From the IMG/VR virus record IMGVR_UViG_3300044633_001982: a stretch of DNA of 64,000 bases; one strand, 5' to 3'. The notes below the pieces were generated by a model, which saw only the letters and a program-made list of their open reading frames with translations, was not told where the DNA came from and made no database searches. The position numbers were made by a program, and so were the translations under genes. Below are positions 1 to 64,000 of this stretch, in pieces; positions within the stretch are counted from its first letter, which is position 1, and every line of letters begins with the position of its first letter. This DNA is from a virus. Its lineage: Duplodnaviria; Caudoviricetes.

Positions 1-713
1 TCGTTCCGTTACACTTCGTTTCACTACACTAATGGGTACATTCGTTTATTCACTTCCTAATTTCCCCCATATATAAACCCCTAATGAAAGACACATAGTA
101 TGAGGGGACATTATAGTTCCATATGTGAGTAATCATTCTATATACTAAAAGGTATTATACCTACAGGTATAAATGAGTATGTATGTGATAGGTGATGTTA
201 TTCATTCCCCATATATAAATGGTGGATTACTATAGGGGACAATTATGGTAAACCTGTAGGTTTATGTATTATGTCCCACTTTTTACCACCACTATAATTG
301 TCCATATTATGTGTCTAATTGTGACAGGGGAAATCTTAAAAACCCCGTTGAAGGACACTATAATACACTATTTCCGTTGAAGATTATAACGACTAAAGTC
401 TGTCCACGCTATTTTCTTTATATGTCCTACTTTTATCTGGATTTTATATATATTAAAAAAAACCCTTCTAACGCTATCGTCAGGACCATTTTTTTTACTT
501 TTCATATGTACAAAAACCCCTCTCACGTATACGTCAGTGGGAAAAAGTGGTAATAATTTATTAACATAACACTACACAATATCACATATATTTATTATAG
601 TTATATGGTCAGAAACCCGTCAAGGGGATTGTCCCCCTTTTGTCGCTCGACTGACATTTTGACAAAATCAAGTTTTTTAACAAAAAGTTATTAACAATTT
701 TCCCCCTTACGCT

Positions 714-983
714 ATGAAGAAGAAAGATATCAACAAAAATGTGGATGAGATATTAAGGTCCCTAAGGGTCCTTGTGGATGATGTGGGAGACTTCAAGGTG
801 GTACAGTTGTATCACAATGGTGTTAAGGTGGGGAAGATGGAGTACATGATATCATCTACCCCATACCAAGGGGACATTAAACAGTTAACAAGTTATAAAC
901 TTGAGGAACCTTTCATGGAGTTGTTCGAGGGTGTCGAGAACCCCATTAAGATTCTTAACACATTTGGTTCAATGTACGTTTAA
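714..983 (+). CDS. hypothetical protein (5' part overlaps origin-like repeats; start uncertain)
   Basis: 89-aa ORF, plausible composition, converges on ORF 955-1356. Confidence 0.5.
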   Translation: MKKKDINKNVDEILRSLRVLVDDVGDFKVVQLYHNGVKVGKMEYMISSTPYQGDIKQLTSYKLEEPFMELFEGVENPIKILNTFGSMYV

Positions 984-1356
984 CATTTTTCCATACCACA
1001 CTTTTATATTTTAGTTCATTCCCCCTTGCTTCAATCTCGAATGGGGAATCGTGGTAACCATTTTTCTTTACGGATGAATCGTAGTTTCTTTTCAACCCTT
1101 TTTGAATGTGGTGAGTATATTCATGGATGACCGTTCTGATAAACATCTCCATGGTACCACAGTTTGAGGGGTTGATTGTAATGTTGTACTCATAATCATA
1201 TTGTCCATAACAACTACTTAATCTATTGTTAATTTTAAACTTGGGGACAGGTTTGTTTCCATGACCAAGAATTTCTCTTGTCACCTTAATGGTTTCAATC
1301 CCCACGGTTCTTAGTTGTCGGGTGGTATATATGTTAAGGTTATCTTTGAGTCTCAT
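955..1356 (-). CDS. SprT-like zincin metallopeptidase
   Basis: HEYTH (HExxH) plus downstream FEIEAR third-ligand motif. Confidence 0.75.
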   Translation of the reverse strand: MRLKDNLNIYTTRQLRTVGIETIKVTREILGHGNKPVPKFKINNRLSSCYGQYDYEYNITINPSNCGTMEMFIRTVIHEYTHHIQKGLKRNYDSSVKKNGYHDSPFEIEARGNELKYKSVVWKNVKRTLNQMC

Positions 1357-1359
1357 AGA

Positions 1360-1779
1360 TTAGTCGATGTATTTGAAAGTTATGTTACCCATGAAGTTTT
1401 CTCTGTATCTTGGACCTGAGATACAAGCCATCTCGAAGAACATGGGGATTTTGGTTTTTTGAATCATCTTGTTAAAGCAGAACTCAGCATGTGACTTTCT
1501 CTTTTTGAAGAATGATATTTGGGTTTCTCCCCATGCATACTTGGATGGGATTTTATTCTCACTGAAGTGGAACCCTGTCTTCTTTGTTGTAACTTCGATG
1601 TTCAACACACGAGAATATTCTTTGGTTGACCAATTGTATTTGTCAGTTTCCCCAACTGATACAATACGAACTTTCACATCACCGAAACCATTCCATGTAT
1701 CTTGGAAAGTTAATGAGTTGGTCTTCTGTAAGAACTTCTTAACTAACTTGGTTGAGTATTTATCAGCTGTGATTTTCAT
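1360..1779 (-). CDS. hypothetical protein
   Basis: 139 aa, co-oriented with 955-1356; TATATTTG promoter at 1806-1813 (-). Confidence 0.7.
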   Translation of the reverse strand: MKITADKYSTKLVKKFLQKTNSLTFQDTWNGFGDVKVRIVSVGETDKYNWSTKEYSRVLNIEVTTKKTGFHFSENKIPSKYAWGETQISFFKKRKSHAEFCFNKMIQKTKIPMFFEMACISGPRYRENFMGNITFKYID

Positions 1780-1805
1780 GGTGGGTGTGGTGTTTTATTG
1801 TTCTA

Positions 1806-1837
1806 CAAATATACGGCGATTATCTTTACCACACAAG
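1806..1837 (-). promoter_or_regulatory. Bacteroidota sigmaA-type promoter
   Basis: (C)TTG-N20-TATATTTG on minus strand. Confidence 0.6.
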
Positions 1838-2127
1838 AAAAATCTTATCTTTTTTTTCTTTAAAGCAGGGTGGAGTACACACTCCAAGCATTCTATTATG
1901 TGCCAGCCCTTTATCCCCTCATCGTTATAAGGTACGTAATACAAAGTTACGGTAAAAATAATTAATAAAAAAATAGGATACTAACTTTATTCGCCGTATC
2001 TTTGTGTTGGTGCTTTTTTATATAAAAAAAAATATATAAGGCACCAAGCTAAGTTACGGCAAAAATATCAAACCCCCAAATAAACTTATTAACAAAATGT
2101 TTCCCTCATTAATAAGGTAAACATTTA

Positions 2128-2159
2128 TTTGGTGGGGGAGAATATTATTCGTATCTTTG
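2128..2159 (+). promoter_or_regulatory. Bacteroidota sigmaA-type promoter (-33/-7)
   Basis: TTTG 2128-2131, 20-nt spacer, TATCTTTG 2152-2159; ATG at 2165. Confidence 0.75.
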
Positions 2160-2164
2160 TATGA

Positions 2165-2437
2165 ATGAAAAAGGTATACACATTTAATGATATAGAATTT
2201 AAACCCCACGCAGCAGTGAAGGGTGGAGTTCAAGGTAAACTTATTCTCCCCAACAACATTACTGTATCTGTGGTAGGTGGTCCACAACTATATGGTGATG
2301 GTGTAGATACCTTTGAAGTGGCAGCATGGTACACCGACTCAAGTGATTGGATTAAACTATCTGACTACGATGATGTGAAAAGTTATGTAGAGAAGGATGA
2401 GATTGACTTCATACTATTTGAACTATCTAAAAAGTAA
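2165..2437 (+). CDS. conserved phage hypothetical protein
   Basis: 90 aa, SVV...YGDG..TFEVA pattern typical of early phage proteins; own promoter. Confidence 0.75.
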   Translation: MKKVYTFNDIEFKPHAAVKGGVQGKLILPNNITVSVVGGPQLYGDGVDTFEVAAWYTDSSDWIKLSDYDDVKSYVEKDEIDFILFELSKK

Positions 2438-2451
2438 TTAACATATTGGGA

Positions 2452-2540
2452 GGGGGGAGTTGTTGATAAATATTCATAACTCCCCCCCATATACGGGGTA
2501 CTCCCCCTATACCCCTGACACCCCCCTCCCGTATCCCCCC
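2452..2540. repeat. inverted repeat plus C-run cluster (G4-forming potential on minus strand)
   Basis: GGGGGGAGTT 2452-2461 / AACTCCCCCC 2478-2487; C-runs at 2503-07, 2512-15, 2521-26, 2528-30, 2535-40. Confidence 0.75.
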
Positions 2541-2671
2541 TTATATAGGTCATTTTGTCAGTCAAAAGGGGGGTACAATACCGTCGATAAAATTTTGGGA
2601 AATTTTTTATGGAAAAGGGACCCCCTTCCTCATGAAGGGTGGTAAAAGTAAAAATAAATTTTTGAAAAATT

Positions 2672-2703
2672 TTTGGGAATTTGGGTTTTTTATTTTATCT
2701 TTG
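2672..2703 (+). promoter_or_regulatory. Bacteroidota sigmaA-type promoter
   Basis: TTTG-N20-TATCTTTG. Confidence 0.75.
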
Positions 2704-2716
2704 TAAAAAAATATAT

Positions 2717-3190
2717 ATGGAACCTGAAGAAGACATAATGAGTATTTTAGGAGATAATGGTTTGTTAACTACTGTAAGAGAATATGGTGGTTATACTGTA
2801 ACTAATGGAGGAGTGAGTGTTAACTCATATAGTGATGGATACGATACCCCCAACGGAAAGGGGGAAATGTTTTTTCCTGAATTATTGTTTAAGATTATTA
2901 AGAAGAACTTACCAGGTATCTCTTCAATTGAGATTGATAGTTACAGAAACAATTTTACATATAGCCATATAGATTTTGAACCTATTCCAAGGTATCTTGT
3001 TAAATTGATTATTAAGTTTCATTGGGATGCTAAGGACGTATACACCCCTGAGAAGTTAAATGAAAGTATTAACACATCTTTTTCTATGATGCATACCGAC
3101 ATTGATTTCATTAAGTTTGAAGTTAAACGAATCAGTATTGAGAAACGTGATTATGAGAGTGAGTTCTTCAGTATGTTTATGAAAAAATAA
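2717..3190 (+). CDS. hypothetical protein
   Basis: Start moved to ATG 2717 (MEPEED), downstream of the promoter. Confidence 0.7.
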   Translation: MEPEEDIMSILGDNGLLTTVREYGGYTVTNGGVSVNSYSDGYDTPNGKGEMFFPELLFKIIKKNLPGISSIEIDSYRNNFTYSHIDFEPIPRYLVKLIIKFHWDAKDVYTPEKLNESINTSFSMMHTDIDFIKFEVKRISIEKRDYESEFFSMFMKK

Positions 3191-3197
3191 TTTTTTT

Positions 3198-3231
3198 CCG
3201 TTGTTTCAATCCCCCCTACCCCCTTTTTTTG
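3198..3231. repeat. intergenic repeat unit CCGTTGTTTCAATCCCCCC(T)ACCCCCTTTTTT, copy 1
   Basis: Near-identical to 6825-6856; degenerate copies at about 5681-5705 and 7741-7767. Confidence 0.8.
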
Positions 3232-3245
3232 TATCTTTGTATATT

Positions 3246-3626
3246 ATGACTAATCAGATTATTGATATTTACATAAAAAACTTTTTAACATATTACCATA
3301 AGGGTTGGTATTGGGTTATTAATCCTATGAATTATGAATGGGTTGTCAGTGTGGGTAAGACGGGATATACATTTTATAACAATCAGTTTTGGTCCACATT
3401 TAAATCGATTTATCCTTTAGGCGATTCAACTGATAACATTAAGGGTTGGGTTGTTTATAAATTGGGGGTTCCTTTAAGTAAACATTGTTACCCTGATTAT
3501 ATAAATGGTGAATATGATTGGAGGGATGAATTTGATGAACCAACGGTTATTGAGGTGGTTAACGATGGTGAGTTGGTCTCTTCCCATAAACACGACCCCT
3601 TATCTACAGTTAAGGGTCATATGTAA
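3246..3626 (+). CDS. hypothetical protein
   Basis: Start moved to ATG 3246, after TATCTTTG 3232-3239. Confidence 0.7.
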   Translation: MTNQIIDIYIKNFLTYYHKGWYWVINPMNYEWVVSVGKTGYTFYNNQFWSTFKSIYPLGDSTDNIKGWVVYKLGVPLSKHCYPDYINGEYDWRDEFDEPTVIEVVNDGELVSSHKHDPLSTVKGHM

Positions 3627-3636
3627 AAAAAAAATT

Positions 3637-3668
3637 TTTGGAAAATTTTGGGAATTTTACTATCTTTG
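3637..3668 (+). promoter_or_regulatory. Bacteroidota sigmaA-type promoter
   Basis: TTTG-N20-TATCTTTG. Confidence 0.75.
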
Positions 3669-3674
3669 TATATT

Positions 3675-3935
3675 ATGGAAGATAAGGAAAGAATACAGGA
3701 ATTGGAAGGTACCATCTTTGACTTGAGGTCTGAGTTAAATGAGTGTATTGATAAGGAAAGAATATATAGGGAAATATTATCTGAGATTAATGATTCTATT
3801 ATTAATTTACTTCAAAGGGAACAGGAGAATGAGAGATTTAGGTTTGATGAGAAGATTGATTTTAGGCAATATGTTCTTAATGTGAAAAAGGACCTTAATG
3901 ACTATAGAAGATTATATAGAAATATTAATTTCTAA
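3675..3935 (+). CDS. hypothetical coiled-coil protein
   Basis: Start moved to ATG 3675 (MEDKER); heptad-like charged sequence. Confidence 0.7.
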   Translation: MEDKERIQELEGTIFDLRSELNECIDKERIYREILSEINDSIINLLQREQENERFRFDEKIDFRQYVLNVKKDLNDYRRLYRNINF

Positions 3936-3941
3936 TATATT

Positions 3942-3973
3942 TTTGTTTTATTAGGCTACTTTTTGTATCTTTG
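3942..3973 (+). promoter_or_regulatory. Bacteroidota sigmaA-type promoter
   Basis: TTTG-N20-TATCTTTG. Confidence 0.75.
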
Positions 3974-4001
3974 TTTCGTCATACAAAAAAAACTTAAACA
4001 T

Positions 4002-4205
4002 ATGAAAAAAATACTTTTCTACTTATTCATTTTTATTCTCTTCATTTTAACAGGAGTTTATTTCTCATCATGTAATACTCAAAAGGGTTACAATTATTCT
4101 ACCCACCGAAAGAAGTCTGAGCAGATGCATAGACAGACTCAGAGGGTTAACAAGCATAGTCACGACCAACTCAATCACAAGTGTTCACCGAAGAAACGTA
4201 GATAA
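4002..4205 (+). CDS. small lipoprotein
   Basis: MKK, hydrophobic core, FSS-C lipobox; basic mature part. Confidence 0.7.
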   Translation: MKKILFYLFIFILFILTGVYFSSCNTQKGYNYSTHRKKSEQMHRQTQRVNKHSHDQLNHKCSPKKRR

Positions 4206-4209
4206 AATC

Positions 4210-4914
4210 TTGATTCCGAAAAAAATATATCAAACCAATAAATTACCTCAACCTGATTTTGCGGTTGAGAATATTAAAAATTTAAACTCGGAATATGAAT
4301 ATCAATTTTTCAATGACGATGATTGTGTTCAATTTATACAAAATTTTTTTGGTAGTGATGTTTTAGATGTTTATTTTAATATGAGGACATTGCAACATAG
4401 AGCTGATTTATTCAGGTATTGTCTTCTTTATACATATGGTGGTGTTTATGTGGATATTGACATACAGATGTTATCCCCAATTGATGATATAATAGATTTG
4501 TCCGAAAACTCCAAATTAATTTCCGTCAAAGATGTTAGTAAAGGACATGGAATCTACCAAGGGTTTTTAGTTTCCGAACCAAAAAACGAAATATTTTTAC
4601 CGTTGATTGAAGATATGTTAAAAAATCCAAACCCACAAGATTATGCGTACCATATAGAATTTTTTGGTAAACAACTTTTAAAAAAATCTAAACTTAATGA
4701 ATTTATATTAAATGAAAAAGTGCAAATGGATGATGGGGACAATTATTTTTTATTTAAGGAGATTAAGAATGGGAAATCGGAATATGTAATTGTGGATAAA
4801 AACAATCAATTGATTTTTTGTGGAAATAATCACAGGTACCCATATGAAGGTTATACAAAATGTTGTTCATCTAATTTCTTTTCTAAGAAATTTTCAAAAA
4901 ATTATTTTAAATAA
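4210..4914 (+). CDS. glycosyltransferase family 32 (DxD sugar-binding, Och1-like)
   Basis: IPKKIYQT, RADLFRY..LY.YGGVYVDID motifs. Confidence 0.85.
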   Translation: MIPKKIYQTNKLPQPDFAVENIKNLNSEYEYQFFNDDDCVQFIQNFFGSDVLDVYFNMRTLQHRADLFRYCLLYTYGGVYVDIDIQMLSPIDDIIDLSENSKLISVKDVSKGHGIYQGFLVSEPKNEIFLPLIEDMLKNPNPQDYAYHIEFFGKQLLKKSKLNEFILNEKVQMDDGDNYFLFKEIKNGKSEYVIVDKNNQLIFCGNNHRYPYEGYTKCCSSNFFSKKFSKNYFK

Positions 4915-4954
4915 CATTTAACCCCCTTTTTATTTTTAACGTATTTATTGTGAT

Positions 4955-5263
4955 ATGAAATACATTATTACACCTGAACAGTTGGACAAAGTTATGAAAC
5001 GTTATTTTGATGGGGTGTTTAAAGATGCCAAGTGGAGTGAAAAATATATTAGTGGATACGGTGAAACGTGGTCCGGTTTATTTAATCAGGATGGTGAGAT
5101 GTTGGTTGGTTATCCAGAACATGATAATACCACTTATTTTACTGACGGAACATATTTTAGTAATATGTGGGAGTTCTTTAGTATTGACGCAAAAGAATTT
5201 ACTGATGCGATAGGTCGTTACATTAAAAAAACATATGGGTGTGAGTTTGATTATATTTGGTAA
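4955..5263 (+). CDS. hypothetical protein, degenerate leader (MKYIITPEQL)
   Basis: TATTTAT 4942-4948 upstream. Confidence 0.7.
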   Translation: MKYIITPEQLDKVMKRYFDGVFKDAKWSEKYISGYGETWSGLFNQDGEMLVGYPEHDNTTYFTDGTYFSNMWEFFSIDAKEFTDAIGRYIKKTYGCEFDYIW

Positions 5264-5281
5264 TCGGGTATTTATTTTTAT

Positions 5282-5674
5282 ATGAAATACAAAATCACAA
5301 AGGAACAATATTCTAAACTTGTCTATAAGTTAATTGATGCATTTTTTAAGGATGTTAAATTTTACAAAGATGATGGTGGGGGTTATTTGACTTATGATAT
5401 TACTGTTGATGGTGAGGACACTGCTTTTATTCACACAAAAAAAAGTCCTCATATATCTGAGGGATGTAAAAATGAACTTGTAATATATGATGAAACTATA
5501 TTAAAGATAACAAACTTTGTTCCGATTTTTAGGAAGAAGGTATTCTCAAAAATACTCATTAAATATTTTTCTGATATTACTGGTGAAGATATTGATTGTA
5601 TTAATTTTGATATGAAACTTCATGGAAGTGATGATACAATTATATATACAAAAAAATTCAAAAAGAAAAAATAA
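5282..5674 (+). CDS. hypothetical protein, degenerate leader (MKYKITKEQY)
   Basis: TATTTAT 5269-5275 upstream. Confidence 0.7.
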   Translation: MKYKITKEQYSKLVYKLIDAFFKDVKFYKDDGGGYLTYDITVDGEDTAFIHTKKSPHISEGCKNELVIYDETILKITNFVPIFRKKVFSKILIKYFSDITGEDIDCINFDMKLHGSDDTIIYTKKFKKKK

Positions 5675-5742
5675 TTTTTTTCGTTGTTCCAATTCCCCTT
5701 TTTTTATTTTTAAGATATATTTATATATAAATTAAACATATT

Positions 5743-5991
5743 ATGAAAAAGGTTTTAAGATTAACAGAATCAGATTTGATTAAACTTGTTAAGAGGATTG
5801 TTAAAGAAGACGTTTCTTCAACTCCTACTACAACACAAAAAACCATTTCTTTGGATTGTGCAAGAAAAACTGCTGACAATATTGCGTTAACTACCCAACA
5901 GGTTAATAAATGGTGTCCTAAAGTAATTGTTAAACCATCACCACAACCAACACAAAGTAACCCAACACAACAGTTAGGAACTGCTATTTAA
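5743..5991 (+). CDS. leader-tagged (class A, RLTESDL) small protein
   Basis: MKKVLRLTESDLIKLVKRIVKE followed by a T/P/Q-rich part with 2 Cys. Confidence 0.75.
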   Translation: MKKVLRLTESDLIKLVKRIVKEDVSSTPTTTQKTISLDCARKTADNIALTTQQVNKWCPKVIVKPSPQPTQSNPTQQLGTAI

Positions 5992-6007
5992 ACTAATTTT
6001 TTGTAGT

Positions 6008-6073
6008 ATGAAAAAATTCATTATAACAGAAGAAGAGAAAAATAGAATTCTAGTGAGGGGTTTTTATTTTTAA
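6008..6073 (+). pseudogene. orphan class B leader remnant MKKFIITEEEKNRILVRGFYF
   Basis: Leader matches 9844, 13492 and 19526 but runs into the duplicated promoter block and stops after 21 aa. Confidence 0.6.
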
Positions 6074-6102
6074 GATATATTAATATATAAATTAAACATA
6101 TT

Positions 6103-6456
6103 ATGAAAAAAATTGTAAGATTAACAGAATCCGATTTGATAAGACTTGTTAAAAAAGTTATCAAAGAACAAGAATTTGAAGATGATGAATTTGACATGGG
6201 TATGAATTCTGATTGTGATAGAATTATTGATGAAATGGAATACATTTTTCAAGATTTTATGAGATATTACAAAAACTCATCACCTGATACGAAATCTATC
6301 TTAGGAGCTTCGGAGATGTACCACGACTTAGAATCAGAACTTGGTGGTCTTCTTGATATGGCTGAAGAAAATGATTGTGAAAATCGTTACGATATTGAAT
6401 CAACGTATGAGGAACTTTTAGATATGTTTCGTCGACATACTGAACTTGATTTATAA
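6103..6456 (+). CDS. leader-tagged (class A) acidic helical protein
   Basis: MKKIVRLTESDLIRLVKKVIKE. Confidence 0.75.
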   Translation: MKKIVRLTESDLIRLVKKVIKEQEFEDDEFDMGMNSDCDRIIDEMEYIFQDFMRYYKNSSPDTKSILGASEMYHDLESELGGLLDMAEENDCENRYDIESTYEELLDMFRRHTELDL

Positions 6457-6478
6457 ATTTAAAATTACAAGAATATTT

Positions 6479-6512
6479 AAAACCCCATTCCTAATAAGAG
6501 TGGGGTTTTTTT
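6479..6512. terminator. intrinsic terminator
   Basis: AACCCCATTC/GAGTGGGGTT stem with A- and T-tracts. Confidence 0.7.
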
Positions 6513-6530
6513 ATTATCTTTGTATCTCAT

Positions 6531-6812
6531 ATGCAAAAACCCATTGAAAAAATCGTTAGTCATATTGTGGAAAAGAAATATCCATTGTTTGGGGATATTA
6601 ATGTGAGACCTGAGAAGAATCCGTTTCGTGATTACACATATGGGGAAAGTGGTGTAATTTATGACGTTACCCTTATTATTGATTTTAAAACATTCCTTAT
6701 GGAATATTGGGAGAGGTGGGATGAAATTAAAAATTTAGTTATTGATACAATTAAATTTCTTGGTATTGATAACACCATTAGAGTTAAGATTAAGTATTCC
6801 GATAAATTATAA
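6531..6812 (+). CDS. hypothetical protein
   Basis: TATCTTTG 6515-6522 upstream. Confidence 0.7.
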   Translation: MQKPIEKIVSHIVEKKYPLFGDINVRPEKNPFRDYTYGESGVIYDVTLIIDFKTFLMEYWERWDEIKNLVIDTIKFLGIDNTIRVKIKYSDKL

Positions 6813-6824
6813 AAATTTTTTTCT

Positions 6825-6856
6825 CCGTTGTTTCAATCCCCCCACCCCCTTTTTTG
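6825..6856. repeat. intergenic repeat unit, copy 2
   Basis: Near-identical to 3198-3231. Confidence 0.8.
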
Positions 6857-6887
6857 TTTTAAGATGTATTTATAATAAAATATTATT

Positions 6888-7739
6888 ATGAATAAAGTTG
6901 TTAGATTAACTGAATCAGATTTGGTTAAAATAGTTAAAAGAGTTATTAAAGAAGAAAACAATCCTAATACATTAGTTTCAACAGAAGGGGATAAAGTGAA
7001 AAATTATTACCTACAACATTTTTCAAAACCTGAAACCATTGATAAGTTTAAAAATAAAAATAATATTGATAAAATAAAAAAATATATCCCAACAATAAAG
7101 TATATTTTATACTCAGAAAACAGTGGCGTCGGCGGATTTGTTAACCAAAATAAACCTGGAATTATAAATTTGAACACTAATAATCTAATTCGTGACATTA
7201 AGGGATTTGTAACGTCTAAAGGGACTTACTTGTATGATACAATTCTGCATGAAATGGGTCACTTGATTGATTTCAAATTACAGGAATTGGGTGAAAATAC
7301 AATTGCAAAATCATCAGGGTATTATAAACCAACTGGAGGTAAAGATGATTATGTTTTCTCAGACGTAGAGACTTATGCGAGAGTTCAAAGATTAAGAGAG
7401 ACTTTGGGACTTAATCCAAACGCTAATGGAGAAGAAATTAAAAAGAAATTAATTGAGTTTATCAAACTTAAAAAATTAACTTTTCCAAATGTTAAGATAC
7501 AAGATGTTAAATCACCTACTACAGGGTTATTATTTACACCAACACAAACATCCAAAGGTGAGTTATCTGACCTTTGGAAATTTTATTCTCCAATTAGAAT
7601 TAATAATACAACTGTTCCTGATATTAGTGCGTTATTCGCTAAGTTCTCATCTTATCGAAATGGTGGCTTAGTATTTCTTAATCTTGACGTAATCGGTAGA
7701 GTGAATATTACAACTAAAGGATTACCCGATACAAAGTAA
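6888..7739 (+). CDS. leader-tagged (class A) zincin-like metallopeptidase
   Basis: MNKVVRLTESDL...VIKE leader; ILHEMGH (HExxH) and downstream ETYAR. Confidence 0.7.
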   Translation: MNKVVRLTESDLVKIVKRVIKEENNPNTLVSTEGDKVKNYYLQHFSKPETIDKFKNKNNIDKIKKYIPTIKYILYSENSGVGGFVNQNKPGIINLNTNNLIRDIKGFVTSKGTYLYDTILHEMGHLIDFKLQELGENTIAKSSGYYKPTGGKDDYVFSDVETYARVQRLRETLGLNPNANGEEIKKKLIEFIKLKKLTFPNVKIQDVKSPTTGLLFTPTQTSKGELSDLWKFYSPIRINNTTVPDISALFAKFSSYRNGGLVFLNLDVIGRVNITTKGLPDTK

Positions 7740-7799
7740 CTTTTGATTGTCCAACCCCCTTTTTTTGTTTTTCAATTATATTTATAAAAAAACATTATT

Positions 7800-8138
7800 A
7801 TGGGAAATATTCAAGATTATAAACAAAGATTTTTTAATTTGATGGAATCAACAATAGGGGACGTTAAGCCTCTAATAAATGAAGACGAATCTACAACTAA
7901 TAAATTCTGTTGGGAAAATCCTGAATGGAAAGAAATTGATGACGATGTTAAATTCAAAGGTACATGGAAACTTCAGGGTAACAAAGTGTTATTAACATAT
8001 GAACGTTCAATTATGTCTCTTAGTAATACTGAAGTAATAATTAAACCAAATGGATTTGATACGTGGAGAGGTAATGTAACTTCAGGTAAAATTGAAAAAT
8101 CATATTCGGGGGACTACACAATTTGTTTCTTTAAATAA
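7800..8138 (+). CDS. leader-tagged (class C) beta-rich protein
   Basis: KQRFFNLMESTIGDVKPLINE, similar to 9844 NKLLNSKLGDAKPLISE. Confidence 0.7.
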   Translation: MGNIQDYKQRFFNLMESTIGDVKPLINEDESTTNKFCWENPEWKEIDDDVKFKGTWKLQGNKVLLTYERSIMSLSNTEVIIKPNGFDTWRGNVTSGKIEKSYSGDYTICFFK

Positions 8139-8159
8139 AAACGTATTAAAAACTGAAAT

Positions 8160-9236
8160 ATGAAAAAATTATTATTTGTTACTGAAAACGAAAGGCAAAC
8201 AATTTTAGAAATGCATGGGTTCATTAATAACCCAAATGTTATTAATGAGGAATATACCGAATTAGAAAAAATATTTAAAAACCCGTATGCCGAATTAGAA
8301 AAAATATTTATAAACCCTTTTGTTAAAGGTTTGGAAAAATCAAACCCAAAGGCGTTTGATGAATTAAGTAAAATTTTAGATAGAAGAGCCGATGAAACAT
8401 TATCAGGAGCTTTTGATAGGGTCTTATCAAAAGCGGTTGATAATGGAAGTAGAGCAGATGGAGTTAATGCGCTTAAATTTTGTAAACAATTAAGTTTAAT
8501 TAATGACCAATTTGCTGAAGAATTTTATAAAAATCAAATTGAAGTAATTAATAAAATTAGATTACATCCTGAATATTCCAAACAATGGGAACTAATGGTT
8601 AAAAATAATTTTGGTGAAAAAGTTCTTGAGAAATATAAAAAAAATAATATGGGTTCAGTTAAACCTGTTGAAAAAACCCCAACTGAGCCTAAACCATCTG
8701 AGAAACCTGCCGAACAAAAACCAACCCCACCTAAACCTGCGGAACAAGTAAAACCTCAAACGGGAATATCAATAGGAAATTTCACAGTTAGGCCACTAAA
8801 TGACGGTTCAAAACTTGCCAAATTTATGGACGCATTTTTTGAAAAAGTTTTTTACGAAGGAAATAATAAATTTATGAACGGATTTCCAAAAGAAGTTATA
8901 AAACAATTTACACCTGAAACAAAAAGTTACTTATTACAATTATTAGATATTGTTAAACGAAAAAACCTTACAAGTGGTCTTGAACAGGGTTTTAAGTCCG
9001 ATTATGGTCGTTTACCTAAAACTGTTGATGAGGAAATTGAGATGTTATCGAACAATTTTTGGGGTGGAAAGTCACAGTTTGGAGGTCGTAGACAAGGGGG
9101 AATACAAGGAATGTTAGGCGAAGCACCCATTCCGACAGAGAATGTTTTGGACAACCTTACGAATACTACGATGTCACCGAGTCAAAAAAAAGAACTTATG
9201 GAATACGGTCACAAAATTGAGGTGTTTAAAAAATAA
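8160..9236 (+). CDS. leader-tagged (class B) protein, paralog of 25062-26099
   Basis: Shared N-terminal ~160 aa, Pro/Lys/Glu linker, distinct C-terminal domain; 33-nt tandem duplication near 8258-8320. Confidence 0.75.
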   Translation: MKKLLFVTENERQTILEMHGFINNPNVINEEYTELEKIFKNPYAELEKIFINPFVKGLEKSNPKAFDELSKILDRRADETLSGAFDRVLSKAVDNGSRADGVNALKFCKQLSLINDQFAEEFYKNQIEVINKIRLHPEYSKQWELMVKNNFGEKVLEKYKKNNMGSVKPVEKTPTEPKPSEKPAEQKPTPPKPAEQVKPQTGISIGNFTVRPLNDGSKLAKFMDAFFEKVFYEGNNKFMNGFPKEVIKQFTPETKSYLLQLLDIVKRKNLTSGLEQGFKSDYGRLPKTVDEEIEMLSNNFWGGKSQFGGRRQGGIQGMLGEAPIPTENVLDNLTNTTMSPSQKKELMEYGHKIEVFKK

Positions 9237-9256
9237 TACAAATTTTATAAAAAAAT

Positions 9257-9300
9257 AAACCCCATTCATTTGTTTGATGGGGTTTTTTGTTTTATATTTG
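9257..9300 (+). promoter_or_regulatory. fused terminator hairpin and sigmaA-type promoter
   Basis: Hairpin AAACCCCAT/ATGGGGTTT contains TTTG 9269-72; 20 nt later TATATTTG 9293-9300; ATG 9305. Confidence 0.7.
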
Positions 9301-9304
9301 CTCT

Positions 9305-9802
9305 ATGAATTTAGATAACTACACTTTTGACGAGCTTATTAAATTAAAGAATGAAGTTAACTTTCGAATCAATTCTTTTGAGGATGGGTATTTTTATATC
9401 TGTGATGTTCGTTCTTATGGTAGGAATTGGAAAGAAAATCATATAAATCCCCATACGGTTCAGGAACTATGTTATCATTATTTTGGTGATGAAGGTATTG
9501 TTGATGTTTATACAAACAATCCTGATTTGGATATTGAAAACTATGGGGGTGTTAAATTTGTCCCAACAAAAGAAGATTTGGATAAATGGAAAAATTATAG
9601 GTTTATAGAAACCCACATTCCTATTTGGGAACAAAATATTAAGGAGTGGGAAGACCGAGATAATGTTCCGTTTAATCGTAGACCATTATTCCAACCATAT
9701 GTAAACTCTGAGGATATTGAGGGGTATAAAAAAGAAATGTCTGAACTTGAGGGTACATTTGTGGCACCTGTAAGTATTGAGAGATATTTTGAGGAAGAGT
9801 GA
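9305..9802 (+). CDS. hypothetical protein
   Basis: Start moved to ATG 9305. Confidence 0.7.
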   Translation: MNLDNYTFDELIKLKNEVNFRINSFEDGYFYICDVRSYGRNWKENHINPHTVQELCYHYFGDEGIVDVYTNNPDLDIENYGGVKFVPTKEDLDKWKNYRFIETHIPIWEQNIKEWEDRDNVPFNRRPLFQPYVNSEDIEGYKKEMSELEGTFVAPVSIERYFEEE

Positions 9803-9843
9803 TTTTTTTTTGTCATATAATGTATTTATAATAAAACATTATT

Positions 9844-10275
9844 ATGAAACATCTTTTAAATAACATTTCTGAAGAAGAAAAAAACAGAATCCGTGAACAA
9901 CACACAGGAGGTAAAAAAATCGTAATTGAAAACTTTAATAAATTGTTGAATAGCAAGTTGGGTGATGCTAAACCATTGATTAGTGAGCAAAAAACTGAAG
10001 ACCCAACTAAAGACATGTATAGTGTTTTAATTGGTTATTTAGTTAAACTTTCAGAAGATGGAGGTAAAAAAGGAATCCAAGGATTGGATGACATGGCGGC
10101 AATCAAAGAAACGAGAATGTATTTTGAAGCGTTGAGGGATGGAAAAACCCCAAAACCTTTGAGTAAACCTGCTGAAATTGTTAAAAATTATGCAATGGCC
10201 GAAACAAGAAAAATGCAAGGTCAAGAATTAGTTGCTTTAAAACAGTATGGTGAGAACGTTAAAACTAAACTTTAA
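9844..10275 (+). CDS. leader-tagged (class B) helical protein
   Basis: NNISEEEKNRIREQH...PLISE. Confidence 0.75.
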   Translation: MKHLLNNISEEEKNRIREQHTGGKKIVIENFNKLLNSKLGDAKPLISEQKTEDPTKDMYSVLIGYLVKLSEDGGKKGIQGLDDMAAIKETRMYFEALRDGKTPKPLSKPAEIVKNYAMAETRKMQGQELVALKQYGENVKTKL

Positions 10276-10592
10276 TGAAACTCAAAATATCCCAATCTAA
10301 GTTAACTACTCTTGCTCAAACTGCGGTAGATAATACTCTGATGACCATTAAAAATGAATCAGAAGATTGGGGTATGGGTGAGATGTCTGAACTTGTTCAA
10401 GTTGATGGGGTAGAAAGAATTGAGGTAGTTAAAGTTGAAAAAAAAGGTAACCCATTTAAAATTGACGTAATATTCTATGTCAATGATGATGGAATATACT
10501 ACAGTGAATTAATTGAGGAAATATCTGCAAGGGTGGACCAAGATTGGATTCCTAATTCATATATACACGTTATTGAATTTATTAAAATTTAA
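10275..10592 (+). CDS. hypothetical protein, degenerate leader
   Basis: MKLKISQSKL; translationally coupled to 9844. Confidence 0.65.
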   Translation: MKLKISQSKLTTLAQTAVDNTLMTIKNESEDWGMGEMSELVQVDGVERIEVVKVEKKGNPFKIDVIFYVNDDGIYYSELIEEISARVDQDWIPNSYIHVIEFIKI

Positions 10593-10948
10593 TAAGTAAA
10601 ATCAATTTCTAAATATACGTGACTTAGAACGGTATCAACAGTTTCTACAATACTTTCAGTGAAATCGTCCAATAAGTATTCAGGGATATCATCTAAAGAA
10701 TATCCTGTCTCAAATTGACCTTCAACACCCTGAAGAACTTCCAATGGTTTGACATAGATAACACCTTCATATTTGAATTTACCTTGTTTTTCTTTATGTA
10801 AAGAAATCTTAGTTACTTTATAAGGAATTTTAACTTCAATTGGCAATTCGTTTTCAGAATATGGGGTATGGTAGTAACTTTCAAATACTCCATCAGATTT
10901 TACAAACTTTTTAATTAAATTTAAAGTGACTAAAGTTTCTTTGTCCAT
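10589..10948 (-). CDS. hypothetical protein
   Basis: 119 aa; starts 12 nt from the divergent gene at 10961. Confidence 0.7.
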   Translation of the reverse strand: MDKETLVTLNLIKKFVKSDGVFESYYHTPYSENELPIEVKIPYKVTKISLHKEKQGKFKYEGVIYVKPLEVLQGVEGQFETGYSLDDIPEYLLDDFTESIVETVDTVLSHVYLEIDFTY

Positions 10949-10962
10949 ATATTTATAAATAT
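10949..10962. promoter_or_regulatory. palindromic bidirectional late-type motif ATATTTATAAATAT
   Basis: Perfect 14-bp palindrome filling the gap between two divergent start codons. Confidence 0.65.
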
Positions 10963-11470
10963 GTCAGATAACTTTTCACAAAAGATAATTTCTCATTTAG
11001 ATAATGGAATGTCTCCATTAGAGATTGCGGAGTATTTTGGTGGTTTGGGACCATTTATTCAAAAAGTTTCGAAGTATCCTTATTTAAAAGCATTGGTCGA
11101 TTCAAAGTTAGGAGGTGAACTTGAGTTTGAAACTGAAGTAAATGATTATTTTAAAAGATACAAAGTACCAGTACAAATAACTGAAATTGAAAAGGCCGAT
11201 GACTTTGAAAAAATGTATGACATCTATGTTGACGTGGTAATACCAGAAGTTACAGATAAATCCGATATTGCAATTTTATTTAATTATTTACACAATATAG
11301 AACCTGATTATGCTGATGATTGGGCATACTTTAATGATATGAAATTTAATTCTGATACAATGACACATGTCGTGTCAATCAATGGTATTAATTGGAAAGA
11401 TATGAACCTATTGATTAACACGACAGAAGAAGACGTTGAAAGAATAATCCCTAACGAATACGAAATATAA
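10961..11470 (+). CDS. hypothetical acidic protein
   Basis: 169-aa ORF. Confidence 0.7.
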   Translation: MSDNFSQKIISHLDNGMSPLEIAEYFGGLGPFIQKVSKYPYLKALVDSKLGGELEFETEVNDYFKRYKVPVQITEIEKADDFEKMYDIYVDVVIPEVTDKSDIAILFNYLHNIEPDYADDWAYFNDMKFNSDTMTHVVSINGINWKDMNLLINTTEEDVERIIPNEYEI

Positions 11471-11471
11471 T

Positions 11472-11948
11472 ATGGAAAGAAGTAGTTTAGAAAGATTTAA
11501 TGATAAAATATTAATTAAAATCATTGACATCATATTGAAAGATTTTGATGGTGATGAATGGAAAAATGTGTTTGATGATGCATTGTATTATGAAAAATAT
11601 GAGTCAAATATCGGAGCTCTTGGGATTGATGTTGAAACAATTGATGTGGATTATATGTATTCATTGATTACATTAAACATTAGAGACGATTTTAAAATTC
11701 CATTAAATAGACCGAATCTTGCAAAATATGCTCAAGATGTTGATGTAAGTGAAAGGGTTATCCAAACAAACAGGTTTAGAAATTTTGTATATTCATATGA
11801 TGAAGGTATTGTCACTGAAAAGTTTAGATTTGAGGAAAGTGAAGGAATACTTTCAATATACGACGGTAACATAATTAATACTGAGGTTAATGATAGTGAG
11901 GACCTTGATTGGGAATATTTCTCACCTGATAAGATAAAAGATATTTAA
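11472..11948 (+). CDS. hypothetical acidic protein
   Basis: 158-aa ORF, operonic with 10961. Confidence 0.7.
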   Translation: MERSSLERFNDKILIKIIDIILKDFDGDEWKNVFDDALYYEKYESNIGALGIDVETIDVDYMYSLITLNIRDDFKIPLNRPNLAKYAQDVDVSERVIQTNRFRNFVYSYDEGIVTEKFRFEESEGILSIYDGNIINTEVNDSEDLDWEYFSPDKIKDI

Positions 11949-11957
11949 AATATTCAC

Positions 11958-12071
11958 ATGGCAAAGGCAAAAAAACAAGGTAAACCAAAACGTAATAGAC
12001 GTAACTTTTTTAAAAATCTTAAAAGGATTTTAAATAACGTAAAAGTATTGAGAGAAATTAAGGAATCTTAA
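11958..12071 (+). CDS. 37-aa basic protein (not in ORF track)
   Basis: MAKAKKQGKPKRNRRNFFKNLKRILNNVKVLREIKES; stop overlaps next ATG (TAATG). Confidence 0.65.
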   Translation: MAKAKKQGKPKRNRRNFFKNLKRILNNVKVLREIKES

Positions 12072-12373
12072 TGAAACATATTTTAACTGACAAACAAGTA
12101 AAACAAATTATAGAAAAAGGTGAAACTCTATTGAAATCTTTATTTAACGATGATGATAGGATATGCGGATTCAAAATATTTTTAAACGATGAACGTATAG
12201 ATGATGATGATTCAGTTTTTGATGTATATGTTTTGTTAAATAAAAAGTGGGTGATTGAAGACAATTGGTCAACCTTTAGGTCAGGACATATTCGAGACAA
12301 GGTTAAACAAACCGCATCTCAAATCATTAGTAAAAACATTGAAGTTTATAGTTACGCTAAAGATTGTAAATAA
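12071..12373 (+). CDS. hypothetical protein, degenerate leader
   Basis: MKHILTDKQVKQIIE. Confidence 0.65.
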   Translation: MKHILTDKQVKQIIEKGETLLKSLFNDDDRICGFKIFLNDERIDDDDSVFDVYVLLNKKWVIEDNWSTFRSGHIRDKVKQTASQIISKNIEVYSYAKDCK

Positions 12374-12985
12374 TTATTTTGATAAATGAGACATTAACAC
12401 TCCCCCTAATGCGGTTGCGTGTACTTGTAAATGGTTAATTGACTCCATATCAAGTTTAGTTTTACGTTTAGTAAAATCTAAACCTAATGTACCAATAAAT
12501 TTTTCATCTATTGATTTAATTGCGAACAGGTAACCTGATTTACAACCACTCTCTTCAGCAATATATTTTAAACCAAATGTTGAAACTGCCTCGTCTTTAA
12601 AATCAGGAATCTCAATAACATCATTTTCCAATAGTTGATTGATTGATTTACTAAATAAATTAACAGGGATATTGTGGAAATTTGATTGTATTGAGTTAAC
12701 ACCCGCCCCAACTGTTTCATACATCACACTAAATTTCGCCATTGACTTACCTGTTGGATAAAAATTACCTCCGTTATGAAACTGAGTAATCCAAACTCTG
12801 TCGGCTTTAAATTCATCTTTAATATGTTCAATTCTTGAGGTTATTAATTCTGAAACTTTTAAAGTCTCATGTACTAAATCTGGTTTTTTCTTACGTTTAT
12901 CTAAAAAGTTTTTAACAACTATAATTGATATCGGTCCTAAGACACCTGTGATAAACGCGACTACAATCTCTGATGATAATTCCAC
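12374..12985 (-). CDS. single-TM protein with GAF-like domain; possible T4 T-type holin
   Basis: N-terminal TM, basic KRKKK, ADRVWITQFHNGG, GAF-like C-terminus (FIGTLGLDF). Confidence 0.55.
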   Translation of the reverse strand: MELSSEIVVAFITGVLGPISIIVVKNFLDKRKKKPDLVHETLKVSELITSRIEHIKDEFKADRVWITQFHNGGNFYPTGKSMAKFSVMYETVGAGVNSIQSNFHNIPVNLFSKSINQLLENDVIEIPDFKDEAVSTFGLKYIAEESGCKSGYLFAIKSIDEKFIGTLGLDFTKRKTKLDMESINHLQVHATALGGVLMSHLSK

Positions 12986-13069
12986 TACAATATAAATTGA
13001 AATTTATTTACTAAATAAATATAATGAATTAAATAAAAAAAGTCCACAATTGATGATATTTATTAAAAT

Positions 13070-13495
13070 ATGAAAATTTCTTTACACGAAAACATTGAAA
13101 GAATTAAGTCATTATTAAATGTTAATGAACAAGCTGGCTCCGCACCTTGTAAACAACCCAATCAGATAAAAACAACTTCAGGTGAGACCGAACTCATGGG
13201 ATATATTTTAGATGTTCTTGATGATAACAATATAAATTTAAAAAATTGTAAAGATAGAAAATGTATTGATGATAAAATGTTGGCTGAAAAAATCATAAGT
13301 GAGTTACTTAACTCTTTAGTTGATAAAAGAGATTTGGGTACTGAGTTAAGTTCTGAGAACAAAAGAAATTTTGACTACTACACTAAAATAATGAGAGGGA
13401 TATTTCCAACGTATAATAAAGCTCACTACAATAGAGGCACATGCGCCATGAAATCAAAAGTTAGTAAAACAACTACAACAACATATTATAAATGA
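13070..13495 (+). CDS. leader-tagged (class C) Cys-containing protein
   Basis: ENIERIKSLLNVNE; TATTTAT 13057-13063. Confidence 0.7.
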   Translation: MKISLHENIERIKSLLNVNEQAGSAPCKQPNQIKTTSGETELMGYILDVLDDNNINLKNCKDRKCIDDKMLAEKIISELLNSLVDKRDLGTELSSENKRNFDYYTKIMRGIFPTYNKAHYNRGTCAMKSKVSKTTTTTYYK

Positions 13496-14604
13496 TTATG
13501 AAAACAAATTTATTTGAAATTAGTCAAGACGAAAAAAACAGAATTTTAAACCTTCATGAAGGTCACACAAAAAATCATTATTTAAATTTAATTAATGAAG
13601 AATCAACGTACAACCCTAAGTCAGAAGCAATTCAAAAAAAATTAAGTGAATTAGGTTACGGTAAAATTGTTGGAAGTCCTGATGGTAAATACGGACAAAA
13701 AACAGCTTGTGCAGTTGCTAAATTCCAAGAGGACAACAATTTAATCGTTGATGGTAAGGTTGGTAAAATAACTGCTACAAAACTTGGGGTTGATGCTTAT
13801 TTTCCTAAAGGTGTTAGTATTATTTCTTGTGGTACCAAAAATACTGACAATAAACAAAAAGTTACTGATGACTCAGGTAAACAAAATTGTCAGTCAGTTT
13901 TACCTGAAACATGTTCAAAAATTAGTCCAAATAAGGAAACTACTATTGGTAATGGTGGAAGTGAGGGTTGTTCACAATATGTTGGACTGTCTATAGGTGA
14001 AAAATTAGGTGATGCTTGGAAAGCCTTTAACGCGGCTAAAAAATACGGAGTTAAATATAATATGTTTACAGACGGCTCAATTGATTGGAATAATGTTAGG
14101 AACAAAATGAAATCCAATAAAATAAATTCATCAACTTGTGATTGTTTTACTGAGGAAGGTGAAAGTAAAGATAAATCTTGTAGTTCAGGTTCTGAGATTG
14201 CCAAAACTATTAGTTCATTTTATCCGTCATCGTCTAATTTCAGTAATGGTTCGTTGAAAGTAGGTGATATAGTTGGTATGTACTACAGAGATTCAGGTAA
14301 CAAAGGTAAAGCTTTTTGTGAAAGAGCTTCACAAAGAGGATTAGATAGTAGTGGTAATGTTAAAGATACTGACCCATTTACATTTAATACCCACGTTGGA
14401 TATGTTGGAGCGATTAAAAATGGTGTACCGATAATTTATCATAGTGTACACGGAACAAGATTAGCGACACCGGCAAACCAATTAAAAAGTAAAAATGGTA
14501 GTGCGATGATTGTTTGGGTAACAGGCGGACCTAAATCTGCTGAACAAGATTCTACAAAACCAAAAGATGTATCTTGGTATGAAAAAATATCAGATTGGTT
14601 TTAA
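13492..14604 (+). CDS. leader-tagged (class B) peptidoglycan-binding + NlpC/P60-like hydrolase
   Basis: ISQDEKNRILNLH...LINE; PGBD (DGKYG..T..AVAKFQ....L.VDGKVG..T); GCSQYV, VGDIVG, THVG motifs. Confidence 0.75.
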   Translation: MIMKTNLFEISQDEKNRILNLHEGHTKNHYLNLINEESTYNPKSEAIQKKLSELGYGKIVGSPDGKYGQKTACAVAKFQEDNNLIVDGKVGKITATKLGVDAYFPKGVSIISCGTKNTDNKQKVTDDSGKQNCQSVLPETCSKISPNKETTIGNGGSEGCSQYVGLSIGEKLGDAWKAFNAAKKYGVKYNMFTDGSIDWNNVRNKMKSNKINSSTCDCFTEEGESKDKSCSSGSEIAKTISSFYPSSSNFSNGSLKVGDIVGMYYRDSGNKGKAFCERASQRGLDSSGNVKDTDPFTFNTHVGYVGAIKNGVPIIYHSVHGTRLATPANQLKSKNGSAMIVWVTGGPKSAEQDSTKPKDVSWYEKISDWF

Positions 14605-14656
14605 CTTTTTTAAAAAATGTAATATTTATTAATAAATAAAAAAAAATAAAAAAAAA

Positions 14657-15055
14657 ATGAAAAAAATTGTTAGATTAACAGAATCAGATATCGTTAGATT
14701 AGTTAAGAAAGTAATCAACGAAAACACTCGAATGGCAATAAATGAAGGGGCTGTAAATGCTGCTGGAGGTACATTCGAATTTAATGGAAACGAACCTTAC
14801 GTTAAAGTAAATGGTAGAAAATTCAAAACTACGATTGACTCTTTAGTCTACAAAGGACCTGTAAATATTTCTAGAGTCCAAGAAAAGGCAGGTTCACTTT
14901 ATGGAAAAAATGTTTGTGTTGCTGATAGTAAAAATCAAGAAATGTGTTTTGATATTTCAAAGGCGCAAGACTTAGTTAATCAAGTAAACCAAGGAAAACA
15001 ATGGATAGAAATGGGTAATTCGGCTGGTAAAGTAATTTTCCAAGCTTGGCAATAA
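14657..15055 (+). CDS. leader-tagged (class A) beta-rich protein
   Basis: MKKIVRLTESDIVRLVKKVINE...AINE. Confidence 0.75.
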   Translation: MKKIVRLTESDIVRLVKKVINENTRMAINEGAVNAAGGTFEFNGNEPYVKVNGRKFKTTIDSLVYKGPVNISRVQEKAGSLYGKNVCVADSKNQEMCFDISKAQDLVNQVNQGKQWIEMGNSAGKVIFQAWQ

Positions 15056-15072
15056 AAAAAATAATATCAATT

Positions 15073-15099
15073 AAAAACCCCTCTAAAGAGGGGTTTTTT
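15073..15099. terminator. bidirectional intrinsic terminator
   Basis: AAAAACCCCTC TAAA GAGGGGTTTTT between convergent genes. Confidence 0.85.
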
Positions 15100-15118
15100 A
15101 GTTTATAAGGATTTTGTA

Positions 15119-15544
15119 TTAGTTAACCGATACAACTTCCAAATCAAAAATAAGTTTTTTACCTGCAAGTGGATGATTCATATCCAATACAACAGTGTCT
15201 TCTTTAATTTCTGATACAGTAACATTTATAGGGCCATGCTGATTCATACCCTGTAATTGGTCACCAACTTTAACTTCCGCAGGAACTTTAGATTTTTCAA
15301 CTTCTTGAATTAACATTGGATTTGGTTCCCCATAAGCATTTTCAGGTTCGATTTCAATAGTTCTTGTTTCTCCAACTGACATACCTATTAGTCCGTTTTC
15401 AAAACCTGGAATTAATTGACCCTGACCCAAAGTTGTAACTAATGGAGTACGACCTTCAATAAGAGAGCTATCAAAAATAGTCCCGTCTTCTAATTTTCCT
15501 GTGTAATTTACGGTAACACTATCACCATTTTCAATTTTTTTCAT
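15119..15544 (-). CDS. FKBP-type peptidyl-prolyl isomerase (SlyD/FkpB-like, with IF domain)
   Basis: V.VNYTGKLEDGTIFDSS, LIPGFENGL, LDMNHPLAGKKLIFDLEV. Confidence 0.92.
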   Translation of the reverse strand: MKKIENGDSVTVNYTGKLEDGTIFDSSLIEGRTPLVTTLGQGQLIPGFENGLIGMSVGETRTIEIEPENAYGEPNPMLIQEVEKSKVPAEVKVGDQLQGMNQHGPINVTVSEIKEDTVVLDMNHPLAGKKLIFDLEVVSVN

Positions 15545-15618
15545 AGTTCAATAATAAAATATTATTTTTTATTTGTCAAATACAAATTAAGATATATTTA
15601 TATAGAAATAGAAAAATT

Positions 15619-15975
15619 ATGAAAAAAATACGTTTAACTGAAACAGAATTAACATCTTTAATTCGAAATATTGTTATTGAAACTCAAAATGAAGAGATGA
15701 ACGAAGAAATGGAAAATTACTTCAACCCTGAAGCTATGGAGACAGGTGAGGCGATTGTTACCATTATTGGGACTGTAATCGGAATGTTAGGAATTGCAGG
15801 TTCTCACTACATTAAAGCAGCAATCAAAAAATTAAGAAAATCAGGTAACGATGCTGAAGCTGATAAAGTGGAAGAGGCATTACAGGCTGAAATGAGTAAA
15901 ATGAAAAGTCGTGAGATGAGTTCTGGTGAAGATGAACCAGTAATGGAAAGTCGTATTGTAAGAAGAAGAAAATAA
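15619..15975 (+). CDS. leader-tagged (class A) protein with one TM helix
   Basis: MKKIRLTETELTSLIRNIVIE; IVTIIGTVIGMLGIAG. Confidence 0.7.
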   Translation: MKKIRLTETELTSLIRNIVIETQNEEMNEEMENYFNPEAMETGEAIVTIIGTVIGMLGIAGSHYIKAAIKKLRKSGNDAEADKVEEALQAEMSKMKSREMSSGEDEPVMESRIVRRRK

Positions 15976-15991
15976 AATATATAAAATTGTT

Positions 15992-16049
15992 AAAAACCCT
16001 CATTTATTGAGGGTTTTTTTTGTGCATTTAAAAAAAATGTGTATATTTG
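15992..16049 (+). promoter_or_regulatory. terminator hairpin followed by sigmaA-type promoter
   Basis: AAAAACCCTC/GAGGGTTTTT; TTTG 16019-22, 19 nt, TATATTTG 16042-49. Confidence 0.7.
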
Positions 16050-16076
16050 TTTAATAATTAAAACAATAACCCGACC

Positions 16077-16241
16077 ATGAAAAACTTCAAACTAAAATTA
16101 ACAGCCTGTATGATGGCTTTGGCAGTTGATATGATTTTAATTGTAAATGCTCCAAATAAATCAGTATTCACTATTGGTATTTTGTTGGCAGTAATCCAAT
16201 CGGTTTTATGGGGTAAACTAATGTCTGAAATTAAAGAATAA
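16077..16241 (+). CDS. 54-aa two-TM membrane protein (not in ORF track)
   Basis: MKNFKLKLTACMMALAVDMILIVNAPNKSVFTIGILLAVIQSVLWGKLMSEIKE; own promoter and terminator. Confidence 0.7.
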   Translation: MKNFKLKLTACMMALAVDMILIVNAPNKSVFTIGILLAVIQSVLWGKLMSEIKE

Positions 16242-16266
16242 AAAAACCCCTCAAAGAGGGGTTTTT
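16241..16266. terminator. bidirectional intrinsic terminator
   Basis: AAAAAACCCCTC AAA GAGGGGTTTTT. Confidence 0.85.
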
Positions 16267-16267
16267 A

Positions 16268-17095
16268 TTAGAATACTTCTACTTCTTCCATCATTAACTG
16301 ATAGGCTCTTGCAAGTCGTGTCATTCCAATTCCACCACCAAAACGTGGGAAGAAATCGTGAGATAAAAATTCCTCTAACTCCTTTTCAACTCTTTCTTTA
16401 CCGAATAGTTCAAATAGTTTTTCAGAATATTTTCCATTTTCAATTGTGTAGAAGTTATTTCTCATTTCTTCCACATTGGAGCTTCTTTCTGCCGAACCAA
16501 TTGTTTCTTGTCCGTAAAGAATCACATCGACTTTATTGAATATTCTATTTTGATTCTCTCTCATATTCCAAAATGGATTGGTTCTGTATGGGAAATTCTG
16601 AAGAGATACTACGGGTCCTTTTTCTTCCCACATTCTTGTTTCGTGTTCATTTTCTAAAATTGAAACTCCTCCATATTCTTCACAAACATCATCATAGTTA
16701 ACCTCAATTGGTTTATCAAATCCTAAGTAGTCCAAAAGCTCTGATTCCAATTTTATCATTTCTTTCATTCCTCCTTTGGATTCAAATTCAAACATTGGGA
16801 AAATTAATTCGTGTCTGCCAGGAATTGGGTCTTTTTCTTGTCTATAAGACGTTGAGATACAGTACACACCATTCCATTCAGGATTTTTAAGAAGTTCGTA
16901 TTCTAACCACATTTGACCCGTCTGTGGTAACGGCCAAACCTCTCCTTGATAATTGAATGTTGTAATTGAATGTGGGTTTTCACATGCTGCCAAGATTGAT
17001 AATCTTGATTGGGTTGGGACTTCTTTAAATCCTTTTTCTTGAAAGAATGTTCTCATTTTTTGAACTAATTCATTGTAAGTTTTTGTGTTTTTCAT
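16268..17095 (-). CDS. class II aaRS catalytic-domain paralog (AsnRS/AspRS-like, no anticodon-binding domain)
   Basis: Motif 1 RTFFQEKGFKEVPT, motif 2 SYRQEK..PGRH...FPMFEFE, motif 3 PRFGGGIGMTRL; only 275 aa. Confidence 0.8.
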   Translation of the reverse strand: MKNTKTYNELVQKMRTFFQEKGFKEVPTQSRLSILAACENPHSITTFNYQGEVWPLPQTGQMWLEYELLKNPEWNGVYCISTSYRQEKDPIPGRHELIFPMFEFESKGGMKEMIKLESELLDYLGFDKPIEVNYDDVCEEYGGVSILENEHETRMWEEKGPVVSLQNFPYRTNPFWNMRENQNRIFNKVDVILYGQETIGSAERSSNVEEMRNNFYTIENGKYSEKLFELFGKERVEKELEEFLSHDFFPRFGGGIGMTRLARAYQLMMEEVEVF

Positions 17096-17131
17096 TTTTT
17101 TTTATTTTTAGTTTATTGTTAACGTATGGGC

Positions 17132-17157
17132 AAAAAAAATCCTGACAATTGTCAGGA
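17132..17157 (-). terminator. attenuator-like terminator in the leader of the aaRS paralog
   Basis: TCCTGAC AATT GTCAGGA followed by T8 on the minus strand. Confidence 0.75.
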
Positions 17158-17199
17158 CTTATTACTTTGTTTATATATGTTTCGCAGTTTTTTTCTCAT
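17152..17199 (-). CDS. 15-aa leader peptide MRKKLRNIYKQSNKS
   Basis: uORF whose TGA lies in the 5' arm of the terminator. Confidence 0.5.
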   Translation of the reverse strand: MRKKLRNIYKQSNKS

Positions 17200-17263
17200 A
17201 TTTCTTATTAAATATAGTATAATTTTAAAAAAGTATAAATAATAAATAAAAATATTTATTAAT

Positions 17264-17470
17264 ATGGAATTAGATAACATTAATCAATTAGTTTTTGAAT
17301 TTTTTGAAAGTAGGAGTGATTTAAAAAGTAAATTTTATGATTCACTTCATCGTTTAATTTTTGATAAAGAAAGTACTCATTTAAAAAATTTATTAATTTC
17401 TTATGAAAGTCAAATAATTGATTTTGAAAAAAGAAAAAATAAAAAAACTACAGAAAAAGAAAAAGAATAA
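17264..17470 (+). CDS. hypothetical protein
   Basis: TATTTAT 17253-59 upstream. Confidence 0.55.
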   Translation: MELDNINQLVFEFFESRSDLKSKFYDSLHRLIFDKESTHLKNLLISYESQIIDFEKRKNKKTTEKEKE

Positions 17471-17484
17471 CTATTTTTTGATTA

Positions 17485-17667
17485 ATGATAGATTTTGGTA
17501 TTAAACATAAAAATATTTGTCAACAGTGCAAACGAGAAAAAGAGGATTGTTGTGAATTAACATCTTCTTTGTCTGATAAAAAGTACATATTGTGTTTATC
17601 TTGTGTACGATTTTTTGACTACTTCTTAAATCACCCAAAAACTTTAAGACAAAAAAATAAAAAGTAG
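17485..17667 (+). CDS. small zinc-finger protein
   Basis: CQQC...CLSC. Confidence 0.55.
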   Translation: MIDFGIKHKNICQQCKREKEDCCELTSSLSDKKYILCLSCVRFFDYFLNHPKTLRQKNKK

Positions 17668-17716
17668 AAAACAACTATATTTTTAAGTTTTTTGTAAAGA
17701 ATAATATTTATTCTAT

Positions 17717-19135
17717 ATGAAAAAATTATTAACTGAGGGTGGAATACGTAATATTAACGAATTATCTAAAAGATACAAAAAAGCGAAAATTTATTTTCAT
17801 ATGGACTTAGATGGTGTTACAACCGCTTTGGCTATGAAAAAATATTTGGAAGATAATGGTATTAAAGTTGTCGAATCTGAGGTAATACAATACGGTGATA
17901 AAGAATTTTCAGTTAGAAAGGCCGATGCTCATGGAGAAATAATGCCGGTTTTGGTAGATTTTGCTCACGGTAAACCAATGTTTATTGTACACACTGACCA
18001 TCACGACAGACAGGCAGGAGCTGATGACACAAGTTCTAAATCATTTAGACAAGCACGTTCAAATGTTGAGACTTTATCTCAAATTATACCTGCGAGTGAA
18101 ATTTTCACACCTGAGGATGTTGCAACAATATCAATGGTTGATAGCGCTGATTATGCTTCTAAAGACATCACACCAAAAATGGTGATGAATTATGTTTTTA
18201 ATTTTGATAAAGACAAATCGGCAAAAGAAAACAGAATGATGTTGGGATTAGTGACTAACAAGTTACTTTTAGCGTTCAAAAATAAACCAGATTTTTTAGA
18301 AAATTTGGTTATGACCTCTAAACCATCAATACTGTCAATATTCAATATTATAAGTAAAATTGTTAAAGATAGAAATTATCCATCATCTTCAGAACTTGAA
18401 AAAAATAAAGAAGGTTATATTAAATCAATGAAAACCAGCCCAAATGTTAAGACTGAGGATGGAATCATTGTCCAATATGGTGGTGGTAGTATGATAAAGG
18501 CCGGTTCATACGATAGGTACACTCCATTTGAAAATAATCCTGACGCCGACTTTTTGGTTATTGCTTGGCCATTAGGCTTATTACAAGCGTCTTGTAATCC
18601 ATTTAAAAAAGAAAGAGAATTAAAAGGGGTAAATCTTGGTGAAATTGCTCAAGAAGTTTTGAGTAAATGGGAAAGTAAATTAAAAGATAGAGTTATACCA
18701 CTGTCAACAATTAAGTGGATTTCAGAATCTGATAAATCTTTTAGCGAACAATCTGTAGGATTCACATTTAAAGACTTTGCAGCAATTTACGGTGAAAAAA
18801 TGATGGATATTGATAATGGTATGGAATATTTGGGTATTATAAAAGACCTAATGTCAAAACCATTTAAAAGTTTAACAGACCAAGAGAAAGAATTATTAGA
18901 TAAATTGGGTGTAACTGCTTGGGACATAATACAAGCAAATTCTGGTGGTCACAAATGTATTACTAATATTTCAGGTTTAAATTTCTTTGGTAGAAGTAAA
19001 AGACCACCTGAAGGGAAATACAGTAAACCTGCGGATAGTGAAGACGCCGCATATGTTAAATTCTTAAAGACATTACAAAAAGAATTCGTACAAAAATTAC
19101 AAGAAAAAATTAAAGAATCTAAATCGGTAAAATAA
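17717..19135 (+). CDS. DHH-family phosphoesterase
   Basis: YFHMDLDGVT, VDFAH, TDHHD, VDSADY motifs. Confidence 0.75.
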   Translation: MKKLLTEGGIRNINELSKRYKKAKIYFHMDLDGVTTALAMKKYLEDNGIKVVESEVIQYGDKEFSVRKADAHGEIMPVLVDFAHGKPMFIVHTDHHDRQAGADDTSSKSFRQARSNVETLSQIIPASEIFTPEDVATISMVDSADYASKDITPKMVMNYVFNFDKDKSAKENRMMLGLVTNKLLLAFKNKPDFLENLVMTSKPSILSIFNIISKIVKDRNYPSSSELEKNKEGYIKSMKTSPNVKTEDGIIVQYGGGSMIKAGSYDRYTPFENNPDADFLVIAWPLGLLQASCNPFKKERELKGVNLGEIAQEVLSKWESKLKDRVIPLSTIKWISESDKSFSEQSVGFTFKDFAAIYGEKMMDIDNGMEYLGIIKDLMSKPFKSLTDQEKELLDKLGVTAWDIIQANSGGHKCITNISGLNFFGRSKRPPEGKYSKPADSEDAAYVKFLKTLQKEFVQKLQEKIKESKSVK

Positions 19136-19466
19136 TTTTATCTCCGACATTTATTTTATTTTTGTGACAATATCCTGAAGGTAATTCTAATACGTAATTA
19201 CCTGATGAGCAGTATCTTGGACAATCTTCAGAGTTACATTTTTCACATGAGTTGAATATCTTAACGATTTCAAATTTTTCATTTAGAAATAAAATGTCTA
19301 AATCAATTATACAATCTTTCATCCAAAAACAATCGTAATCATCACCAATTAAAAATAACATACACCCAAACCCATCAAAAGTTTTGTTTTGCATACCTTC
19401 CATTTTTTCTTTTGGTGTTGAGCAAACCTTACATGTTAATTTTTTACCTTTAAGTGAAATTTTCAT
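19119..19466 (-). CDS. DUF192-like protein
   Basis: GM..., MLF, FWMKDCIIDLDILFL, CPRY, YVLELPSG. Confidence 0.8.
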   Translation of the reverse strand: MKISLKGKKLTCKVCSTPKEKMEGMQNKTFDGFGCMLFLIGDDYDCFWMKDCIIDLDILFLNEKFEIVKIFNSCEKCNSEDCPRYCSSGNYVLELPSGYCHKNKINVGDKIILPI

Positions 19467-19525
19467 ATTATATAAATAGATTGATTTTTTATTTGATTGT
19501 AGTATTTATAGTATATTGAAATGTT

Positions 19526-19888
19526 ATGAGTAAAAAAATTAATATAAACGAATCCGAAAAAGATAGAATCCTCAATTTACATAATGACCCATCTTTAAAA
19601 AGAAAATTATTTGAAACTGAGGTACCTGAAACTTTAACTCCTGAAACTCTTAAGCCAAGAACTAAGGATGAATTTATGAAAGTTTTTAATATGGGACAAA
19701 ATTACCCATGTTCATTCCAACACGGACATTTTAAAGTTGATGACACTCAATTAAATGCTCCTGATAAGGATGACTTTGAAATAAAAGATGGTACTACAGG
19801 AAACGTTTATCACGACGCGGTTAAAGTTTATTTCAAACCAAATCCGTCCTTTGAAGGACACAAACCTGTTGCGATTGTTTTATTTTAA
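19526..19888 (+). CDS. leader-tagged (class B) protein
   Basis: MSKKININESEKDRILNLH...LFE. Confidence 0.7.
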   Translation: MSKKININESEKDRILNLHNDPSLKRKLFETEVPETLTPETLKPRTKDEFMKVFNMGQNYPCSFQHGHFKVDDTQLNAPDKDDFEIKDGTTGNVYHDAVKVYFKPNPSFEGHKPVAIVLF

Positions 19889-20583
19889 AACTCTATTTGT
19901 TCTTCAAATAATACGTGGTGTTCGTAATCTTCTTCGTTAATACCTATAGATAATTGAACCAAGTTGTCATTGGTATATATTTCAAAATAACCTTGAGAAC
20001 CTTCATTTATTTCCCATCCTCCATAATTTGATTCTAACATGTTATAAAGAAAATCACTAAAGGATGCCGGCATTTCCACTTCTATATCTCCATTACTTAA
20101 TCCACGTTCATTAATATATCCACTATCACCACCTCCGTCGAAATCTACTTTAATGGTCCTAATTCCTTCTGATTTCCACTTGGTAATCTCCTCAATCATT
20201 TCTTTATCAGTAATTTCTTTTTCATTACCATAATCTCTTGTATTTGTGATAGATTCTCTATCCTCAATAGATAATGATTGATTTTTAACTGTATATCTAA
20301 CATACATACTGTGATTATTATCCCAATCTATGTTATCCCAAATTGACTCATTATTTACAACTACTTCATATAATCTTTCAAAAAAATTTGTTAATTTTTC
20401 AGGAACTTTTGGTTCAAATGTTCCATGGACGTATGGATGAAACCAACCAGAGTCAACATCTCCTCCAGCATTAACGTAGAATTCTGCGGATATGTATTTC
20501 CCACCTTCACTTTTTAACCAAAAATGAAGTAATTTAAATAATTTTTTATTTTCAGGATTTGATATAAATTCTTGTAAAGTCAT
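19885..20583 (-). CDS. DUF6878-like protein
   Basis: FDGGGDSG and YGGWEINEGSQG motifs (family name from memory). Confidence 0.6.
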   Translation of the reverse strand: MTLQEFISNPENKKLFKLLHFWLKSEGGKYISAEFYVNAGGDVDSGWFHPYVHGTFEPKVPEKLTNFFERLYEVVVNNESIWDNIDWDNNHSMYVRYTVKNQSLSIEDRESITNTRDYGNEKEITDKEMIEEITKWKSEGIRTIKVDFDGGGDSGYINERGLSNGDIEVEMPASFSDFLYNMLESNYGGWEINEGSQGYFEIYTNDNLVQLSIGINEEDYEHHVLFEEQIEF

Positions 20584-20594
20584 ACTGATAAATA

Positions 20595-20948
20595 TTAATC
20601 ATTTATTTCTAATTCTAATGTTTTTAACATCCACATAGGTTTTTTTTCATTTTGAATCGCGTCAATCCATTCTTTTGCAGTTGGTATGTACCCATTACAA
20701 TCTTCTTTAACATGTTGTTCTCCGACATACCTCGTATATACTACAATATCATCACTATTAATAAATGATGGACCAAACCTTTTTTCCATTTCAAATATAC
20801 CCTCCGAATGATGCCTAAACATTCTATGTGTAGAATGTCCGTACCAAGCCTTGGTTTCATCTAACCATTCATGTAAATGAATATAGTCTTCCCATTTACC
20901 TCCAAATTTTTTTACTGAACTTTTTGCATGTAATATTGGATGTGCCAT
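20595..20948 (-). CDS. DUF6915-like His-rich protein
   Basis: MAHP..HAKSS.KKFGG..EDY..LH.WLD.TK...HRMFRHH.EGIF...EQHV.EDC (family name from memory). Confidence 0.7.
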   Translation of the reverse strand: MAHPILHAKSSVKKFGGKWEDYIHLHEWLDETKAWYGHSTHRMFRHHSEGIFEMEKRFGPSFINSDDIVVYTRYVGEQHVKEDCNGYIPTAKEWIDAIQNEKKPMWMLKTLELEIND

Positions 20949-21214
20949 TATTTTTTAATTGATGTTGTTAATACGTAATCTGTGTCTAAACTTAAAAATT
21001 TCCAAGCGTCTAAAATCAAAATTTCTAATGCTTCAGGAAATATCTCTATTGATAAATCGTAGTCAGTAGGAATAAGTACTACTGACATATGAATTTTTTT
21101 TAGTTGTGTCGAATATCCCATTGTATCAATAACAATAGTTGAACCTGGACCAAAAAAAGAATCAATATCTTTTTTATATAATTTATTTATTAATTTTTCA
21201 AAGTATTGATTCAT
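20948..21214 (-). CDS. hypothetical protein
   Basis: Start moved to 21214 (MNQYFE). Confidence 0.65.
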   Translation of the reverse strand: MNQYFEKLINKLYKKDIDSFFGPGSTIVIDTMGYSTQLKKIHMSVVLIPTDYDLSIEIFPEALEILILDAWKFLSLDTDYVLTTSIKK

Positions 21215-21229
21215 TATATTTATAATAAT

Positions 21230-21535
21230 ATGACAAACGAACAAAAAGCTAAAGTTTATATTAAAGGATTACGTAAATTTTTAGATAAAATCCCAAATCT
21301 TATAGAGTATAAAATATTGGATGAAAATCAAATTTATGAGGCTATTGTTAATAATAAAGATAAGTGGTTTTGGAGGGTCGATATTGTTATAGAATACTAT
21401 ATTGAAATGGATAATGAAGAAGATTCTAATTGGGTCGGAAATCTACACAAATATGTAAATTTACTTTCAAAAAGTTTAGAAATTGAAAATATAATTTTAC
21501 CTGATATTACTTTTAAGGCGAAAGTTAGGGAATAA
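21230..21535 (+). CDS. hypothetical protein
   Basis: Start moved to 21230 (MTNEQK); divergent, 15 nt from 21214. Confidence 0.65.
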   Translation: MTNEQKAKVYIKGLRKFLDKIPNLIEYKILDENQIYEAIVNNKDKWFWRVDIVIEYYIEMDNEEDSNWVGNLHKYVNLLSKSLEIENIILPDITFKAKVRE

Positions 21536-21869
21536 TATAATACCTCAACTCCAAAGTATTTATTCTATCATTGTAAACAAGTTTAATAAAAGATTTTATG
21601 TGAGTTCTTATTTCTTTATAATGTGACCCATCTAAATATTTTACAAAATACTCGGATAGGTACCCATCACTTGTTTGTATGATATCTAAAAGTGTTAAAT
21701 TAGAGCCTGTCATTTTTAAAAATGTAGGTAATTTAATTTTTACTTCATAGATAACATCTAATTTATCATCTTTTTTATCTACGGAAATCAAGTTTGCATC
21801 CTCCAAAAAATCATAATTTTTTAGTAAAAACTTTTTTATAGTTTTTTGAAGAATGTCAAACTTGTCCAT
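21525..21869 (-). CDS. hypothetical protein
   Basis: 114-aa ORF. Confidence 0.65.
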   Translation of the reverse strand: MDKFDILQKTIKKFLLKNYDFLEDANLISVDKKDDKLDVIYEVKIKLPTFLKMTGSNLTLLDIIQTSDGYLSEYFVKYLDGSHYKEIRTHIKSFIKLVYNDRINTLELRYYIIP

Positions 21870-21898
21870 AGTGTTAATAATAGTAAATAAAAAATTAT

Positions 21899-22039
21899 TT
21901 ATCTACCTTGTCCTCGGTAAGCTTTTTTGTAATTTTTTGACCTTTTATTATTAGTCATTTTTTTAGAAAATTTACCAGATTTTTTCACACCGAAAGTAAC
22001 CTTACTTGATGTGCCCCCTTTTGATACTTTTGCTGCCAT
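21899..22039 (-). CDS. 46-aa basic protein ending YRGQGR (not in ORF track)
   Basis: MAAKVSKGGTSSKVTFGVKKSGKFSKKMTNNKRSKNYKKAYRGQGR. Confidence 0.7.
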   Translation of the reverse strand: MAAKVSKGGTSSKVTFGVKKSGKFSKKMTNNKRSKNYKKAYRGQGR

Positions 22040-22140
22040 TATATATTATTTGCCAATAAGTATTTCATTATTTTATATTTTATGAATATTTATCTTAAAA
22101 GAACTTAGGTTCATAAATTTTAAACCCAAATTAATGGATA

Positions 22141-22344
22141 GTGATGACTTGGAGACAAATATTTCACAGAAATGTTGCAACATATTGTCTAATGGCTGGA
22201 ATGTTTTTCAACCCTTTAGGATTCGACATCATTTTCAAAATGATTTTAGATGCTACGAATTCTTATTGGATTACCACAGGTATTTTTTATGGTATATCTC
22301 TATCATTTTTTGGATTATATTTTTTATTTCGTAAAAAACAATGA
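22141..22344 (+). CDS. small two-TM membrane protein
   Basis: Two hydrophobic segments, basic C-tail; overlaps next start. Confidence 0.65.
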   Translation: MMTWRQIFHRNVATYCLMAGMFFNPLGFDIIFKMILDATNSYWITTGIFYGISLSFFGLYFLFRKKQ

Positions 22345-22919
22345 AAAATTCAATTAGTAACGTGACTCCACAAAAAATTTCTGAGGGATTAAATTACCAT
22401 TTAGATAATAATATTCCAATTACTGAAAATGTTTTTAGACCTCATTCTCAATCATTTTTTAATTTAATTAATGAAGTTAGAAGTTTATACATGAATGACC
22501 AAATTTCTTTAGATGAAGAAGAGATTGAATTAATTGAGACTGAAATTGGTAACACAGCAATCTTACAAGATGGTACTGAAGTTTATTTGGACATTCCATT
22601 ATCTGAGGAGTTTTTAAATGAAGCGGAATATAATGGTAAAAAAGTTGAACTTGGGAAACCAAGAAGAAATACAGGTGGAGGTAAAAAATATGTTGTTTAC
22701 GTTAAAAATCCATCTACAGGAAGAGTTAAGAAAATATCTTTTGGTGACGTTCATGGAGGGTTAACCGCCAAAGTTTCTAATCCAAAGGCTCGAAAGGCAT
22801 TTGCTTCAAGACATAATTGCAAGTCTAAAAAAGATAGAATGACTGCCGGTTATTGGGCGTGTCGTTTAAATAGATTTGGTCACTTGTGGGGTGGTAAAAC
22901 TTATCCAGGGTATTGGTAA
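22341..22919 (+). CDS. conserved phage virion-type protein (DUF6321-like C-terminal module)
   Basis: YVVYV....G.VKKISFG...ARKAFASRHNC....AGYWAC after FLNE. Confidence 0.6.
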   Translation: MKNSISNVTPQKISEGLNYHLDNNIPITENVFRPHSQSFFNLINEVRSLYMNDQISLDEEEIELIETEIGNTAILQDGTEVYLDIPLSEEFLNEAEYNGKKVELGKPRRNTGGGKKYVVYVKNPSTGRVKKISFGDVHGGLTAKVSNPKARKAFASRHNCKSKKDRMTAGYWACRLNRFGHLWGGKTYPGYW

Positions 22920-22922
22920 TAT

Positions 22923-23195
22923 ATGAAACCTTATATAGATTCTGAGATTACTGAAAATTCTAAAATAAGAGTATTCAATTCTGAAGTTGATTCAGGTGAA
23001 TTACATTGGCATAGAGATAGAGAAACCCGTTTAGTTGAAGTTATTGAAGGTAATGGTTGGGAATTACAATTAGATGATAAATTACCCGTTAAAATGGAGG
23101 TGGGAAGCGAATATCTAATCCCTAAAGGTATTTATCATAGAACAATAAAAGGATATGGTGATTTGAAACTAAAAATCACATTTATAAATGAGTGA
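22923..23195 (+). CDS. cupin-fold protein
   Basis: ELHWHRDRE...IPKGIYHR.IKG. Confidence 0.7.
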   Translation: MKPYIDSEITENSKIRVFNSEVDSGELHWHRDRETRLVEVIEGNGWELQLDDKLPVKMEVGSEYLIPKGIYHRTIKGYGDLKLKITFINE

Positions 23196-25038
23196 AAATA
23201 TTTTAAATAGAATTAAATTATTAATGGAGTATGACACAAGTAAAACTTTGTCTGAAAATGAATTAATGATTGAACAATTGGTTTATCAAAAAAAACCTGA
23301 AGGAGGGTACAAATTAGTAGATGGACCATACCAAGGGTTAAAGCCTTCTGAAATTTTCCCAAATTTAAATTCTAAAACATATCCAAAAGAATTGGATAAT
23401 AATAGACAACCCATTTCAACATCACCTGTCCCATCTTTTCAAAAAAATGATTATACTCCAAAACAAGATTACAATGAATTTGCGGACCCAAAATCTAAAT
23501 GGAATAAAAACCGTGCAGCCGAAAGACTTGGAGTTAGTCCTGACAGAGTTGTATGGGACCCAAATGTAACACAGGACCAACAATATATGGATAAATCGGG
23601 TACTCATACTAAAAAAGTTAAAGTTGGTGGGTGGGTTAAAATGACTGCCGAAAACGTTGGGTTAAGAGGTACACCATTTGGGTTTCACCCAAGTGAATAT
23701 CCTGAGTACAAAAAAAGAAAAAAGGAATTAGATGAACTATGTCAAAATTCAAAAACAGGAGTTTACAATAATAATAAGTCGGAATGTGATGCAAAATATG
23801 AAGCGTTGAAGAATGAATATTATCATTCCGATTTTCCTTATGGTATAACTAAACAAGAATTTTTAGATTGGTCAAAAGGACAAGAAGATATAAGCGGACA
23901 AAAAAATAAAGAAATATTGGCAGTTAAAGATGGGATTAAAGGTCTTTATCGTAATAACGATTATGTAGATTCCGTTGGGTTACCAAAATCAGATTATTTT
24001 ATGACTTTTCACAATGAATTGGTTAAAAGTTCTGAAAATCAAATGGTCTCAAGTAAAATCAGTCAATACAATGAATTATCCGATATATTAGATGCTGTTT
24101 ATGAAAGAAACCCAAAGGCGATTGAAAGATTAACCCAAAGTGATTTAGATAAATTTTGGGAAAAATGGGGAGATGTGATTGAAATAATAATTTATGTTGT
24201 TGGACCCGCAATATTGACTTGGGGAGCGTCATTGGCGGTAAGTGCCGCGGGACTTGCAATTACGGAAGGGGCTCAATTAGTGAGAATAGTTACCGCTCTT
24301 GGGGAATATGGAATACCAGTAGCAATGGGTACTACCAAGTGGATTAAAAATGGTAAATTAACAGGTGATGCGGTTATGGATTTTGTCTTTGCCCTTTTAC
24401 CTATTATTCATAAGGGTATTGGTATTGTGAAACAACCATCTGCCGCAGTATGTGAAAGTTTAGCTAGTAAATTTGCACAATATAACACTAAAACTGTTAG
24501 TGGTATGAAAAAGTTTATATCGAACTTAACTCAGGAAGAAAAATATATTTTTAGACAGGTAGTTAAAAATAAGCAAAATCTTGGTAAAGGTATTGATGAT
24601 GCTTTAAAGGCTCAAATTAAATCCGCAAATAAAAGGGCAGATTTACTTGTAAAGGCAATTGGTGTAGAGTCTGTTGGTAACATCGCACCAAAATATGGTT
24701 ATCTTCTATATAAAGGTATTAAATATACATTAGTACCTGACATTACAGTGATTGAAATTGCTAAACATATGGCTGAAAAATATGGGTTAACTAACGACAA
24801 AGAAACACAACTGGCTAAAGATTTAGAAGAGTTTAGAAGTAACAATCCTGATTGGTTTATACCATTATTGGCTAACATTTCTGATGTTTTGGAAAAAAAT
24901 AAAGATGCAGATTGGTCAAAAATAATTACTAGTAAATCATATGAAAGATTAGGTGGAGATGAAATTATGATGATGTTAGGACAACTTGATATGTCAAATT
25001 GGTTAGTCGATGAAAATGGTAATCCATTAGAATTATAA
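23188..25038 (+). CDS. leader-tagged (class C) large protein with hydrophobic TM hairpin
   Basis: ILNRIKLLMEYDTSKTLSE; WGDVIEIIIYVVGPAILTWGASLAVSAAGLA. Confidence 0.75.
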   Translation: MSENILNRIKLLMEYDTSKTLSENELMIEQLVYQKKPEGGYKLVDGPYQGLKPSEIFPNLNSKTYPKELDNNRQPISTSPVPSFQKNDYTPKQDYNEFADPKSKWNKNRAAERLGVSPDRVVWDPNVTQDQQYMDKSGTHTKKVKVGGWVKMTAENVGLRGTPFGFHPSEYPEYKKRKKELDELCQNSKTGVYNNNKSECDAKYEALKNEYYHSDFPYGITKQEFLDWSKGQEDISGQKNKEILAVKDGIKGLYRNNDYVDSVGLPKSDYFMTFHNELVKSSENQMVSSKISQYNELSDILDAVYERNPKAIERLTQSDLDKFWEKWGDVIEIIIYVVGPAILTWGASLAVSAAGLAITEGAQLVRIVTALGEYGIPVAMGTTKWIKNGKLTGDAVMDFVFALLPIIHKGIGIVKQPSAAVCESLASKFAQYNTKTVSGMKKFISNLTQEEKYIFRQVVKNKQNLGKGIDDALKAQIKSANKRADLLVKAIGVESVGNIAPKYGYLLYKGIKYTLVPDITVIEIAKHMAEKYGLTNDKETQLAKDLEEFRSNNPDWFIPLLANISDVLEKNKDADWSKIITSKSYERLGGDEIMMMLGQLDMSNWLVDENGNPLEL

Positions 25039-25061
25039 TAATAAAATAAAAATATAAAAAA

Positions 25062-26099
25062 ATGAAAAAAATATTATCTGTTAATCCAAACGAAAAACAA
25101 AGAATTTTAGAAATGCATGGGTTTACAAATAACTCAAATGTTATTAATGAACAATATAGTGAATTACGAAGTAAAATCGTAGACAAGTTTGTTTCAGGAT
25201 TAGAAAAAAACGATGTCAAGGCATTTGATGAGTTAAGTACCATTATAGGTAGAAAGTCCAATGAAGCATTAGACGTAGCCTTTAATAGAGTATTAGATTT
25301 GGCGGTTAATGGAGGTAGAGTAGAAGGGGCTAAAGTTATGCAATTTTGTAGAAAATTAAGTTCATTTAACGACCAATTTGCTCAAAAATTTTATGAAAAT
25401 CAAATTAAAATAATTGATAAAATTAAACAAAAATACCCTAATGACTGGGAAAAATTGGTTAAAACCAATTATGGTGAAAAAGTTCTTGAAAAGGCTAAAA
25501 AAGGAGCGTCGTCCTCCTCCTCCTCTTCATCAAAATTAGATGAATTAGGAATTGCTACTCAAATTCAAAATTATTTAAATCCTAATAGATTTGATGGTTT
25601 AAGTAGACAAGCATTTGATGCTCAATTTGTACTTACAAAAAATAATTTATCACGTACATCTGACATATTTTCAAGTCAAACATTATTAAATGACGTGTTT
25701 GGTACTATTTTTTCAAAAAACGCCACAGCTGACCAAATCCAAGAGTTACTTAATGCTATGAGTATGAAAATAGGATTTAATAAAGAACAACAAGAAGTTT
25801 TTGACAAATTATTAAATTATTTTTCAACAGGTAAAAACCCTTCATTTGGAAAATATCAAACTCCATGGTTAAATGACCTCGCAAATATGGGTTCAAGTGC
25901 TTGGAATGGTGCAAAACCTATTGTTGAACCTATTGCCGATAAATTAGTAAAGAAAGGTATTACGGCTTTAAAAATTGCGGGAATTACTGTTGGGGTTGTA
26001 GTTTTCTTAGTTATTGTTTTACTATTTGCGGCAATTTCAGCGTTAAGAGGTGGAGGAAGTAAGAAAGAAAGAAAATATAATTCTAAGTACGAAGACTAA
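25062..26099 (+). CDS. leader-tagged (class B) protein, paralog of 8160, C-terminal TM
   Basis: EKQRILEMHGF...VINE; poly-Ser linker; IAGITVGVVVFLVIVLLFAAI. Confidence 0.75.
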   Translation: MKKILSVNPNEKQRILEMHGFTNNSNVINEQYSELRSKIVDKFVSGLEKNDVKAFDELSTIIGRKSNEALDVAFNRVLDLAVNGGRVEGAKVMQFCRKLSSFNDQFAQKFYENQIKIIDKIKQKYPNDWEKLVKTNYGEKVLEKAKKGASSSSSSSSKLDELGIATQIQNYLNPNRFDGLSRQAFDAQFVLTKNNLSRTSDIFSSQTLLNDVFGTIFSKNATADQIQELLNAMSMKIGFNKEQQEVFDKLLNYFSTGKNPSFGKYQTPWLNDLANMGSSAWNGAKPIVEPIADKLVKKGITALKIAGITVGVVVFLVIVLLFAAISALRGGGSKKERKYNSKYED

Positions 26100-26719
26100 T
26101 CAAATTTTTTTAATATTTTTTCAAAAATATTTTTTAAAGTTTTAGAACTAATTATTGTTAATCCCCAAGCGGAAACTCTCTTAGTTAGTTCTAAAATTTC
26201 ATCCTCAGTTATTGAGTGTGATGTTGCGATTTGTAATAATATAGGAATTATTGGAATTAAAAAAGAATATGCAATAATTCCTGACATTGCATTAACAGTT
26301 ATATTTAATCCACTTAAAAAATTTAAAAAAGTACTTTTTAAATCTGAGGCCTTTTCTTTAACAATTAAAAAATTCTCATAAAGACCTTTTTCTTTTAATG
26401 AATTTTTAATTTTTTTTAAATTATCAGAATTTTGAAAAATTACTGAAAACACCACACCAATTAAAATTAAGGATTTATCGGTTGAAGTTAACTCAGGCAT
26501 TTGTCCGTCAATTAACTGACTTAAAGGAGTTAAAAACCCACCAATTGCCGAGCTCCATGTTAATAATAATTTAAAATCTAAACTTAAATTACCTTTAACT
26601 TCTGAGTATATTTTTTTTATTAAATCTTCAGAATTATTTTTTACATTTTCTAAATCATTAGAAACGGATTCAATAATCAATAATCGTCTTTGTGATTCGC
26701 TTAATATTAATGTTGACAT
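26096..26719 (-). CDS. leader-tagged (class A-like) multi-TM protein
   Basis: MSTLILSESQRRLLIIE; three hydrophobic segments. Confidence 0.7.
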   Translation of the reverse strand: MSTLILSESQRRLLIIESVSNDLENVKNNSEDLIKKIYSEVKGNLSLDFKLLLTWSSAIGGFLTPLSQLIDGQMPELTSTDKSLILIGVVFSVIFQNSDNLKKIKNSLKEKGLYENFLIVKEKASDLKSTFLNFLSGLNITVNAMSGIIAYSFLIPIIPILLQIATSHSITEDEILELTKRVSAWGLTIISSKTLKNIFEKILKKFD

Positions 26720-26731
26720 ATTTATAAATAT
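26718..26731. promoter_or_regulatory. palindromic bidirectional late-type motif ATATTTATAAATAT
   Basis: Same 14-mer as 10949-10962, again between divergent ATGs 12 nt apart. Confidence 0.65.
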
Positions 26732-27313
26732 ATGAGTAAAAGAATTAAACCTGAATTGAAAATTGGTGACAGGGTAGTTTGTCTAGAAATGGAGGATGAA
26801 CCAAAATATTTTGGAGAAAGGGGTACAGTTACCGGGATTAATAAAGGACCCGGATTTCTTCAATATAATGTGGAGTGGGATAATGGAGGTGGACTTTTTT
26901 TACTTGATACCGATTCATGGATTTTAGAAAAAGATTTCAAAAAAAAATCAAAAATTAACGAAAATGATGACGTTAATAAACTTGCGGAAAATTCTAAAAT
27001 ATTGAAATATTTTAAAATGTTGGAAATAAAAAAATATTTGGATTTATTAAGAGAAACAGGTATTGTAAATATGTTTGGAGCATCTCCGTATCTTTATATT
27101 GGGGGAAATATTCTTAAAAAAGAACATTACGATGTTGAAGACGATAATTTTGAAGATTTGGTAGAACTGGCGGATAATACTAGAAACATAATGATTAGAG
27201 GTTCTATGAAAATGCTAGAAGACGAGGGTAAAGAAATTACTCCTGAAAATGTTAACAAAGTTATTAGACGTTACTCCTCAAAAATTCTATCTTTTTGGAT
27301 GACTCATTATTGA
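26732..27313 (+). CDS. hypothetical two-module protein (SH3/KOW-like plus helical)
   Basis: LKIGDRVV...GTV...YNVEWDNG; KINE junction; YLDLLRETGIVNMFGASPYL. Confidence 0.65.
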   Translation: MSKRIKPELKIGDRVVCLEMEDEPKYFGERGTVTGINKGPGFLQYNVEWDNGGGLFLLDTDSWILEKDFKKKSKINENDDVNKLAENSKILKYFKMLEIKKYLDLLRETGIVNMFGASPYLYIGGNILKKEHYDVEDDNFEDLVELADNTRNIMIRGSMKMLEDEGKEITPENVNKVIRRYSSKILSFWMTHY

Positions 27314-27549
27314 TGTGTTAAAAATATAGGATTTCTTTCACCAAAATACCCACCGAGAATATTATAATAATAGTATTCGTAGGCTTCATCTTCAGTCATA
27401 TCCTCCATTAATTTTGTGATGATTTTATCTCGAGAATAAAGAACCCTTGGCTCGTTACCAAATTCCTCAGTAATACCTACAATACAATCATCAAATCCAT
27501 CTAATAAGATTGCACCTTCGGCAAATTCATTAACATCTTGAATTATCAT
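27307..27549 (-). CDS. conserved phage hypothetical protein
   Basis: LLDGFDDCIVG...EAYEY..YNILGGY.GE.NPIF. Confidence 0.7.
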   Translation of the reverse strand: MIIQDVNEFAEGAILLDGFDDCIVGITEEFGNEPRVLYSRDKIITKLMEDMTEDEAYEYYYYNILGGYFGERNPIFLTHQ

Positions 27550-28043
27550 AATTCTGAAAAATTAATGCCGTCACTATCTTTGTCACTCATTTTTAATTTA
27601 AAAGTGAAACCTGATGTCATTTTTGTAATTAACTCTCTAACATCTTCAACACTATCCCATTTTATCGAAACTTCATGGTCTGAAGAGTATTCTTCATCGA
27701 CTAAGTAATTGACTATAGTTCCACTTTGTAAAGTTAAAAATCCATGAGCATATCCATGAGGTACATAAAGAACATCACCTTCATTCATCATAAAATCAAA
27801 AGTTTTACCAAAATTTGGGTTTAACTTATCAATACAGACACAAAAATCTAAAATGCGTCCCTGAATAACAGTTAATTGTTTTGCTTGCGATTTTGGGTAT
27901 TTTTGCAAATGTAACCCTCTGAAAACAAAAATATCTTCATTAATACTAATGTTTGATTGAATCCATTTATCGGATAATTTAATTGGTGTGAAAGAACCTC
28001 TATGGTCTTTGAATATTGGTTGTTTTTTTAATTCAGGAGTCAT
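27546..28043 (-). CDS. rmlC: dTDP-4-dehydrorhamnose 3,5-epimerase-like cupin
   Basis: FKDHRGSF, FRGLHLQ...QAK, LYVPHGYAHGFLTL; start 28043 supported by TACATTTG at 28077-84 (-). Confidence 0.85.
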   Translation of the reverse strand: MTPELKKQPIFKDHRGSFTPIKLSDKWIQSNISINEDIFVFRGLHLQKYPKSQAKQLTVIQGRILDFCVCIDKLNPNFGKTFDFMMNEGDVLYVPHGYAHGFLTLQSGTIVNYLVDEEYSSDHEVSIKWDSVEDVRELITKMTSGFTFKLKMSDKDSDGINFSEL

Positions 28044-28115
28044 AATACCAAATTTAATAATAATACTTTTTTTTGTCAAATGTATATGTCAATATATTTA
28101 TTGTAAAATCAAACT

Positions 28116-28550
28116 ATGAAAGCATATTTTTTAAACATATCTGAAGAAGAAAGAAAACAAATCACTGAAAGACATATTGGTCTATACGATGGTTACAGAA
28201 CATTACAACCTCAAGGTAATATGACCCCTTTAACTGTTGAGGATTTAGCCGGTGATAAAAAAGGTGTAACTGTTTCAAATGAGGGAGAAGTTATGGAATA
28301 CAGAAACAAGGATATAAATAAAAAAACTAAACAAGTTTGTGAATCTTGTGGTGGGTTATATGAAGGTAAAATGTGTGAACAATGTTCGACTATGAAAGAG
28401 GCTGAAGAATGTAACGAATGTGGTGATAGTAATAAAGAATATACTATGGAAGAATTAGAGGAAAACGTTAAAGTTAAATCTAAAACTAATTTAATTTCTG
28501 AAGAAATTAATAAATCAAAAGATTGGTTTAATCGATTAAAAAAATATTGA
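28116..28550 (+). CDS. leader-tagged (class B) protein with CxxC zinc ribbons
   Basis: LNISEEERKQITERH; CESC, CEQC, CNEC. Confidence 0.7.
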   Translation: MKAYFLNISEEERKQITERHIGLYDGYRTLQPQGNMTPLTVEDLAGDKKGVTVSNEGEVMEYRNKDINKKTKQVCESCGGLYEGKMCEQCSTMKEAEECNECGDSNKEYTMEELEENVKVKSKTNLISEEINKSKDWFNRLKKY

Positions 28551-28551
28551 T

Positions 28552-28872
28552 ATGAACTTGGAATTGGTCGATTTCTATTATAATCAAAAAACTAATATGA
28601 TTGAGGTCGATTTCAGAATAGATGATGATTCTGAAGACGTAATTCGACATGAGGAATTTGATGTCGATGTCATATTAGAATCAGGATTTCAAATAGTTGA
28701 TTTTGACGATTTAAGTGATTCATATTCATCTTATGATGATTTAGAAGATTTTATTTTTGAAAAAGAAGAATCTTCAATTGAACCAACACTTGATGAATAT
28801 GAATTAAAAAATTTCCTTATTGAGTATTATTCAAACAATACTGGTAAATTACCTGACACTGAAATATTTTAG
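28552..28872 (+). CDS. hypothetical acidic protein
   Basis: 106-aa ORF, operonic. Confidence 0.65.
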   Translation: MNLELVDFYYNQKTNMIEVDFRIDDDSEDVIRHEEFDVDVILESGFQIVDFDDLSDSYSSYDDLEDFIFEKEESSIEPTLDEYELKNFLIEYYSNNTGKLPDTEIF

Positions 28873-29375
28873 GGACCTACTCGTGTAAATTTGATTACAA
28901 CCGATTCGTAAGGACCTGATGACCCAAATGCCCATTGACCTGTACTTCTTAAAGTTAATGATTCTAATGTAACGTCAACAATTTTAAATTTCTTAACTGT
29001 ACCATCAATGTTGAAACTTAAAATTTCATCACCACCGACTGAGGTTACACGAGACAATACATATTGGTTTAACCAAATTGTTTGACCAGTTGTAGTACCA
29101 ACAGGGTTAAATGATATCGTTGAATTAGAAATGTGCCATCTTGTAATACCAACTTCGATTGCGTCTAAAGGTAATGTACCATTTGGATTTACATACAAAT
29201 CACCAGTGTAAAAATTTTCACCACTTTCATCAGGTGATTGGTCTGAAGCCAACAAAGTTACTCTATCAATTACATATTCTCCACTTATTGATGTGTATTG
29301 AGCATTCCATTCGTCAGTCTTATAACATGAAGTTAAACTGAAAATACAAAGTAAAAATACGATTAATTTGTTCAT
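28869..29375 (-). CDS. lipoprotein, lipocalin-like beta fold
   Basis: MNKLIVFLLCIFSLTS-C; ISGEYVI; TATATTTG 29391-98 (-). Confidence 0.7.
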   Translation of the reverse strand: MNKLIVFLLCIFSLTSCYKTDEWNAQYTSISGEYVIDRVTLLASDQSPDESGENFYTGDLYVNPNGTLPLDAIEVGITRWHISNSTISFNPVGTTTGQTIWLNQYVLSRVTSVGGDEILSFNIDGTVKKFKIVDVTLESLTLRSTGQWAFGSSGPYESVVIKFTRVGP

Positions 29376-29437
29376 TGGATTATTTTTTTACAAATATACT
29401 ATTTTTTTTCTAATTACAAAAATATTTATAAAGTAAA

Positions 29438-29734
29438 ATGTTGTTTGACTTTGAAACATACATAAACTTATTAAAAAGTTTTGGTGAGGAAAAACTGACT
29501 GAACAAGAATCAACTCCCCCTCCTTCAGGCGGTGCATCAGGAGGAGGTTCTACACCTCCGGCTGCATACCCAACAGTTACTAAATGGGAGAGTGGTCTAA
29601 CAAGAGGTAAGGCAAATCAAATTGGTAATACTAAATGGGAGAGTGGTCTAACAAGAGGTAAGGCAAATCCAGTTAATAACAAAGAAAAATGGACAACAGG
29701 AATTAAACGAGGAAAAGCAAATACGTTATTATGA
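29438..29734 (+). CDS. small repeat protein with 3x W-x-[ST]G[LI]xRGKAN
   Basis: Identical 41-nt repeats at 29578-29618 and 29629-29669; LTE followed by Pro/Gly linker. Confidence 0.7.
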   Translation: MLFDFETYINLLKSFGEEKLTEQESTPPPSGGASGGGSTPPAAYPTVTKWESGLTRGKANQIGNTKWESGLTRGKANPVNNKEKWTTGIKRGKANTLL

Positions 29735-31299
29735 AAAATACAGACTTAAAAAAAATTGTTAGAAAAGTTTTATTAGAAGCGGTGGACACTTCATTGGTAA
29801 ATAGAATAATTAAAAAATTAGATAGTTCTAGTTCTCAGTATGGTTGGACTCTTGGGGGAGGGACTGATGAGGATGCGTACGTTAGTGCGATACAAGAAAT
29901 ACCAAATTTTGAAACCGCGAAGGCAATCAACGACAAATTTAATTTAAGAGAATCAGTAGATGACGAATTTAATTTTGATAAAGATGATGATTGGGAGTAT
30001 GTTAGTCAAATTTTTGACCACATGGAAAGTATTGGGGTAAAAGTGATAAATCCAACTAATCAGGATTCTTTTGATTTTGATTTTTCAAAAAATAGGTCCA
30101 CAATAGGTGGAGGTGATTCCTCTGACCAAGGAGGGGGACAAAAAACACCTGACAAAGAACAAGAGGTAGTTATTTCAAAAGGAAAATGTAAAGATGCACC
30201 ATCTCTTACTAGTATATGTTCAGGTTCGGCTTATTTAAAGAGTTGTATGAAAGGTATTAAAGGTTCTAAAGACGACGCAATATCTAAAGTACAAGAATTT
30301 TTAATAAGTAAAGGTTTTAAAAAAGTTTCAAAAACAGGGGAGGTAGATGCAATTTATGGTCCTTTAACTAAAGAAATGGTTAAACAATATCAAACATCTG
30401 TTAATATAAAGGCCGATGGAATTGCCGGACCTCAAACTGTTTCAACTATGGGTATTTGTAAAGTCACTAATAATCAACAAGGTGGTACATTACCGGGACC
30501 ATCACTACCAGGACCGTCACTACCAGGCCCTGACGGTGGTATACCTACAAAACCTGTTGACGACCCACTTGATGTTAAGGAAACCATATGTAGACCTGCA
30601 GATAAACAAGTTATCACAGCTTATAATTCAATAGTTGATAATATAAAATCTGAAGAACCTAATTTTTTGAGGAGAGAGTGTCGATTAGTAATTAATTATC
30701 AAATGGAACAAAAAGAACATTGTGATAATTTAGAAGAAGTAATATGTTTTTGTGGAACTAAAGCCAGTTCAGGTGACGACGGGTATTCTTATATGGGAGA
30801 AAGAAAACAGTATTTAAAAAATTATGTTAAGACTTACTGTAAATCTGAATTTGTAAAAGATGATAATAAACCAATCACTGTAGATAAAAATAGACCAATA
30901 ATTCCCGGATGTCAAACACCTGGAAGTGTCATTGCAATTCTTCAACAGGAAGATGATAAATTAAGTAAAGAAGATTGTAAAATATTATTTAATGAGGCGG
31001 TTAATTGGTATAACTCATGGAAAAAATGTGAAAGAGGGAAACACTCTCCAAATCCTGCGTACAAAGACAAATGTTTTTCTTGTCTAAATAGATATAATTT
31101 CAATTGGAAAGATTTAGGTAGTGGGGAAAATAAAGTTATGAAGATGTATAATTTTAATAAAAGAGAGATTAATAAAAAACAAAGAAGAGAACTTACAAGA
31201 ATGGAATCAATTGAATCTTTAAATACCGCTCTTTTGTACATGAATTATGACATGAATAAAACTTTAACTGAAAATAAAAATATAATTTTAAAAAAATGA
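29731..31299 (+). CDS. leader-tagged multidomain protein: GGTDE motif, peptidoglycan-binding domain, Cys-rich C-terminus
   Basis: LKKIVRKVLLE; GGGTDEDAY; VDAIYGPLT..MVKQYQ....IKADGIAGPQT; PGPSL repeats. Confidence 0.7.
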   Translation: MKNTDLKKIVRKVLLEAVDTSLVNRIIKKLDSSSSQYGWTLGGGTDEDAYVSAIQEIPNFETAKAINDKFNLRESVDDEFNFDKDDDWEYVSQIFDHMESIGVKVINPTNQDSFDFDFSKNRSTIGGGDSSDQGGGQKTPDKEQEVVISKGKCKDAPSLTSICSGSAYLKSCMKGIKGSKDDAISKVQEFLISKGFKKVSKTGEVDAIYGPLTKEMVKQYQTSVNIKADGIAGPQTVSTMGICKVTNNQQGGTLPGPSLPGPSLPGPDGGIPTKPVDDPLDVKETICRPADKQVITAYNSIVDNIKSEEPNFLRRECRLVINYQMEQKEHCDNLEEVICFCGTKASSGDDGYSYMGERKQYLKNYVKTYCKSEFVKDDNKPITVDKNRPIIPGCQTPGSVIAILQQEDDKLSKEDCKILFNEAVNWYNSWKKCERGKHSPNPAYKDKCFSCLNRYNFNWKDLGSGENKVMKMYNFNKREINKKQRRELTRMESIESLNTALLYMNYDMNKTLTENKNIILKK

Positions 31300-31940
31300 C
31301 AAAGACTGAAAAACAATTTAAAATAGTTTGTGAAAAATTCATACAATCCCCACCAAAATACAGGATGAAGATTGTGTTACCACAATTAATTGAATCTATG
31401 AATCAAGTAAAACTTGAAAAGTTAAAAATGTTAAGTGAAGATAAAAGTTGGCTTGATAGTATAGGTGACACAGTATCAGGTTGGTTTGGTGGTACAGGTA
31501 TGAACACTATTTGGGAAAGAGTTATTGACGGTATTTTAGATGGTATGGGATTAGAAGAAGGTATAATGAGAGATACTGTATCTGTAGTTTTAGCGAATGC
31601 TAAATGGAGTGAAATTCCAGGTATACTTACCGACTGTAATAAATTTAGTGATTTAGTTGTTGCTCAAATACCTGAAATTGTTACAAAATATGTCGCCAGA
31701 CAATTTGTAGATGAAGACATTTTAACAGTTGCATTAAGAAAAACAATTATTGACACTCTTGCAACTACCGAATTTGCTCAAAGTATGAAAGGTACCGTTA
31801 GAAAAATTGTTTGTGATGCAATGGGATGGTTAGGAGGATTATTTGGTGATGGGATAACACAGGAAAAAATAGACCAACGTAAAAAAGAACTTCCCGCTTA
31901 TAGTAGAGGGAAAGACACAAAACCAGTAGTATTTAAGTAA
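31296..31940 (+). CDS. hypothetical helical protein
   Basis: 214 aa, operonic with 29731. Confidence 0.7.
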   Translation: MTKTEKQFKIVCEKFIQSPPKYRMKIVLPQLIESMNQVKLEKLKMLSEDKSWLDSIGDTVSGWFGGTGMNTIWERVIDGILDGMGLEEGIMRDTVSVVLANAKWSEIPGILTDCNKFSDLVVAQIPEIVTKYVARQFVDEDILTVALRKTIIDTLATTEFAQSMKGTVRKIVCDAMGWLGGLFGDGITQEKIDQRKKELPAYSRGKDTKPVVFK

Positions 31941-32012
31941 CTTAAAAAAATTGATGAACTGAGAAGTTCTCAATATAAACCATATATTTCAAAGGGGGTA
32001 TTTAAATCTACG

Positions 32013-32038
32013 ATAAAGGTGACGAGAGTCACCTTTAT
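32013..32038. terminator. bidirectional terminator
   Basis: ATAAAGGTGAC GAGA GTCACCTTTAT. Confidence 0.75.
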
Positions 32039-32043
32039 TGTTT

Positions 32044-32532
32044 TTAAAAACTTTGTAAAAATTCTTCGTAAATTCTTTTTAATTTTTCAGTCGACGAATC
32101 ATAAAAGATATTAGGTTCAGAAGGGAGTGTTATCATTTTTAATCCTGATTCATGAAGTAGTTTGTCACCTTTTTTTAAATTACACGGACTACAACAAGTT
32201 ACAAGATTTGACCAAGTATTTCCTCCACCTTTACTTTTTGGTAAAATGTGGTCAATTGTTAAATTTTTTTTACTTCCACAATAAACGCAAGTGTGACCAT
32301 CTCGTCTCATAATTCTATGACGGTTAACTCTCATTTTTCTGAATTTATACTTAACGTAATTATTTAAACGAATTATAATTGGTTTATTGATAACATATAA
32401 ACCACAATAAATTAACTCATCAGAACTTTTAACCGCTTCAGCTTTACCTTTATATAATAAATTAAAACCTCTTTTAAAAGAAGTTACATTTATTGGGGAA
32501 TAATCTGAGTTTAAAACTAAAACTGAATTCAT
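32044..32532 (-). CDS. HNH endonuclease (McrA-like)
   Basis: VLVLN.DY.P, RRDGHTCVYCG, LTIDHILPKSKGG..TWSNLVTCC..CN..K; start moved to 32532. Confidence 0.9.
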   Translation of the reverse strand: MNSVLVLNSDYSPINVTSFKRGFNLLYKGKAEAVKSSDELIYCGLYVINKPIIIRLNNYVKYKFRKMRVNRHRIMRRDGHTCVYCGSKKNLTIDHILPKSKGGGNTWSNLVTCCSPCNLKKGDKLLHESGLKMITLPSEPNIFYDSSTEKLKRIYEEFLQSF

Positions 32533-32599
32533 AATTGATACAAATATAAAAACAATATTTGATTTTTCAAAATACACTTATCATTTATATTTATTTGAT

Positions 32600-33370
32600 A
32601 TGGATAAAAATAAATTAATTTCATTAGCAAATAGATTAGGAAAAACTATTCTAAAAAAATATTCAGGTAAAATGTTACCTGGTGATGCGTATAATCAACT
32701 AAGAAAGGATGAACAATATAGTTTTTTATTTAGACAACCAAATGGCCACATTGTCATTATTTGTTTTTTAGTTTCAATACCTGAAAGTCAAAGAGAAACT
32801 CAATTTGATAATATAATGTCAAGTTTATTCACATTTACGTATTATACAATTGAAAGTGACGAGGTTGATGAGGAGTGTTCTGACTGTTACGGTAATGGAA
32901 CGGTCGATTGTAGTAATTGCGATGGTAATGGTAAGGTTGATTGTGATGAATGTGATGGTGATGGTGAAGATTCAGATGGTGATACTTGTGACAGATGTGA
33001 TGGTGAAGGTGATTTTCAATGTGACTATTGTGGTGGTAGTGGACAAGAGACTTGTGACAGATGTGAAGGCCAAGGATACATAAACATTGATGACACTTAT
33101 GAAATTGAACAGTATTATTGTGCATCATACGGCCCAAATACACTTGAAGTTTGTGAAATGTATGAGAAAGATGATGTTGTAACATCAGGAGATATTAATA
33201 CTATTGAGAATAGAAAAAAAACAATAGTATTATACACCGATACGAGAAATATTGTGGAAAACAGTGAGTTATATCGTAACGATATTCATTTTTATGAATA
33301 TAACAGGACTCCTGAATTTTATGGTAATGGTAACTATATTTCTGACACCCACATTAATGATAAAGATTAA
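32600..33370 (+). CDS. DnaJ-type zinc-finger repeat protein (6x CxxCxGxG), no J domain
   Basis: CSDCYGNG, CSNCDGNG, CDECDGDG, CDRCDGEG, CDYCGGSG, CDRCEGQG. Confidence 0.75.
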   Translation: MDKNKLISLANRLGKTILKKYSGKMLPGDAYNQLRKDEQYSFLFRQPNGHIVIICFLVSIPESQRETQFDNIMSSLFTFTYYTIESDEVDEECSDCYGNGTVDCSNCDGNGKVDCDECDGDGEDSDGDTCDRCDGEGDFQCDYCGGSGQETCDRCEGQGYINIDDTYEIEQYYCASYGPNTLEVCEMYEKDDVVTSGDINTIENRKKTIVLYTDTRNIVENSELYRNDIHFYEYNRTPEFYGNGNYISDTHINDKD

Positions 33371-33396
33371 AAAAAGAGGACTTTGTCCTCTTTTTT
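33369..33396. terminator. bidirectional terminator
   Basis: AAAAAAAGAGGAC TTT GTCCTCTTTTTT. Confidence 0.85.
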
Positions 33397-33400
33397 GTTA

Positions 33401-33475
33401 TGGTACCCCCGTCTGGACTCGAACCAGAAATAACTGCTTAGAAGGCAGTGGGTATATCCCTTTACCTACAGGGGC
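33401..33475 (-). tRNA. tRNA-Arg(UCU), CCA encoded
   Basis: Folded by hand: acceptor GCCCCTG/CGGGGGT, D GGTA/TACC, anticodon stem ACTGC/GCAGT with loop CT-TCT-AA, T-arm TCTGG-TTCGAGT-CCAGA, 3' ACCA. Confidence 0.95.
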
Positions 33476-33514
33476 GATTTTATTAATACAAATATAAATA
33501 AAAAAATAGAAGTA

Positions 33515-33688
33515 TCAAATTTTTTTAATAGTATACCTATGTCCCGAATCTGAATTCATCTGAAGAATGTTTTTAAAATCTTCAGCTTGTTCACTTGAGT
33601 CAAATTCAAGAACTTCATCCTGAGAATTTAAAATTATTACAGGTAATTCTTTTTTATCAACTTTGATATATTTTACTATACAATACAT
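33515..33688 (-). CDS. 57-aa hypothetical protein (not in ORF track)
   Basis: MYCIVKYIKVDKKELPVIILNSQDEVLEFDSSEQAEDFKNILQMNSDSGHRYTIKKI. Confidence 0.65.
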   Translation of the reverse strand: MYCIVKYIKVDKKELPVIILNSQDEVLEFDSSEQAEDFKNILQMNSDSGHRYTIKKI

Positions 33689-33690
33689 AT

Positions 33691-33882
33691 TTAAAAATGT
33701 GTTCCACTATAATTGTCCCATGGACAAGGGTCCACAGATATTTTTAATTTAGATTTTTTAATAATTTGAATATCTTTATCTTTTAAAAAATCAGAATCGT
33801 TTTTAAAATCTTTCCAAGTGTCAAAATCTTTTAAAGATTCTAACACCTCAACAGGTAAAATAACATATTCAGTACTATTCAT
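33691..33882 (-). CDS. hypothetical protein
   Basis: 63 aa, operonic between PspC and the 57-aa ORF. Confidence 0.65.
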   Translation of the reverse strand: MNSTEYVILPVEVLESLKDFDTWKDFKNDSDFLKDKDIQIIKKSKLKISVDPCPWDNYSGTHF

Positions 33883-33886
33883 AATT

Positions 33887-34060
33887 CTATCTTGATGGTA
33901 GCATTATCCACATCACAATATAAATAGTAACAACTGGAATACTTGTAGAAAATAACAAATATAAAAAAATTAATCTAACAATAAATGAGGGTATTCCAAA
34001 TTTCTCAGAAATCCCTGAGCAAATCCCTCCTAATATTTTTCCATATGATGAACGATACAT
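33887..34060 (-). CDS. pspC: PspC-domain protein, 57 aa (not in ORF track)
   Basis: MYRSSYGKILGGICSGISEKFGIPSFIVRLIFLYLLFSTSIPVVTIYIVMWIMLP; TAACTTTG 34065-72 (-). Confidence 0.85.
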   Translation of the reverse strand: MYRSSYGKILGGICSGISEKFGIPSFIVRLIFLYLLFSTSIPVVTIYIVMWIMLPSR

Positions 34061-34125
34061 ATTACAAAGTTACAAAAAAAAAATGAAATACACAACATTT
34101 ATAATGAATAATATATTTATAATAT

Positions 34126-35358
34126 ATGAAATTCAACCAAGTTACAAATGCGGGTGAGAAAAAAATTACCAGAGGATATGGTATGAAAATGCACCCTATT
34201 CATAAAAGAATGAAAATGCACCATGGAATTGACATTCCAGTATCGACAGGTCATGACATTTATTCAATTGCGGATGGTATAATTATCGATAGTGAAATTA
34301 GAAGCGACGCTTGTGGAGGTACTATAAAAGTTTCTCACGGAGTTGTAAATGGTAAAAAATTATACACTAGATTTTGTCACTGTAGTAAACTTTTAAAGAA
34401 AAAAGGTGACATTGTCAAACAAGGTGATGTTATCGCAAAATCAGGTGGAGGTAAAGGTGACCCAGGACGAGGTGGGTCCACGGGTCCACATATTCATTTT
34501 GAAGTTTACGAAAATGGAAGTACTGTTGACCCAATGCCTTATTATAAAAATTCTGTAGGTGGGGAACAAACTGAGTTACCGAGTGAAGTTGATTTGGACA
34601 AATATAAAGATGAGTTAGAAAAGGATGGTGATTTAGATATGGACACAGGTGATACAAAGAAAACATCAAGACAAGTTGCTAAAGATTTAATAAAAAAATT
34701 ATTTGGAATAGATAAAAATTCGTCTATTGAAAATGAGGTTGTAAATGAAATATTTAGAGTTAGAGAAATTATAGAAGAACTAATTCCGACTTTTAAAATT
34801 GACACAGGTAGTAATAATGATAATAATGACGGTAAAACTTGCGGACCGTATGACCCTAATTCACTACCCGTTAAACCATGTACCTCAAGAGTTGCAAATG
34901 GTAACGTGATTACATATACAGGGTCAGATGTTATTGCTCAAGACACTGGTACTATCACGGGTGTCACTAAAGGAAGTTATACTCAGGCAATAAAAATTGG
35001 TAATACCGCTTATTATTGGAATGGTAGCTTAGATAAACAAATGGGTGTTAATATAAATAAGGGTGATAAATTAGGTATGACAGGGTCAGATAAAAAATTA
35101 ATTACCCAACCTTATAGTTCACAAACTCCAAATAAGACTCAAACTTCTACTCCTTCTAAAAATGATGGAAAGACAGTAAATCCTTTAGCTCAAACCTCAA
35201 GTGACTCTAGAAATCAGGCTAAAAATTACGTTAAAAATATTATTAACACATTAACAGGTACCCAAACACAAGCTCCAACTACAAAAAAGGAATCAATTGA
35301 AAAATTAAAACCTTTAATTGAAAACGAATTAAAAAGTTTTAAAAAATTTATAAAATGA
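34126..35358 (+). CDS. M23 family peptidase with a second degenerate domain
   Basis: HHGIDI, YTRFCHCS, GGSTGPHIHFEV. Confidence 0.85.
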   Translation: MKFNQVTNAGEKKITRGYGMKMHPIHKRMKMHHGIDIPVSTGHDIYSIADGIIIDSEIRSDACGGTIKVSHGVVNGKKLYTRFCHCSKLLKKKGDIVKQGDVIAKSGGGKGDPGRGGSTGPHIHFEVYENGSTVDPMPYYKNSVGGEQTELPSEVDLDKYKDELEKDGDLDMDTGDTKKTSRQVAKDLIKKLFGIDKNSSIENEVVNEIFRVREIIEELIPTFKIDTGSNNDNNDGKTCGPYDPNSLPVKPCTSRVANGNVITYTGSDVIAQDTGTITGVTKGSYTQAIKIGNTAYYWNGSLDKQMGVNINKGDKLGMTGSDKKLITQPYSSQTPNKTQTSTPSKNDGKTVNPLAQTSSDSRNQAKNYVKNIINTLTGTQTQAPTTKKESIEKLKPLIENELKSFKKFIK

Positions 35359-36098
35359 CAGGTAATTACAAAGTTAAAGCCCCGATAGGAGGTGTGGGAA
35401 TTAGACAAAAGGATACTTCAGATAAAGGAATTTTATTTGAGGTTACGGATGGTAATGATTATTCAGTGTACCCATGTTTACCTGGTATTGTGTCAAAAAT
35501 TGACGATGAGGAAGTAACAATTAAACATAAAGATTATGTTGGTAAAGACTTTATTTCAATATATGAGATTGACGGTAAAATTAAAGTAAAAGAAAAACAA
35601 GAAGTTACTCAGTCAACTGTAATTGGTAAAACCGATGAAGAAGTAATTTTTAAAGTTAAAGATGGTGGTTCATATACTAGCGCTAAAGATTTTATAGGTA
35701 AAGAATTTGGTAAGACAAAAGAAACTACATTATCATCAAAACAAAAAGCTAGATGTATTGCTAGAAGTATTGTTGGATTACCAGCTAAAGCCTTTGGTGT
35801 TGACGAATACGACCCATGTGCCGAGTTTTACGGAGAAAAATCTAAGGAACCATCTGAACCAGTTGATACTGAAATAAAAAAAGATGGGAAAAATAATAAT
35901 GTGGACAATAATGGGGGGAAAAAATCTAAAGATATTGACATTGACCCAAATAAATCATTACCTGACTCGACAGGTGGAGAAGAGGAAGAAGATGAACCAA
36001 GTTTACTGGGCACTGGAGTTAAAATGATTGGTGCAGTTACGGAGTCTAAAAAATTAAATGAAGAGATATTAAGGATAAAAGAATTATTAAGACTATAG
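35355..36098 (+). CDS. degenerate M23-like beta protein
   Basis: GIVSKI...IKH...SIY...KVKEKQEV..STVIGK scaffold without the metal ligands; C-terminal LNEEILRIKELL. Confidence 0.5.
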   Translation: MTGNYKVKAPIGGVGIRQKDTSDKGILFEVTDGNDYSVYPCLPGIVSKIDDEEVTIKHKDYVGKDFISIYEIDGKIKVKEKQEVTQSTVIGKTDEEVIFKVKDGGSYTSAKDFIGKEFGKTKETTLSSKQKARCIARSIVGLPAKAFGVDEYDPCAEFYGEKSKEPSEPVDTEIKKDGKNNNVDNNGGKKSKDIDIDPNKSLPDSTGGEEEEDEPSLLGTGVKMIGAVTESKKLNEEILRIKELLRL

Positions 36099-36104
36099 TT
36101 TGTT

Positions 36105-36509
36105 ATGTTTGATAAAGAACAAATAAAAAGACTTAAAGAATTATTGTCTCAAATGGGATTTAGTAATGAAGATATTAAATCAGAGATGAGATATTTAAAA
36201 AAACATTTAGAAAATTTACCTGAAGAAATTATATTATATAGAATTATAAGTGTTGATAACAAAGAAGATATTAATACTAAATTACCTGGTTCTCACTACA
36301 GTCATTCTAAAAAAGATTTAATGAGTTCTCATAATTTTACCACAGGGTATGGTGAAAAAAAATTCTTAATAACTGTAAAGGCTAAAAGAAATCAGATTGA
36401 TTTTTTTTCAACACTTGAAAATAATATATTGTATCCTAACGAACAAGAAATTACCTTAAAAAATAAAGGTAAGGGTGTTGAGATAACGTCTATAAAAGAA
36501 ATAAAATAA
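36105..36509 (+). CDS. putative ADP-ribosyltransferase-fold protein (R-S-E type)
   Basis: IILYRII, GSHYSHS, YPNEQEITL in canonical order. Confidence 0.5.
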   Translation: MFDKEQIKRLKELLSQMGFSNEDIKSEMRYLKKHLENLPEEIILYRIISVDNKEDINTKLPGSHYSHSKKDLMSSHNFTTGYGEKKFLITVKAKRNQIDFFSTLENNILYPNEQEITLKNKGKGVEITSIKEIK

Positions 36510-36530
36510 AGGGACCGAAGTCCCTTTATT
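36505..36530. terminator. bidirectional terminator at tmRNA 3' end
   Basis: AATAAAGGGAC CGAA GTCCCTTTATT. Confidence 0.85.
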
Positions 36531-36533
36531 ATT

Positions 36534-36926
36534 TGGTGGAGATGCCGGGGGTCGAACCCGGGTCCAAATAAGTAAGACATAAAACACTACACGTTTAGGT
36601 CATTGTTTTTCTAAACAATCCGAAACTTCACAATTCCCTTATTTTATAGTGGTTCGGTTTACTGAGAACTAATCCTCCACTTTGTTTCTTTTTGGGTAGA
36701 AACCACACCACAACTACGACTTCTGTTGCAAGGTTGTATGTCTGCCGACCCCTAGTAGGTTAATTTTAAATTAAGCTACAGATACTTCTTCAGTACGGAT
36801 TAAACCGATTGTAGAAAGTTTGTTGATAACGTTGCCGTTTATAATTTGAATCAGTTTAACGGAGTTAACTCAGCTCCGACGTGCGTTTTATGGCGTATCA
36901 TACCTGTCAAAGCCAAAAACATCCCC
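36534..36926 (-). ncRNA. ssrA: tmRNA
   Basis: 5' GGGGATGTTTTTGGCTTTGAC; 3' CCGGGTTCGACCCCCGGCATCTCCACCA (G-U pair in acceptor stem); tag ORF 36836-36771 GNVINKLSTIGLIRTEEVSVA*. Confidence 0.95.
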
Positions 36927-36995
36927 ATAAATCAAAGAACTATTGTGTAAAGATATAAATATATTCTTACTTATACAAGTATTTATTAAAAAAAT

Positions 36996-38078
36996 ATGAA
37001 ACTTTACGAAGCGTTAAAAAAATTTATTCAGGGTACGGCCGATGAATGGGACGTAAGGAGGAGTGATGATAACACTAGAATAGGTAGAGTGAATCAAAAT
37101 AGTTTAGGTAAATCGTTAGTTACATTAACATTTTATGAAGAGGAATTTGCAAAAATTTTCTTGGGGGACAATTCCGAATCTGATAATAACACCTATTATT
37201 TCAATGTAGCATTTAATAGAAGGGGATATTATGGAGGTTCAGTATTTGTCGACGCTCATTATTTTGGGGATGATGAGTGGAAATACGGTGCCTGTTGGTG
37301 GTATTTTAATGAAGACAACAGAAATTTATTTTTATCAATTTTAAAAATACTTAATCCGGGATTAGTTGAATTAGATGATAATGGAAAACCTGATGACGAG
37401 GCGTTTCAATTTTTACTAAGTAAATATACTGATGAAATTGAACAAATTAATTACGAATACGCTGAACTTTATGATGAGTCATTAGTTGTTGGTTTAAGGG
37501 AGTATATTTTAAAAAAAACTTGTGATGTATTTTCAGAATTTGGAATTTATGAGAAAGATTGTGCCCGTCAATACTTAACAACAGTTTCGGTATTAATGTC
37601 TTTATGGAAAATGACTAATACTGATGAAGACTCAAATGTTTTAGATTTATTACATAATTTAGCAATACAAAGAGATTTAATAATTGATGAAGATTTATAT
37701 GAAGATTATTACTCATATTTTGACGAAAAAAACTTTGACTCAGAATCATTTAATAGAACTGTAGAAAGACAATTAGAAAAAATAAAAGACAAAATTGATG
37801 AGGAAATAGATGAAGGTACATTACAAGATAGTATTAAAATACATAATCAATTATCAAAATTAGGTTATAATTTTGGTAGGTGGTATAGTTTACCTGACCA
37901 AAAACATTTTAATAAAATTGGAAAAAAGAACGAAAAATTTAAGTTACTTAACGTAATTGGGGGAAAAGTAGTATTCAATAGGTTAAATCCTGACAATGGA
38001 ATAGCACAGTCCGCAATGGGACCCGAAGATTTTTTTAATTATTTATACCATCCAGAATTGTTTGAATCAAAAAAATGA
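36996..38078 (+). CDS. hypothetical acidic protein
   Basis: 360 aa; TATTTAT upstream. Confidence 0.7.
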   Translation: MKLYEALKKFIQGTADEWDVRRSDDNTRIGRVNQNSLGKSLVTLTFYEEEFAKIFLGDNSESDNNTYYFNVAFNRRGYYGGSVFVDAHYFGDDEWKYGACWWYFNEDNRNLFLSILKILNPGLVELDDNGKPDDEAFQFLLSKYTDEIEQINYEYAELYDESLVVGLREYILKKTCDVFSEFGIYEKDCARQYLTTVSVLMSLWKMTNTDEDSNVLDLLHNLAIQRDLIIDEDLYEDYYSYFDEKNFDSESFNRTVERQLEKIKDKIDEEIDEGTLQDSIKIHNQLSKLGYNFGRWYSLPDQKHFNKIGKKNEKFKLLNVIGGKVVFNRLNPDNGIAQSAMGPEDFFNYLYHPELFESKK

Positions 38079-38092
38079 TTATCTTTGTCCTT

Positions 38093-38923
38093 ATGGATAA
38101 AAATATAGAATTTCTTAAAACAGTATTATCAATTCCAACTCACACTTATCATGAAGATAGGATGATTGATTTTTTAATTGATTATTTAAGTGAAAAAAAA
38201 TACCCTTTTAAAATTGATGAGTTGGGTAATATATACGTAACAAAAGGACTAATTTCAGAAAACGAATTTTATCCTTGTGTCGTTGCTCATACTGATACTG
38301 TACACCCTATTGACACTATCAATATTAGAGAAGAACAACGTAAAGATTCCAAAGGGAATTTAAATTTTAGTTTGAAAGCGTATAATGATGAAGGAGAACC
38401 TACAGGGATTGGGGGTGATGATAAATGTGGAGTATTTGCCTGTTTACAACTTTTAGAAGAATTTGAAGTTTTAAAAGTTGCATTTTTTGTGTCTGAGGAA
38501 GTTGGTTGTATTGGCTCAAAAGAGGCTGACCCTGTATTTTTTAATGATGTAGGGTACGCAATTCAATTTGATGCTCCTGATGATTATATGGTTACAGAAT
38601 ATTGTTTTGGTGTAAAAATGTTTGAAACTGATTCTCCGTTTCACACTACCGCTAAAACAGTATTAACTGAAAACATGTTATCAGAACCAAGATTTATGCA
38701 ACATCCTTATACAGATATTTGGCAATTAAAACAAAAATTTGATTTTTCATGTATCAATCTTTCTGTTGGTTATCACTCGTACCATACAAAACACGAATAT
38801 GTGGTTGTAGATGAAGTTTTTGCAGGTATTGAATCAGGTAAAAAATTAATTCAGGAGTTGGGAAATACAAAATATGTTTATAAACATATTCCTCGAGACT
38901 TAACAAAAGGATTTTTTAATTAA
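38093..38923 (+). CDS. M20/M28-clan zinc peptidase
   Basis: VAHTDTVH, GGDDKCG, FVSEEVGCIGS, QFD, YHSYH; start moved to 38093. Confidence 0.85.
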   Translation: MDKNIEFLKTVLSIPTHTYHEDRMIDFLIDYLSEKKYPFKIDELGNIYVTKGLISENEFYPCVVAHTDTVHPIDTINIREEQRKDSKGNLNFSLKAYNDEGEPTGIGGDDKCGVFACLQLLEEFEVLKVAFFVSEEVGCIGSKEADPVFFNDVGYAIQFDAPDDYMVTEYCFGVKMFETDSPFHTTAKTVLTENMLSEPRFMQHPYTDIWQLKQKFDFSCINLSVGYHSYHTKHEYVVVDEVFAGIESGKKLIQELGNTKYVYKHIPRDLTKGFFN

Positions 38924-38926
38924 AAT

Positions 38927-38953
38927 AAAAAAGGGGGTTTATTCCCCCTTTTT
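38927..38953. terminator. bidirectional terminator
   Basis: AAAAAAGGGGG TTTATT CCCCCTTTTT. Confidence 0.75.
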
Positions 38954-40981
38954 CTTTTTCCCTTTTTTAGTTGTTTTATTTTTTGTAAGGATAACATCTT
39001 CATCTTTAATTGAAATATTGTAGGATTCATTAATTTCAATATTATTCTTTAACACCTCATCCGACACAAAATCTTCAATTTTTTCTTGTATTGCTCTTTT
39101 TAATGGTCTTGCACCATATACCTCGTCAAATCCAACTTTAGAAATATATTCAATAACTGAATTATCAAATGTAATATCGTAACCAAGTTTAACTAACCTA
39201 TTTGTTAATTTTGATACCTCAACTAAAACAATTTTTTGAATGTCTTCGTCTTGTAATGTGTTGAATATTATAATTTCATCTAACCTATTAATAAACTCAG
39301 GGGCAAAATAGTTCTTTAACTCTTTAGTAAGAATTCCTTTTTTGGCTTCTTCATTTTTATAGACATTTTTTGATGAATCAAAACCAATTCCAGCACCAAA
39401 GTCTTGTAGTTTTTTAACTCCAATATTTGAAGTCATAATTATTAAACAATTCTTAAAATTAATCTTACGACCAAAACTATCAGTCATATATCCTTCGTCT
39501 AAAAGTTGAAGTAACGCTGAAAAAATATCTTTATGTGCTTTCTCAACTTCATCAAACAACACTACTGAATATGGTTTAGTTTTTACTTGTTCAGTTAATT
39601 GTCCTCCCTCGTCATAACCCACATATCCAGGAGGTGAACCAATCAATCGAGATACTGAGTGTTTTTCTTGGAATTCACTCATATCTACCCTTATCAGACT
39701 ATCTTCACTTCCAAATATTTGTTTTGCCAATTCTTTGGCCAATAAAGTTTTACCTACACCTGTTGACCCTAAAAATATAAATGAACCAATTGGTTTGTTT
39801 GGGTCTTTAATACCTAATCGATTTCTACGAATAGACTTTGCAATTTTGATAACCGCTTCTTTTTGACCTATTACAGACTTGTTAAGTTCTTCTTCTAAAT
39901 TAATTAAAACATTTTTATCGTCTAAACTTAATTTATTTAATGGGATTTTTGTCATGGTTGAAACCACATCATAAACTAATTCCTCAGGTACGTCTTTTCT
40001 ATTATGTAACAAATCCTCCTCAAATAACTTCTTTTCAATGTCTAAAAGATTTAAAACTTTTTTTTCTTTGTCCCTTAAACTAGCCGCTTCTTCATAATTT
40101 TGTTTTTTAACAACTAATAATTTTTGTTGTTTAATTTCCATCGCCTCTTTTTTTAATTCCTCAATAATCTCAGGGTTTTTAATATCAACTTGAGCTCTTG
40201 CTCCGACCTCGTCTAAAATGTCAAAAGCTTTATCTGGAAATTCTCTATCCGTAATATATCTCTCCGCCAAATCAACACATATTTGTAATATATTATCTGA
40301 AAATATTACTTTGTGGTAGTTTTCATATTTGTCTTTAACGTTTTTAAGAATTTGAAAAGTCTCCTCTTTAGTTGATGGACTAACTATTACTTTTTGAAAT
40401 CTTCTATCTAACGCCCCATCCTTCTCAATTTGTTTTTTGTATTCATCCAAAGTTGTAGCACCAATACATTGTATTTCACCACGAGATAACGCAGGTTTTA
40501 ATATGTTAGATGCGTCAAGGGAACCAGAAGCGTTACCTGCCCCGACAATTGTGTGGATTTCGTCAATGAATAGTATGACATTTGGATTCGCTTGAATTTC
40601 TTCTAAAATAACTTTTAACCTCTCTTCAAATTGACCACGATACTTGGTACCCGCAACAATTGAATTAATTTCTAAAGATAAAATTCGTTTATCTAAAAGA
40701 TTTCTTGGGCAGTCACCCTCAAATATTTTCATAGCTAAACCCTCAACTATTGCGGTCTTACCACATCCAGGTTCACCTATGATTATTGGGTTATTTTTTT
40801 TTCTTCGAGATAATATTTGGGCAATTCTAATAATTTCGTTTTCTCTACCAACAACGGGGTCTAATTTACCTTCCTCCGCTAATTTAATTAAGTCTCTACT
40901 AAAATTATCTAAAACAGGAGTATTGCTATTAGTCTCCACTTTTTTCGGATTTTTCATTCCGTCTTCAACTGAGTCTGTCAT
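38939..40981 (-). CDS. clpC: ClpC-type AAA+ unfoldase lacking the N-terminal Clp-repeat domain
   Basis: NBD1 GEPGCGKT, LFIDEIH; UVR-like coiled coil (KQNYEEAASLRDKEK); NBD2 GSTGVGKT, FDEVEKAH; GIGF ClpP-docking loop; GARPL. Confidence 0.9.
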   Translation of the reverse strand: MTDSVEDGMKNPKKVETNSNTPVLDNFSRDLIKLAEEGKLDPVVGRENEIIRIAQILSRRKKNNPIIIGEPGCGKTAIVEGLAMKIFEGDCPRNLLDKRILSLEINSIVAGTKYRGQFEERLKVILEEIQANPNVILFIDEIHTIVGAGNASGSLDASNILKPALSRGEIQCIGATTLDEYKKQIEKDGALDRRFQKVIVSPSTKEETFQILKNVKDKYENYHKVIFSDNILQICVDLAERYITDREFPDKAFDILDEVGARAQVDIKNPEIIEELKKEAMEIKQQKLLVVKKQNYEEAASLRDKEKKVLNLLDIEKKLFEEDLLHNRKDVPEELVYDVVSTMTKIPLNKLSLDDKNVLINLEEELNKSVIGQKEAVIKIAKSIRRNRLGIKDPNKPIGSFIFLGSTGVGKTLLAKELAKQIFGSEDSLIRVDMSEFQEKHSVSRLIGSPPGYVGYDEGGQLTEQVKTKPYSVVLFDEVEKAHKDIFSALLQLLDEGYMTDSFGRKINFKNCLIIMTSNIGVKKLQDFGAGIGFDSSKNVYKNEEAKKGILTKELKNYFAPEFINRLDEIIIFNTLQDEDIQKIVLVEVSKLTNRLVKLGYDITFDNSVIEYISKVGFDEVYGARPLKRAIQEKIEDFVSDEVLKNNIEINESYNISIKDEDVILTKNKTTKKGKKKKGE

Positions 40982-41057
40982 AAGTTTTTTTATAAGATTA
41001 AGTCTATTTTATTTAAAATTCAATAATTTGATGTTATGATTTAAAAAAAACAATATT

Positions 41058-41300
41058 ATGGCAATTAAAAGTGAAAAAATTGAGGGTACTAAAATAATTT
41101 GTGAGATAGAATCATCTAATCTTTCTAAGACAGATTATGATACAATAAGTAAAAAATTAATTGTGGAATTTAAAAATGGGTCGTCATACGAATACGAAAA
41201 TGTTCCCCATGAATTATATACACAGTTCAGAATGTCAGAATCTCAAGGTAGTTTTTTTAGTAAAAGTATTTCAAAAAAATTTAAGTATAAAAAATTGTAA
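41058..41300 (+). CDS. KTSC domain protein
   Basis: SSNL...YD.....L.VEFKNGS.YEY.NVP...Y.......SQGSFF...I. Confidence 0.9.
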   Translation: MAIKSEKIEGTKIICEIESSNLSKTDYDTISKKLIVEFKNGSSYEYENVPHELYTQFRMSESQGSFFSKSISKKFKYKKL

Positions 41301-41321
41301 AATTTTAAGTATTTATTATTT

Positions 41322-42071
41322 GTGAAATTAGATAAAGAAATACTTCAAAGTTTTAATGTGAAAGATGAATTATGTCCTGACATTTGGGAGGGACAAGGTG
41401 AATCTACAAAATTAAAACCTAACGTAAGAAAAAAACTACTTCAAATTGCTGAATTATTTAGAGAATTTGTTGGAGTCAATTTTTTTGTTGACGACATTGT
41501 TCTAATGGGTTCATTGGTTAATTATAATTGGTCTAAATTTTCAGATGCTGATTTACATATAATCGTCGACTTTAGTGAGTTTGACCAAGATAAATTAGAT
41601 GTTTATCAAGAATTATTTGAGGTTAAGAAAAAAATATTCGCACAAATTCATAATATAAAAATTTACGGTTACGATGTTGAATTATATATTCAGGATAAAT
41701 CTACTGAAGCTGTGAGTTCAGGAGTTTACTCAGTATTAAATGATGAATGGTTATCTTTTCCCGAAAAAGAAGGATTCAAACTTGATAAGAAATTATTAAA
41801 ACAAAAAATATCACAGTGGGTTAACATTATTGATGGTGTTGAAGATATTGTAAAAGATTTAGACGATGAAGAGGCAATTGAACTAGTTAAAAGTTACAAG
41901 AAAAAATTAAAAAAATTTAGAACTTGTGGTTTAGAAAAGGGTGGAGAGTATTCATATGAAAATATAGTATTTAAATATTTAAGACGTTCTGGACAAATCG
42001 GTAAATTACACAATTTACAAACAAAAATTGAAGACGAATCTCTGTCTTTAAAAGAAAATTTAAAATTTTAA
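41322..42071 (+). CDS. pol-beta-superfamily nucleotidyltransferase
   Basis: LMGSL.NYNWSKFSDADLH, YDVELY. Confidence 0.8.
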   Translation: MKLDKEILQSFNVKDELCPDIWEGQGESTKLKPNVRKKLLQIAELFREFVGVNFFVDDIVLMGSLVNYNWSKFSDADLHIIVDFSEFDQDKLDVYQELFEVKKKIFAQIHNIKIYGYDVELYIQDKSTEAVSSGVYSVLNDEWLSFPEKEGFKLDKKLLKQKISQWVNIIDGVEDIVKDLDDEEAIELVKSYKKKLKKFRTCGLEKGGEYSYENIVFKYLRRSGQIGKLHNLQTKIEDESLSLKENLKF

Positions 42072-42153
42072 TCAATTTACATAATTCAAAGTATTTATTT
42101 ATAAAACACTAAATAAAACAGCATTTTACTGCCTTATTAAAAAGTAAAAAAAT

Positions 42154-43359
42154 ATGAGTAAGTTAAAACCGGTTGGTAGCGAAAAATTACAAGGGTTGGA
42201 TAAAATTCAACGTATTATGGAAATCGCTAGATATAAAGAGGTTATCCCACAATCAATAAATGAAGTATCATCTCGTGAATACCAAATAGTATTGGCAGAT
42301 GGTCAAACGTATTCAATCGACAAAGAAAAATTGGGATACGTAATTAAGAAAAAAGTTAATGAGGATTTTGATTATGTTGAACCTATGAAAAATAGGTCTC
42401 ATTATAGGTCTTATTCTCAGGCCTTTAAAAAACTTAATCTGATAGCTCAGGAAGTTAACAGATTAACTGAGACTGAAGAAAATATTTCTTTATTTAATGA
42501 AGACAAAAAATATTTGCTAAAAACACCAAAACCAAAAATGGAGGATGAACCTCAAGGTCCAGCACCTATGGGTCCACCATCAGCCGCGGCTGAACCATCA
42601 CCTGCACCGTCACCTGAACCTGAAATGGGTGGAGAAGATATGGGTGGAGAAGACATGGGACCTGAAATGGGAGGAGAAGATATGGGACCTGAAATGGGAG
42701 GAGAAGAAGGGGAAGATATGGGGCCTGAAATGGGTAACGAAGGGGAAGAAGAAACTTCTTTTAAGGATATTCAAAAATTGACAGGAAAACTATCTCAAAA
42801 AATTAGAGAAATTGAAGACGAACAACCTTTAACAGGTAAAGATGTTAAGTACGTAATTAATTCAATTTTGTCGGCTTTAAATTTAGATGAGTTATCGAGT
42901 GATGATAAAGAAGAAATCGTATCTAGATTTGAAGAAGAAGATGAGGATAATATGACATCAGATGATATGGATTTTTCATCAAGTGAGGAAGATATGGGAC
43001 CTGAAATGGGGTCTGAGGATGAGGAAGAACAGACTCAACCTGAAATGGGTGAATCGGCTCCGGCTCACAAATCGTCAATAGCATCGGACAATTTTGAAAT
43101 GTACAATATGAATGAATCTAAAATTGAAAACATTCTTAAAGGTTATTTCTTTGAGTCTAAAGATGAAAAACAATACAAAAAAAATAGATTTTCATATGTT
43201 ACAGATTTTGCTGTGACAAAAAAACAAGCTAATGTTGCTAAAAATTTAATGGAGGCAGCACCAAGTTTACATTTTGTTGGTAGAACAACAAAGAAAAATT
43301 TAATATTTGAAAATAACGGACAACAAGTAAAAGTTACTCCTAACGGTAATATTTTATGA
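42154..43359 (+). CDS. acidic low-complexity head-module protein
   Basis: EDMGPEMG repeats; upstream of terL. Confidence 0.65.
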   Translation: MSKLKPVGSEKLQGLDKIQRIMEIARYKEVIPQSINEVSSREYQIVLADGQTYSIDKEKLGYVIKKKVNEDFDYVEPMKNRSHYRSYSQAFKKLNLIAQEVNRLTETEENISLFNEDKKYLLKTPKPKMEDEPQGPAPMGPPSAAAEPSPAPSPEPEMGGEDMGGEDMGPEMGGEDMGPEMGGEEGEDMGPEMGNEGEEETSFKDIQKLTGKLSQKIREIEDEQPLTGKDVKYVINSILSALNLDELSSDDKEEIVSRFEEEDEDNMTSDDMDFSSSEEDMGPEMGSEDEEEQTQPEMGESAPAHKSSIASDNFEMYNMNESKIENILKGYFFESKDEKQYKKNRFSYVTDFAVTKKQANVAKNLMEAAPSLHFVGRTTKKNLIFENNGQQVKVTPNGNIL

Positions 43360-43736
43360 GTTATTTAGTTTTTATAAATGGTCTTGGACCAAATTATAAA
43401 GGGGAAATGAGATATGAATTCATTTTCTCAAAAAATTTAGAAGTGTGGGGAGAGGATTGGGAACACGAGCCGGCAAACTCATATCCAAAACCACCTGAAC
43501 TTGAAGATATAGAAAGTGTTGGGGTATTATCTGAAGGGGGAATAGAATTAGAATTGATACAAAATTCAGATTATTTCTCAATGAAAGATGCGGTAGATGG
43601 GGTTGTTTGTTTAGGTTGGGAAAGTGATAAAGAAAAGGACGAAAGATTGGTGTTTAGATTTGGTGAGAAAGAAGAGGAAACAAAAAATAAATTATACTCC
43701 CAAGACATAATTTTGGGTTTTGAAAAAGTATTGTAA
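43356..43736 (+). CDS. hypothetical protein
   Basis: Operonic ORF. Confidence 0.7.
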   Translation: MSYLVFINGLGPNYKGEMRYEFIFSKNLEVWGEDWEHEPANSYPKPPELEDIESVGVLSEGGIELELIQNSDYFSMKDAVDGVVCLGWESDKEKDERLVFRFGEKEEETKNKLYSQDIILGFEKVL

Positions 43737-43737
43737 A

Positions 43738-44529
43738 ATGAGCTTAGTCAACAAAAAACAAGTATTAACAAAAATGGGATTCAGTCCAAAAACATTGTCT
43801 CTTATGACTGAGTCTGAAATATCAAAATTATTCAAGACTTTTTTAATTGAAACAAAAAAAGAAAATAAAGAAGCAGTTCAGGTAACTAAAATTGTGTTGG
43901 ATAAAAATAATCCTACGGACGTTAAAACTGCGAATTTTTGTTTACAAAATCCTTCAGACTCAAAATGTAAAAATGTTGAGATGAAAGAGGGTAAAAAAAC
44001 AAAGAAAAAAAATCCATGGGCTATTTGTACTTCTGTAATGGGTGCTGAATTCGGTACGAAAGAAAGAAGTGACTGGACAAAAAAACAAATGGATAAATAT
44101 GAAAAATGTGTGGTTGGTGTAAAAAAATCAATTAAAGAAGGAAAAAATCCTATAGAAGTTTTGTTAGAAGATAAATTTAGAGGTATTATTGTAGAAAATT
44201 TAAGACCAAAAATAACAAAATCTGATATAATGAAAATGATTTTTGAAAACGTAGAAATGGCCGACCCTGCGGTTAAACCAAAAACAAAACCTGGAGTTAA
44301 ACCCGATACAGATTATGACCCATTTATATCACCTGACCCCGATGACCAACCTGAGGCTAATACACCTGAACCAAAAACAAAACCAAAACCTGGTGTAAAA
44401 CCTGATGTTGATTATGACCCATTTATTTCACCCGACCCAGATGACCAACCTGAGGCAGGTGCTAGAGGTTTAGAGAGTTTTATGTCGGCAGTTAAAAAAA
44501 TGGGAATGTTAAAAAAAGGTAAGAGATGA
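43738..44529 (+). CDS. hypothetical protein with duplicated KP(K)TKPGVKPDxDYDPFISPDPDDQPEA
   Basis: Start moved to 43738; KNPWAIC module. Confidence 0.7.
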   Translation: MSLVNKKQVLTKMGFSPKTLSLMTESEISKLFKTFLIETKKENKEAVQVTKIVLDKNNPTDVKTANFCLQNPSDSKCKNVEMKEGKKTKKKNPWAICTSVMGAEFGTKERSDWTKKQMDKYEKCVVGVKKSIKEGKNPIEVLLEDKFRGIIVENLRPKITKSDIMKMIFENVEMADPAVKPKTKPGVKPDTDYDPFISPDPDDQPEANTPEPKTKPKPGVKPDVDYDPFISPDPDDQPEAGARGLESFMSAVKKMGMLKKGKR

Positions 44530-46061
44530 ACAACAAAAAAATTTTAATAGAACGAGTTAAAAAACTACTCAATGAGGCACCACCTATGAGTTTTGGTCCT
44601 GAATTAGGAGGGGCTAGACCAAGTAAAGATTTACAATCAAAGATTGAAGGTGGTAAATTACCATTAAGTCAATTTGGATTAACTCAAGCTCAAGTAGATT
44701 TTTTTACATCACAAGCATTTAAAGAATCTGTTTTGAATTTAGAAAGATTAATGGACAGAAGTTCAGGAGTTATTCCTCGACTAACAAGAGGTAATCAAAA
44801 TTTAAAGAAGGACGCTCAAACCGCCTTTAGAGAATTATACTCTTTAGTCAGTGACCTATTAGGTGAGTTAATCCAACTACAAGGAAGAAATCAAGAAGAA
44901 TTAGAACAAATCGCCAATGAGTCAGTTGAAAAGGCGATGGGTATTGACAGAAAGTTTTTTGACAATAAGTTAACACTAGATGGTAAGTTTACTCAGGGAG
45001 CATTACGTCAACTACAAGGAATGAAAGCAAAAGTTCAAAAAATTTCTGATGAAGAAATTATGAAAAAATTTGCAAGTGTTGATGAAGAGAAAAAAGAAAA
45101 ACTTGAACAAATGAGACAGGAGTTTGAAAGTATGGGTGTCGAGTTTGATGAGGAGCAAGCTAAAAAGGCGATAGATTCTACTTTTAAAATGTCCCCTGAA
45201 GCGATTCAGGCGGCTAAAAAATCATTCTCAGATGAAGTTTCTAGAAGAATGATTATTAACTTATTCAGACGTGGTATGTCACTTTATTATGTAAACGCTT
45301 ATGAAATATGTAAAGATAAGATAGAGAGTTTACCTGGTGGTGATAGAATTATCGAATTATCTAACGTGTTACAACCGATAATGTTACATATGTATTGGTT
45401 ATTCCCTGATATTGGTTCTATGGGAACGACAGGAGGAGGACAAATCGGTCAGATTGAGGTTGTACCACCTAAGAGCGGAAACCAAGGTCAAAATGACGAT
45501 GAAGAAGAGGATGAAGAAGAGGATGAAACACCAAAACCAACACAGCAACAATCATCATCACAACAACCGACAGGACCATTTATTATTAGAGCAAGGGCAA
45601 TGACTTTACCATTATTAGTTCATGAATTAGTAAAAGGTGTTGCAATGTTCTTCACGTCAGCAGGTGGTGAAAAAACTGAACAAGGTAGATTGGCAAAACA
45701 ACAAGCAAGTTCATTAGAAATTGAAGCATACGATTTAGTTTATGGTGAAAAATTCTTTATGGAATTTTACAAAGTTTTTAATAAATTAGTACCCGATAAA
45801 CAAGAACAAAGAGATTTAACACCATTTGTACTTAAATTTTTATCTGAAGAAAAATATGAAGTTTTGGTTGAATTAGCTAAATCATTATTCACTTTAGGAT
45901 TAACTGACCAAAATTTCGCTGAAAATTTTATAACACAGTTAGTTGAAAAATCTAAAAAATTAGTAAATAAAATGCAACAAAACCCATCGTATGTTGAAAA
46001 GAAAAAATACGGTGAAGAACAGTTTGACGATGAAGATTTTCTATCAGGATTAGGATTCTAA
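44526..46061 (+). CDS. hypothetical helical protein
   Basis: 511 aa; N-terminal VKKLLNE|APP. Confidence 0.7.
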   Translation: MNNKKILIERVKKLLNEAPPMSFGPELGGARPSKDLQSKIEGGKLPLSQFGLTQAQVDFFTSQAFKESVLNLERLMDRSSGVIPRLTRGNQNLKKDAQTAFRELYSLVSDLLGELIQLQGRNQEELEQIANESVEKAMGIDRKFFDNKLTLDGKFTQGALRQLQGMKAKVQKISDEEIMKKFASVDEEKKEKLEQMRQEFESMGVEFDEEQAKKAIDSTFKMSPEAIQAAKKSFSDEVSRRMIINLFRRGMSLYYVNAYEICKDKIESLPGGDRIIELSNVLQPIMLHMYWLFPDIGSMGTTGGGQIGQIEVVPPKSGNQGQNDDEEEDEEEDETPKPTQQQSSSQQPTGPFIIRARAMTLPLLVHELVKGVAMFFTSAGGEKTEQGRLAKQQASSLEIEAYDLVYGEKFFMEFYKVFNKLVPDKQEQRDLTPFVLKFLSEEKYEVLVELAKSLFTLGLTDQNFAENFITQLVEKSKKLVNKMQQNPSYVEKKKYGEEQFDDEDFLSGLGF

Positions 46062-46073
46062 AAAAATATTTAA

Positions 46074-46094
46074 AAACCCCTCATTGAGGGGTTT
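46074..46094. terminator. hairpin/terminator before terL
   Basis: AAACCCCTCA T TGAGGGGTTT. Confidence 0.65.
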
Positions 46095-46126
46095 CTTATT
46101 TAATATCATTTCAGATATTTATTATT

Positions 46127-47875
46127 ATGAATTTAACTAAAGAACAAGTTATTTTGGAATATACCAAGTGTATGAAATCAACTCCATACGCTTTAAAAAC
46201 ATATTTACAAACTTACGACAATACTGTTCAAAAATATGTACCATTAGAATTATTTCCTGACCAAATAGGTTTAGTAAATGATTATGAGACGTATAATGAA
46301 AACATTGCTTTAAAATATAGACAGGCTGGGGTATCCACTGTAACCGCGGCATGGTCTTCAAAAAAATTAATATTTGCTTCTAAAAACAAACCTGAGAAAA
46401 TATTAATTATTGCCAATAAATTAGATACTGCCGTTGAAGTGGCAAATAAAATTAGAGGATTTACCGAACAATGGCCTTCTTGGGTTGGTGTTACCTTTTC
46501 CTCTGAAAAAAATTCACAAAGACACTTTAAATTAACTAATGGTTGTGAGGTTAAGGCGGTTGCGACATCTAAGGATGCCCTACGTGGATATACTCCGACT
46601 ATTTTAATATTTGATGAGGCGGCGTATATTGAGGCTGACGGGGATTTTTGGGCGGCTTGTATGGCGTCGTTATCTACGGGGGGTAAAGTTATTGTGGTTT
46701 CTACTCCTAATGGATTTGACCCAATTTATTATGAAATTTATGACCAAGCGTTAAAAGGTATGAATGAGTTTAAAATTTCAGAAATGGTTTGGTGGAAAGA
46801 CCCAAGGTACGCTAAAGATTTACAATTATTAAATGTTAAAGACATAATACATTACTATTTGAATCGTAATGAATATCAAGATGTTGAAATAATTGATTAC
46901 TCTAATAAAGAAAAAGACTTCGATGAAATACGTAGATTAGTTAATGACGGATATCGACCTAGTTCTTCTTGGTACGAATCAATGGTTAAAAAATTGAAGT
47001 ACGATAAAAGAAAAGTTAACCAAGAATTAGAGTGTGCGTTTTTAGGTTCGGGTGATAACGTAATTGATTCAAACATTATTGAAAATATTAAATCAACAAT
47101 GATTAAAGACCCTGTCAATAAGATGATTGGTGGTTCTTTATGGATATGGAAAGAACCTGAAATTGGACATAAATACATTATGGGTGTTGACGTTTCAAGG
47201 GGAGATAGTGAGGATTATTCGACATTTCAAATTTTGGATTTTACAACACGTGAACAAGTTGCGGAATATGTTGGTAAAATACCACCTGATATTCTTGCGG
47301 AAATCTGTTATAAATGGGCGATGATGTATTCGGCATTTATTGTTGTGGATATAACTGGGGGTATGGGTGTTACAACATCTCGTAAATTACAAGAGTTAGG
47401 GTACAAAGATTTATATATTGATGGATTAGACTCAACAAATAGATGGAAATGGGACCCAAAATCTCAAGATAAAATACCAGGTCTAAACTTTAACAATAAA
47501 AGAGTACAAATTATTGCCATGTTTGAAGAATATTTGAGACATGGATTAATTATAAGGTCTAATAGATTACTTAATGAAATGAATACGTTCATTTATATTA
47601 ATGGTAGACCTGACCACCAAAAAGGACAACATGATGATTTAATTATGTCAATTGCAATGGCGGTGTACATTGGAGAATCTTCATTTGCTTCAATAACAAA
47701 AGTTAGTGAGCAGGCAAAAGTCATGATTGAAGCTTGGCAAGTTAATAATAATGAACCAACTTATAGGTCACAATTTTTTGACCCAATGACAGATTCAAAC
47801 AAAAAACAAACAAATAATCAACCAAGTAAAAGTGATTATCAGAATTATGGATGGTTATTTGGGGGTATGAGATAA
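46127..47875 (+). CDS. terL: terminase large subunit (T4 gp17-like)
   Basis: KYRQAGVST Walker A, LIFDEAAYI Walker B, STPNG, GVDVSRG..DYS, HDDLIMS. Confidence 0.95.
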   Translation: MNLTKEQVILEYTKCMKSTPYALKTYLQTYDNTVQKYVPLELFPDQIGLVNDYETYNENIALKYRQAGVSTVTAAWSSKKLIFASKNKPEKILIIANKLDTAVEVANKIRGFTEQWPSWVGVTFSSEKNSQRHFKLTNGCEVKAVATSKDALRGYTPTILIFDEAAYIEADGDFWAACMASLSTGGKVIVVSTPNGFDPIYYEIYDQALKGMNEFKISEMVWWKDPRYAKDLQLLNVKDIIHYYLNRNEYQDVEIIDYSNKEKDFDEIRRLVNDGYRPSSSWYESMVKKLKYDKRKVNQELECAFLGSGDNVIDSNIIENIKSTMIKDPVNKMIGGSLWIWKEPEIGHKYIMGVDVSRGDSEDYSTFQILDFTTREQVAEYVGKIPPDILAEICYKWAMMYSAFIVVDITGGMGVTTSRKLQELGYKDLYIDGLDSTNRWKWDPKSQDKIPGLNFNNKRVQIIAMFEEYLRHGLIIRSNRLLNEMNTFIYINGRPDHQKGQHDDLIMSIAMAVYIGESSFASITKVSEQAKVMIEAWQVNNNEPTYRSQFFDPMTDSNKKQTNNQPSKSDYQNYGWLFGGMR

Positions 47876-47884
47876 TTATTCAAT

Positions 47885-49447
47885 ATGGGAGTAGAAGAAT
47901 TACCAAATAACGGAAATAAATTTACAGGTTCAAGAATGATTGTACCTGGTGTTGGTTTAAATATTTATAAAGTTCAAAAAAACGATAAATTTGCAGTCAA
48001 AAGAAACCAATATGCGAATTCAATAAACGCATCCCCAACACCAACTCCTTCGTTTACCCCAACAAACACTCCTACACCAACTATTACTCCAACAAACACA
48101 ATGACCCCATCTGTTACTCCAACTCTAACGCCAACACCTTCAAGTACTCCCCCACTCCCTCCACAAACATTTGTTTTAAGTGGTAATTCAACAACTACTG
48201 TTGCTGGGACATTTTCAGTATCCTCAAGTGGTGGGTATATTGATTATGGTGATGGGGCGACAACTTCATTAACATTAGGTACAAATGTAATTAATCATAC
48301 ATATTCGTCACCATATACAGGAGTAATAACTATAAACTATTTTGGTAATATCACTTCATTAAATATTAATAATTGTGTACCTGATAATAGTACAGTGATA
48401 AATGTTAGTACATCTGAAATTGTTAATCTTACAAATATTACACAGTTAATATTATCTAGTGGAAGATTAACGGGACAATTTAGTGATTTTACACCATTAA
48501 CATTATTGACTAATTTAAATATTAAAAATGATTATACTGCAAGTGTAATTTCAGATATACCGCAAAATATTACACAGTTGATTTTAGGGGCTCAAGGGTA
48601 TACCACAATTAGTGGTAACATAAGTGCTTTGTCAGGTAATAATTTAACATTCCTTGGAATCTATGGTACAAATACCGTAAGTGGTAACATATCAACTTTA
48701 CAATCAACACTAAGTACTATTGCTATTTGGGGTTCTAATACAGTATCAGGAAATACATCTTCATTTAATTTCCCATCTTTAGATAATATAAATATACGTG
48801 GAAATAATACAATTGGTGGGGATGTTGTTAACCTACCTTCATCATTAACCAATCTTTATATTACAGGTAGTAATACATTATTTGGAAATATATCCGATAT
48901 CCCGATATTAATTAACAATTTGACTATAGATTCTTCCACTGGTGGAAATTTAACAGGTAATTTATCTGATTTACAACGAACTGGGTTTTATCTTATAACT
49001 TTGTCAGCACCTAATCATACATTTGGTCTTGATATTGACACGATGCCTGTTGTTTCAGGAACATCATTTTATGCGAGAGTTAATGGAGACTTAACTGGAG
49101 ACATATCAAATTTATTTGATTCAGGTTTAAGTTTCCCATTTTGTTCAATAACTATACAAAACGATAGTGGTACATCTTCAAGTATTTCATATACCCCAAG
49201 TACCTATCCATGGGGTTCTGTTAACCTTAAAACCTTTACAATTAATAGAAATGGAGGGTTATCAAGCACAATTGTAAATAATTTATTGATAGATATCGAT
49301 TCGTTTGGAGGTGGAATTACTTGGGGAACAAATCCTGCGTGTGCTGGAGGTAGTAGTATAAACCTAAAAGGTACCAGAACTTCAGCTTCTGACGCAGCGG
49401 TTACGAGTTTAAATGGTAAAGGAGTTACAGTTACAATTACCCCTTAA
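47885..49447 (+). CDS. putative virion surface/adhesin protein: PT-rich linker, PKD-like domain, LRR/beta-solenoid
   Basis: (TP)n tract, YIDYGDG..TS...NHTY, repeated [IV]SGN[IT]S.L units. Confidence 0.65.
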   Translation: MGVEELPNNGNKFTGSRMIVPGVGLNIYKVQKNDKFAVKRNQYANSINASPTPTPSFTPTNTPTPTITPTNTMTPSVTPTLTPTPSSTPPLPPQTFVLSGNSTTTVAGTFSVSSSGGYIDYGDGATTSLTLGTNVINHTYSSPYTGVITINYFGNITSLNINNCVPDNSTVINVSTSEIVNLTNITQLILSSGRLTGQFSDFTPLTLLTNLNIKNDYTASVISDIPQNITQLILGAQGYTTISGNISALSGNNLTFLGIYGTNTVSGNISTLQSTLSTIAIWGSNTVSGNTSSFNFPSLDNINIRGNNTIGGDVVNLPSSLTNLYITGSNTLFGNISDIPILINNLTIDSSTGGNLTGNLSDLQRTGFYLITLSAPNHTFGLDIDTMPVVSGTSFYARVNGDLTGDISNLFDSGLSFPFCSITIQNDSGTSSSISYTPSTYPWGSVNLKTFTINRNGGLSSTIVNNLLIDIDSFGGGITWGTNPACAGGSSINLKGTRTSASDAAVTSLNGKGVTVTITP

Positions 49448-49482
49448 TCTTTAATTTAATTTGAAAGTATTTATATTTAAGT

Positions 49483-51297
49483 ATGGCAGAAAAAAATTTT
49501 ACAGTTTGGCAAAGATTGACACAGGCGTTTGGTCCAAATTCTTTATTGAATCAAGATTATCCTAGTTTAAAATTTGACAAAAAAGAACTTCTAAAAACAA
49601 CTTCAAAAAGAGAGTATGAAAAAGAGTTGTTACAAGCTCAACAAACTTTTTATCTTTCGAATCAATGGACTAAAATTGAAAATAATTTATATACTCAAGC
49701 AACATATTATGAGCCAACAAGATTATCGGCTTTTTATGATTATGAGTCTATGGAATTTACTCCTGAAATATCGGCAGCGTTAGATATCTACGCTGAGGAG
49801 TCAACAACTGTAAATGAGGATGGTTTTATGTTACAAATTTATTCTGAATCAAATAGAATAAAATCAATATTGGCCGATTTATTTAATAATATTTTAGACA
49901 TCAATACAAACTTACCAATGTGGACAAGAAACACATGTAAGTATGGTGATAACTTTGTATATATCAAATTAGACCCTGAAAAAGGTGTAATTGGTTGTAT
50001 GCAATTACCAATCATCGAAATCGAAAGATTAGAAAGAGGTATGATGGCTAAAGGTAAGTCAATTGACGAGGACCCAACTAAAAAACATTTAAAATTCACA
50101 TGGAAACACAAAGACATGGAATTTAATACTTGGGAAATTGCTCACTTTAGATTATTGGGTGATGACAGAAGATTACCTTATGGTACGTCTATGTTGGAAA
50201 AGGCTCGTCGTATATGGAAACAATTGTTATTATCTGAAGATGCTATGTTAATCTATAGAACTTCAAGAGCCCCTGAAAGACGTGTGTTTAAAGTATTTGT
50301 TGGAAACATGGATGATAAGGACGTTGAACCATATATCCAAAGAGTCGCAAATAAGTTTAAAAGAGACCAAGTAGTTGATTCTAAAACAGGTAACGTTGAT
50401 ATGAGATTTAATCAAATGGCGGTTGACCAAGATTATTTTATTCCTGTACGTGACCCTGCACAAGCGTCTCCAATTGAAACACTACCTGGAGCTCAAAACT
50501 TATCTGAAATTGCGGACATTGAGTATATCCAAAAGAAATTATTAACTGCGTTACGTGTACCTAAAGCTTTCTTAGGATTTGAGGAAGTTGTTGGTGATGG
50601 TAAAAACTTAGCGTTACAAGATATTCGTTTTGCAAGAACAATCAACAGAATTCAAAAGAGTATGTTGCAAGAACTTAACAAAATTGGTATTATTCACTTG
50701 TTTATGTTAGGATTTGAAGATGAATTATCTAATTTTAGATTATCATTAACAAACCCATCTAAACAAGCCGACTTGTTAATGGTGGACATTTGGAAAGAAA
50801 AAATACTTCTTTACAAAGATATGGTTGCAGACCCTGGTTCAGGAATTGCTGCGGTATCACAGTCTTGGGCTAAAAAACATATCCTTGGATTTTCTGATGA
50901 AGAAATTAAACTCGATATTCAACAACAACGTATTGAAAAAGCAGTTGGTGAGGAGCTTAAGAAAACTGCTGAAGTCATAGTTAAAACAGGTTTATTTGAT
51001 AATATAGATAAACTATACGGTAAAAAAGAAGGTGAACCTGGCGGGGCTCCATCTGCACCGTCTGAGGGTGGTACACCTTCAGATTTAGGAGGAGGTGGTC
51101 CAATTGGAGGAGAAACCCCTCCACCACCCCCACCTGGAGGAGAAGCTCCCCCAACGGTACCTGAAAATTTAAATCCTAAGAATAAAGATTTAATTCTTGA
51201 AAAAGTTCTCAGAGAGGACGATGAGTTTGTGGACTTTGAAAAAAACAAAGATTCTATGAAAGAAATAAATGACACTTTAGAAAGATTACTAAAGTAA
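49483..51297 (+). CDS. portal protein (T4 gp20-like)
   Basis: YESMEFTPEISAALDIYAEE, YRTSRAPERRVF, EDYF-like QDYFIPVR, IETLPG, IEYIQKKL. Confidence 0.93.
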   Translation: MAEKNFTVWQRLTQAFGPNSLLNQDYPSLKFDKKELLKTTSKREYEKELLQAQQTFYLSNQWTKIENNLYTQATYYEPTRLSAFYDYESMEFTPEISAALDIYAEESTTVNEDGFMLQIYSESNRIKSILADLFNNILDINTNLPMWTRNTCKYGDNFVYIKLDPEKGVIGCMQLPIIEIERLERGMMAKGKSIDEDPTKKHLKFTWKHKDMEFNTWEIAHFRLLGDDRRLPYGTSMLEKARRIWKQLLLSEDAMLIYRTSRAPERRVFKVFVGNMDDKDVEPYIQRVANKFKRDQVVDSKTGNVDMRFNQMAVDQDYFIPVRDPAQASPIETLPGAQNLSEIADIEYIQKKLLTALRVPKAFLGFEEVVGDGKNLALQDIRFARTINRIQKSMLQELNKIGIIHLFMLGFEDELSNFRLSLTNPSKQADLLMVDIWKEKILLYKDMVADPGSGIAAVSQSWAKKHILGFSDEEIKLDIQQQRIEKAVGEELKKTAEVIVKTGLFDNIDKLYGKKEGEPGGAPSAPSEGGTPSDLGGGGPIGGETPPPPPPGGEAPPTVPENLNPKNKDLILEKVLREDDEFVDFEKNKDSMKEINDTLERLLK

Positions 51298-51311
51298 TAA
51301 TATTTATAGTT

Positions 51312-52028
51312 ATGAAATTTGGACTTTATAAAACAGCAATAGAAAAAAAATTAGTTAACTCATTTGTTAGTGAGAATTTAACTAAAGACATGAAACAATT
51401 CAAAGATTTAGTTTTGAATTCTGAAGAAACTAAAACTTTATTTTTCATTTATGATAAATTAAATGAAAATTTAGGTTTAGATAAAGATAGTGCAAATATT
51501 CTTGTTGATGAAGTTATCAAAGAAACTAAAGACATTATTATTCCAAATAACCATTTAGAAAAATTAAATAAATGGTTAAAAAATGAATTATCTGAGTCAG
51601 AATATTCTCACATAGATAAAATTTTAAACACAAATATTAATAAAATTGAAGAAAGGATTGAAAGTAGAAAAATTGTTGTTGAAAATCTAATGAAAGAAAA
51701 ACAAACAAAAAAAACTACCCCTAAATTACCTATATCATCTTTAAAGAAAATTGCAAACTCAGTAGCTTCAAAATATCTATCTAACTTAGACGAATCAACT
51801 CAAAAAGAAGTCATTTCATTACTTAAAGAAAATGAAGACGTTTTAGAAATTAAATTTAATGAGGAAAAAGAACAAGTTATATCTAAATTAAATTCCCTTA
51901 TTGAGTCAGAAACAGAAGAAGAGACTAAGAAAAAAATAAATGAGACTAAAGAAAAAGTCACATCTACAATTTTTTCAGTTAACGAATTAATTAAAATTAA
52001 AGAACTAAATTCACATTTGGTTCTCTAA
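51312..52028 (+). CDS. hypothetical helical head-module protein
   Basis: TATTTAT upstream; follows portal. Confidence 0.7.
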   Translation: MKFGLYKTAIEKKLVNSFVSENLTKDMKQFKDLVLNSEETKTLFFIYDKLNENLGLDKDSANILVDEVIKETKDIIIPNNHLEKLNKWLKNELSESEYSHIDKILNTNINKIEERIESRKIVVENLMKEKQTKKTTPKLPISSLKKIANSVASKYLSNLDESTQKEVISLLKENEDVLEIKFNEEKEQVISKLNSLIESETEEETKKKINETKEKVTSTIFSVNELIKIKELNSHLVL

Positions 52029-52199
52029 TTTTGATTGTAGGTAAATAGCCTTTCTTTTTTCCTCTCTTTTAGTTGTACTTTTCTTAGCAAAATACTTTCT
52101 TTTAGTTAATTCTTTAACTTGTTTAACTTTGATAACTTTACTTTTAAGTTCTTTCAAAGCCTTTTCAATGTTTTGATTTTTTACTTTTACAATTAGCAT
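52011..52199 (-). CDS. rpsU: 30S ribosomal protein bS21
   Basis: MLIVKV..NIEKALK..K.K.......EL..RKYF.K.S..KR....KAIY. Confidence 0.88.
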   Translation of the reverse strand: MLIVKVKNQNIEKALKELKSKVIKVKQVKELTKRKYFAKKSTTKREEKRKAIYLQSKLENQM

Positions 52200-52212
52200 T
52201 TTTTCTTTTTGA

Positions 52213-52244
52213 CAAAAATATTAAAGTTTATTATATTTTCCAAA
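52213..52244 (-). promoter_or_regulatory. sigmaA-type promoter of rpsU
   Basis: TTTG-N20-TATTTTTG on minus strand, 13 nt before ATG; no SD. Confidence 0.7.
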
Positions 52245-52270
52245 AATAAACGTATGAATTATGAACACAA

Positions 52271-52729
52271 ATGAAGAAGGGAAAATCGGTATCTGTCAAA
52301 GGGTACAAAAAATTCAAGGCAAATTATGGAACAGTAGATTCTAAAAATTTAAAATCTTTTTATATAAATATACAATCATGGTTAACACCAAAGAAAGATG
52401 AGGAAAATTGGGAAAGAATTGTCATGAATTTTAATAGGTCAATTAGACACACAATTTATGAAATACTAAATTTTGATTTTATTGACACTAATTTTATAGT
52501 TGATACGGATTTAAGAAGTAGTGGACTTTCAGTCAATAAAAGTTCTTTTATGAACTTAGAAATAACTTTCTATATTAAAAATATAAATGATTTCAAATCT
52601 CCAATAATTAAAGATTTTGTTAAAACAATTATTGATTTAATTGATTCAGAAAATTTTAAAAACAACAAAAATTTTGTTTTTAACTTAACTAAAACAAACA
52701 AAACAAAAGTGAATAATATTTATTTATAA
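52271..52729 (+). CDS. hypothetical protein
   Basis: 152 aa between rpsU and the protease gene. Confidence 0.7.
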   Translation: MKKGKSVSVKGYKKFKANYGTVDSKNLKSFYINIQSWLTPKKDEENWERIVMNFNRSIRHTIYEILNFDFIDTNFIVDTDLRSSGLSVNKSSFMNLEITFYIKNINDFKSPIIKDFVKTIIDLIDSENFKNNKNFVFNLTKTNKTKVNNIYL

Positions 52730-52737
52730 AATTCACA

Positions 52738-53457
52738 ATGCAAGATTTGAAAATTTTAGGTCCAAAAGATTCAGGTAAAGGAATACTGATAGAAATGGAT
52801 GCGGGATATATCTCACCGACAGAGTCTCGTAACTTGGCGGTAATACAAGAAAGTAAATCGGCTTTAGACTATTCAAAACCTTTTGAGTTCTATGCTGTTT
52901 TACAAAAATATAATACACCAAACAGAAATGGTAGAATTTATCCTGAAAAAATATTAAAAAGAGAAGTTGAAAATTATAAAAAAAATTATATATCAAAAGG
53001 AACCGCTCTTTCGGAATTAAACCATCCTGAATCATCATTAATTGATTTAGATAGAGTTTCTCACATAATCACTGAAATGTGGTGGGATGGTCATATATTA
53101 CTTGGTAAATTAAAACTTTTAACATCACCTGGGTTTCACGAAAGAGGAATTGTATCAACAAAAGGAGACCAAGCCGCAAATCTTTTAAGACAAGGTGTTA
53201 CATTAGGGATATCATCAAGAGGAGTCGGTTCGTTAGTTAAAAAGGGGGAACAAAATGAAGTACAAGAAGATTTTGAACTAATTTGTTTTGACTTAGTATC
53301 ATCACCATCTACTCCAGGAGCATATCTTTTCCAAGATATGGCTGATAAACACAAGTACGAAGAAAATTTGCAAGAAGAACAATTACAAAAAGCTGAAAGG
53401 TCAACAACAAAATCACTTGATTTAATGAAAAAACTTAACGATTATTTATCAAAATAA
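52738..53457 (+). CDS. prohead core protease (T4 gp21-like)
   Basis: NRNGRIYP, SELNHPE, LGISSRGVGS, FDLVSSPSTPGA. Confidence 0.92.
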   Translation: MQDLKILGPKDSGKGILIEMDAGYISPTESRNLAVIQESKSALDYSKPFEFYAVLQKYNTPNRNGRIYPEKILKREVENYKKNYISKGTALSELNHPESSLIDLDRVSHIITEMWWDGHILLGKLKLLTSPGFHERGIVSTKGDQAANLLRQGVTLGISSRGVGSLVKKGEQNEVQEDFELICFDLVSSPSTPGAYLFQDMADKHKYEENLQEEQLQKAERSTTKSLDLMKKLNDYLSK

Positions 53458-53463
53458 TTTATT

Positions 53464-53679
53464 ATGGAAATGGACGAAAAATATTTTGTTGCAAAAATTC
53501 AGTACGATTTACCCGATGAAAATTCAGGTAAAATAAAAAAAGTAAGAGAAGAGAAATTAGTTAAAGGTTACAACGTCACAGATGTTGAGGCTAAAGTAAC
53601 TAAAGCCTATGAATCGTTCTCTTATGATTGGAGAATTACATCAGTCGCTGAAAGTAAGATTGATGAAATTTTCGAATAA
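53464..53679 (+). CDS. small conserved hypothetical protein
   Basis: 71 aa between protease and scaffold. Confidence 0.7.
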   Translation: MEMDEKYFVAKIQYDLPDENSGKIKKVREEKLVKGYNVTDVEAKVTKAYESFSYDWRITSVAESKIDEIFE

Positions 53680-53701
53680 GTATTAATTTTTAAAGTTTAT
53701 G

Positions 53702-53728
53702 AAAAAGGAGGGATTACCCTCCTTTTTT
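53702..53728. terminator. intrinsic terminator
   Basis: AAAAAGGAGGG ATTA CCCTCCTTTTT. Confidence 0.8.
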
Positions 53729-53783
53729 ATTTTATTTACATTATGTGGTGAATTTTTCTAAAGTACTGAATATTTATCAAAAA

Positions 53784-55400
53784 ATGCAAAAAATGGCAGA
53801 AAATAAAAACTTAGTTGAAGAAGCGGTAATCCAATTAAAAAATTTGGAAGAAGCTATCAATGAAAACGCAAAAGAAATACTTGAGTCAACAATGAAGCAA
53901 GAAATTAGCGAGCTTGTAAAGGAGTCTTTAAAAGAGGCTGAAGAAGAAGAGGAAACTGAAGATTTTGAAGAAGAATCTGATGAATCGGAAGAAGAAGAAT
54001 CTGATGAATTTGAAATGGAAGACGAAGAAGGTTCTGAAGAAGAATTTGATGAGTTTGAAATGGATGATGAAGAAGAGTCTGACGAAGAAGGTTTTGAAGA
54101 TGAAATGGGACAGGATGATGAAGTAATTGATTTTACACAAATGCCTGATTCTGATGAAACTCAAGATTTGTTATTAACAGTTTTCAAAAAAATGAAACCA
54201 GAAGATGAAGTCGAAATCCAAAAAGACGGGGAGTATGCACATTTGAAAGACGGTGACGATGAGTACCTTATTCCAATGAACGAATCTCGTGAGGATGATG
54301 ACGATGACAATGACGACGAAGAATTTGAGTCAGAGTTAGAAGAAACTATCTATGAAATTTCTATGGACGACGAAACAGGTGAAATGGAAGAACAATGGCA
54401 AGGTTTGGCCGCTGATATGGCAATTGCCGCAGCACCAGTTATTGCTGACAAAATGTTTGGAGACGATGAAGAAGAAGAATTAGAAGAAACTATTTACGAA
54501 CTTCACATGGATGGTGAAGATGGTGAAGATGATGATGAACTTCCTTCTCCTCCAAAAGAAGAAAGACCTGGTGGGATGTTTTATGAAAGAGACATGGATG
54601 TTGAGTATGAAGAAGATGAAGATGATGATATGGAAGACGGATACGAAGAATTTCCAATGGATGATTTAGAAGAAATGGATTATCAATCTGAAGAATATAC
54701 AGAAGAAATGATGCATGAGACTACTAAACCAAAAGTTGGTAAGGGTGGTAAAATCGGAAAACCTAAATTTTCATACAAGAAAACTACTGGTGGTTTTAAA
54801 GAAAAAATGACAGCCGCTAATCCTACAAAAGGTACAGGTAAACCAAAGTTTGAATACAAAGAATCAACTAAAAAAATGAAGAAAGGTGAATTTAAAGAAG
54901 CTTCTCGTACATTAGGTTCAGGTTCAAAATTTAGAAAAGGTGGTCTACCGAAACCAGCCGCTCATTCGGCATTCAATATTAATATTGAAGAACACTATTC
55001 TTTGATGGAAGAAGTAGAAATGTTGAGAGCTAAAAATGAAGAGTACAGAAAAGCTTTGAATATTTTCAGAGACAAACTTAACGAAGTTGCTGTATTCAAT
55101 TCAAATTTAGCGTACACTACAAGATTATTTACTGAACACACAACATCAAAGCAAGAAAAAATAAATGTTTTAAGAAGATTTGATTCTGTAGAAACACTTA
55201 AAGAATCTAAAAATCTATATAAAACTATTAAGGACGAACTTTCATCAACTACTAAAGGAAAAATCACTGAGTCAATCGAAAAAGTAATGGACAACGAACC
55301 AGTAATTACAGGTTCTGCTCAAAACTTAATTGAATCTAAGACTTACGAAAATCCTCAGTTTATGAGAATGAAGGACTTAATGACAAAAATAATAAAATAA
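53784..55400 (+). CDS. prohead scaffold/core protein (gp22-like)
   Basis: Very acidic with many [LI]xE sites, coiled C-terminus (KLNEVAVFNSNLAY); directly before MCP; start moved to 53784. Confidence 0.8.
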   Translation: MQKMAENKNLVEEAVIQLKNLEEAINENAKEILESTMKQEISELVKESLKEAEEEEETEDFEEESDESEEEESDEFEMEDEEGSEEEFDEFEMDDEEESDEEGFEDEMGQDDEVIDFTQMPDSDETQDLLLTVFKKMKPEDEVEIQKDGEYAHLKDGDDEYLIPMNESREDDDDDNDDEEFESELEETIYEISMDDETGEMEEQWQGLAADMAIAAAPVIADKMFGDDEEEELEETIYELHMDGEDGEDDDELPSPPKEERPGGMFYERDMDVEYEEDEDDDMEDGYEEFPMDDLEEMDYQSEEYTEEMMHETTKPKVGKGGKIGKPKFSYKKTTGGFKEKMTAANPTKGTGKPKFEYKESTKKMKKGEFKEASRTLGSGSKFRKGGLPKPAAHSAFNINIEEHYSLMEEVEMLRAKNEEYRKALNIFRDKLNEVAVFNSNLAYTTRLFTEHTTSKQEKINVLRRFDSVETLKESKNLYKTIKDELSSTTKGKITESIEKVMDNEPVITGSAQNLIESKTYENPQFMRMKDLMTKIIK

Positions 55401-55426
55401 ACAATTAATAAAAATCCAAAAATAAA

Positions 55427-57220
55427 ATGGGAGCATTATTAGAATCAGGTCTTGTTGGTAACATCGGTCTTAAGCACCTTAAAGTTATCAAAGAAGATAC
55501 TATTAACAAATGGGACAAATTAGGGTTCCTTGAAGGTCTTCGTGGCCACCTAAAAGAAAACGTAGCACAATTATATGAGAACCAAGCTTCTCACTTAATC
55601 AACGAAGCTACTTCAGACGGAAATTCAGGTTCATTTGAAACTGTTGTTTTCCCGATTATCAGACGTGTATTCTCTAAATTATTAGCGAATGAAATCGTTT
55701 CTGTACAAGCGATGAACTTACCAATCGGTAAATTGTTCTTCTTTGTACCAAAAATCCAAGGTTACACTGGTACAACTCAGTTAACTAATGATACTACATC
55801 TCCATGGGCTCACAGAGCACCTGTAGGAGCACCTGGTAACTATCCTGGTGACCCAAATGCAGGTTATAATGATGCTGCAGCTTTCACTAAGAATCTTTAT
55901 GATTTGTATTATGAAGGTAATGAGGCGGCTTTAGACCCACCTGGATTGTATGATTACTCAAAAGGACGTTGGTCAGCGACTACTGCGGCGACTTTCACTC
56001 AAGTATGGACAGGACAAAGATTAGTACAATCAGGTTATCCAAGTACTACTTACAGAAAAGTAATCGTTTCTTTATCTGGTTTCAGTACTTCAGGTGAAGG
56101 TAGATTAGTTGGTCCTGAAGGTAACCAAATGGATACTGAGGATTTCTTAGCAAGTTTACGTTTAGTTTCTTCAGCAAATACACAAAACCCATTATTGTTC
56201 AGAGTTGTTACTCAAGTATACGGTCAAGGTATTGTTAACTACGGTTCACAATCACAAGCTGCTTGGCCAACTCAAGGTAACGGTGGTTACTACAATAACA
56301 TTTGTAGTGCATCTGGTGTTATCTACTTAGAAGTTGATTTAAGTGTACCTTGTTCTGTAACTGATAACAGTTTAGATGGTTATTCAGGTTCTACATTCGC
56401 AGCTGACACAGCCACTGGTTCTATCATTGCGGTTTATAAAATCTATGAAGAACTTGAGTTTGAAGACGCTATCGGTGAAGTTTCTTTTGAATTAGATTCA
56501 GTAACTGTTACTGTAACTGAAAGAAAGTTAAGAGCTCAGTGGTCTCCTGAATTGGCTCAAGACGTTGCGGCATTCCACAACATCGATGCTGAGGCTGAAT
56601 TAACAGCTTTATTATCTGAACAAGTTGCGGCTGAAATCGACCGTGAAATCTTACGTGACTTACGTAAAGGTGCAGCTTGGCAATTACGTTGGGATTACAA
56701 CGGATGGAAGAGAGGAACTGCAGCTAACCCATTAACTCAGTACACTCAAAAAGACTGGAACCAAACATTGATTACTGCAATCAACCAATTGTCAGCACAA
56801 ATCCACAAGTCAACACTTCGTGGTGGAGCTAACTGGATTGTTGTATCTTCTGAGGTTTCTGCAATCTTCGATGACTTAGAATACTTCCACGTATCTAACG
56901 CTTCTCCTGAGCAAGACCAATACAACATGGGTATTGAGAGAGTTGGTACTTTAGCTGGTCGTTACCAAGTATACCGTGACCCTTACTTCCCGCCAAACCA
57001 AGTTTTGATTGGACACAAGGGTACTTCATTACTTGACACTGGTTACGTTTACGCACCATATGTACCTCTACAATTAACTCCAACTATGTACAATCCATTC
57101 AACTTCACACCTATCAAAGGTATCATGACACGTTACGCTAAGAAGATGGTTAACAACCGTTTCTACGGACGTATCACAGTTGACGGTGTACGTACATTTG
57201 ACTTGAGAGAGTTAAGATAA
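55427..57220 (+). CDS. major capsid protein (T4 gp23-like)
   Basis: IVSVQAMNLP.G.LF, RKLRAQWSPELAQD..AFH.IDAE.EL..LLSE....EIDREI, GYVYAPYVPL, GIMTRY. Confidence 0.96.
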   Translation: MGALLESGLVGNIGLKHLKVIKEDTINKWDKLGFLEGLRGHLKENVAQLYENQASHLINEATSDGNSGSFETVVFPIIRRVFSKLLANEIVSVQAMNLPIGKLFFFVPKIQGYTGTTQLTNDTTSPWAHRAPVGAPGNYPGDPNAGYNDAAAFTKNLYDLYYEGNEAALDPPGLYDYSKGRWSATTAATFTQVWTGQRLVQSGYPSTTYRKVIVSLSGFSTSGEGRLVGPEGNQMDTEDFLASLRLVSSANTQNPLLFRVVTQVYGQGIVNYGSQSQAAWPTQGNGGYYNNICSASGVIYLEVDLSVPCSVTDNSLDGYSGSTFAADTATGSIIAVYKIYEELEFEDAIGEVSFELDSVTVTVTERKLRAQWSPELAQDVAAFHNIDAEAELTALLSEQVAAEIDREILRDLRKGAAWQLRWDYNGWKRGTAANPLTQYTQKDWNQTLITAINQLSAQIHKSTLRGGANWIVVSSEVSAIFDDLEYFHVSNASPEQDQYNMGIERVGTLAGRYQVYRDPYFPPNQVLIGHKGTSLLDTGYVYAPYVPLQLTPTMYNPFNFTPIKGIMTRYAKKMVNNRFYGRITVDGVRTFDLRELR

Positions 57221-57239
57221 TCTATCTTAAACCAAATAT

Positions 57240-57268
57240 AAAAAGGTCAGAGAAATCTGACCTTTTTT
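57240..57268. terminator. intrinsic terminator after MCP
   Basis: AAAAAGGTCAGA GAAA TCTGACCTTTTT. Confidence 0.85.
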
Positions 57269-57318
57269 ATTTATTAAACTATTTATAAAATATTAAATAA
57301 AAATTAAGAAATACAATT

Positions 57319-57507
57319 ATGGCAATATTAAGTGCAAATACATTCTATAACTACACTAATGAAAAACAAGGAGCGTTTAATGGAGGTGTTTACTCAGGTA
57401 GTACACAAGTTCCACATCCTATTGCGGGTAGTCCGACAAACTCTAATGACATTATAGTTGATTATAGTGCGGTTACTTTAGGAGGATTTAATGGTTTAAA
57501 TAGTTAA
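57319..57507 (+). CDS. small putative virion protein
   Basis: 62 aa, Gly/Ser/Asn-rich, TATTTAT upstream. Confidence 0.6.
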   Translation: MAILSANTFYNYTNEKQGAFNGGVYSGSTQVPHPIAGSPTNSNDIIVDYSAVTLGGFNGLNS

Positions 57508-57524
57508 CAATTATAATTTAATTG

Positions 57525-58292
57525 TTAAGATAAACTATTCATTATATTTTCAATCTTAGATGCACTTCCAGAAACTGCACTATTTCTTCTTGACTGAACC
57601 GCAACTTTTTTAAGTTCAGATACTGACGTATTACCTTTTTCCACCTCTTCATTAATTGCGTTTGCAAATTTTTGAAAAAATCCTGAGCCATTCCAAGAAG
57701 CGTATATAAAGTGGAATAATAACGCGTTACTTTTCATAACAATATTTTTAGCCTCAGGAGATAAGTATTTATCAGCAAGTTTATTAAAATGAGGTTCCAT
57801 TATTTTAACCACCAGGTCTATTAGTTTTTGTTCTAAATTACCACCTCTATAATAACGTTTCCAAACTCTTCTATTTTTATTCCCATCAATCAAATTCCAA
57901 AATTCAACACCGGCATTGCTTGTATTTAATGTTCCTCCGTGTTTCCTATCAATTCCAAACATAGTTTCACCTGAGTCACCCATTCCTGAAGATTTATGCC
58001 ATTGTGGGTTAAAATATCCACCTTCTAATTTATTAATAACTAATTCAGTCATTTTTTTAAAATCTCCTGATATTGTACCAAATGAATTGTCTGAACCATT
58101 ATTGGTAGATGTGTCAGATGTATTAGAAGAATCTTTATCATCTTTGTTAATTAATTTACCCCCAATTCTTTTTTTCACCCTATCAAGCATTGCTTGTATG
58201 AACGAATCACCAACAATATTACTATCATTTTGTTCAGTGATATTATAATTTACAATTTTTTTTAATTGTTCTTCAGTAACTTTAATTTTCAT
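57525..58292 (-). CDS. leader-tagged (class A) GH108-like lysozyme
   Basis: MKIKVTEEQLKKIV..NITE; LEGGY...DSGETMFGID. Confidence 0.75.
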   Translation of the reverse strand: MKIKVTEEQLKKIVNYNITEQNDSNIVGDSFIQAMLDRVKKRIGGKLINKDDKDSSNTSDTSTNNGSDNSFGTISGDFKKMTELVINKLEGGYFNPQWHKSSGMGDSGETMFGIDRKHGGTLNTSNAGVEFWNLIDGNKNRRVWKRYYRGGNLEQKLIDLVVKIMEPHFNKLADKYLSPEAKNIVMKSNALLFHFIYASWNGSGFFQKFANAINEEVEKGNTSVSELKKVAVQSRRNSAVSGSASKIENIMNSLS

Positions 58293-59872
58293 ATCTTATC
58301 TCCAAATTTTTCATAGAAATATTTAAGGATTGCAAAATTCATATGAGCGTACCCTTTAGTACAGAATACGTGTCCTGAATAAGAACCTTTATCTTTATTT
58401 GAACAGTACCATTCTAATCTTTTTCTTGTTTGTCCATAAAATCCAGTAGTTCCCCAATTTTTTGGGTCACAAACCAAATAAGTATTTGGTCCAAAAGATA
58501 TTCCTGTTTCGTATGTTGATGGGTCAATTAAACCGACTAATTTTAAACTACTATCTTGAGCATAATTCCATGTTTCTCGTCCACCTTGTGAAAATCCTGC
58601 AATAGATGATACCACTCCACCAAATTTTTCTTTTACGTATTTTTTAACGTTGTTTAAATTATTAAAATGGTGAGTAATTACAATTATTTTATTATTACTG
58701 TAAGGTCTCAAATAAGGTATGTATTTTTCCATTGCGGAACGATTTGCGGTACCCTTTGAGTATCCTGAAGTATGAGCTCCCCCAAAAAATACGTGTACTT
58801 GATTACCTTTATATGAATCAGATTTAATAATCACATATTCATTATCTCCTGTCACTTCTGAATTAGTTTCTGATGGTTTTGTTTGAACTTTTTTAGGGTC
58901 TTGAAGTCTCTCCAAAGTTTTTTTATCTACTGATGATGATACAGTTAATGATTGGTCTTCTTGAAAAGTTTCTAATGCCTTTTTAGTTTTAGGACCAAAT
59001 AAACCATCAACTCCACACTTACCTAAGTCATAGTTCAAACGGTTCAAGATGTTCTGAATTTCGGTAACTGGTGACCCCATATGACCAATTCTCATTACAA
59101 CATCCCCTTTTTTAATTTGTTCTAACGTTGGGGACTCTGAATATGACTTTGTTGGTTGACAACCAGACTTCTTAAATTGTTTTACGGTTTCTTTTTCAAG
59201 TTTAGGGTCTACTTTATCACTTTTATAATAATCATCAATTTTAGAATTCGGTATAACTTCTGTTTTACCCCCACTATTTAAAGACTCTCCCCCGACATAA
59301 AATAAATGCCAAGGTTCTGCTTTACGCAGTACACCATCTCTTAAATAAGATACTTTAAAACCAAATTTTCCACAATTATTTTCAACCCATTTTTTAACAT
59401 CTGAATTCTGATTCCACCAAGACGGTTCAACACTTATTATATCAAATGCCTTTCCTGTATGATGTTGAGAAAATCCGGGTAACGCAGAATACTTTTGTCT
59501 TTGTGACACACCACCATCCCTTTTTATTTTACCACCAAATGTATCGACTTGTTTGGAATAACTTCTATATGATGAGACCACGGTAGCTTTAGATGACACC
59601 TCAGGAAATTCTTTTTTTAATGATGATAACAATTTTGATATTTGGATTTTTGCCTTTGAAACCTCCCCACCATTGTCTTCATAGTACTGACCTTCTTGTT
59701 TCATCTCATCATCCACATGTTTATCATTAATTGTAGTATTGTACTTTGATTCAACACTTGATAAAGATGATTTAATATCAGAAGGTAAATCTCTATTAAC
59801 TTTTTCAGTTAATAAACCATATTTTTTTAAAATATCATTTTTTTCAGATTCAGAAATAATTAACTTTCCCAT
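58289..59872 (-). CDS. leader-tagged M15B peptidase + peptidoglycan-binding domain + alpha/beta-hydrolase
   Basis: LIISESEKNDIL..LLTE; SYRSY..Q, SQHHTGKAFD, EPWH; VDGLFGPKT..ALETFQ; GFSQGG. Confidence 0.8.
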   Translation of the reverse strand: MGKLIISESEKNDILKKYGLLTEKVNRDLPSDIKSSLSSVESKYNTTINDKHVDDEMKQEGQYYEDNGGEVSKAKIQISKLLSSLKKEFPEVSSKATVVSSYRSYSKQVDTFGGKIKRDGGVSQRQKYSALPGFSQHHTGKAFDIISVEPSWWNQNSDVKKWVENNCGKFGFKVSYLRDGVLRKAEPWHLFYVGGESLNSGGKTEVIPNSKIDDYYKSDKVDPKLEKETVKQFKKSGCQPTKSYSESPTLEQIKKGDVVMRIGHMGSPVTEIQNILNRLNYDLGKCGVDGLFGPKTKKALETFQEDQSLTVSSSVDKKTLERLQDPKKVQTKPSETNSEVTGDNEYVIIKSDSYKGNQVHVFFGGAHTSGYSKGTANRSAMEKYIPYLRPYSNNKIIVITHHFNNLNNVKKYVKEKFGGVVSSIAGFSQGGRETWNYAQDSSLKLVGLIDPSTYETGISFGPNTYLVCDPKNWGTTGFYGQTRKRLEWYCSNKDKGSYSGHVFCTKGYAHMNFAILKYFYEKFGDKI

Positions 59873-59875
59873 TAT

Positions 59876-60088
59876 TTATAAATATCTAATAAGTACGGAA
59901 ATAAATTCCGCCTCCGATAAACTATAAATACCCTGTTTGTAAGAATAATTTAGAATTCTTCGGATTAAGTCTTTTTTTTGGGGGTCAGTTAAATTTTGTA
60001 TTAAAAAGGATAAATCTTCATTTGGATTATAATTTATTGTTTCAAAAATTGTTTGATTTGGTATTTTTTCTTCATGAGTATTATCCAT
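59876..60088 (-). CDS. hypothetical protein
   Basis: Start moved to 60088 (MDNTHEE); upstream TATTTATATAAATA. Confidence 0.6.
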   Translation of the reverse strand: MDNTHEEKIPNQTIFETINYNPNEDLSFLIQNLTDPQKKDLIRRILNYSYKQGIYSLSEAEFISVLIRYL

Positions 60089-60126
60089 AGGTGATATATT
60101 TATATAAATAGTAATATTGATTAATA

Positions 60127-61428
60127 ATGAAAGAAACCCATTTAATAAAAAAAATAAGGGAGATAATAAAAGAAACCAACTCAAGTTCAGCAGCAGGATT
60201 TTATAACGTACCAATGAGACCCGGATTAAGATTGTGGAAGAAAAAAGAAATGGGTGCGTTTACTGAAAAACTTAATGGGTACGATAACGCAGAATTATAT
60301 GTTGACGCGTTAGATGGAAATATTGACACTAAAAATGCAAAGGAAAAAGAGAGAATCTCAAGAAAAATATCTAAATATTATGATAAACACCCAACTCAAA
60401 ACGATGATGATGGTAATGTTTTAAATGATGTCAATATTAAAGAAGCAACATATAATGATGGAGGTGAATATAGCGCACCATTAAGTTTTGAGCCAATTAA
60501 ATGGGATAAACATACTATGGCACCATATGTATATCATTCCACTCATGACCATAATGAAAAAGGTAAATTAGGTAACATTGGTGGTAAAGTATCATTCAAA
60601 CATGGATATATGGAAAAACCACACCCAAAAAAAGGTAAGTCAAAAAAAATAATAACACCTAAAGAAAATAAAGATGTAGTTAATGAGGATTTAGCAGTTT
60701 GGTTTGGTAAAAAAAAGAAACCAAAAGGTAGTAAACAACCTAAAGGTCCTTGGGTTAATATTTGTAAAAAAGTAGATGGTAAACATCCACCTTGCGGAAG
60801 ACCTCAGGCAACTGATAGAGCTTACCCAAAATGTAGAGCTGCGGGCGTTGCTGGGAAAATGTCAGATTCAGAAAAAAGAAACGCGTGTCAACAAAAAAGA
60901 AGAGCAGAAAAAACTCATTCAAAATCAGGTACAGGTAATAAACCTAAAATGGTTTCTCATAAAACAAATGAAAATATGTCAAAAAAAATTAAAATTACAG
61001 AATCACAATTAAAGAACTTGGTTTATTATCTTAATGAACAAAATACATTACCAATAACTTTATCATGTATAGAACCTGATAACCCAAGTTCTCCAGGAAT
61101 ACAATTTAAAAATTTAAAATTTGTGAATAAAGGTACACAAACTTTAAATGATAAAGAAGAGACAATTTATGTTTTTGAGAAGACTAGTCTTGAACCTTAT
61201 AAACAAGAATCCGTACAACAAAAATTTACAACAGTAAAAATTGAAAACCCTGAGTTGGTTAAAGTTTTAGAACAACGAGGATATAAGAACGTATCAAATT
61301 TTAGTTTTTTAAAAACCTACCATCTAAATAGAAAGTTTTATTGTGGAGTCTTCTTCACAAAAGATAACGATAATTCAGATAATTTTGCAAAAACAAATGA
61401 TATTGTTTCATTAAAACCAACAAAGTAA
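60127..61428 (+). CDS. modular virion-type polyprotein-like protein
   Basis: Modules separated by [ILV/T]xE sites; EDLAVWFG..PWVNIC..CGR..YPKCR module; internal class A leader at 60976. Confidence 0.7.
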   Translation: MKETHLIKKIREIIKETNSSSAAGFYNVPMRPGLRLWKKKEMGAFTEKLNGYDNAELYVDALDGNIDTKNAKEKERISRKISKYYDKHPTQNDDDGNVLNDVNIKEATYNDGGEYSAPLSFEPIKWDKHTMAPYVYHSTHDHNEKGKLGNIGGKVSFKHGYMEKPHPKKGKSKKIITPKENKDVVNEDLAVWFGKKKKPKGSKQPKGPWVNICKKVDGKHPPCGRPQATDRAYPKCRAAGVAGKMSDSEKRNACQQKRRAEKTHSKSGTGNKPKMVSHKTNENMSKKIKITESQLKNLVYYLNEQNTLPITLSCIEPDNPSSPGIQFKNLKFVNKGTQTLNDKEETIYVFEKTSLEPYKQESVQQKFTTVKIENPELVKVLEQRGYKNVSNFSFLKTYHLNRKFYCGVFFTKDNDNSDNFAKTNDIVSLKPTK

Positions 61429-61433
61429 TTTTA

Positions 61434-61685
61434 TTATTTTGTAGTTAAAGAATCTAATTTTTGTAAATCATCATTAGTTGTAAAATACAAACCAACAAAT
61501 TTGTCAAACTCACCTTTAGGTAATTTTTTAAGGTGTCTCGCTAAAGTTTGTTGTGAGTACCAATCATCAGAATGTTTTTCTTGATTTTCAATAACACAAG
61601 TTTTTGTTTGTTTACAACATTCTTTGTTTGATGTACAAGAGGACAATAGAAAAACAACTGATAATAAAAAAATAAAAGATTTCAT
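61434..61685 (-). CDS. small lipoprotein
   Basis: MKSFIFLLSVVFLLSS-C. Confidence 0.75.
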   Translation of the reverse strand: MKSFIFLLSVVFLLSSCTSNKECCKQTKTCVIENQEKHSDDWYSQQTLARHLKKLPKGEFDKFVGLYFTTNDDLQKLDSLTTK

Positions 61686-61757
61686 ACTTATAAATATTTA
61701 ATTTTATATTGTAAAGTTACTTAAAAATTTTGATTATTCAAAATATTTATTAAAAAA

Positions 61758-62150
61758 ATGAAAGTTTGTTTAAAATACCCAAAAAACACTTTAACTAGTA
61801 AGGAACTAAAAGTACTTGGTAAATTTATTCAGTTATTACAAAAAATAATGCCACTTTCAAACAAGATAAAAATTGTCTTTTTAGATGAGAGAGTTGGTAA
61901 AATGACAACAGGTTCTTATAAAAAGAGTAAACACATTATTAAAGTCTTAATTAAAAATAGGTTACTTGCCGATTTGTTAAGAACGTTATCCCATGAATGG
62001 GGGCACGCTTTTGATAACGAACATATTAATTTTGAAGATAGGAGAGAAGTTGGGGGAGAATCTGAAAATTTTGCAAATGCAATATCAGGAGCTGTAACCA
62101 AACACTTCATCAAAAAAAATCCTCAAGTTGAGGATATTATTTTTGAGTAA
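61758..62150 (+). CDS. small zincin-like metallopeptidase (ImmA/IrrE-like)
   Basis: LRTLSHEWGHAF...ENFANA. Confidence 0.65.
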   Translation: MKVCLKYPKNTLTSKELKVLGKFIQLLQKIMPLSNKIKIVFLDERVGKMTTGSYKKSKHIIKVLIKNRLLADLLRTLSHEWGHAFDNEHINFEDRREVGGESENFANAISGAVTKHFIKKNPQVEDIIFE

Positions 62151-62549
62151 TTAATTACAAATTTTAGAATAGATAGTTTCTAAAGAATGTTTGATTTGTA
62201 CATCTAAATCTTTTTCCATCTGTAAAGCCCTTTCTTCCATCTCTTTTTTGAAAAAGTCTTTTAATTTTGACCAATCAATATCAGGTAGTTTAATAAAATA
62301 ACTATAAGTATGGTTAGTAATTGTTACCTCACCATCTTCCATAGTAATAAAAATACCATATTGCTCGTTTTTAATGTATTTTTTACGAGAAATCGGGGCA
62401 ATTAACAACTCAGAATTAGGATTGTGAATCAATCTTCTACAAATTGCGGTACATTGATTTATACGTGTCCTTTGAAGTTTTCTAAGTTCACTTTCATTGA
62501 TACTTCTAACAAAAATTTTGTAACGGGCAATTAATCTTTTTAGTGACAT
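62151..62549 (-). CDS. hypothetical protein
   Basis: TTG-N20-TATCTTTG promoter at 62570-62600 (-). Confidence 0.7.
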   Translation of the reverse strand: MSLKRLIARYKIFVRSINESELRKLQRTRINQCTAICRRLIHNPNSELLIAPISRKKYIKNEQYGIFITMEDGEVTITNHTYSYFIKLPDIDWSKLKDFFKKEMEERALQMEKDLDVQIKHSLETIYSKICN

Positions 62550-62593
62550 TTTTTATTTATTTATGTCTACAAAGATATTGCAAAAATTTTAAT

Positions 62594-63118
62594 TTAACAA
62601 TAAGGTGATGAACATTTTTTCTTACCATCTAAACCTGGCATTCTTCCTTTACAAACCTGAACTGCGTATCCGTTAGCGTATGCACTAGGGTAAACTTTAA
62701 ACTTTGATTTTGCTGCGGATTTACCACGAGAACAAAGTTTTGTTCCTGACTTTTTACGACCTTCATTCATTTGATATAACGCCAAGGCTTCATCAGGGTT
62801 TTCATTATCCATCGCCATTGACATATCGTCTAAAACATTGTCATTTTCCATCATATCACCATCATCTACATTCATAGACAATTCCATACCATCTTTTTTT
62901 GTTTCATTCATTAGAAAGTCAAATACTTGGTCCATATTGTTTTTTGCCTCAGCAATATGGTCTTGAGCCCAATCATGTCCATTAGATAGAATCTCCTCAA
63001 CCATATTACGGTCTAAATCTAACAATAAACCACATTGTCTTCTCATTTGTTCTAAATTACTGAAAAACATATATCTTTCAGATTCTTCTTTTAAAATTTT
63101 TTTAATTAATTTTTCCAT
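62594..63118 (-). CDS. modular hypothetical protein
   Basis: MEKLIKKILKEE leader; C-terminal KLCSRG.....KFKVYPSAYANG module after MNE. Confidence 0.7.
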   Translation of the reverse strand: MEKLIKKILKEESERYMFFSNLEQMRRQCGLLLDLDRNMVEEILSNGHDWAQDHIAEAKNNMDQVFDFLMNETKKDGMELSMNVDDGDMMENDNVLDDMSMAMDNENPDEALALYQMNEGRKKSGTKLCSRGKSAAKSKFKVYPSAYANGYAVQVCKGRMPGLDGKKKCSSPYC

Positions 63119-63119
63119 A

Positions 63120-63626
63120 TTATCCTTTTAATTCTTCTTTTAATTGGTCACAAATTATAGAAAGAAAAGATTCTATTTCTCTTTCTAAACCCTCATATTT
63201 TTCAAACAAATTTTCACCATCATTAGATTCAAAATTACAAACTGAATATTCACCATCAGAAGTACAATAAATCTCACCATAATATTCATCACCACTAATT
63301 GTAAAATAACCTGAATGAATAATTTCATCTAAATTTTGTTCAGTTACCTCATACTTAAATGACATTGACGGAATTCCGGGAGATTCGTCAAATCTCCAAG
63401 TTTCACCACTTTTAACCAATTCTTTTGAAGTTGTTAATTCTTCATCGTCTAAAAACTCATTATTTAATGAATAGTGGTCAAGATATTTTTTTTCTTTATC
63501 GGTTAAAGATTTCATACCTGATGAATTAATTTTGTCAAGTATTGCGTCAATTTCTCCCATCCCCTCAGATAAAAATGTATCTATTATAAATTTTAATTGA
63601 GATTCTTTAAGTATTAATTTTCTCAT
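63120..63626 (-). CDS. leader-tagged (class A) acidic protein
   Basis: MRKLILKESQLKFIIDTFLSE; IDAILDKIN..GM.SLT..EK..L. Confidence 0.7.
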   Translation of the reverse strand: MRKLILKESQLKFIIDTFLSEGMGEIDAILDKINSSGMKSLTDKEKKYLDHYSLNNEFLDDEELTTSKELVKSGETWRFDESPGIPSMSFKYEVTEQNLDEIIHSGYFTISGDEYYGEIYCTSDGEYSVCNFESNDGENLFEKYEGLEREIESFLSIICDQLKEELKG

Positions 63627-64000
63627 TTTTTATTAACTATTTGAAACTTTAATGTTCTTTTATAAGTATCTATTTCACCTGAAGTTAATACTTTTATATC
63701 TACAAAATATTCGTTTGGTATTTTATCTCTAGTGTCGAAAATAAAATAAAATTCATTTGAAGTCCGATTAATTTGAGTCCAATCTTGTACTTGAACTTCT
63801 GTTTGTCCTTCTCTAACATAAATTCTATAATATGATTTTACTTTTTGTAACGTCTCATTATTTGAATAAGCCTTTTTAATAATCACACCTACTTTCCTTA
63901 CGTCAGTATTTAATATTTTTTCGTCTTGTTTAATTCCGTAAAAATCAAATCCATATAGTTTAGGGTCCTTACTTTGTATACCAATTTGAAAAGATTGTGA
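63623..64000 (-). CDS. C-terminal part of a larger protein (5' end outside window)
   Basis: Frame is open from 64000 through the GTG at 63886 to the stop at 63623. Confidence 0.7.
   Translation of the reverse strand, partial: SQSFQIGIQSKDPKLYGFDFYGIKQDEKILNTDVRKVGVIIKKAYSNNETLQKVKSYYRIYVREGQTEVQVQDWTQINRTSNEFYFIFDTRDKIPNEYFVDIKVLTSGEIDTYKRTLKFQIVNKK

What the first reader, a model, noticed from the sequence alone, without database searches (positions are those of the whole stretch)
4955..63626. Shared N-terminal leaders on about 25 unrelated proteins: a candidate modular capsid-targeting and cargo-loading system
SEEN: unrelated domains carry the same short leaders. Class A, MKK[IV]xx[LI][TS]E[ST][DEQ]Lxx[LI][VI]xx[VI][ILV]xE, occurs at 5743, 6103, 6888, 14657, 15619, 26096(-), 57525(-), 63120(-) and internally at 60976, with degenerate forms at 4955, 5282, 10275, 12071 and 29731. 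Class B, [IV][ST]E.EK.RIL..H...[LI]xE, occurs at 8160, 9844, 13492, 19526, 25062, 28116, 58289(-) and as a remnant at 6008. Most leaders end in [ILV]-x-E (VIKE, VINE, LINE, LISE, ITE, LTE, LSE). The capsid protein's N-terminal arm has VIKE and LINE|A (E60). Most of these genes, or their operons, follow TATTTAT, as do terL, portal, protease and scaffold. KNOWN: T4 gp21 cleaves after Glu in (I/L)-x-E, and T4 internal proteins carry a short capsid-targeting sequence removed by gp21. INFERENCE: this phage uses a swappable helical tag to load a large, variable cargo (lysins, zincin, membrane proteins) into the prohead for ejection into the host.
Basis: partly seen in the sequence, partly recalled or inferred. 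Interest (0 to 1): 0.85.

Follow-up and report, generated by a model that had tools for sequence, protein, structure and literature searches.

The report
Shared capsid-loading tags on phage proteins
An uncultured giant T4-like phage of lake Bacteroidota starts many unrelated small proteins with a few interchangeable short peptides that end in the cut site of its head protease, so they are most likely an enlarged version of T4's "load into the capsid, then cut off" tag, though no experiment yet shows packaging.

Summary
The leaders are real and far from chance, but fewer than the claimed 25 hold up. Profiles built only from other contigs recover 5 class A and 5 class B genes in the window, always at residue 1. 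They also recover an orphan class B stub. Five claimed members are unsupported.

The class A tag marks about 10,000 protein clusters worldwide. It occurs on T4-like jumbo-phage contigs that carry an S77 prohead protease. Conservation stops abruptly at Glu22. The capsid protein's maturation site, placed by alignment to T4 gp23 Glu65|Ala66, reads L-I-N-E|A, like the leader ends. One zincin-like cargo family carries four different leaders, and all end in h-x-E-Q/E.

The best reading (0.6) is an expanded, multi-class version of T4's capsid-targeting propeptide. Packaging, cleavage and ejection are untested. Peptidoglycan-binding cargo does not fit simple co-injection with the DNA.

This scan noted the same kind of leader on other DNA before (e1-5322155, e1-5340806, e1-3862018). 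I found no paper describing it.

The parts
5743..5991 (+). Class A leader gene (leader 5743-5808, 22 codons ending V-K-E). The cargo is 60 aa and Thr/Pro/Gln-rich.
   Evidence: Independent class A profile E 4e-13, residues 1-23. The block 5701-5808 is duplicated at 6061-6168.
6008..6073 (+). Orphan class B leader stub (21 codons, then a stop), cut off by the inserted promoter + class A cassette.
   Evidence: Class B profile E 1.4e-7 in the six-frame scan. Sequence shown.
6103..6456 (+). Class A leader gene (leader 6103-6168). The cargo is an acidic three-helix bundle behind a disordered acidic linker.
   Evidence: Profile E 6e-17. AlphaFold2 model: helix 9-23, pLDDT < 50 for residues 19-35, confident bundle 41-113. 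The linker varies in length among homologues.
6888..7739 (+). Class A leader gene (leader 6888-6953). The cargo is a zincin-like HExxH protein.
   Evidence: Profile E 3e-16. H121, E122 and H125 are invariant in 40 homologues. The weak top Foldseek rows are zinc peptidases. Homologues carry four different leaders or none.
8160..9236 (+). Class B leader gene (leader 8160-8249, ends V-I-N-E). Paralogue of 25062.
   Evidence: Class B profile E 2.6e-7, residues 1-33.
9844..10275 (+). Class B leader gene (leader about 9844-9930, ends I-V-I-E).
   Evidence: Class B profile E 1.1e-5.
13070..13495 (+). Class D leader gene (leader 13070-13129, motif ENIxRIK...V-N-E-Q).
   Evidence: Regex hit in the window. 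The same motif is N-terminal 12 times and internal 2 times in related contigs. Class D replaces class A on homologues of 6888.
13492..14604 (+). Class B leader gene (leader 13492-13599, ends L-I-N-E). The cargo is PG_binding_1 plus a Cys/His C-terminal domain.
   Evidence: Class B profile E 2.5e-12. PF01471 E 7e-14. A homologue (35% over 321 aa) carries a class A-type leader instead.
14657..15055 (+). Class A leader gene (leader 14657-14722).
   Evidence: Profile E 2e-15.
15619..15975 (+). Class A leader gene, diverged (leader 15619-15681, ends V-I-E). The cargo has one hydrophobic segment.
   Evidence: Profile domain E 4e-4. TM-like segment at residue 42.
19526..19888 (+). Class B leader gene (leader 19526-19615, ends L-F-E).
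   Evidence: Class B profile E 3.6e-10.
25062..26099 (+). Class B leader gene (leader 25062-25151, ends V-I-N-E-Q). C-terminal hydrophobic segment.
   Evidence: Class B profile E 1.2e-14. TM-like segment at residue 298.
29731..31299 (+). Marginal half-leader (matches the second half of class A, ends V-L-L-E). The cargo carries PG_binding_1.
   Evidence: Class A profile E 0.04-0.13, profile positions 11-22. Half-leader regex. PF01471 E 6e-12.
57525..58292 (-). Class C-type leader (MK.KVTEEQL..., ends I-T-E-Q).
   Evidence: Class C regex. A homologue (37% over 205 aa) carries a class B leader.
58289..59872 (-). Marginal class B leader (ends L-T-E) on an M15 VanY/LdcB-type peptidase with PG_binding_1.
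   Evidence: Class B profile E 0.008-0.017. PF02557 2e-22 and PF01471 2e-12. NF041194 1e-19.
60127..61428 (+). Two-tag ORF: an N-terminal half-leader (ends I-I-K-E) and an internal class C/A-like copy at 60976-61041 (ends L-N-E-Q).
   Evidence: Sequence. The internal core motif occurs internally only 4 times in 621,651 residues of related ORFs. Two-leader proteins are also common among the database hits.
62594..63118 (-). Short 11-residue leader (ends I-L-K-E).
   Evidence: The cargo is 62% identical to a protein that carries the full class A leader, and homology starts right after the leader.
63120..63626 (-). Class C-type leader (ends L-S-E). The cargo has a DUF6576-like segment.
   Evidence: Class C regex. 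PF20216 4e-12. A related DUF6576-like cargo pair in other contigs carries class A in one and class C in the other.
26096..26719 (-). Weak class C-like N-terminus on a protein with two hydrophobic segments. Doubtful member.
   Evidence: Loose regex only. No profile support.
52738..53457 (+). Prohead protease of the T4 gp21 type (S77). It has I-L-I-E19 near its own N-terminus.
   Evidence: PF03420 7.6e-26. Sequence.
55427..57220 (+). Major capsid protein (gp23 family). The predicted maturation site L-I-N-E60|A lies at 55595-55606.
   Evidence: PF07068 1.2e-72. Alignment with T4 gp23 puts E60 opposite T4 E65. The site is conserved in four clade relatives, and a fifth reads L-I-Y-E|A.
53784..55400 (+). 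Scaffold/core protein candidate in the gp22 position, with a poly-acidic centre of about 250 aa.
   Evidence: Gene order as in T4. Sequence and h-x-E sites. TATTTAT lies 13 nt before the 53784 start. No family hit.

Best explanation
The leaders are capsid-targeting propeptides of the T4 type, enlarged and diversified. Each is an N-terminal amphipathic helix: class A about 22 aa, class B about 31 aa, class D about 20 aa, plus short forms of 8-11 aa. The helix is followed by a conserved hydrophobic-x-Glu junction and a disordered linker.

Inferred mechanism. During late infection the helix docks the protein onto the assembling prohead core. The S77 prohead protease then cuts after the Glu and frees the cargo inside the head. 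The cargo would leave with the DNA at the next infection.

Shown: the tags exist, they are N-terminal, they are under peptide-level selection, and they are modular and interchangeable. They are confined to T4-like phage contigs. They end in the motif of the capsid protein's homologous maturation site.

Inferred: docking to the core, cleavage, packaging and ejection.
For: 1. T4-type head module with an S77 protease.
2. Alignment with T4 gp23 puts its known cut L-T-E65|A opposite L-I-N-E60|A here. The site is conserved in the clade. It matches the leader ends V-I-[KNS]-E.
3. In 108 distinct class A proteins, column entropy is 0-1.4 bits at the conserved positions (two positions are variable). 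At Glu22, E is 99/108 and P3 is I/V/L in 104/108. Entropy then jumps to 3.7-4.0 bits. The next stretch is disordered and rich in indels.
4. One zincin-like family carries class A, class B-like, class D or an 8-aa stub, and all end h-x-E-Q/E just before the conserved domain. Cargo homology starts right after the Glu in several swapped pairs. The duplicated promoter + leader block in the window ends at the K-E codons.
5. 113 class A cargos fall into 94 BLAST clusters. A profile finds 9,962 cluster representatives, and nearly all listed matches start at residue 1.
6. All four contigs that are at least 90% complete, and both at 82%, have S77. In cellular genomes only 4 of 120 pattern hits are leaders. 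At least one sits on a mis-binned T4-like phage contig with UvsX-like and SSB genes.
7. An independent T4-like lineage uses a different 10-aa tag ending L-K-E on at least 33 cargo clusters, with S77 in 3 of 3 contigs that are at least 90% complete. T4 IPII and IPIII begin with their 10-aa tag ending I-A-E|A. The L/I-x-E rule and the capsid-targeting function in T4 are described in PMC9026906.
8. The cargo is small and mostly soluble.
9. Synonymous codon diversity at conserved residues shows selection on the peptide.
Against: - There is no proteomic or biochemical evidence, and no cultured relative carries the tag.
- Co-occurrence with S77 inside one clade is confounded by descent.
- h-x-E is common in this AT-rich proteome (64% of other genes have it in residues 12-45).
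- The tags are 2-3 times longer than T4's and show no sequence similarity to it.
- Peptidoglycan-binding domains are the commonest recognisable cargo (5/109 class A, 7/48 class B). Together with the M15 peptidase, they would act in the periplasm, not where a myovirus is thought to deliver head proteins.
- Some class C members (4955, 5282) have no nearby h-x-E.
- The invariance of Glu22 (D in 1 of 186) is matched by Glu9 (186/186), so it is not specific to a cut site.
- The shared promoter motif is not specific.
- The complex prediction gave no answer.
Confidence: 0.6

Rival explanations
1. An uncleaved docking helix. The leader is a permanent adaptor that fixes variable proteins to some conserved phage structure other than the prohead core (capsid surface, neck, tail), or to a conserved phage or host factor. 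The h-x-E-Q end is then simply the helix cap before a linker.
For: - An amphipathic helix followed by a flexible, often Thr/Pro-rich linker and binding modules (PG_binding_1, LysM, OmpA) resembles displayed adhesin architecture.
- Glu9 is as invariant as Glu22, so the conservation may reflect binding.
- Internal copies occur without a Met.
Against: - Four unrelated leader sequences on one cargo family share only the h-x-E-Q/E end. One binding partner would not be expected to accept all four.
- That end equals the capsid protein's homologous cut site.
- Very short 8-11-aa forms exist.
Confidence: 0.17
2. An envelope sorting signal. The leaders route proteins to the periplasm or cell wall late in infection, in lysis or envelope remodelling, through an unknown phage-specific path.
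For: Peptidoglycan-binding domains and an M15 peptidase recur among the cargo.
Against: - The leaders are highly charged and have no hydrophobic core, as the sequences show directly.
- Only 4-6% of cargos have a hydrophobic segment.
- Most cargos are small acidic or basic ORFans.
- No export machinery is linked to them.
Confidence: 0.08
3. An expression or recombination cassette. The conserved unit is really DNA (promoter plus start region) that spreads by recombination, and the peptide is a passenger.
For: - The promoter + leader block is duplicated 360 bp apart, and a class B leader was truncated by the insertion.
- The upstream cassette is shared by 5743, 6103, 6888 and 15619.
Against: - 14657 has the peptide without the cassette.
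- Conserved residues use many synonymous codons, including both Arg and both Leu codon families.
- Internal copies occur far from any promoter.
- The reading frame and N-terminal position are strictly kept.
Confidence: 0.04
4. A protease-cut propeptide without delivery. The tags bring proteins into the prohead as accessory core or scaffold components, or hold enzymes inactive. These are degraded or stay in the head and are not ejected effectors.
For: - In T4 most core proteins are cut and lost (PMC9026906).
- Many cargos are tiny acidic helical bundles like core proteins.
Against: - Enzymatic cargo (zincin-like, M15 peptidase, a nucleoside deoxyribosyltransferase) has no obvious role inside a head.
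- Extreme cargo turnover (94 clusters from 113 proteins) fits conflict proteins better than structural ones.
Confidence: 0.1

Closest known systems
Phage T4 capsid targeting sequence (CTS) of internal proteins IPI, IPII, IPIII and the Alt propeptide, removed by the gp21 prohead protease
   Same: - Extreme N-terminal tag on unrelated, fast-evolving small proteins.
- Ends in L/I-x-E.
- The phage has an S77 gp21-type protease and gp20/gp22-position/gp23 head genes in T4 order.
- The capsid protein is cut at the homologous site (PMC9026906).
   Different: - The tags are 20-34 aa rather than 10-19, with no sequence similarity to the T4 tag.
- At least four interchangeable classes occur within one genome.
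- There are roughly 18 tagged genes in this 64-kb window, and 8-18 class A+B hits per 82-100%-complete genome of the freshwater clade, against four in T4.
- Internal (polyprotein-like) copies occur.
- The cargo includes cell-wall enzymes.
- Nothing has been tested experimentally.
Propeptides of head and ejection proteins in giant phages phiKZ, 201phi2-1 and SPN3US
   Same: A jumbo phage with many head proteins, processed after Glu by a gp21-related protease. The proteins are loaded into the capsid and ejected (PMC9026906).
   Different: Those phages use S/A-x-E and have no shared leader sequence across cargos. Here the P3 residue is hydrophobic as in T4, and the propeptides are near-identical copies.
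Encapsulin cargo-loading peptides
   Same: A short conserved peptide that directs diverse cargo into an HK97-fold shell. This is an analogy recalled from my own knowledge, not tested here.
   Different: They are usually C-terminal, are not cleaved, and bind the shell protein. No homology.
Mobile promoter cassettes (PeSL) that mediate gene shuffling in T4-type phages
   Same: A promoter-containing block is repeated in front of different genes and marks recombination junctions. The comparison is recalled from my own knowledge, not tested here.
   Different: Here the repeated block extends 22 codons into the gene, and the peptide itself is under selection.
Ejection (internal core) proteins of podoviruses T7 and P22
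   Same: Capsid-stored proteins that act in the cell envelope, one of which (T7 gp16) has a cell-wall hydrolase domain. This is the only known precedent for wall-active cargo. Recalled from my own knowledge; P22 is mentioned in PMC8402733.
   Different: They have no shared cleavable leader, and the virion type is different (short tail).

Membership tests
T4-type CTS / gp21-cleaved propeptide system | The genome encodes an S77 (gp21-type) prohead protease within a T4-like head module. | tested here: met
   PF03420 7.6e-26 at 52738-53457, flanked by Portal_T4 and Gp23 hits. Also present in all six leader-bearing contigs that are at least 82% complete.
T4-type CTS / gp21-cleaved propeptide system | The tag sits at the extreme N-terminus of otherwise unrelated proteins. 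| tested here: met
   All window hits start at residue 1. About 120 of 130 IMG/VR pattern hits have Met five residues upstream. 94 cargo clusters from 113 proteins.
T4-type CTS / gp21-cleaved propeptide system | The tag ends in L/I-x-E, the gp21 cleavage motif. | tested here: met
   Class A: P3 is I/V/L in 104/108 and P1 is E in 99/108. Class B ends [YILV][LI]xE[QN]. Class D and the short forms do likewise. Some class C members fail.
T4-type CTS / gp21-cleaved propeptide system | The same motif stands at the capsid protein maturation site. | tested here: met
   By homology only: T4 E65|A66 aligns with L-I-N-E60|A. Conserved in relatives.
T4-type CTS / gp21-cleaved propeptide system | Sequence relatedness to the T4 tag. 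| tested here: not met
   The T4 IPII/IPIII tag was read from the T4 record. By eye there is no similarity beyond the terminal hydrophobic-x-E, and the length is 10 aa against 20-34.
T4-type CTS / gp21-cleaved propeptide system | The tag is removed by the protease in proheads, and mature cargo is present in virions and ejected. | not testable with these tools
   No cultured member. Complex prediction gave no answer.
T4-type CTS / gp21-cleaved propeptide system | Expression together with head genes (late). | tested here: inconclusive
   TATTTAT precedes terL, portal, protease, scaffold and 12/21 leader genes, but also 27/76 other genes. RNA runs are held only as contigs.
Sec/Tat/lipoprotein signal peptides | A hydrophobic core of about 10 or more residues after a basic N-terminus. 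| tested here: not met
   Leaders have charged residues every 2-4 positions. Hydrophobic segments occur in only 4-6% of the proteins, and downstream of the leader.
Known Pfam / PHROG / NCBIfam domain | The leader matches a curated family. | tested here: not met
   No family covers the leader in Pfam scans of 109 + 48 proteins. PHROGs and NCBIfam gave no leader hit for 6888, the only class A protein scanned there. No paper contains the string LTESDL.

The most novel reading that the evidence does not exclude
The interchangeable tags form an address code that lets one read a myovirus's whole injected proteome from its sequence. In this clade that proteome would include cell-wall-binding hydrolases and a zincin-like enzyme. 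That would make a T4-like phage with a podovirus-style ejectosome acting in the host envelope, fed by about 10,000 rapidly exchanged cargo families.
Probability: 0.3. Interest if true: 0.78.

Novelty: new variant of a known kind. Interest (0 to 1): 0.6.

Why it matters
If the tags work as in T4, a simple profile search would list the proteins that an uncultured jumbo phage carries into its host. These are prime candidates for anti-defence and takeover factors, which are otherwise invisible among ORFans.

The scale is large: about 10,000 protein clusters for one tag, at least four interchangeable tags, and swapping at a fixed junction. That would make capsid loading a major route of gene innovation in T4-like phages, not a curiosity of T-even phages.

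The wall-binding cargo would challenge the view that myovirus head proteins go only to the cytoplasm.

The tags are also ready-made parts for loading foreign proteins into large capsids.

Tried and rejected
- Complex prediction of the scaffold candidate (53784-55397) with the first 60 residues of the 6103 protein gave no answer (score 0.00, both chains poorly folded). This is not evidence either way.
- tblastn of the leader against 50,697 cultured-phage records found no match. megablast of the head module also found none. So no proteome of a cultured relative is available.
- Literature: the string LTESDL occurs in no paper. Searches for capsid targeting with jumbo phages returned only T4, phiKZ and SPN3US work.
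- The window's own assembly is not held, so whole-genome counts came from relatives.
- Sequencing runs: the stretch is held by lake-water DNA runs. RNA runs hold small shares and only as contigs, so expression timing could not be read.
- Foldseek against the PDB gave no significant match for the 6103 cargo. For 6888 it gave only weak zinc-peptidase rows.
- By eye, 57525 resembles a GH108 muramidase. Pfam, NCBIfam and PDB sequence searches do not support this, so it is not claimed.
- The promoter motif was rejected as an argument for co-regulation, because it precedes 40% of all genes.
- Plain [ILV]-x-E counting was rejected as non-discriminating.
- Glu-not-Asp at P1 as a test for a Glu-specific protease was inconclusive, because Glu9 is equally invariant.
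- The contig of the leaderless zincin homologue could not be searched for S77.

Full report
WHAT THE WINDOW IS. The window is 30% G+C. It carries a T4-type head module: terminase (46127-47875), Portal_T4 (49483-51297), an S77 prohead protease (52738-53457, PF03420 7.6e-26) and a Gp23-family capsid protein (55427-57220). A ribosomal protein bS21 gene lies on the opposite strand inside this module (52011-52199, PF01165 2.4e-9). That arrangement is the signature of the freshwater 'bS21 phages' of up to 331 kb, which are predicted to infect Bacteroidetes (PMC9723584). The closest cultured relatives share at most 46% capsid identity. Uncultured IMG/VR contigs of 241-322 kb share 76-78%. The stretch is held by many lake-water metagenome runs.

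THE OBSERVATION. To avoid circularity I collected leaders from elsewhere. A DNA pattern for R-L-T-E-S-D found more than 115 IMG/VR loci. In about 120 of 130 matches a Met lies five residues upstream and the class A sequence follows. A pattern for the class B core found more than 119 loci. About half of these are true N-terminal class B leaders, and the rest are chance matches.

Profiles built from these foreign leaders recover 6103, 6888, 14657, 5743 and 15619 as class A. They recover 25062, 13492, 19526, 8160 and 9844 as class B, and also the truncated copy at 6008-6073. All hits begin at residue 1, and the six-frame scan gave no hit at E < 0.01 in any other ORF. 58289(-) and 29731 are marginal, and 28116 is not significant.

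A third motif, class C (MKIIITExQL), covers 57525(-) and 63120(-). In 621,651 residues of related ORFs its core is N-terminal 33 times and internal 4 times. The internal copy at 60976 also fits this core. So was an 11-residue tag on 62594(-). 4955, 5282, 10275 and 12071 have no support. So about 10 members are solid and about 8 credible, not 25.

HOW NON-RANDOM IT IS. Among 108 distinct class A proteins, column entropy is near zero at the conserved positions from Met1 to Glu22 and 3.7-4.0 bits from two residues later. Their cargos fall into 94 BLAST clusters out of 113. A profile search of 1.84 billion cluster representatives finds 9,962 at E <= 1e-3 and 867 at E <= 1e-10. Nearly all listed matches are at residue 1. 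Some proteins carry a second, internal copy without a Met. Conserved residues use many synonymous codons, so the peptide is what is selected. In cellular genome contigs only 4 of 120 pattern hits are leaders. At least one of those lies on a mis-binned T4-like phage contig with UvsX-like, exonuclease and SSB genes.

LINK TO THE HEAD PROTEASE. T4 gp21 cuts after Glu in L/I-x-E, and the 10-19-residue propeptides of the internal proteins target them to the prohead core (PMC9026906). I read the T4 IPII/IPIII tag from the T4 record. Aligning T4 gp23 with the window's capsid protein puts T4's L-T-E65|A opposite L-I-N-E60|A. That site is conserved in four relatives, and a fifth reads L-I-Y-E|A. The leader ends read V-I-[KNS]-E-[QSN] in class A and [YL]-L-x-E-Q in class B. 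The protease itself has I-L-I-E19, like T4's L-I-E9.

All leader-bearing contigs that are at least 82% complete carry S77. This is one clade, so on its own it is weak evidence. As an independent contrast I tested a different lineage of 170-210 kb T4-like phages. There, a 10-residue tag ending L-K-E heads at least 33 cargo clusters, and S77 is present in 3 of 3 contigs that are at least 90% complete.

MODULARITY. The block 5701-5808 (promoter-like cassette plus 22 codons) recurs at 6061-6168 and stops exactly at the K-E codons. Between the copies, a class B leader is cut off after R-I-L. Homologous cargos carry different tags. The cargo of 13492 has class B here and a class A-type leader elsewhere. 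The cargo of 57525 has class C here and class B elsewhere. One pair is 87% identical but has class A in one and class C in the other. In several pairs, similarity starts right after the Glu.

The zincin-like family of 6888 (invariant H-E-x-x-H) appears with class A, class B-like, class D, an 8-residue stub or no leader. Every leader ends h-x-E-Q/E just before the conserved domain. An AlphaFold2 model of the 6103 protein shows a low-confidence helix (residues 9-23), a disordered acidic linker, and a confident three-helix bundle. The linker varies in length among homologues.

WHAT DOES NOT FIT. Plain [ILV]-x-E is too common to count as evidence. The TATTTAT motif precedes 39 of 97 genes and is not specific to leader genes. 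The commonest recognisable cargo domains bind peptidoglycan: PG_binding_1 or LysM in 5 of 109 class A proteins, and PG_binding_1 or OmpA in 7 of 48 class B proteins. The window has an M15 LdcB/VanY-type peptidase with a marginal leader. Such proteins act in the periplasm, so either some cargo is released there or the tags serve another purpose. Hydrophobic segments are rare in cargo (4-6%), which speaks against a membrane-sorting role. Glu9 is as invariant as Glu22, so part of the conservation reflects binding, not cutting. The only complex prediction gave no answer.

VERDICT. The best explanation (0.6) is an expanded, multi-class version of the T4 capsid-targeting propeptide. Its known elements were tested and met at the sequence level; its functional elements are untested. 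It is a new variant of a known kind. No paper describes it. Earlier notes of this scan describe the same kind of leader on other DNA. I re-tested two of them here.

Noticed in passing
window 52011-52199 (-): A ribosomal protein bS21 gene sits on the opposite strand between the portal region and the prohead protease. This places the phage in the published freshwater bS21 phage group predicted to infect Bacteroidetes.
   Followed up: partly
window, e.g. 46116, 49468, 51301, 52717, 53771, 5718, 6867: TATTTAT(A) lies 11-25 nt upstream of 39 of 97 start codons, on the gene's strand. This implies very short or absent 5' leaders. The octamer is the reverse complement of the T4 late promoter TATAAATA (recalled from my own knowledge).
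   Followed up: partly
It is N-terminal 12 times and internal 2 times in related contigs, and it replaces class A on homologues of 6888.
   Followed up: partly
window 62594-63118 (-): An 11-residue leader ending I-L-K-E. A 62%-identical homologue in another contig (L048) carries the full 22-residue class A leader instead.
   Followed up: partly
window 57525-59872 (-): Two genes just downstream of the capsid gene, on the other strand: an M15 LdcB/VanY peptidase with PG_binding_1, and a protein with an E-G-G-Y motif that looks muramidase-like by eye but has no database support. Both have leader-like N-termini.
   Followed up: partly
window 53784-55400 (+): The scaffold candidate has a poly-acidic region of about 250 residues, then a basic stretch and a helical C-terminus. 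It is twice as long as T4 gp22 and matches no family.
   Followed up: no
window 60127-61428 (+); proteins P0001, P0003, P0005, P0011: ORFs with two leader copies, one N-terminal and one internal. The internal copy often has no Met, as if two cargos were made as one polyprotein.
   Followed up: partly
L462 10001-10849 (270-kb metagenome contig): Leaderless distant homologues of the 6888 zincin-like protein lie next to an ArdC-N antirestriction-type gene and an IS605-family transposase pair. Whether that element has an S77 protease could not be checked.
   Followed up: no
G010 (401-kb IMG/VR contig, L042); L019, L033, L266, L290: A longer flavour of the class A leader (RLTESDLH.I.KESV..IL.E) occurs in a 401-kb contig that carries S77 (G010) and in contigs from a fecal MAG (L266, L290). 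G010 has no class B leaders.
   Followed up: partly
window 63120-63626 (-), residues 25-53: A DUF6576 (PF20216) match on a class C-tagged protein. A related cargo pair in other contigs has class A in one and class C in the other.
   Followed up: no

Follow-up and report, generated by a model that had tools for sequence, protein, structure and literature searches.

The tmRNA gene and its phage

The window, by which we mean the whole stretch of 64,000 nucleotides that was analysed (IMG/VR record IMGVR_UViG_3300044633_001982), is phage DNA with a G+C content of about 30%, encoding a T4-type portal, a Gp23 major capsid protein, an S77 prohead protease and a T4-type terminase. ARAGORN finds a single tmRNA gene in the whole window, and the Rfam tmRNA model RF00023 places both ends of that gene at the same nucleotides (Table 1). 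The match scores 129.9 bits (E 1.6e-50) against a gathering score of 47, and it runs over the entire model (positions 1-374 of 374, not truncated). An earlier note, made from the letters of the sequence, had described an intact tmRNA here and proposed the Rfam check; its coordinates and length prove to be correct, and the strand, which it had not stated, is minus.

Table 1. Features at and around the tmRNA gene, in window coordinates.
Feature	Position	Strand	Remarks
KTSC-domain protein, 80 aa	41058-41300	+	PF13619, E 1.6e-16; in 79 of the 80 ClpC-seeded loci
ClpC-type double-AAA+ unfoldase without N-domain, 680 aa	38939-40981	-	GAGIGF loop; same strand as tmRNA
M20-like (clan MH) metallopeptidase, 282 aa	38075-38923	+	phrog_4191, E 1.4e-35; in 75 of the 80 ClpC-seeded loci
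p360, conserved 360-aa protein	36996-38078	+	divergent from tmRNA; adjoins tmRNA in 70 loci
Divergent intergenic region, 69 nt	36927-36995	.	tmRNA 5' end to p360 start; presumed promoters, read from sequence
One-piece tmRNA gene, 393 nt	36534-36926	-	intron-less allele; ARAGORN and RF00023
Tag reading frame, 21 codons	36771-36836	-	GGC resume codon (36834-36836) to TAA stop; encodes GNVINKLSTIGLIRTEEVSVA; ARAGORN and Rfam alignment
Intrinsic-terminator-like hairpin and T run	36505-36530	-	11-pair stem, 4-nt loop, T-rich tail; directly 3' of tmRNA
M23 peptidase	34126-35358		cell-wall enzyme type; at this position in closest relatives only

The acceptor stem has seven base pairs (GGGGAUG with CAUCUCC) followed by ACCA, so that the CCA is encoded in the gene, and it carries the alanine identity pair G3:U70; the T-loop reads UUCGACC, and the pseudoknots were aligned by the Rfam model as a whole. 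Rfam found no riboswitch. The sigma-70 consensus used in the promoter scan is unsuited to the presumed type of host, so that we claim no promoter in the divergent intergenic region.

With the ClpC-type protein of the window as seed, 80 IMG/VR loci were recovered, at 72-92% identity and on contigs of up to 322 kb. A tmRNA homologue is present in 68 of 81 related loci (nhmmer, window tmRNA as query), in each case 2-5 kb downstream of ClpC and on its strand; the loci in which none was found end before the site and appear truncated. Exactly one tmRNA above threshold is present in each of five large relatives, and the nearest record, a 26.5-kb fragment, has neither tmRNA nor smpB. Among cultured phages the closest relatives of the capsid protein are those of a Microcystis phage (44%) and of Flavobacterium phages (41%), and lake-water metagenomes contain the tmRNA region nearly word for word. 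The related loci are a large clade of T4-like lake jumbo phages.

An alignment of 26 distinct clade copies was used to follow the fold. Compensatory changes, in which both sides differ and the pair is kept, occur at 38 of the 63 predicted pairs; they fall in helix 2 (alignment columns 32-51 with 383-404, where there are many), in the T-stem and in the acceptor stem. The G3:U70 pair is G:U in every one of the 26 copies. Because these pairs are maintained across the clade, the RNA has been kept as a tmRNA, and the copy in the window is a complete and functional-looking gene.

Environmental RNA libraries add to this. Queried with the tmRNA only, many lake RNA-type runs contain a third to half of its words; queried with a 4.6-kb region, no RNA run was among the matches listed. 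Contigs from four lake RNA-type libraries (four studies), placed on 35900-37500, all lie inside 36534-36942, with a summed contig depth of about 100-180 on the tmRNA and of 0 on 35900-36385 and 37034-37500, and one contig stops right at the CCA end (36534), where sequencing adapter follows; the contigs are assembled, environmental and from mixed clade members, such that level, strand and exact ends are not readable from them, and some RNA-type libraries may contain DNA. Cover of the tmRNA without its flanks suggests a stable RNA.

The tag and its reading frame

In the Rfam alignment the resume codon GGC falls on the GCA at which the RF00023 consensus resumes, and the ARAGORN frame gives the tag as GNVINKLSTIGLIRTEEVSVA*. 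The five bases before GGC are U(-5)A(-4)A(-3)A(-2)C(-1); in the relatives the context is again UAAAC, or else UAAAU, UAGAC or CAAAC, and the A at -4 is invariant among the clade tags listed. All of 102 Bacteroidota tmRNAs that we compared have U/A/A/[A,U]/[U,C] followed by GGC, and all have A at -4. Since the resume context matches that of Bacteroidota tmRNAs, the tag frame is set by the usual rules (the A-86 rule, PMC2481249). The reading of the earlier note, resumption at GGC and a tag of 21 residues, thus holds by the ARAGORN frame, the Rfam alignment and the upstream context. The alanine charged on the tmRNA precedes the encoded residues, which gives a tail of 22 residues, A-GNVINKLSTIGLIRTEEVSVA. 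For many relatives ARAGORN reports a shorter tag (AKLST...); we do not regard this as a real difference, because the GGC AAC codons are conserved upstream in these relatives too and the shorter form comes only from an alternative guess of the resume codon.

Comparison across the clade, which the earlier note had called for, yielded 21 distinct tags of 21 or 22 residues from 66 loci, with the consensus GNVINKLSAVGLIRTEEVSVA. N2, G11, R14, V20 and A21 are invariant, and G1, K6, L7, L12, I13 and E17 nearly so. All 21 variants end in [S/T/V/A]-V-A. None has the canonical (A)LAA end, the leucine at -3 being replaced by S, T, V or A; ClpX may still be able to read such an end.

The substitutions in this stretch are of the coding type. 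In the tag frame pN/pS is 0.37, compared with 0.76 and 2.17 when the frame is shifted; among 31 distinct coding sequences, variation is seen in 21 columns of third codon positions, 14 of first and 10 of second, and third-position changes affect 21 of the 22 codon columns. Two-step synonymous leucine swaps (TTA/CTT) and one in-frame 3-nt indel were also found. Given this pattern, we take the frame to be read as protein, and on the sequence comparison the tag is under purifying selection as a peptide. RNAalifold proposes pairs inside the tag region on the clade alignment, and most of these never vary; the last codons, GUA GCN UAA, may pair downstream in helix 5, and the invariance of the terminal VA may in part be an RNA constraint.

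The tag was also looked for outside the clade. The pattern N[VT][IL][NA]KL[SQ][AT][VIL]G, which represents ten residues of the front half and defines the scope of the bacterial search, gave 23 pattern matches in 185,579 species genomes, none of which was confirmed. Neither the tag (tblastn, E up to 10) nor the tmRNA (blastn) had a match among the GenBank phages of INPHARED, a set from which close records may have been withheld. Among the genomes searched the tag was not found elsewhere than in the related phage clade.

Affinities of the tmRNA and the presumed host

The earlier note's description of Bacteroidota tags as typically short, with a YALAA end, is borne out: the coding pattern GExNYALAA* was matched in at least 120 genomes, nearly all of them Bacteroidota, and of 102 ARAGORN calls on genomes with the pattern, 89 give GENNYALAA. 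The tag of the window is, as that note had said, long and non-canonical beside the tag of this phylum. When the window tmRNA was set against the 102 Bacteroidota tmRNAs with nhmmer, the alignments were collinear and weak, at most 32.7 bits. BLAST against 401 genomes of the Bacteroidota phylum gave a match confined to about 32 nt of the 3' tRNA-like end, which is 88-97% identical over that length in 83 of the 401. Six of the best-matching bacterial loci were inspected; a tmRNA is present at five, one of them with the natural tag ANENYALVA.

The intron-bearing alleles of the clade bear on the same question. Nine relatives, the closest ones included, have a 228-nt group I intron between nucleotides 2 and 3 of the tmRNA T-loop (for example L002 12429-12656, matched by RF00028 over its full length with 74 bits, E 2.7e-19, against a gathering score of 50). 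The U at -1 is paired to G in P1, the intron has the terminal G, and the joined exons rebuild the T-loop GGGUU|CGACC; the window copy is intron-free. In a database paper of 2025, tmRNA introns at T-loop "position 3" are reported only from the class Bacteroidia (PMC11915505). No match to the phage intron was found in the fetched Bacteroidota tmRNA loci, which had been chosen by tag and not by intron.

A Bacteroidota ancestry of the phage tmRNA is likely from the sequence comparison, which was made with Bacteroidota tmRNAs alone. Taken together, the resume context, the 3' tRNA-like end and the intron site point to a Bacteroidota lineage for both gene and host, and from the first two of these, with the capsid relatives named above, we infer a probable Bacteroidota host. 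The ClpC protein was considered as a further guide to origin and set aside: it is 55-58% identical to ClpC of Flavobacterium and Daejeonella and 52% identical to that of a non-Bacteroidota genome, a difference which does not discriminate.

A conserved gene block with an N-domain-less ClpC

The tmRNA lies at the end of a conserved block comprising p401, p249 and the KTSC-domain gene in one direction, ClpC in the other, the M20-like peptidase and p360 again in the first, and the tmRNA in the direction of ClpC. The order ClpC, M20-like peptidase, p360, tmRNA is fixed in every related locus that reaches far enough. Gene content beyond the tmRNA differs between loci; a 134-aa protein on that side is found in the closest relatives only, and we do not count the M23 peptidase as part of a proteolysis module, as it is of the cell-wall hydrolase type and its position is not conserved. 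ClpC, M20-like peptidase with p360, and tmRNA make up three transcription units of differing orientation, ClpC converging on the unit of the peptidase and p360. The fixed order is synteny within one phage lineage and no proof of a module; a functional link between tag and ClpC is a possibility.

The earlier note had placed an N-domain-less ClpC and a peptidase near the tmRNA, and both assignments were confirmed. The ClpC product gives a single collinear alignment to residues 150-785 of the Staphylococcus aureus and Bacillus subtilis ClpC proteins (PDB, E 1e-212); ClpB aligns to it in two pieces only. Both AAA modules and the M-domain region are retained, with Walker A and B intact in both modules. 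The Clp_N domain is lacking: AAA-1 is preceded by no more than about 20 residues, and the aligned part of ClpC begins with residue 150. In cellular ClpC the Clp_N domain binds adaptors and phospho-arginine. The ClpP-docking loop GAGIGF lies at residues 529-534, and the tripeptide (I/V/L)GF is present in all 81 ClpC copies of the clade, with flanks that vary. The ClpC proteins of candidate hosts are full-length, at 851-861 aa, and 55-58% identical to the phage protein.

The peptidase next to it is more loosely defined. Pfam matches to M20 and M42 are below the cut-offs, and there is remote similarity to exopeptidases of the PepD, PepT and ArgE types; the protein resembles, remotely, di/tripeptidases and deacylases rather than a protease of tagged proteins. 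For p360, modelled by AlphaFold2 with a pLDDT of 88.4, no match was found in Pfam, NCBIfam, a PDB profile search, Foldseek, VIA-align (best Z 5.9) or the ESM Atlas (TM at most 0.26).

SmpB and ClpP

As the earlier note had observed, no smpB is visible in the window: Pfam identified none among 83 ORFs of at least 70 aa, and a six-frame tblastn search with the phage SmpB of a relative gave a best E of 0.78. Nor is smpB encoded by the closest complete relative, G002 (293,850 bp), or by G003 and G006. Two distant complete relatives, G004 and G005, do encode it, and the translated SmpB of G005 (locus L082) has an intact C-terminal tail. Since both G002 and the window are without smpB, the subclade of the window most likely relies on the SmpB of its host; a Bacteroidota control genome has both SmpB and ClpP. 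There is likewise no ClpP among the 83 ORFs of the window, nor in four of the five large relatives, G006 being the one that encodes it.

How the tag may be used

We think it probable, from the sequence evidence, that this is a working phage tmRNA which is assisted by the host and which writes a clade-specific tail that serves as a degradation signal. During infection the host AlaRS would load the phage tmRNA with alanine, and host SmpB and EF-Tu would bring the charged RNA to ribosomes stalled on broken or stop-less mRNAs. Such mRNAs would abound when host messages are broken down by a T4-like phage or when RNase defences of the host are triggered. Translation would resume at GGC, and the unfinished protein would gain the 22-residue tail. 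At least ten internal positions and the VA end stay constant as synonymous sites change, so some partner must presumably read the tail. It would most likely be a degradation signal for an AAA+ protease, with the result that ribosomes are recycled and junk protein is returned to amino acids. Candidate readers are the host ClpXP or another host protease acting at the hydrophobic xVA end, or the N-domain-less phage ClpC docked on ClpP.

The view that the tmRNA is an inert passenger, an accidentally acquired copy of a host ssrA or the remnant of an attachment site, could appeal to the ssrA fragments that phages often carry from imprecise excision (PMC9004378), but we consider it extremely improbable and reject it, as it is contradicted by a full-length gene in a T4-like genome of lytic type, diverged from every bacterial tmRNA searched save for about 32 nt at the 3' end, present in 68 of 81 loci and kept alongside ClpC down to 72% identity, with selection on the tag, compensatory pairs and RNA-library cover.

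The earlier note had suggested that the VA end would spare tagged products from host ClpXP. We find this part unsupported. In Escherichia coli, LacI with the tag AANDENYALVA has a half-life of about 13 min, compared with about 8 min for the LAA form (PMC3511798), so an LVA-tagged protein is degraded almost as fast; the tag variants LVA, AAV and ASV are standard working degrons (PMC9382460); and ANENYALVA occurs as a natural tag within the Bacteroidota phylum. These observations favour the reading in which the tag is an ordinary degron, its xVA end recognized by host ClpXP, ClpAP, Lon or FtsH and its front binding a host adaptor or tuning the rate, with ClpC unrelated and acting as a general chaperone or protease subunit. 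The host-type resume context and 3' tRNA-like end, which point to host machinery, would suit it, as would the long Mesoplasma tag that is read along its length by a host Lon (PMC9382460). This is a serious candidate, though one to which we would give somewhat less than an even chance.

Several features of the tag sit awkwardly with recognition by host ClpXP. The leucine at -3 matters for ClpX in E. coli, and the clade tags have S, T, V or A there. If host ClpXP were the target, to keep ALAA would have been the simplest route, and the ten or more strongly conserved internal residues are not needed for ClpX recognition alone. Given the residue at -3 and the different front of the tag, a changed reader is plausible.

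Such a reader could be the phage ClpC itself. Under this reading the N-domain-less unfoldase would recognize the tag directly at its pore and dock on host or phage ClpP, the M20-like peptidase would trim the products, and the route would be independent of host ClpX and adaptors. The phage ClpC lacks the domain by which adaptors and phospho-arginine are bound, and must select its substrates by some other means; a precedent is ClpA, which goes on degrading ssrA-tagged proteins when its N-domain is removed. The tag differs from the tag of the host phylum at every position after the first and was not found outside the clade, both ATPase sites and the docking loop have been kept, and G006 encodes a ClpP of its own. 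The earlier note had gone further and proposed a phage module for ribosome rescue and proteolysis. What remains of that proposal is the fixed gene order and the docking tripeptide (I/V/L)GF, kept by all 81 ClpC copies; against it, the synteny comes from a single lineage and is not independent evidence, the genes belong to three transcription units, the tmRNA diverging from p360 and ClpC converging on the unit of p360 and the peptidase, no ClpP is encoded in the window or in four of the five large relatives, the M20-like protein is only remotely like di/tripeptidases and deacylases, and any signal of binding or co-variation between tag and ClpC is inseparable from their shared descent. We therefore hold this private route only tentatively and think it rather unlikely; the same applies to its strictest form, an orthogonal circuit in which a degron confined to the phage is read by ClpC docked on host ClpP, without competition for host ClpX.

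Rescue might also proceed without destruction, the peptide serving for solubility or as a mark for sequestration, or the stretch having a role at the level of RNA. The link to a protease is after all a proposal, RNAalifold suggests some pairing in the tag region, and in many bacteria it is rescue that makes tmRNA essential (PMC8012679). The substitutions, however, are those of a protein-coding sequence (third positions, two-step leucine changes and an in-frame indel), and the proposed pairs of the tag region are mostly invariant. Where rescue alone matters, tags can shrink to two residues (PMC11915505), whereas they have 21-22 here. We consider such a use improbable, and return to the degradation signal as the preferred reading.

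Phage tmRNAs are listed in many genomes, and to our knowledge almost nothing is known of the function of their tags. The locus offers a clean case: a long, selected tag found only in these phages, at a fixed spot near a ClpC that lacks the adaptor domain and has kept its docking loop. If tag and unfoldase did work together, they would form the first viral degron-protease pair to be based on trans-translation, and synthetic biology would gain an orthogonal degradation tag ready for use, much like that of Mesoplasma with its Lon; the non-stop products of infection would then be destroyed and recycled without host ClpX or adaptors. If host proteases were to read the tag instead, it would show how far an ssrA degron can drift.

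Comparison with known systems

The one-piece tmRNA of Bacteroidota (RF00023) is the closest model. It measures 365-400 nt, compared with 393 nt for the phage gene, is collinear with it over nearly the whole RNA by nhmmer, and shares with it the resume codon GGC and the upstream UAAAY. The tags differ: GENNYALAA has nine residues and an LAA end, whereas the phage tag has 21 and an SVA end, with only the first G in common. The body of the bacterial RNA is too diverged from the phage RNA for BLAST, and the phage copy is virus-encoded. The tmRNAs of Bacteroidia that carry a T-loop intron (PMC11915505) have it at the same position 3 as the nine phage relatives; those genes are bacterial, whereas the intron copies described here are in phage genomes and the window copy has none. 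Group I introns thus move through phage tmRNA genes at a site reported only from Bacteroidia, and the intron site helps to assign the host.

Phage tmRNAs as such are already known, from mycobacteriophage Bxz1 and cluster C1 and from Bacillus phage G (PMC4131195); huge phages with both tmRNA and SmpB have been described (PMC7162821), and a tmRNA was counted in 402 of 18,146 phage genomes (PMC9004378). As in those cases, a complete tmRNA is found here in a large phage of lytic type, and SmpB in some relatives too. The described examples have hosts of another phylum, and no INPHARED sequence matches the window tmRNA; peptide-level selection of the tag across a clade and linkage to an N-domain-less ClpC set the present gene apart. 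The ssrA of the Pelagibacter/OM43 phage Melnitz, for which a role in maintaining hijacked translation was proposed (PMC9004378), is likewise carried by an aquatic T4-like phage that lacks an integrase. In Melnitz the gene is permuted, in two pieces and under a glutamine riboswitch, whereas here it is in one piece and Rfam found no riboswitch.

For the tag the nearest parallel is Mesoplasma florum, where a long non-LAA tag evolved with a change of the reading protease, to Lon, and recognition is spread along the tag (PMC9382460). In Mesoplasma the change goes back to the cell having lost ClpXP; in the present case it is a virus that brings the odd tag, and its presumed host keeps the canonical one. 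What the present analysis adds is the selection of the tag at the level of the peptide, its absence from the bacterial genomes searched and the host-type resume context, together with the RNA-library cover, the patchy presence of smpB in the clade, the intron alleles and the clade-wide ClpP-docking loop in the linked ClpC. Set among the phage tmRNAs already known, the gene of the window is a well-supported variant with a clade-specific, selected tag.

Other genes of the window

Two neighbours are strongly conserved in position. The gene for p360, a 360-aa protein, evolves rapidly (23-70% identity); its structure is predicted with confidence (pLDDT 88.4), and it matched neither a known family nor a known fold. 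The KTSC-domain protein adjoins the gene for the ClpC-type unfoldase in 79 of the 80 loci collected with ClpC as seed; the domain takes its name from the C-terminus of some lysyl-tRNA synthetases.

Further genes of the window have features recalling translation or chaperone proteins, or encode a tRNA. The synthetase-like protein consists of the catalytic core only, the anticodon-binding domain being absent, and shows remote likeness to AsnRS, AspRS, EpmA (the EF-P lysylase) and AsnA, in each case far below the cut-offs. Many relatives encode a homologue of the CXXCXGXG protein downstream of their tmRNA, the strand differing among them, and tRNA-Arg(TCT) is retained near the tmRNA in the closer relatives, being replaced there by tRNA-Met(CAT) in more distant ones.

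Features of the window and of other loci
Feature	Position	Strand	Remark
p360	36996-38078	+	always divergent from tmRNA
KTSC-domain protein, 80 aa	41058-41300	+	consists of KTSC domain
Aminoacyl-tRNA-synthetase-like protein, 275 aa	16268-17095	-	class II catalytic core PF00152, E 1.6e-13
DnaJ-type zinc-finger protein, 256 aa	32600-33370	+	CXXCXGXG repeats, under Pfam cut-off
tRNA-Arg(TCT)	33401-33475	-	~3 kb from tmRNA
Bacterial tmRNA, natural tag ANENYALVA	L215:118-478	-	genome of Bacteroidota phylum
SmpB of G005	L082:1480-1911
SmpB of G004	L083
ClpP of G006	G006:C1:167371-167898 (L084)		184 bits
Group I intron, 228 nt	L002:12429-12656		in tmRNA T-loop
Intron-bearing tmRNAs	L002, L003, L024, L025, L029, L030, L031, L035, L040
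Variant tmRNA middle	L009, L027, L032, L042, L072 and others

SmpB and ClpP in related phages

SmpB is encoded in two distant complete relatives of ~322 kb each (G004 and G005), far from their tmRNA; the G005 protein has 143 aa and the usual basic C-terminal tail. No SmpB was found in G002, the closest complete relative, and the distribution of SmpB within this one phage clade is therefore patchy. A bona fide ClpP is present in one relative, G006 (208 kb, 71% complete), and was found neither in the other four large relatives nor in the window.

C-terminal residues

A VA end occurs naturally on an otherwise canonical tag, that of the bacterial tmRNA in L215. Among the 86 predicted phage proteins (all window ORFs of at least 70 aa) none ends in alanine, the commonest last residues being K, L and F; this may represent avoidance of degron-like termini, or may merely reflect A+T-rich composition.

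Variation within the tmRNA

The middle of the tmRNA (pseudoknot 2/3 region; columns 265-345 of the clade alignment) exists in several unrelated sequence versions across the clade, including insertions of up to ~30 nt, a pattern resembling an exchange of modules; contigs from RNA libraries break at the same point of the tmRNA, ~36681.

The window's copy is intron-less; in its closest relatives a group I intron devoid of any ORF lies between T-loop nucleotides 2 and 3. Because this subsite is reported only from the class Bacteroidia (PMC11915505), the intron-bearing tmRNAs may be its first phage examples, and may hint at the identity of the host.
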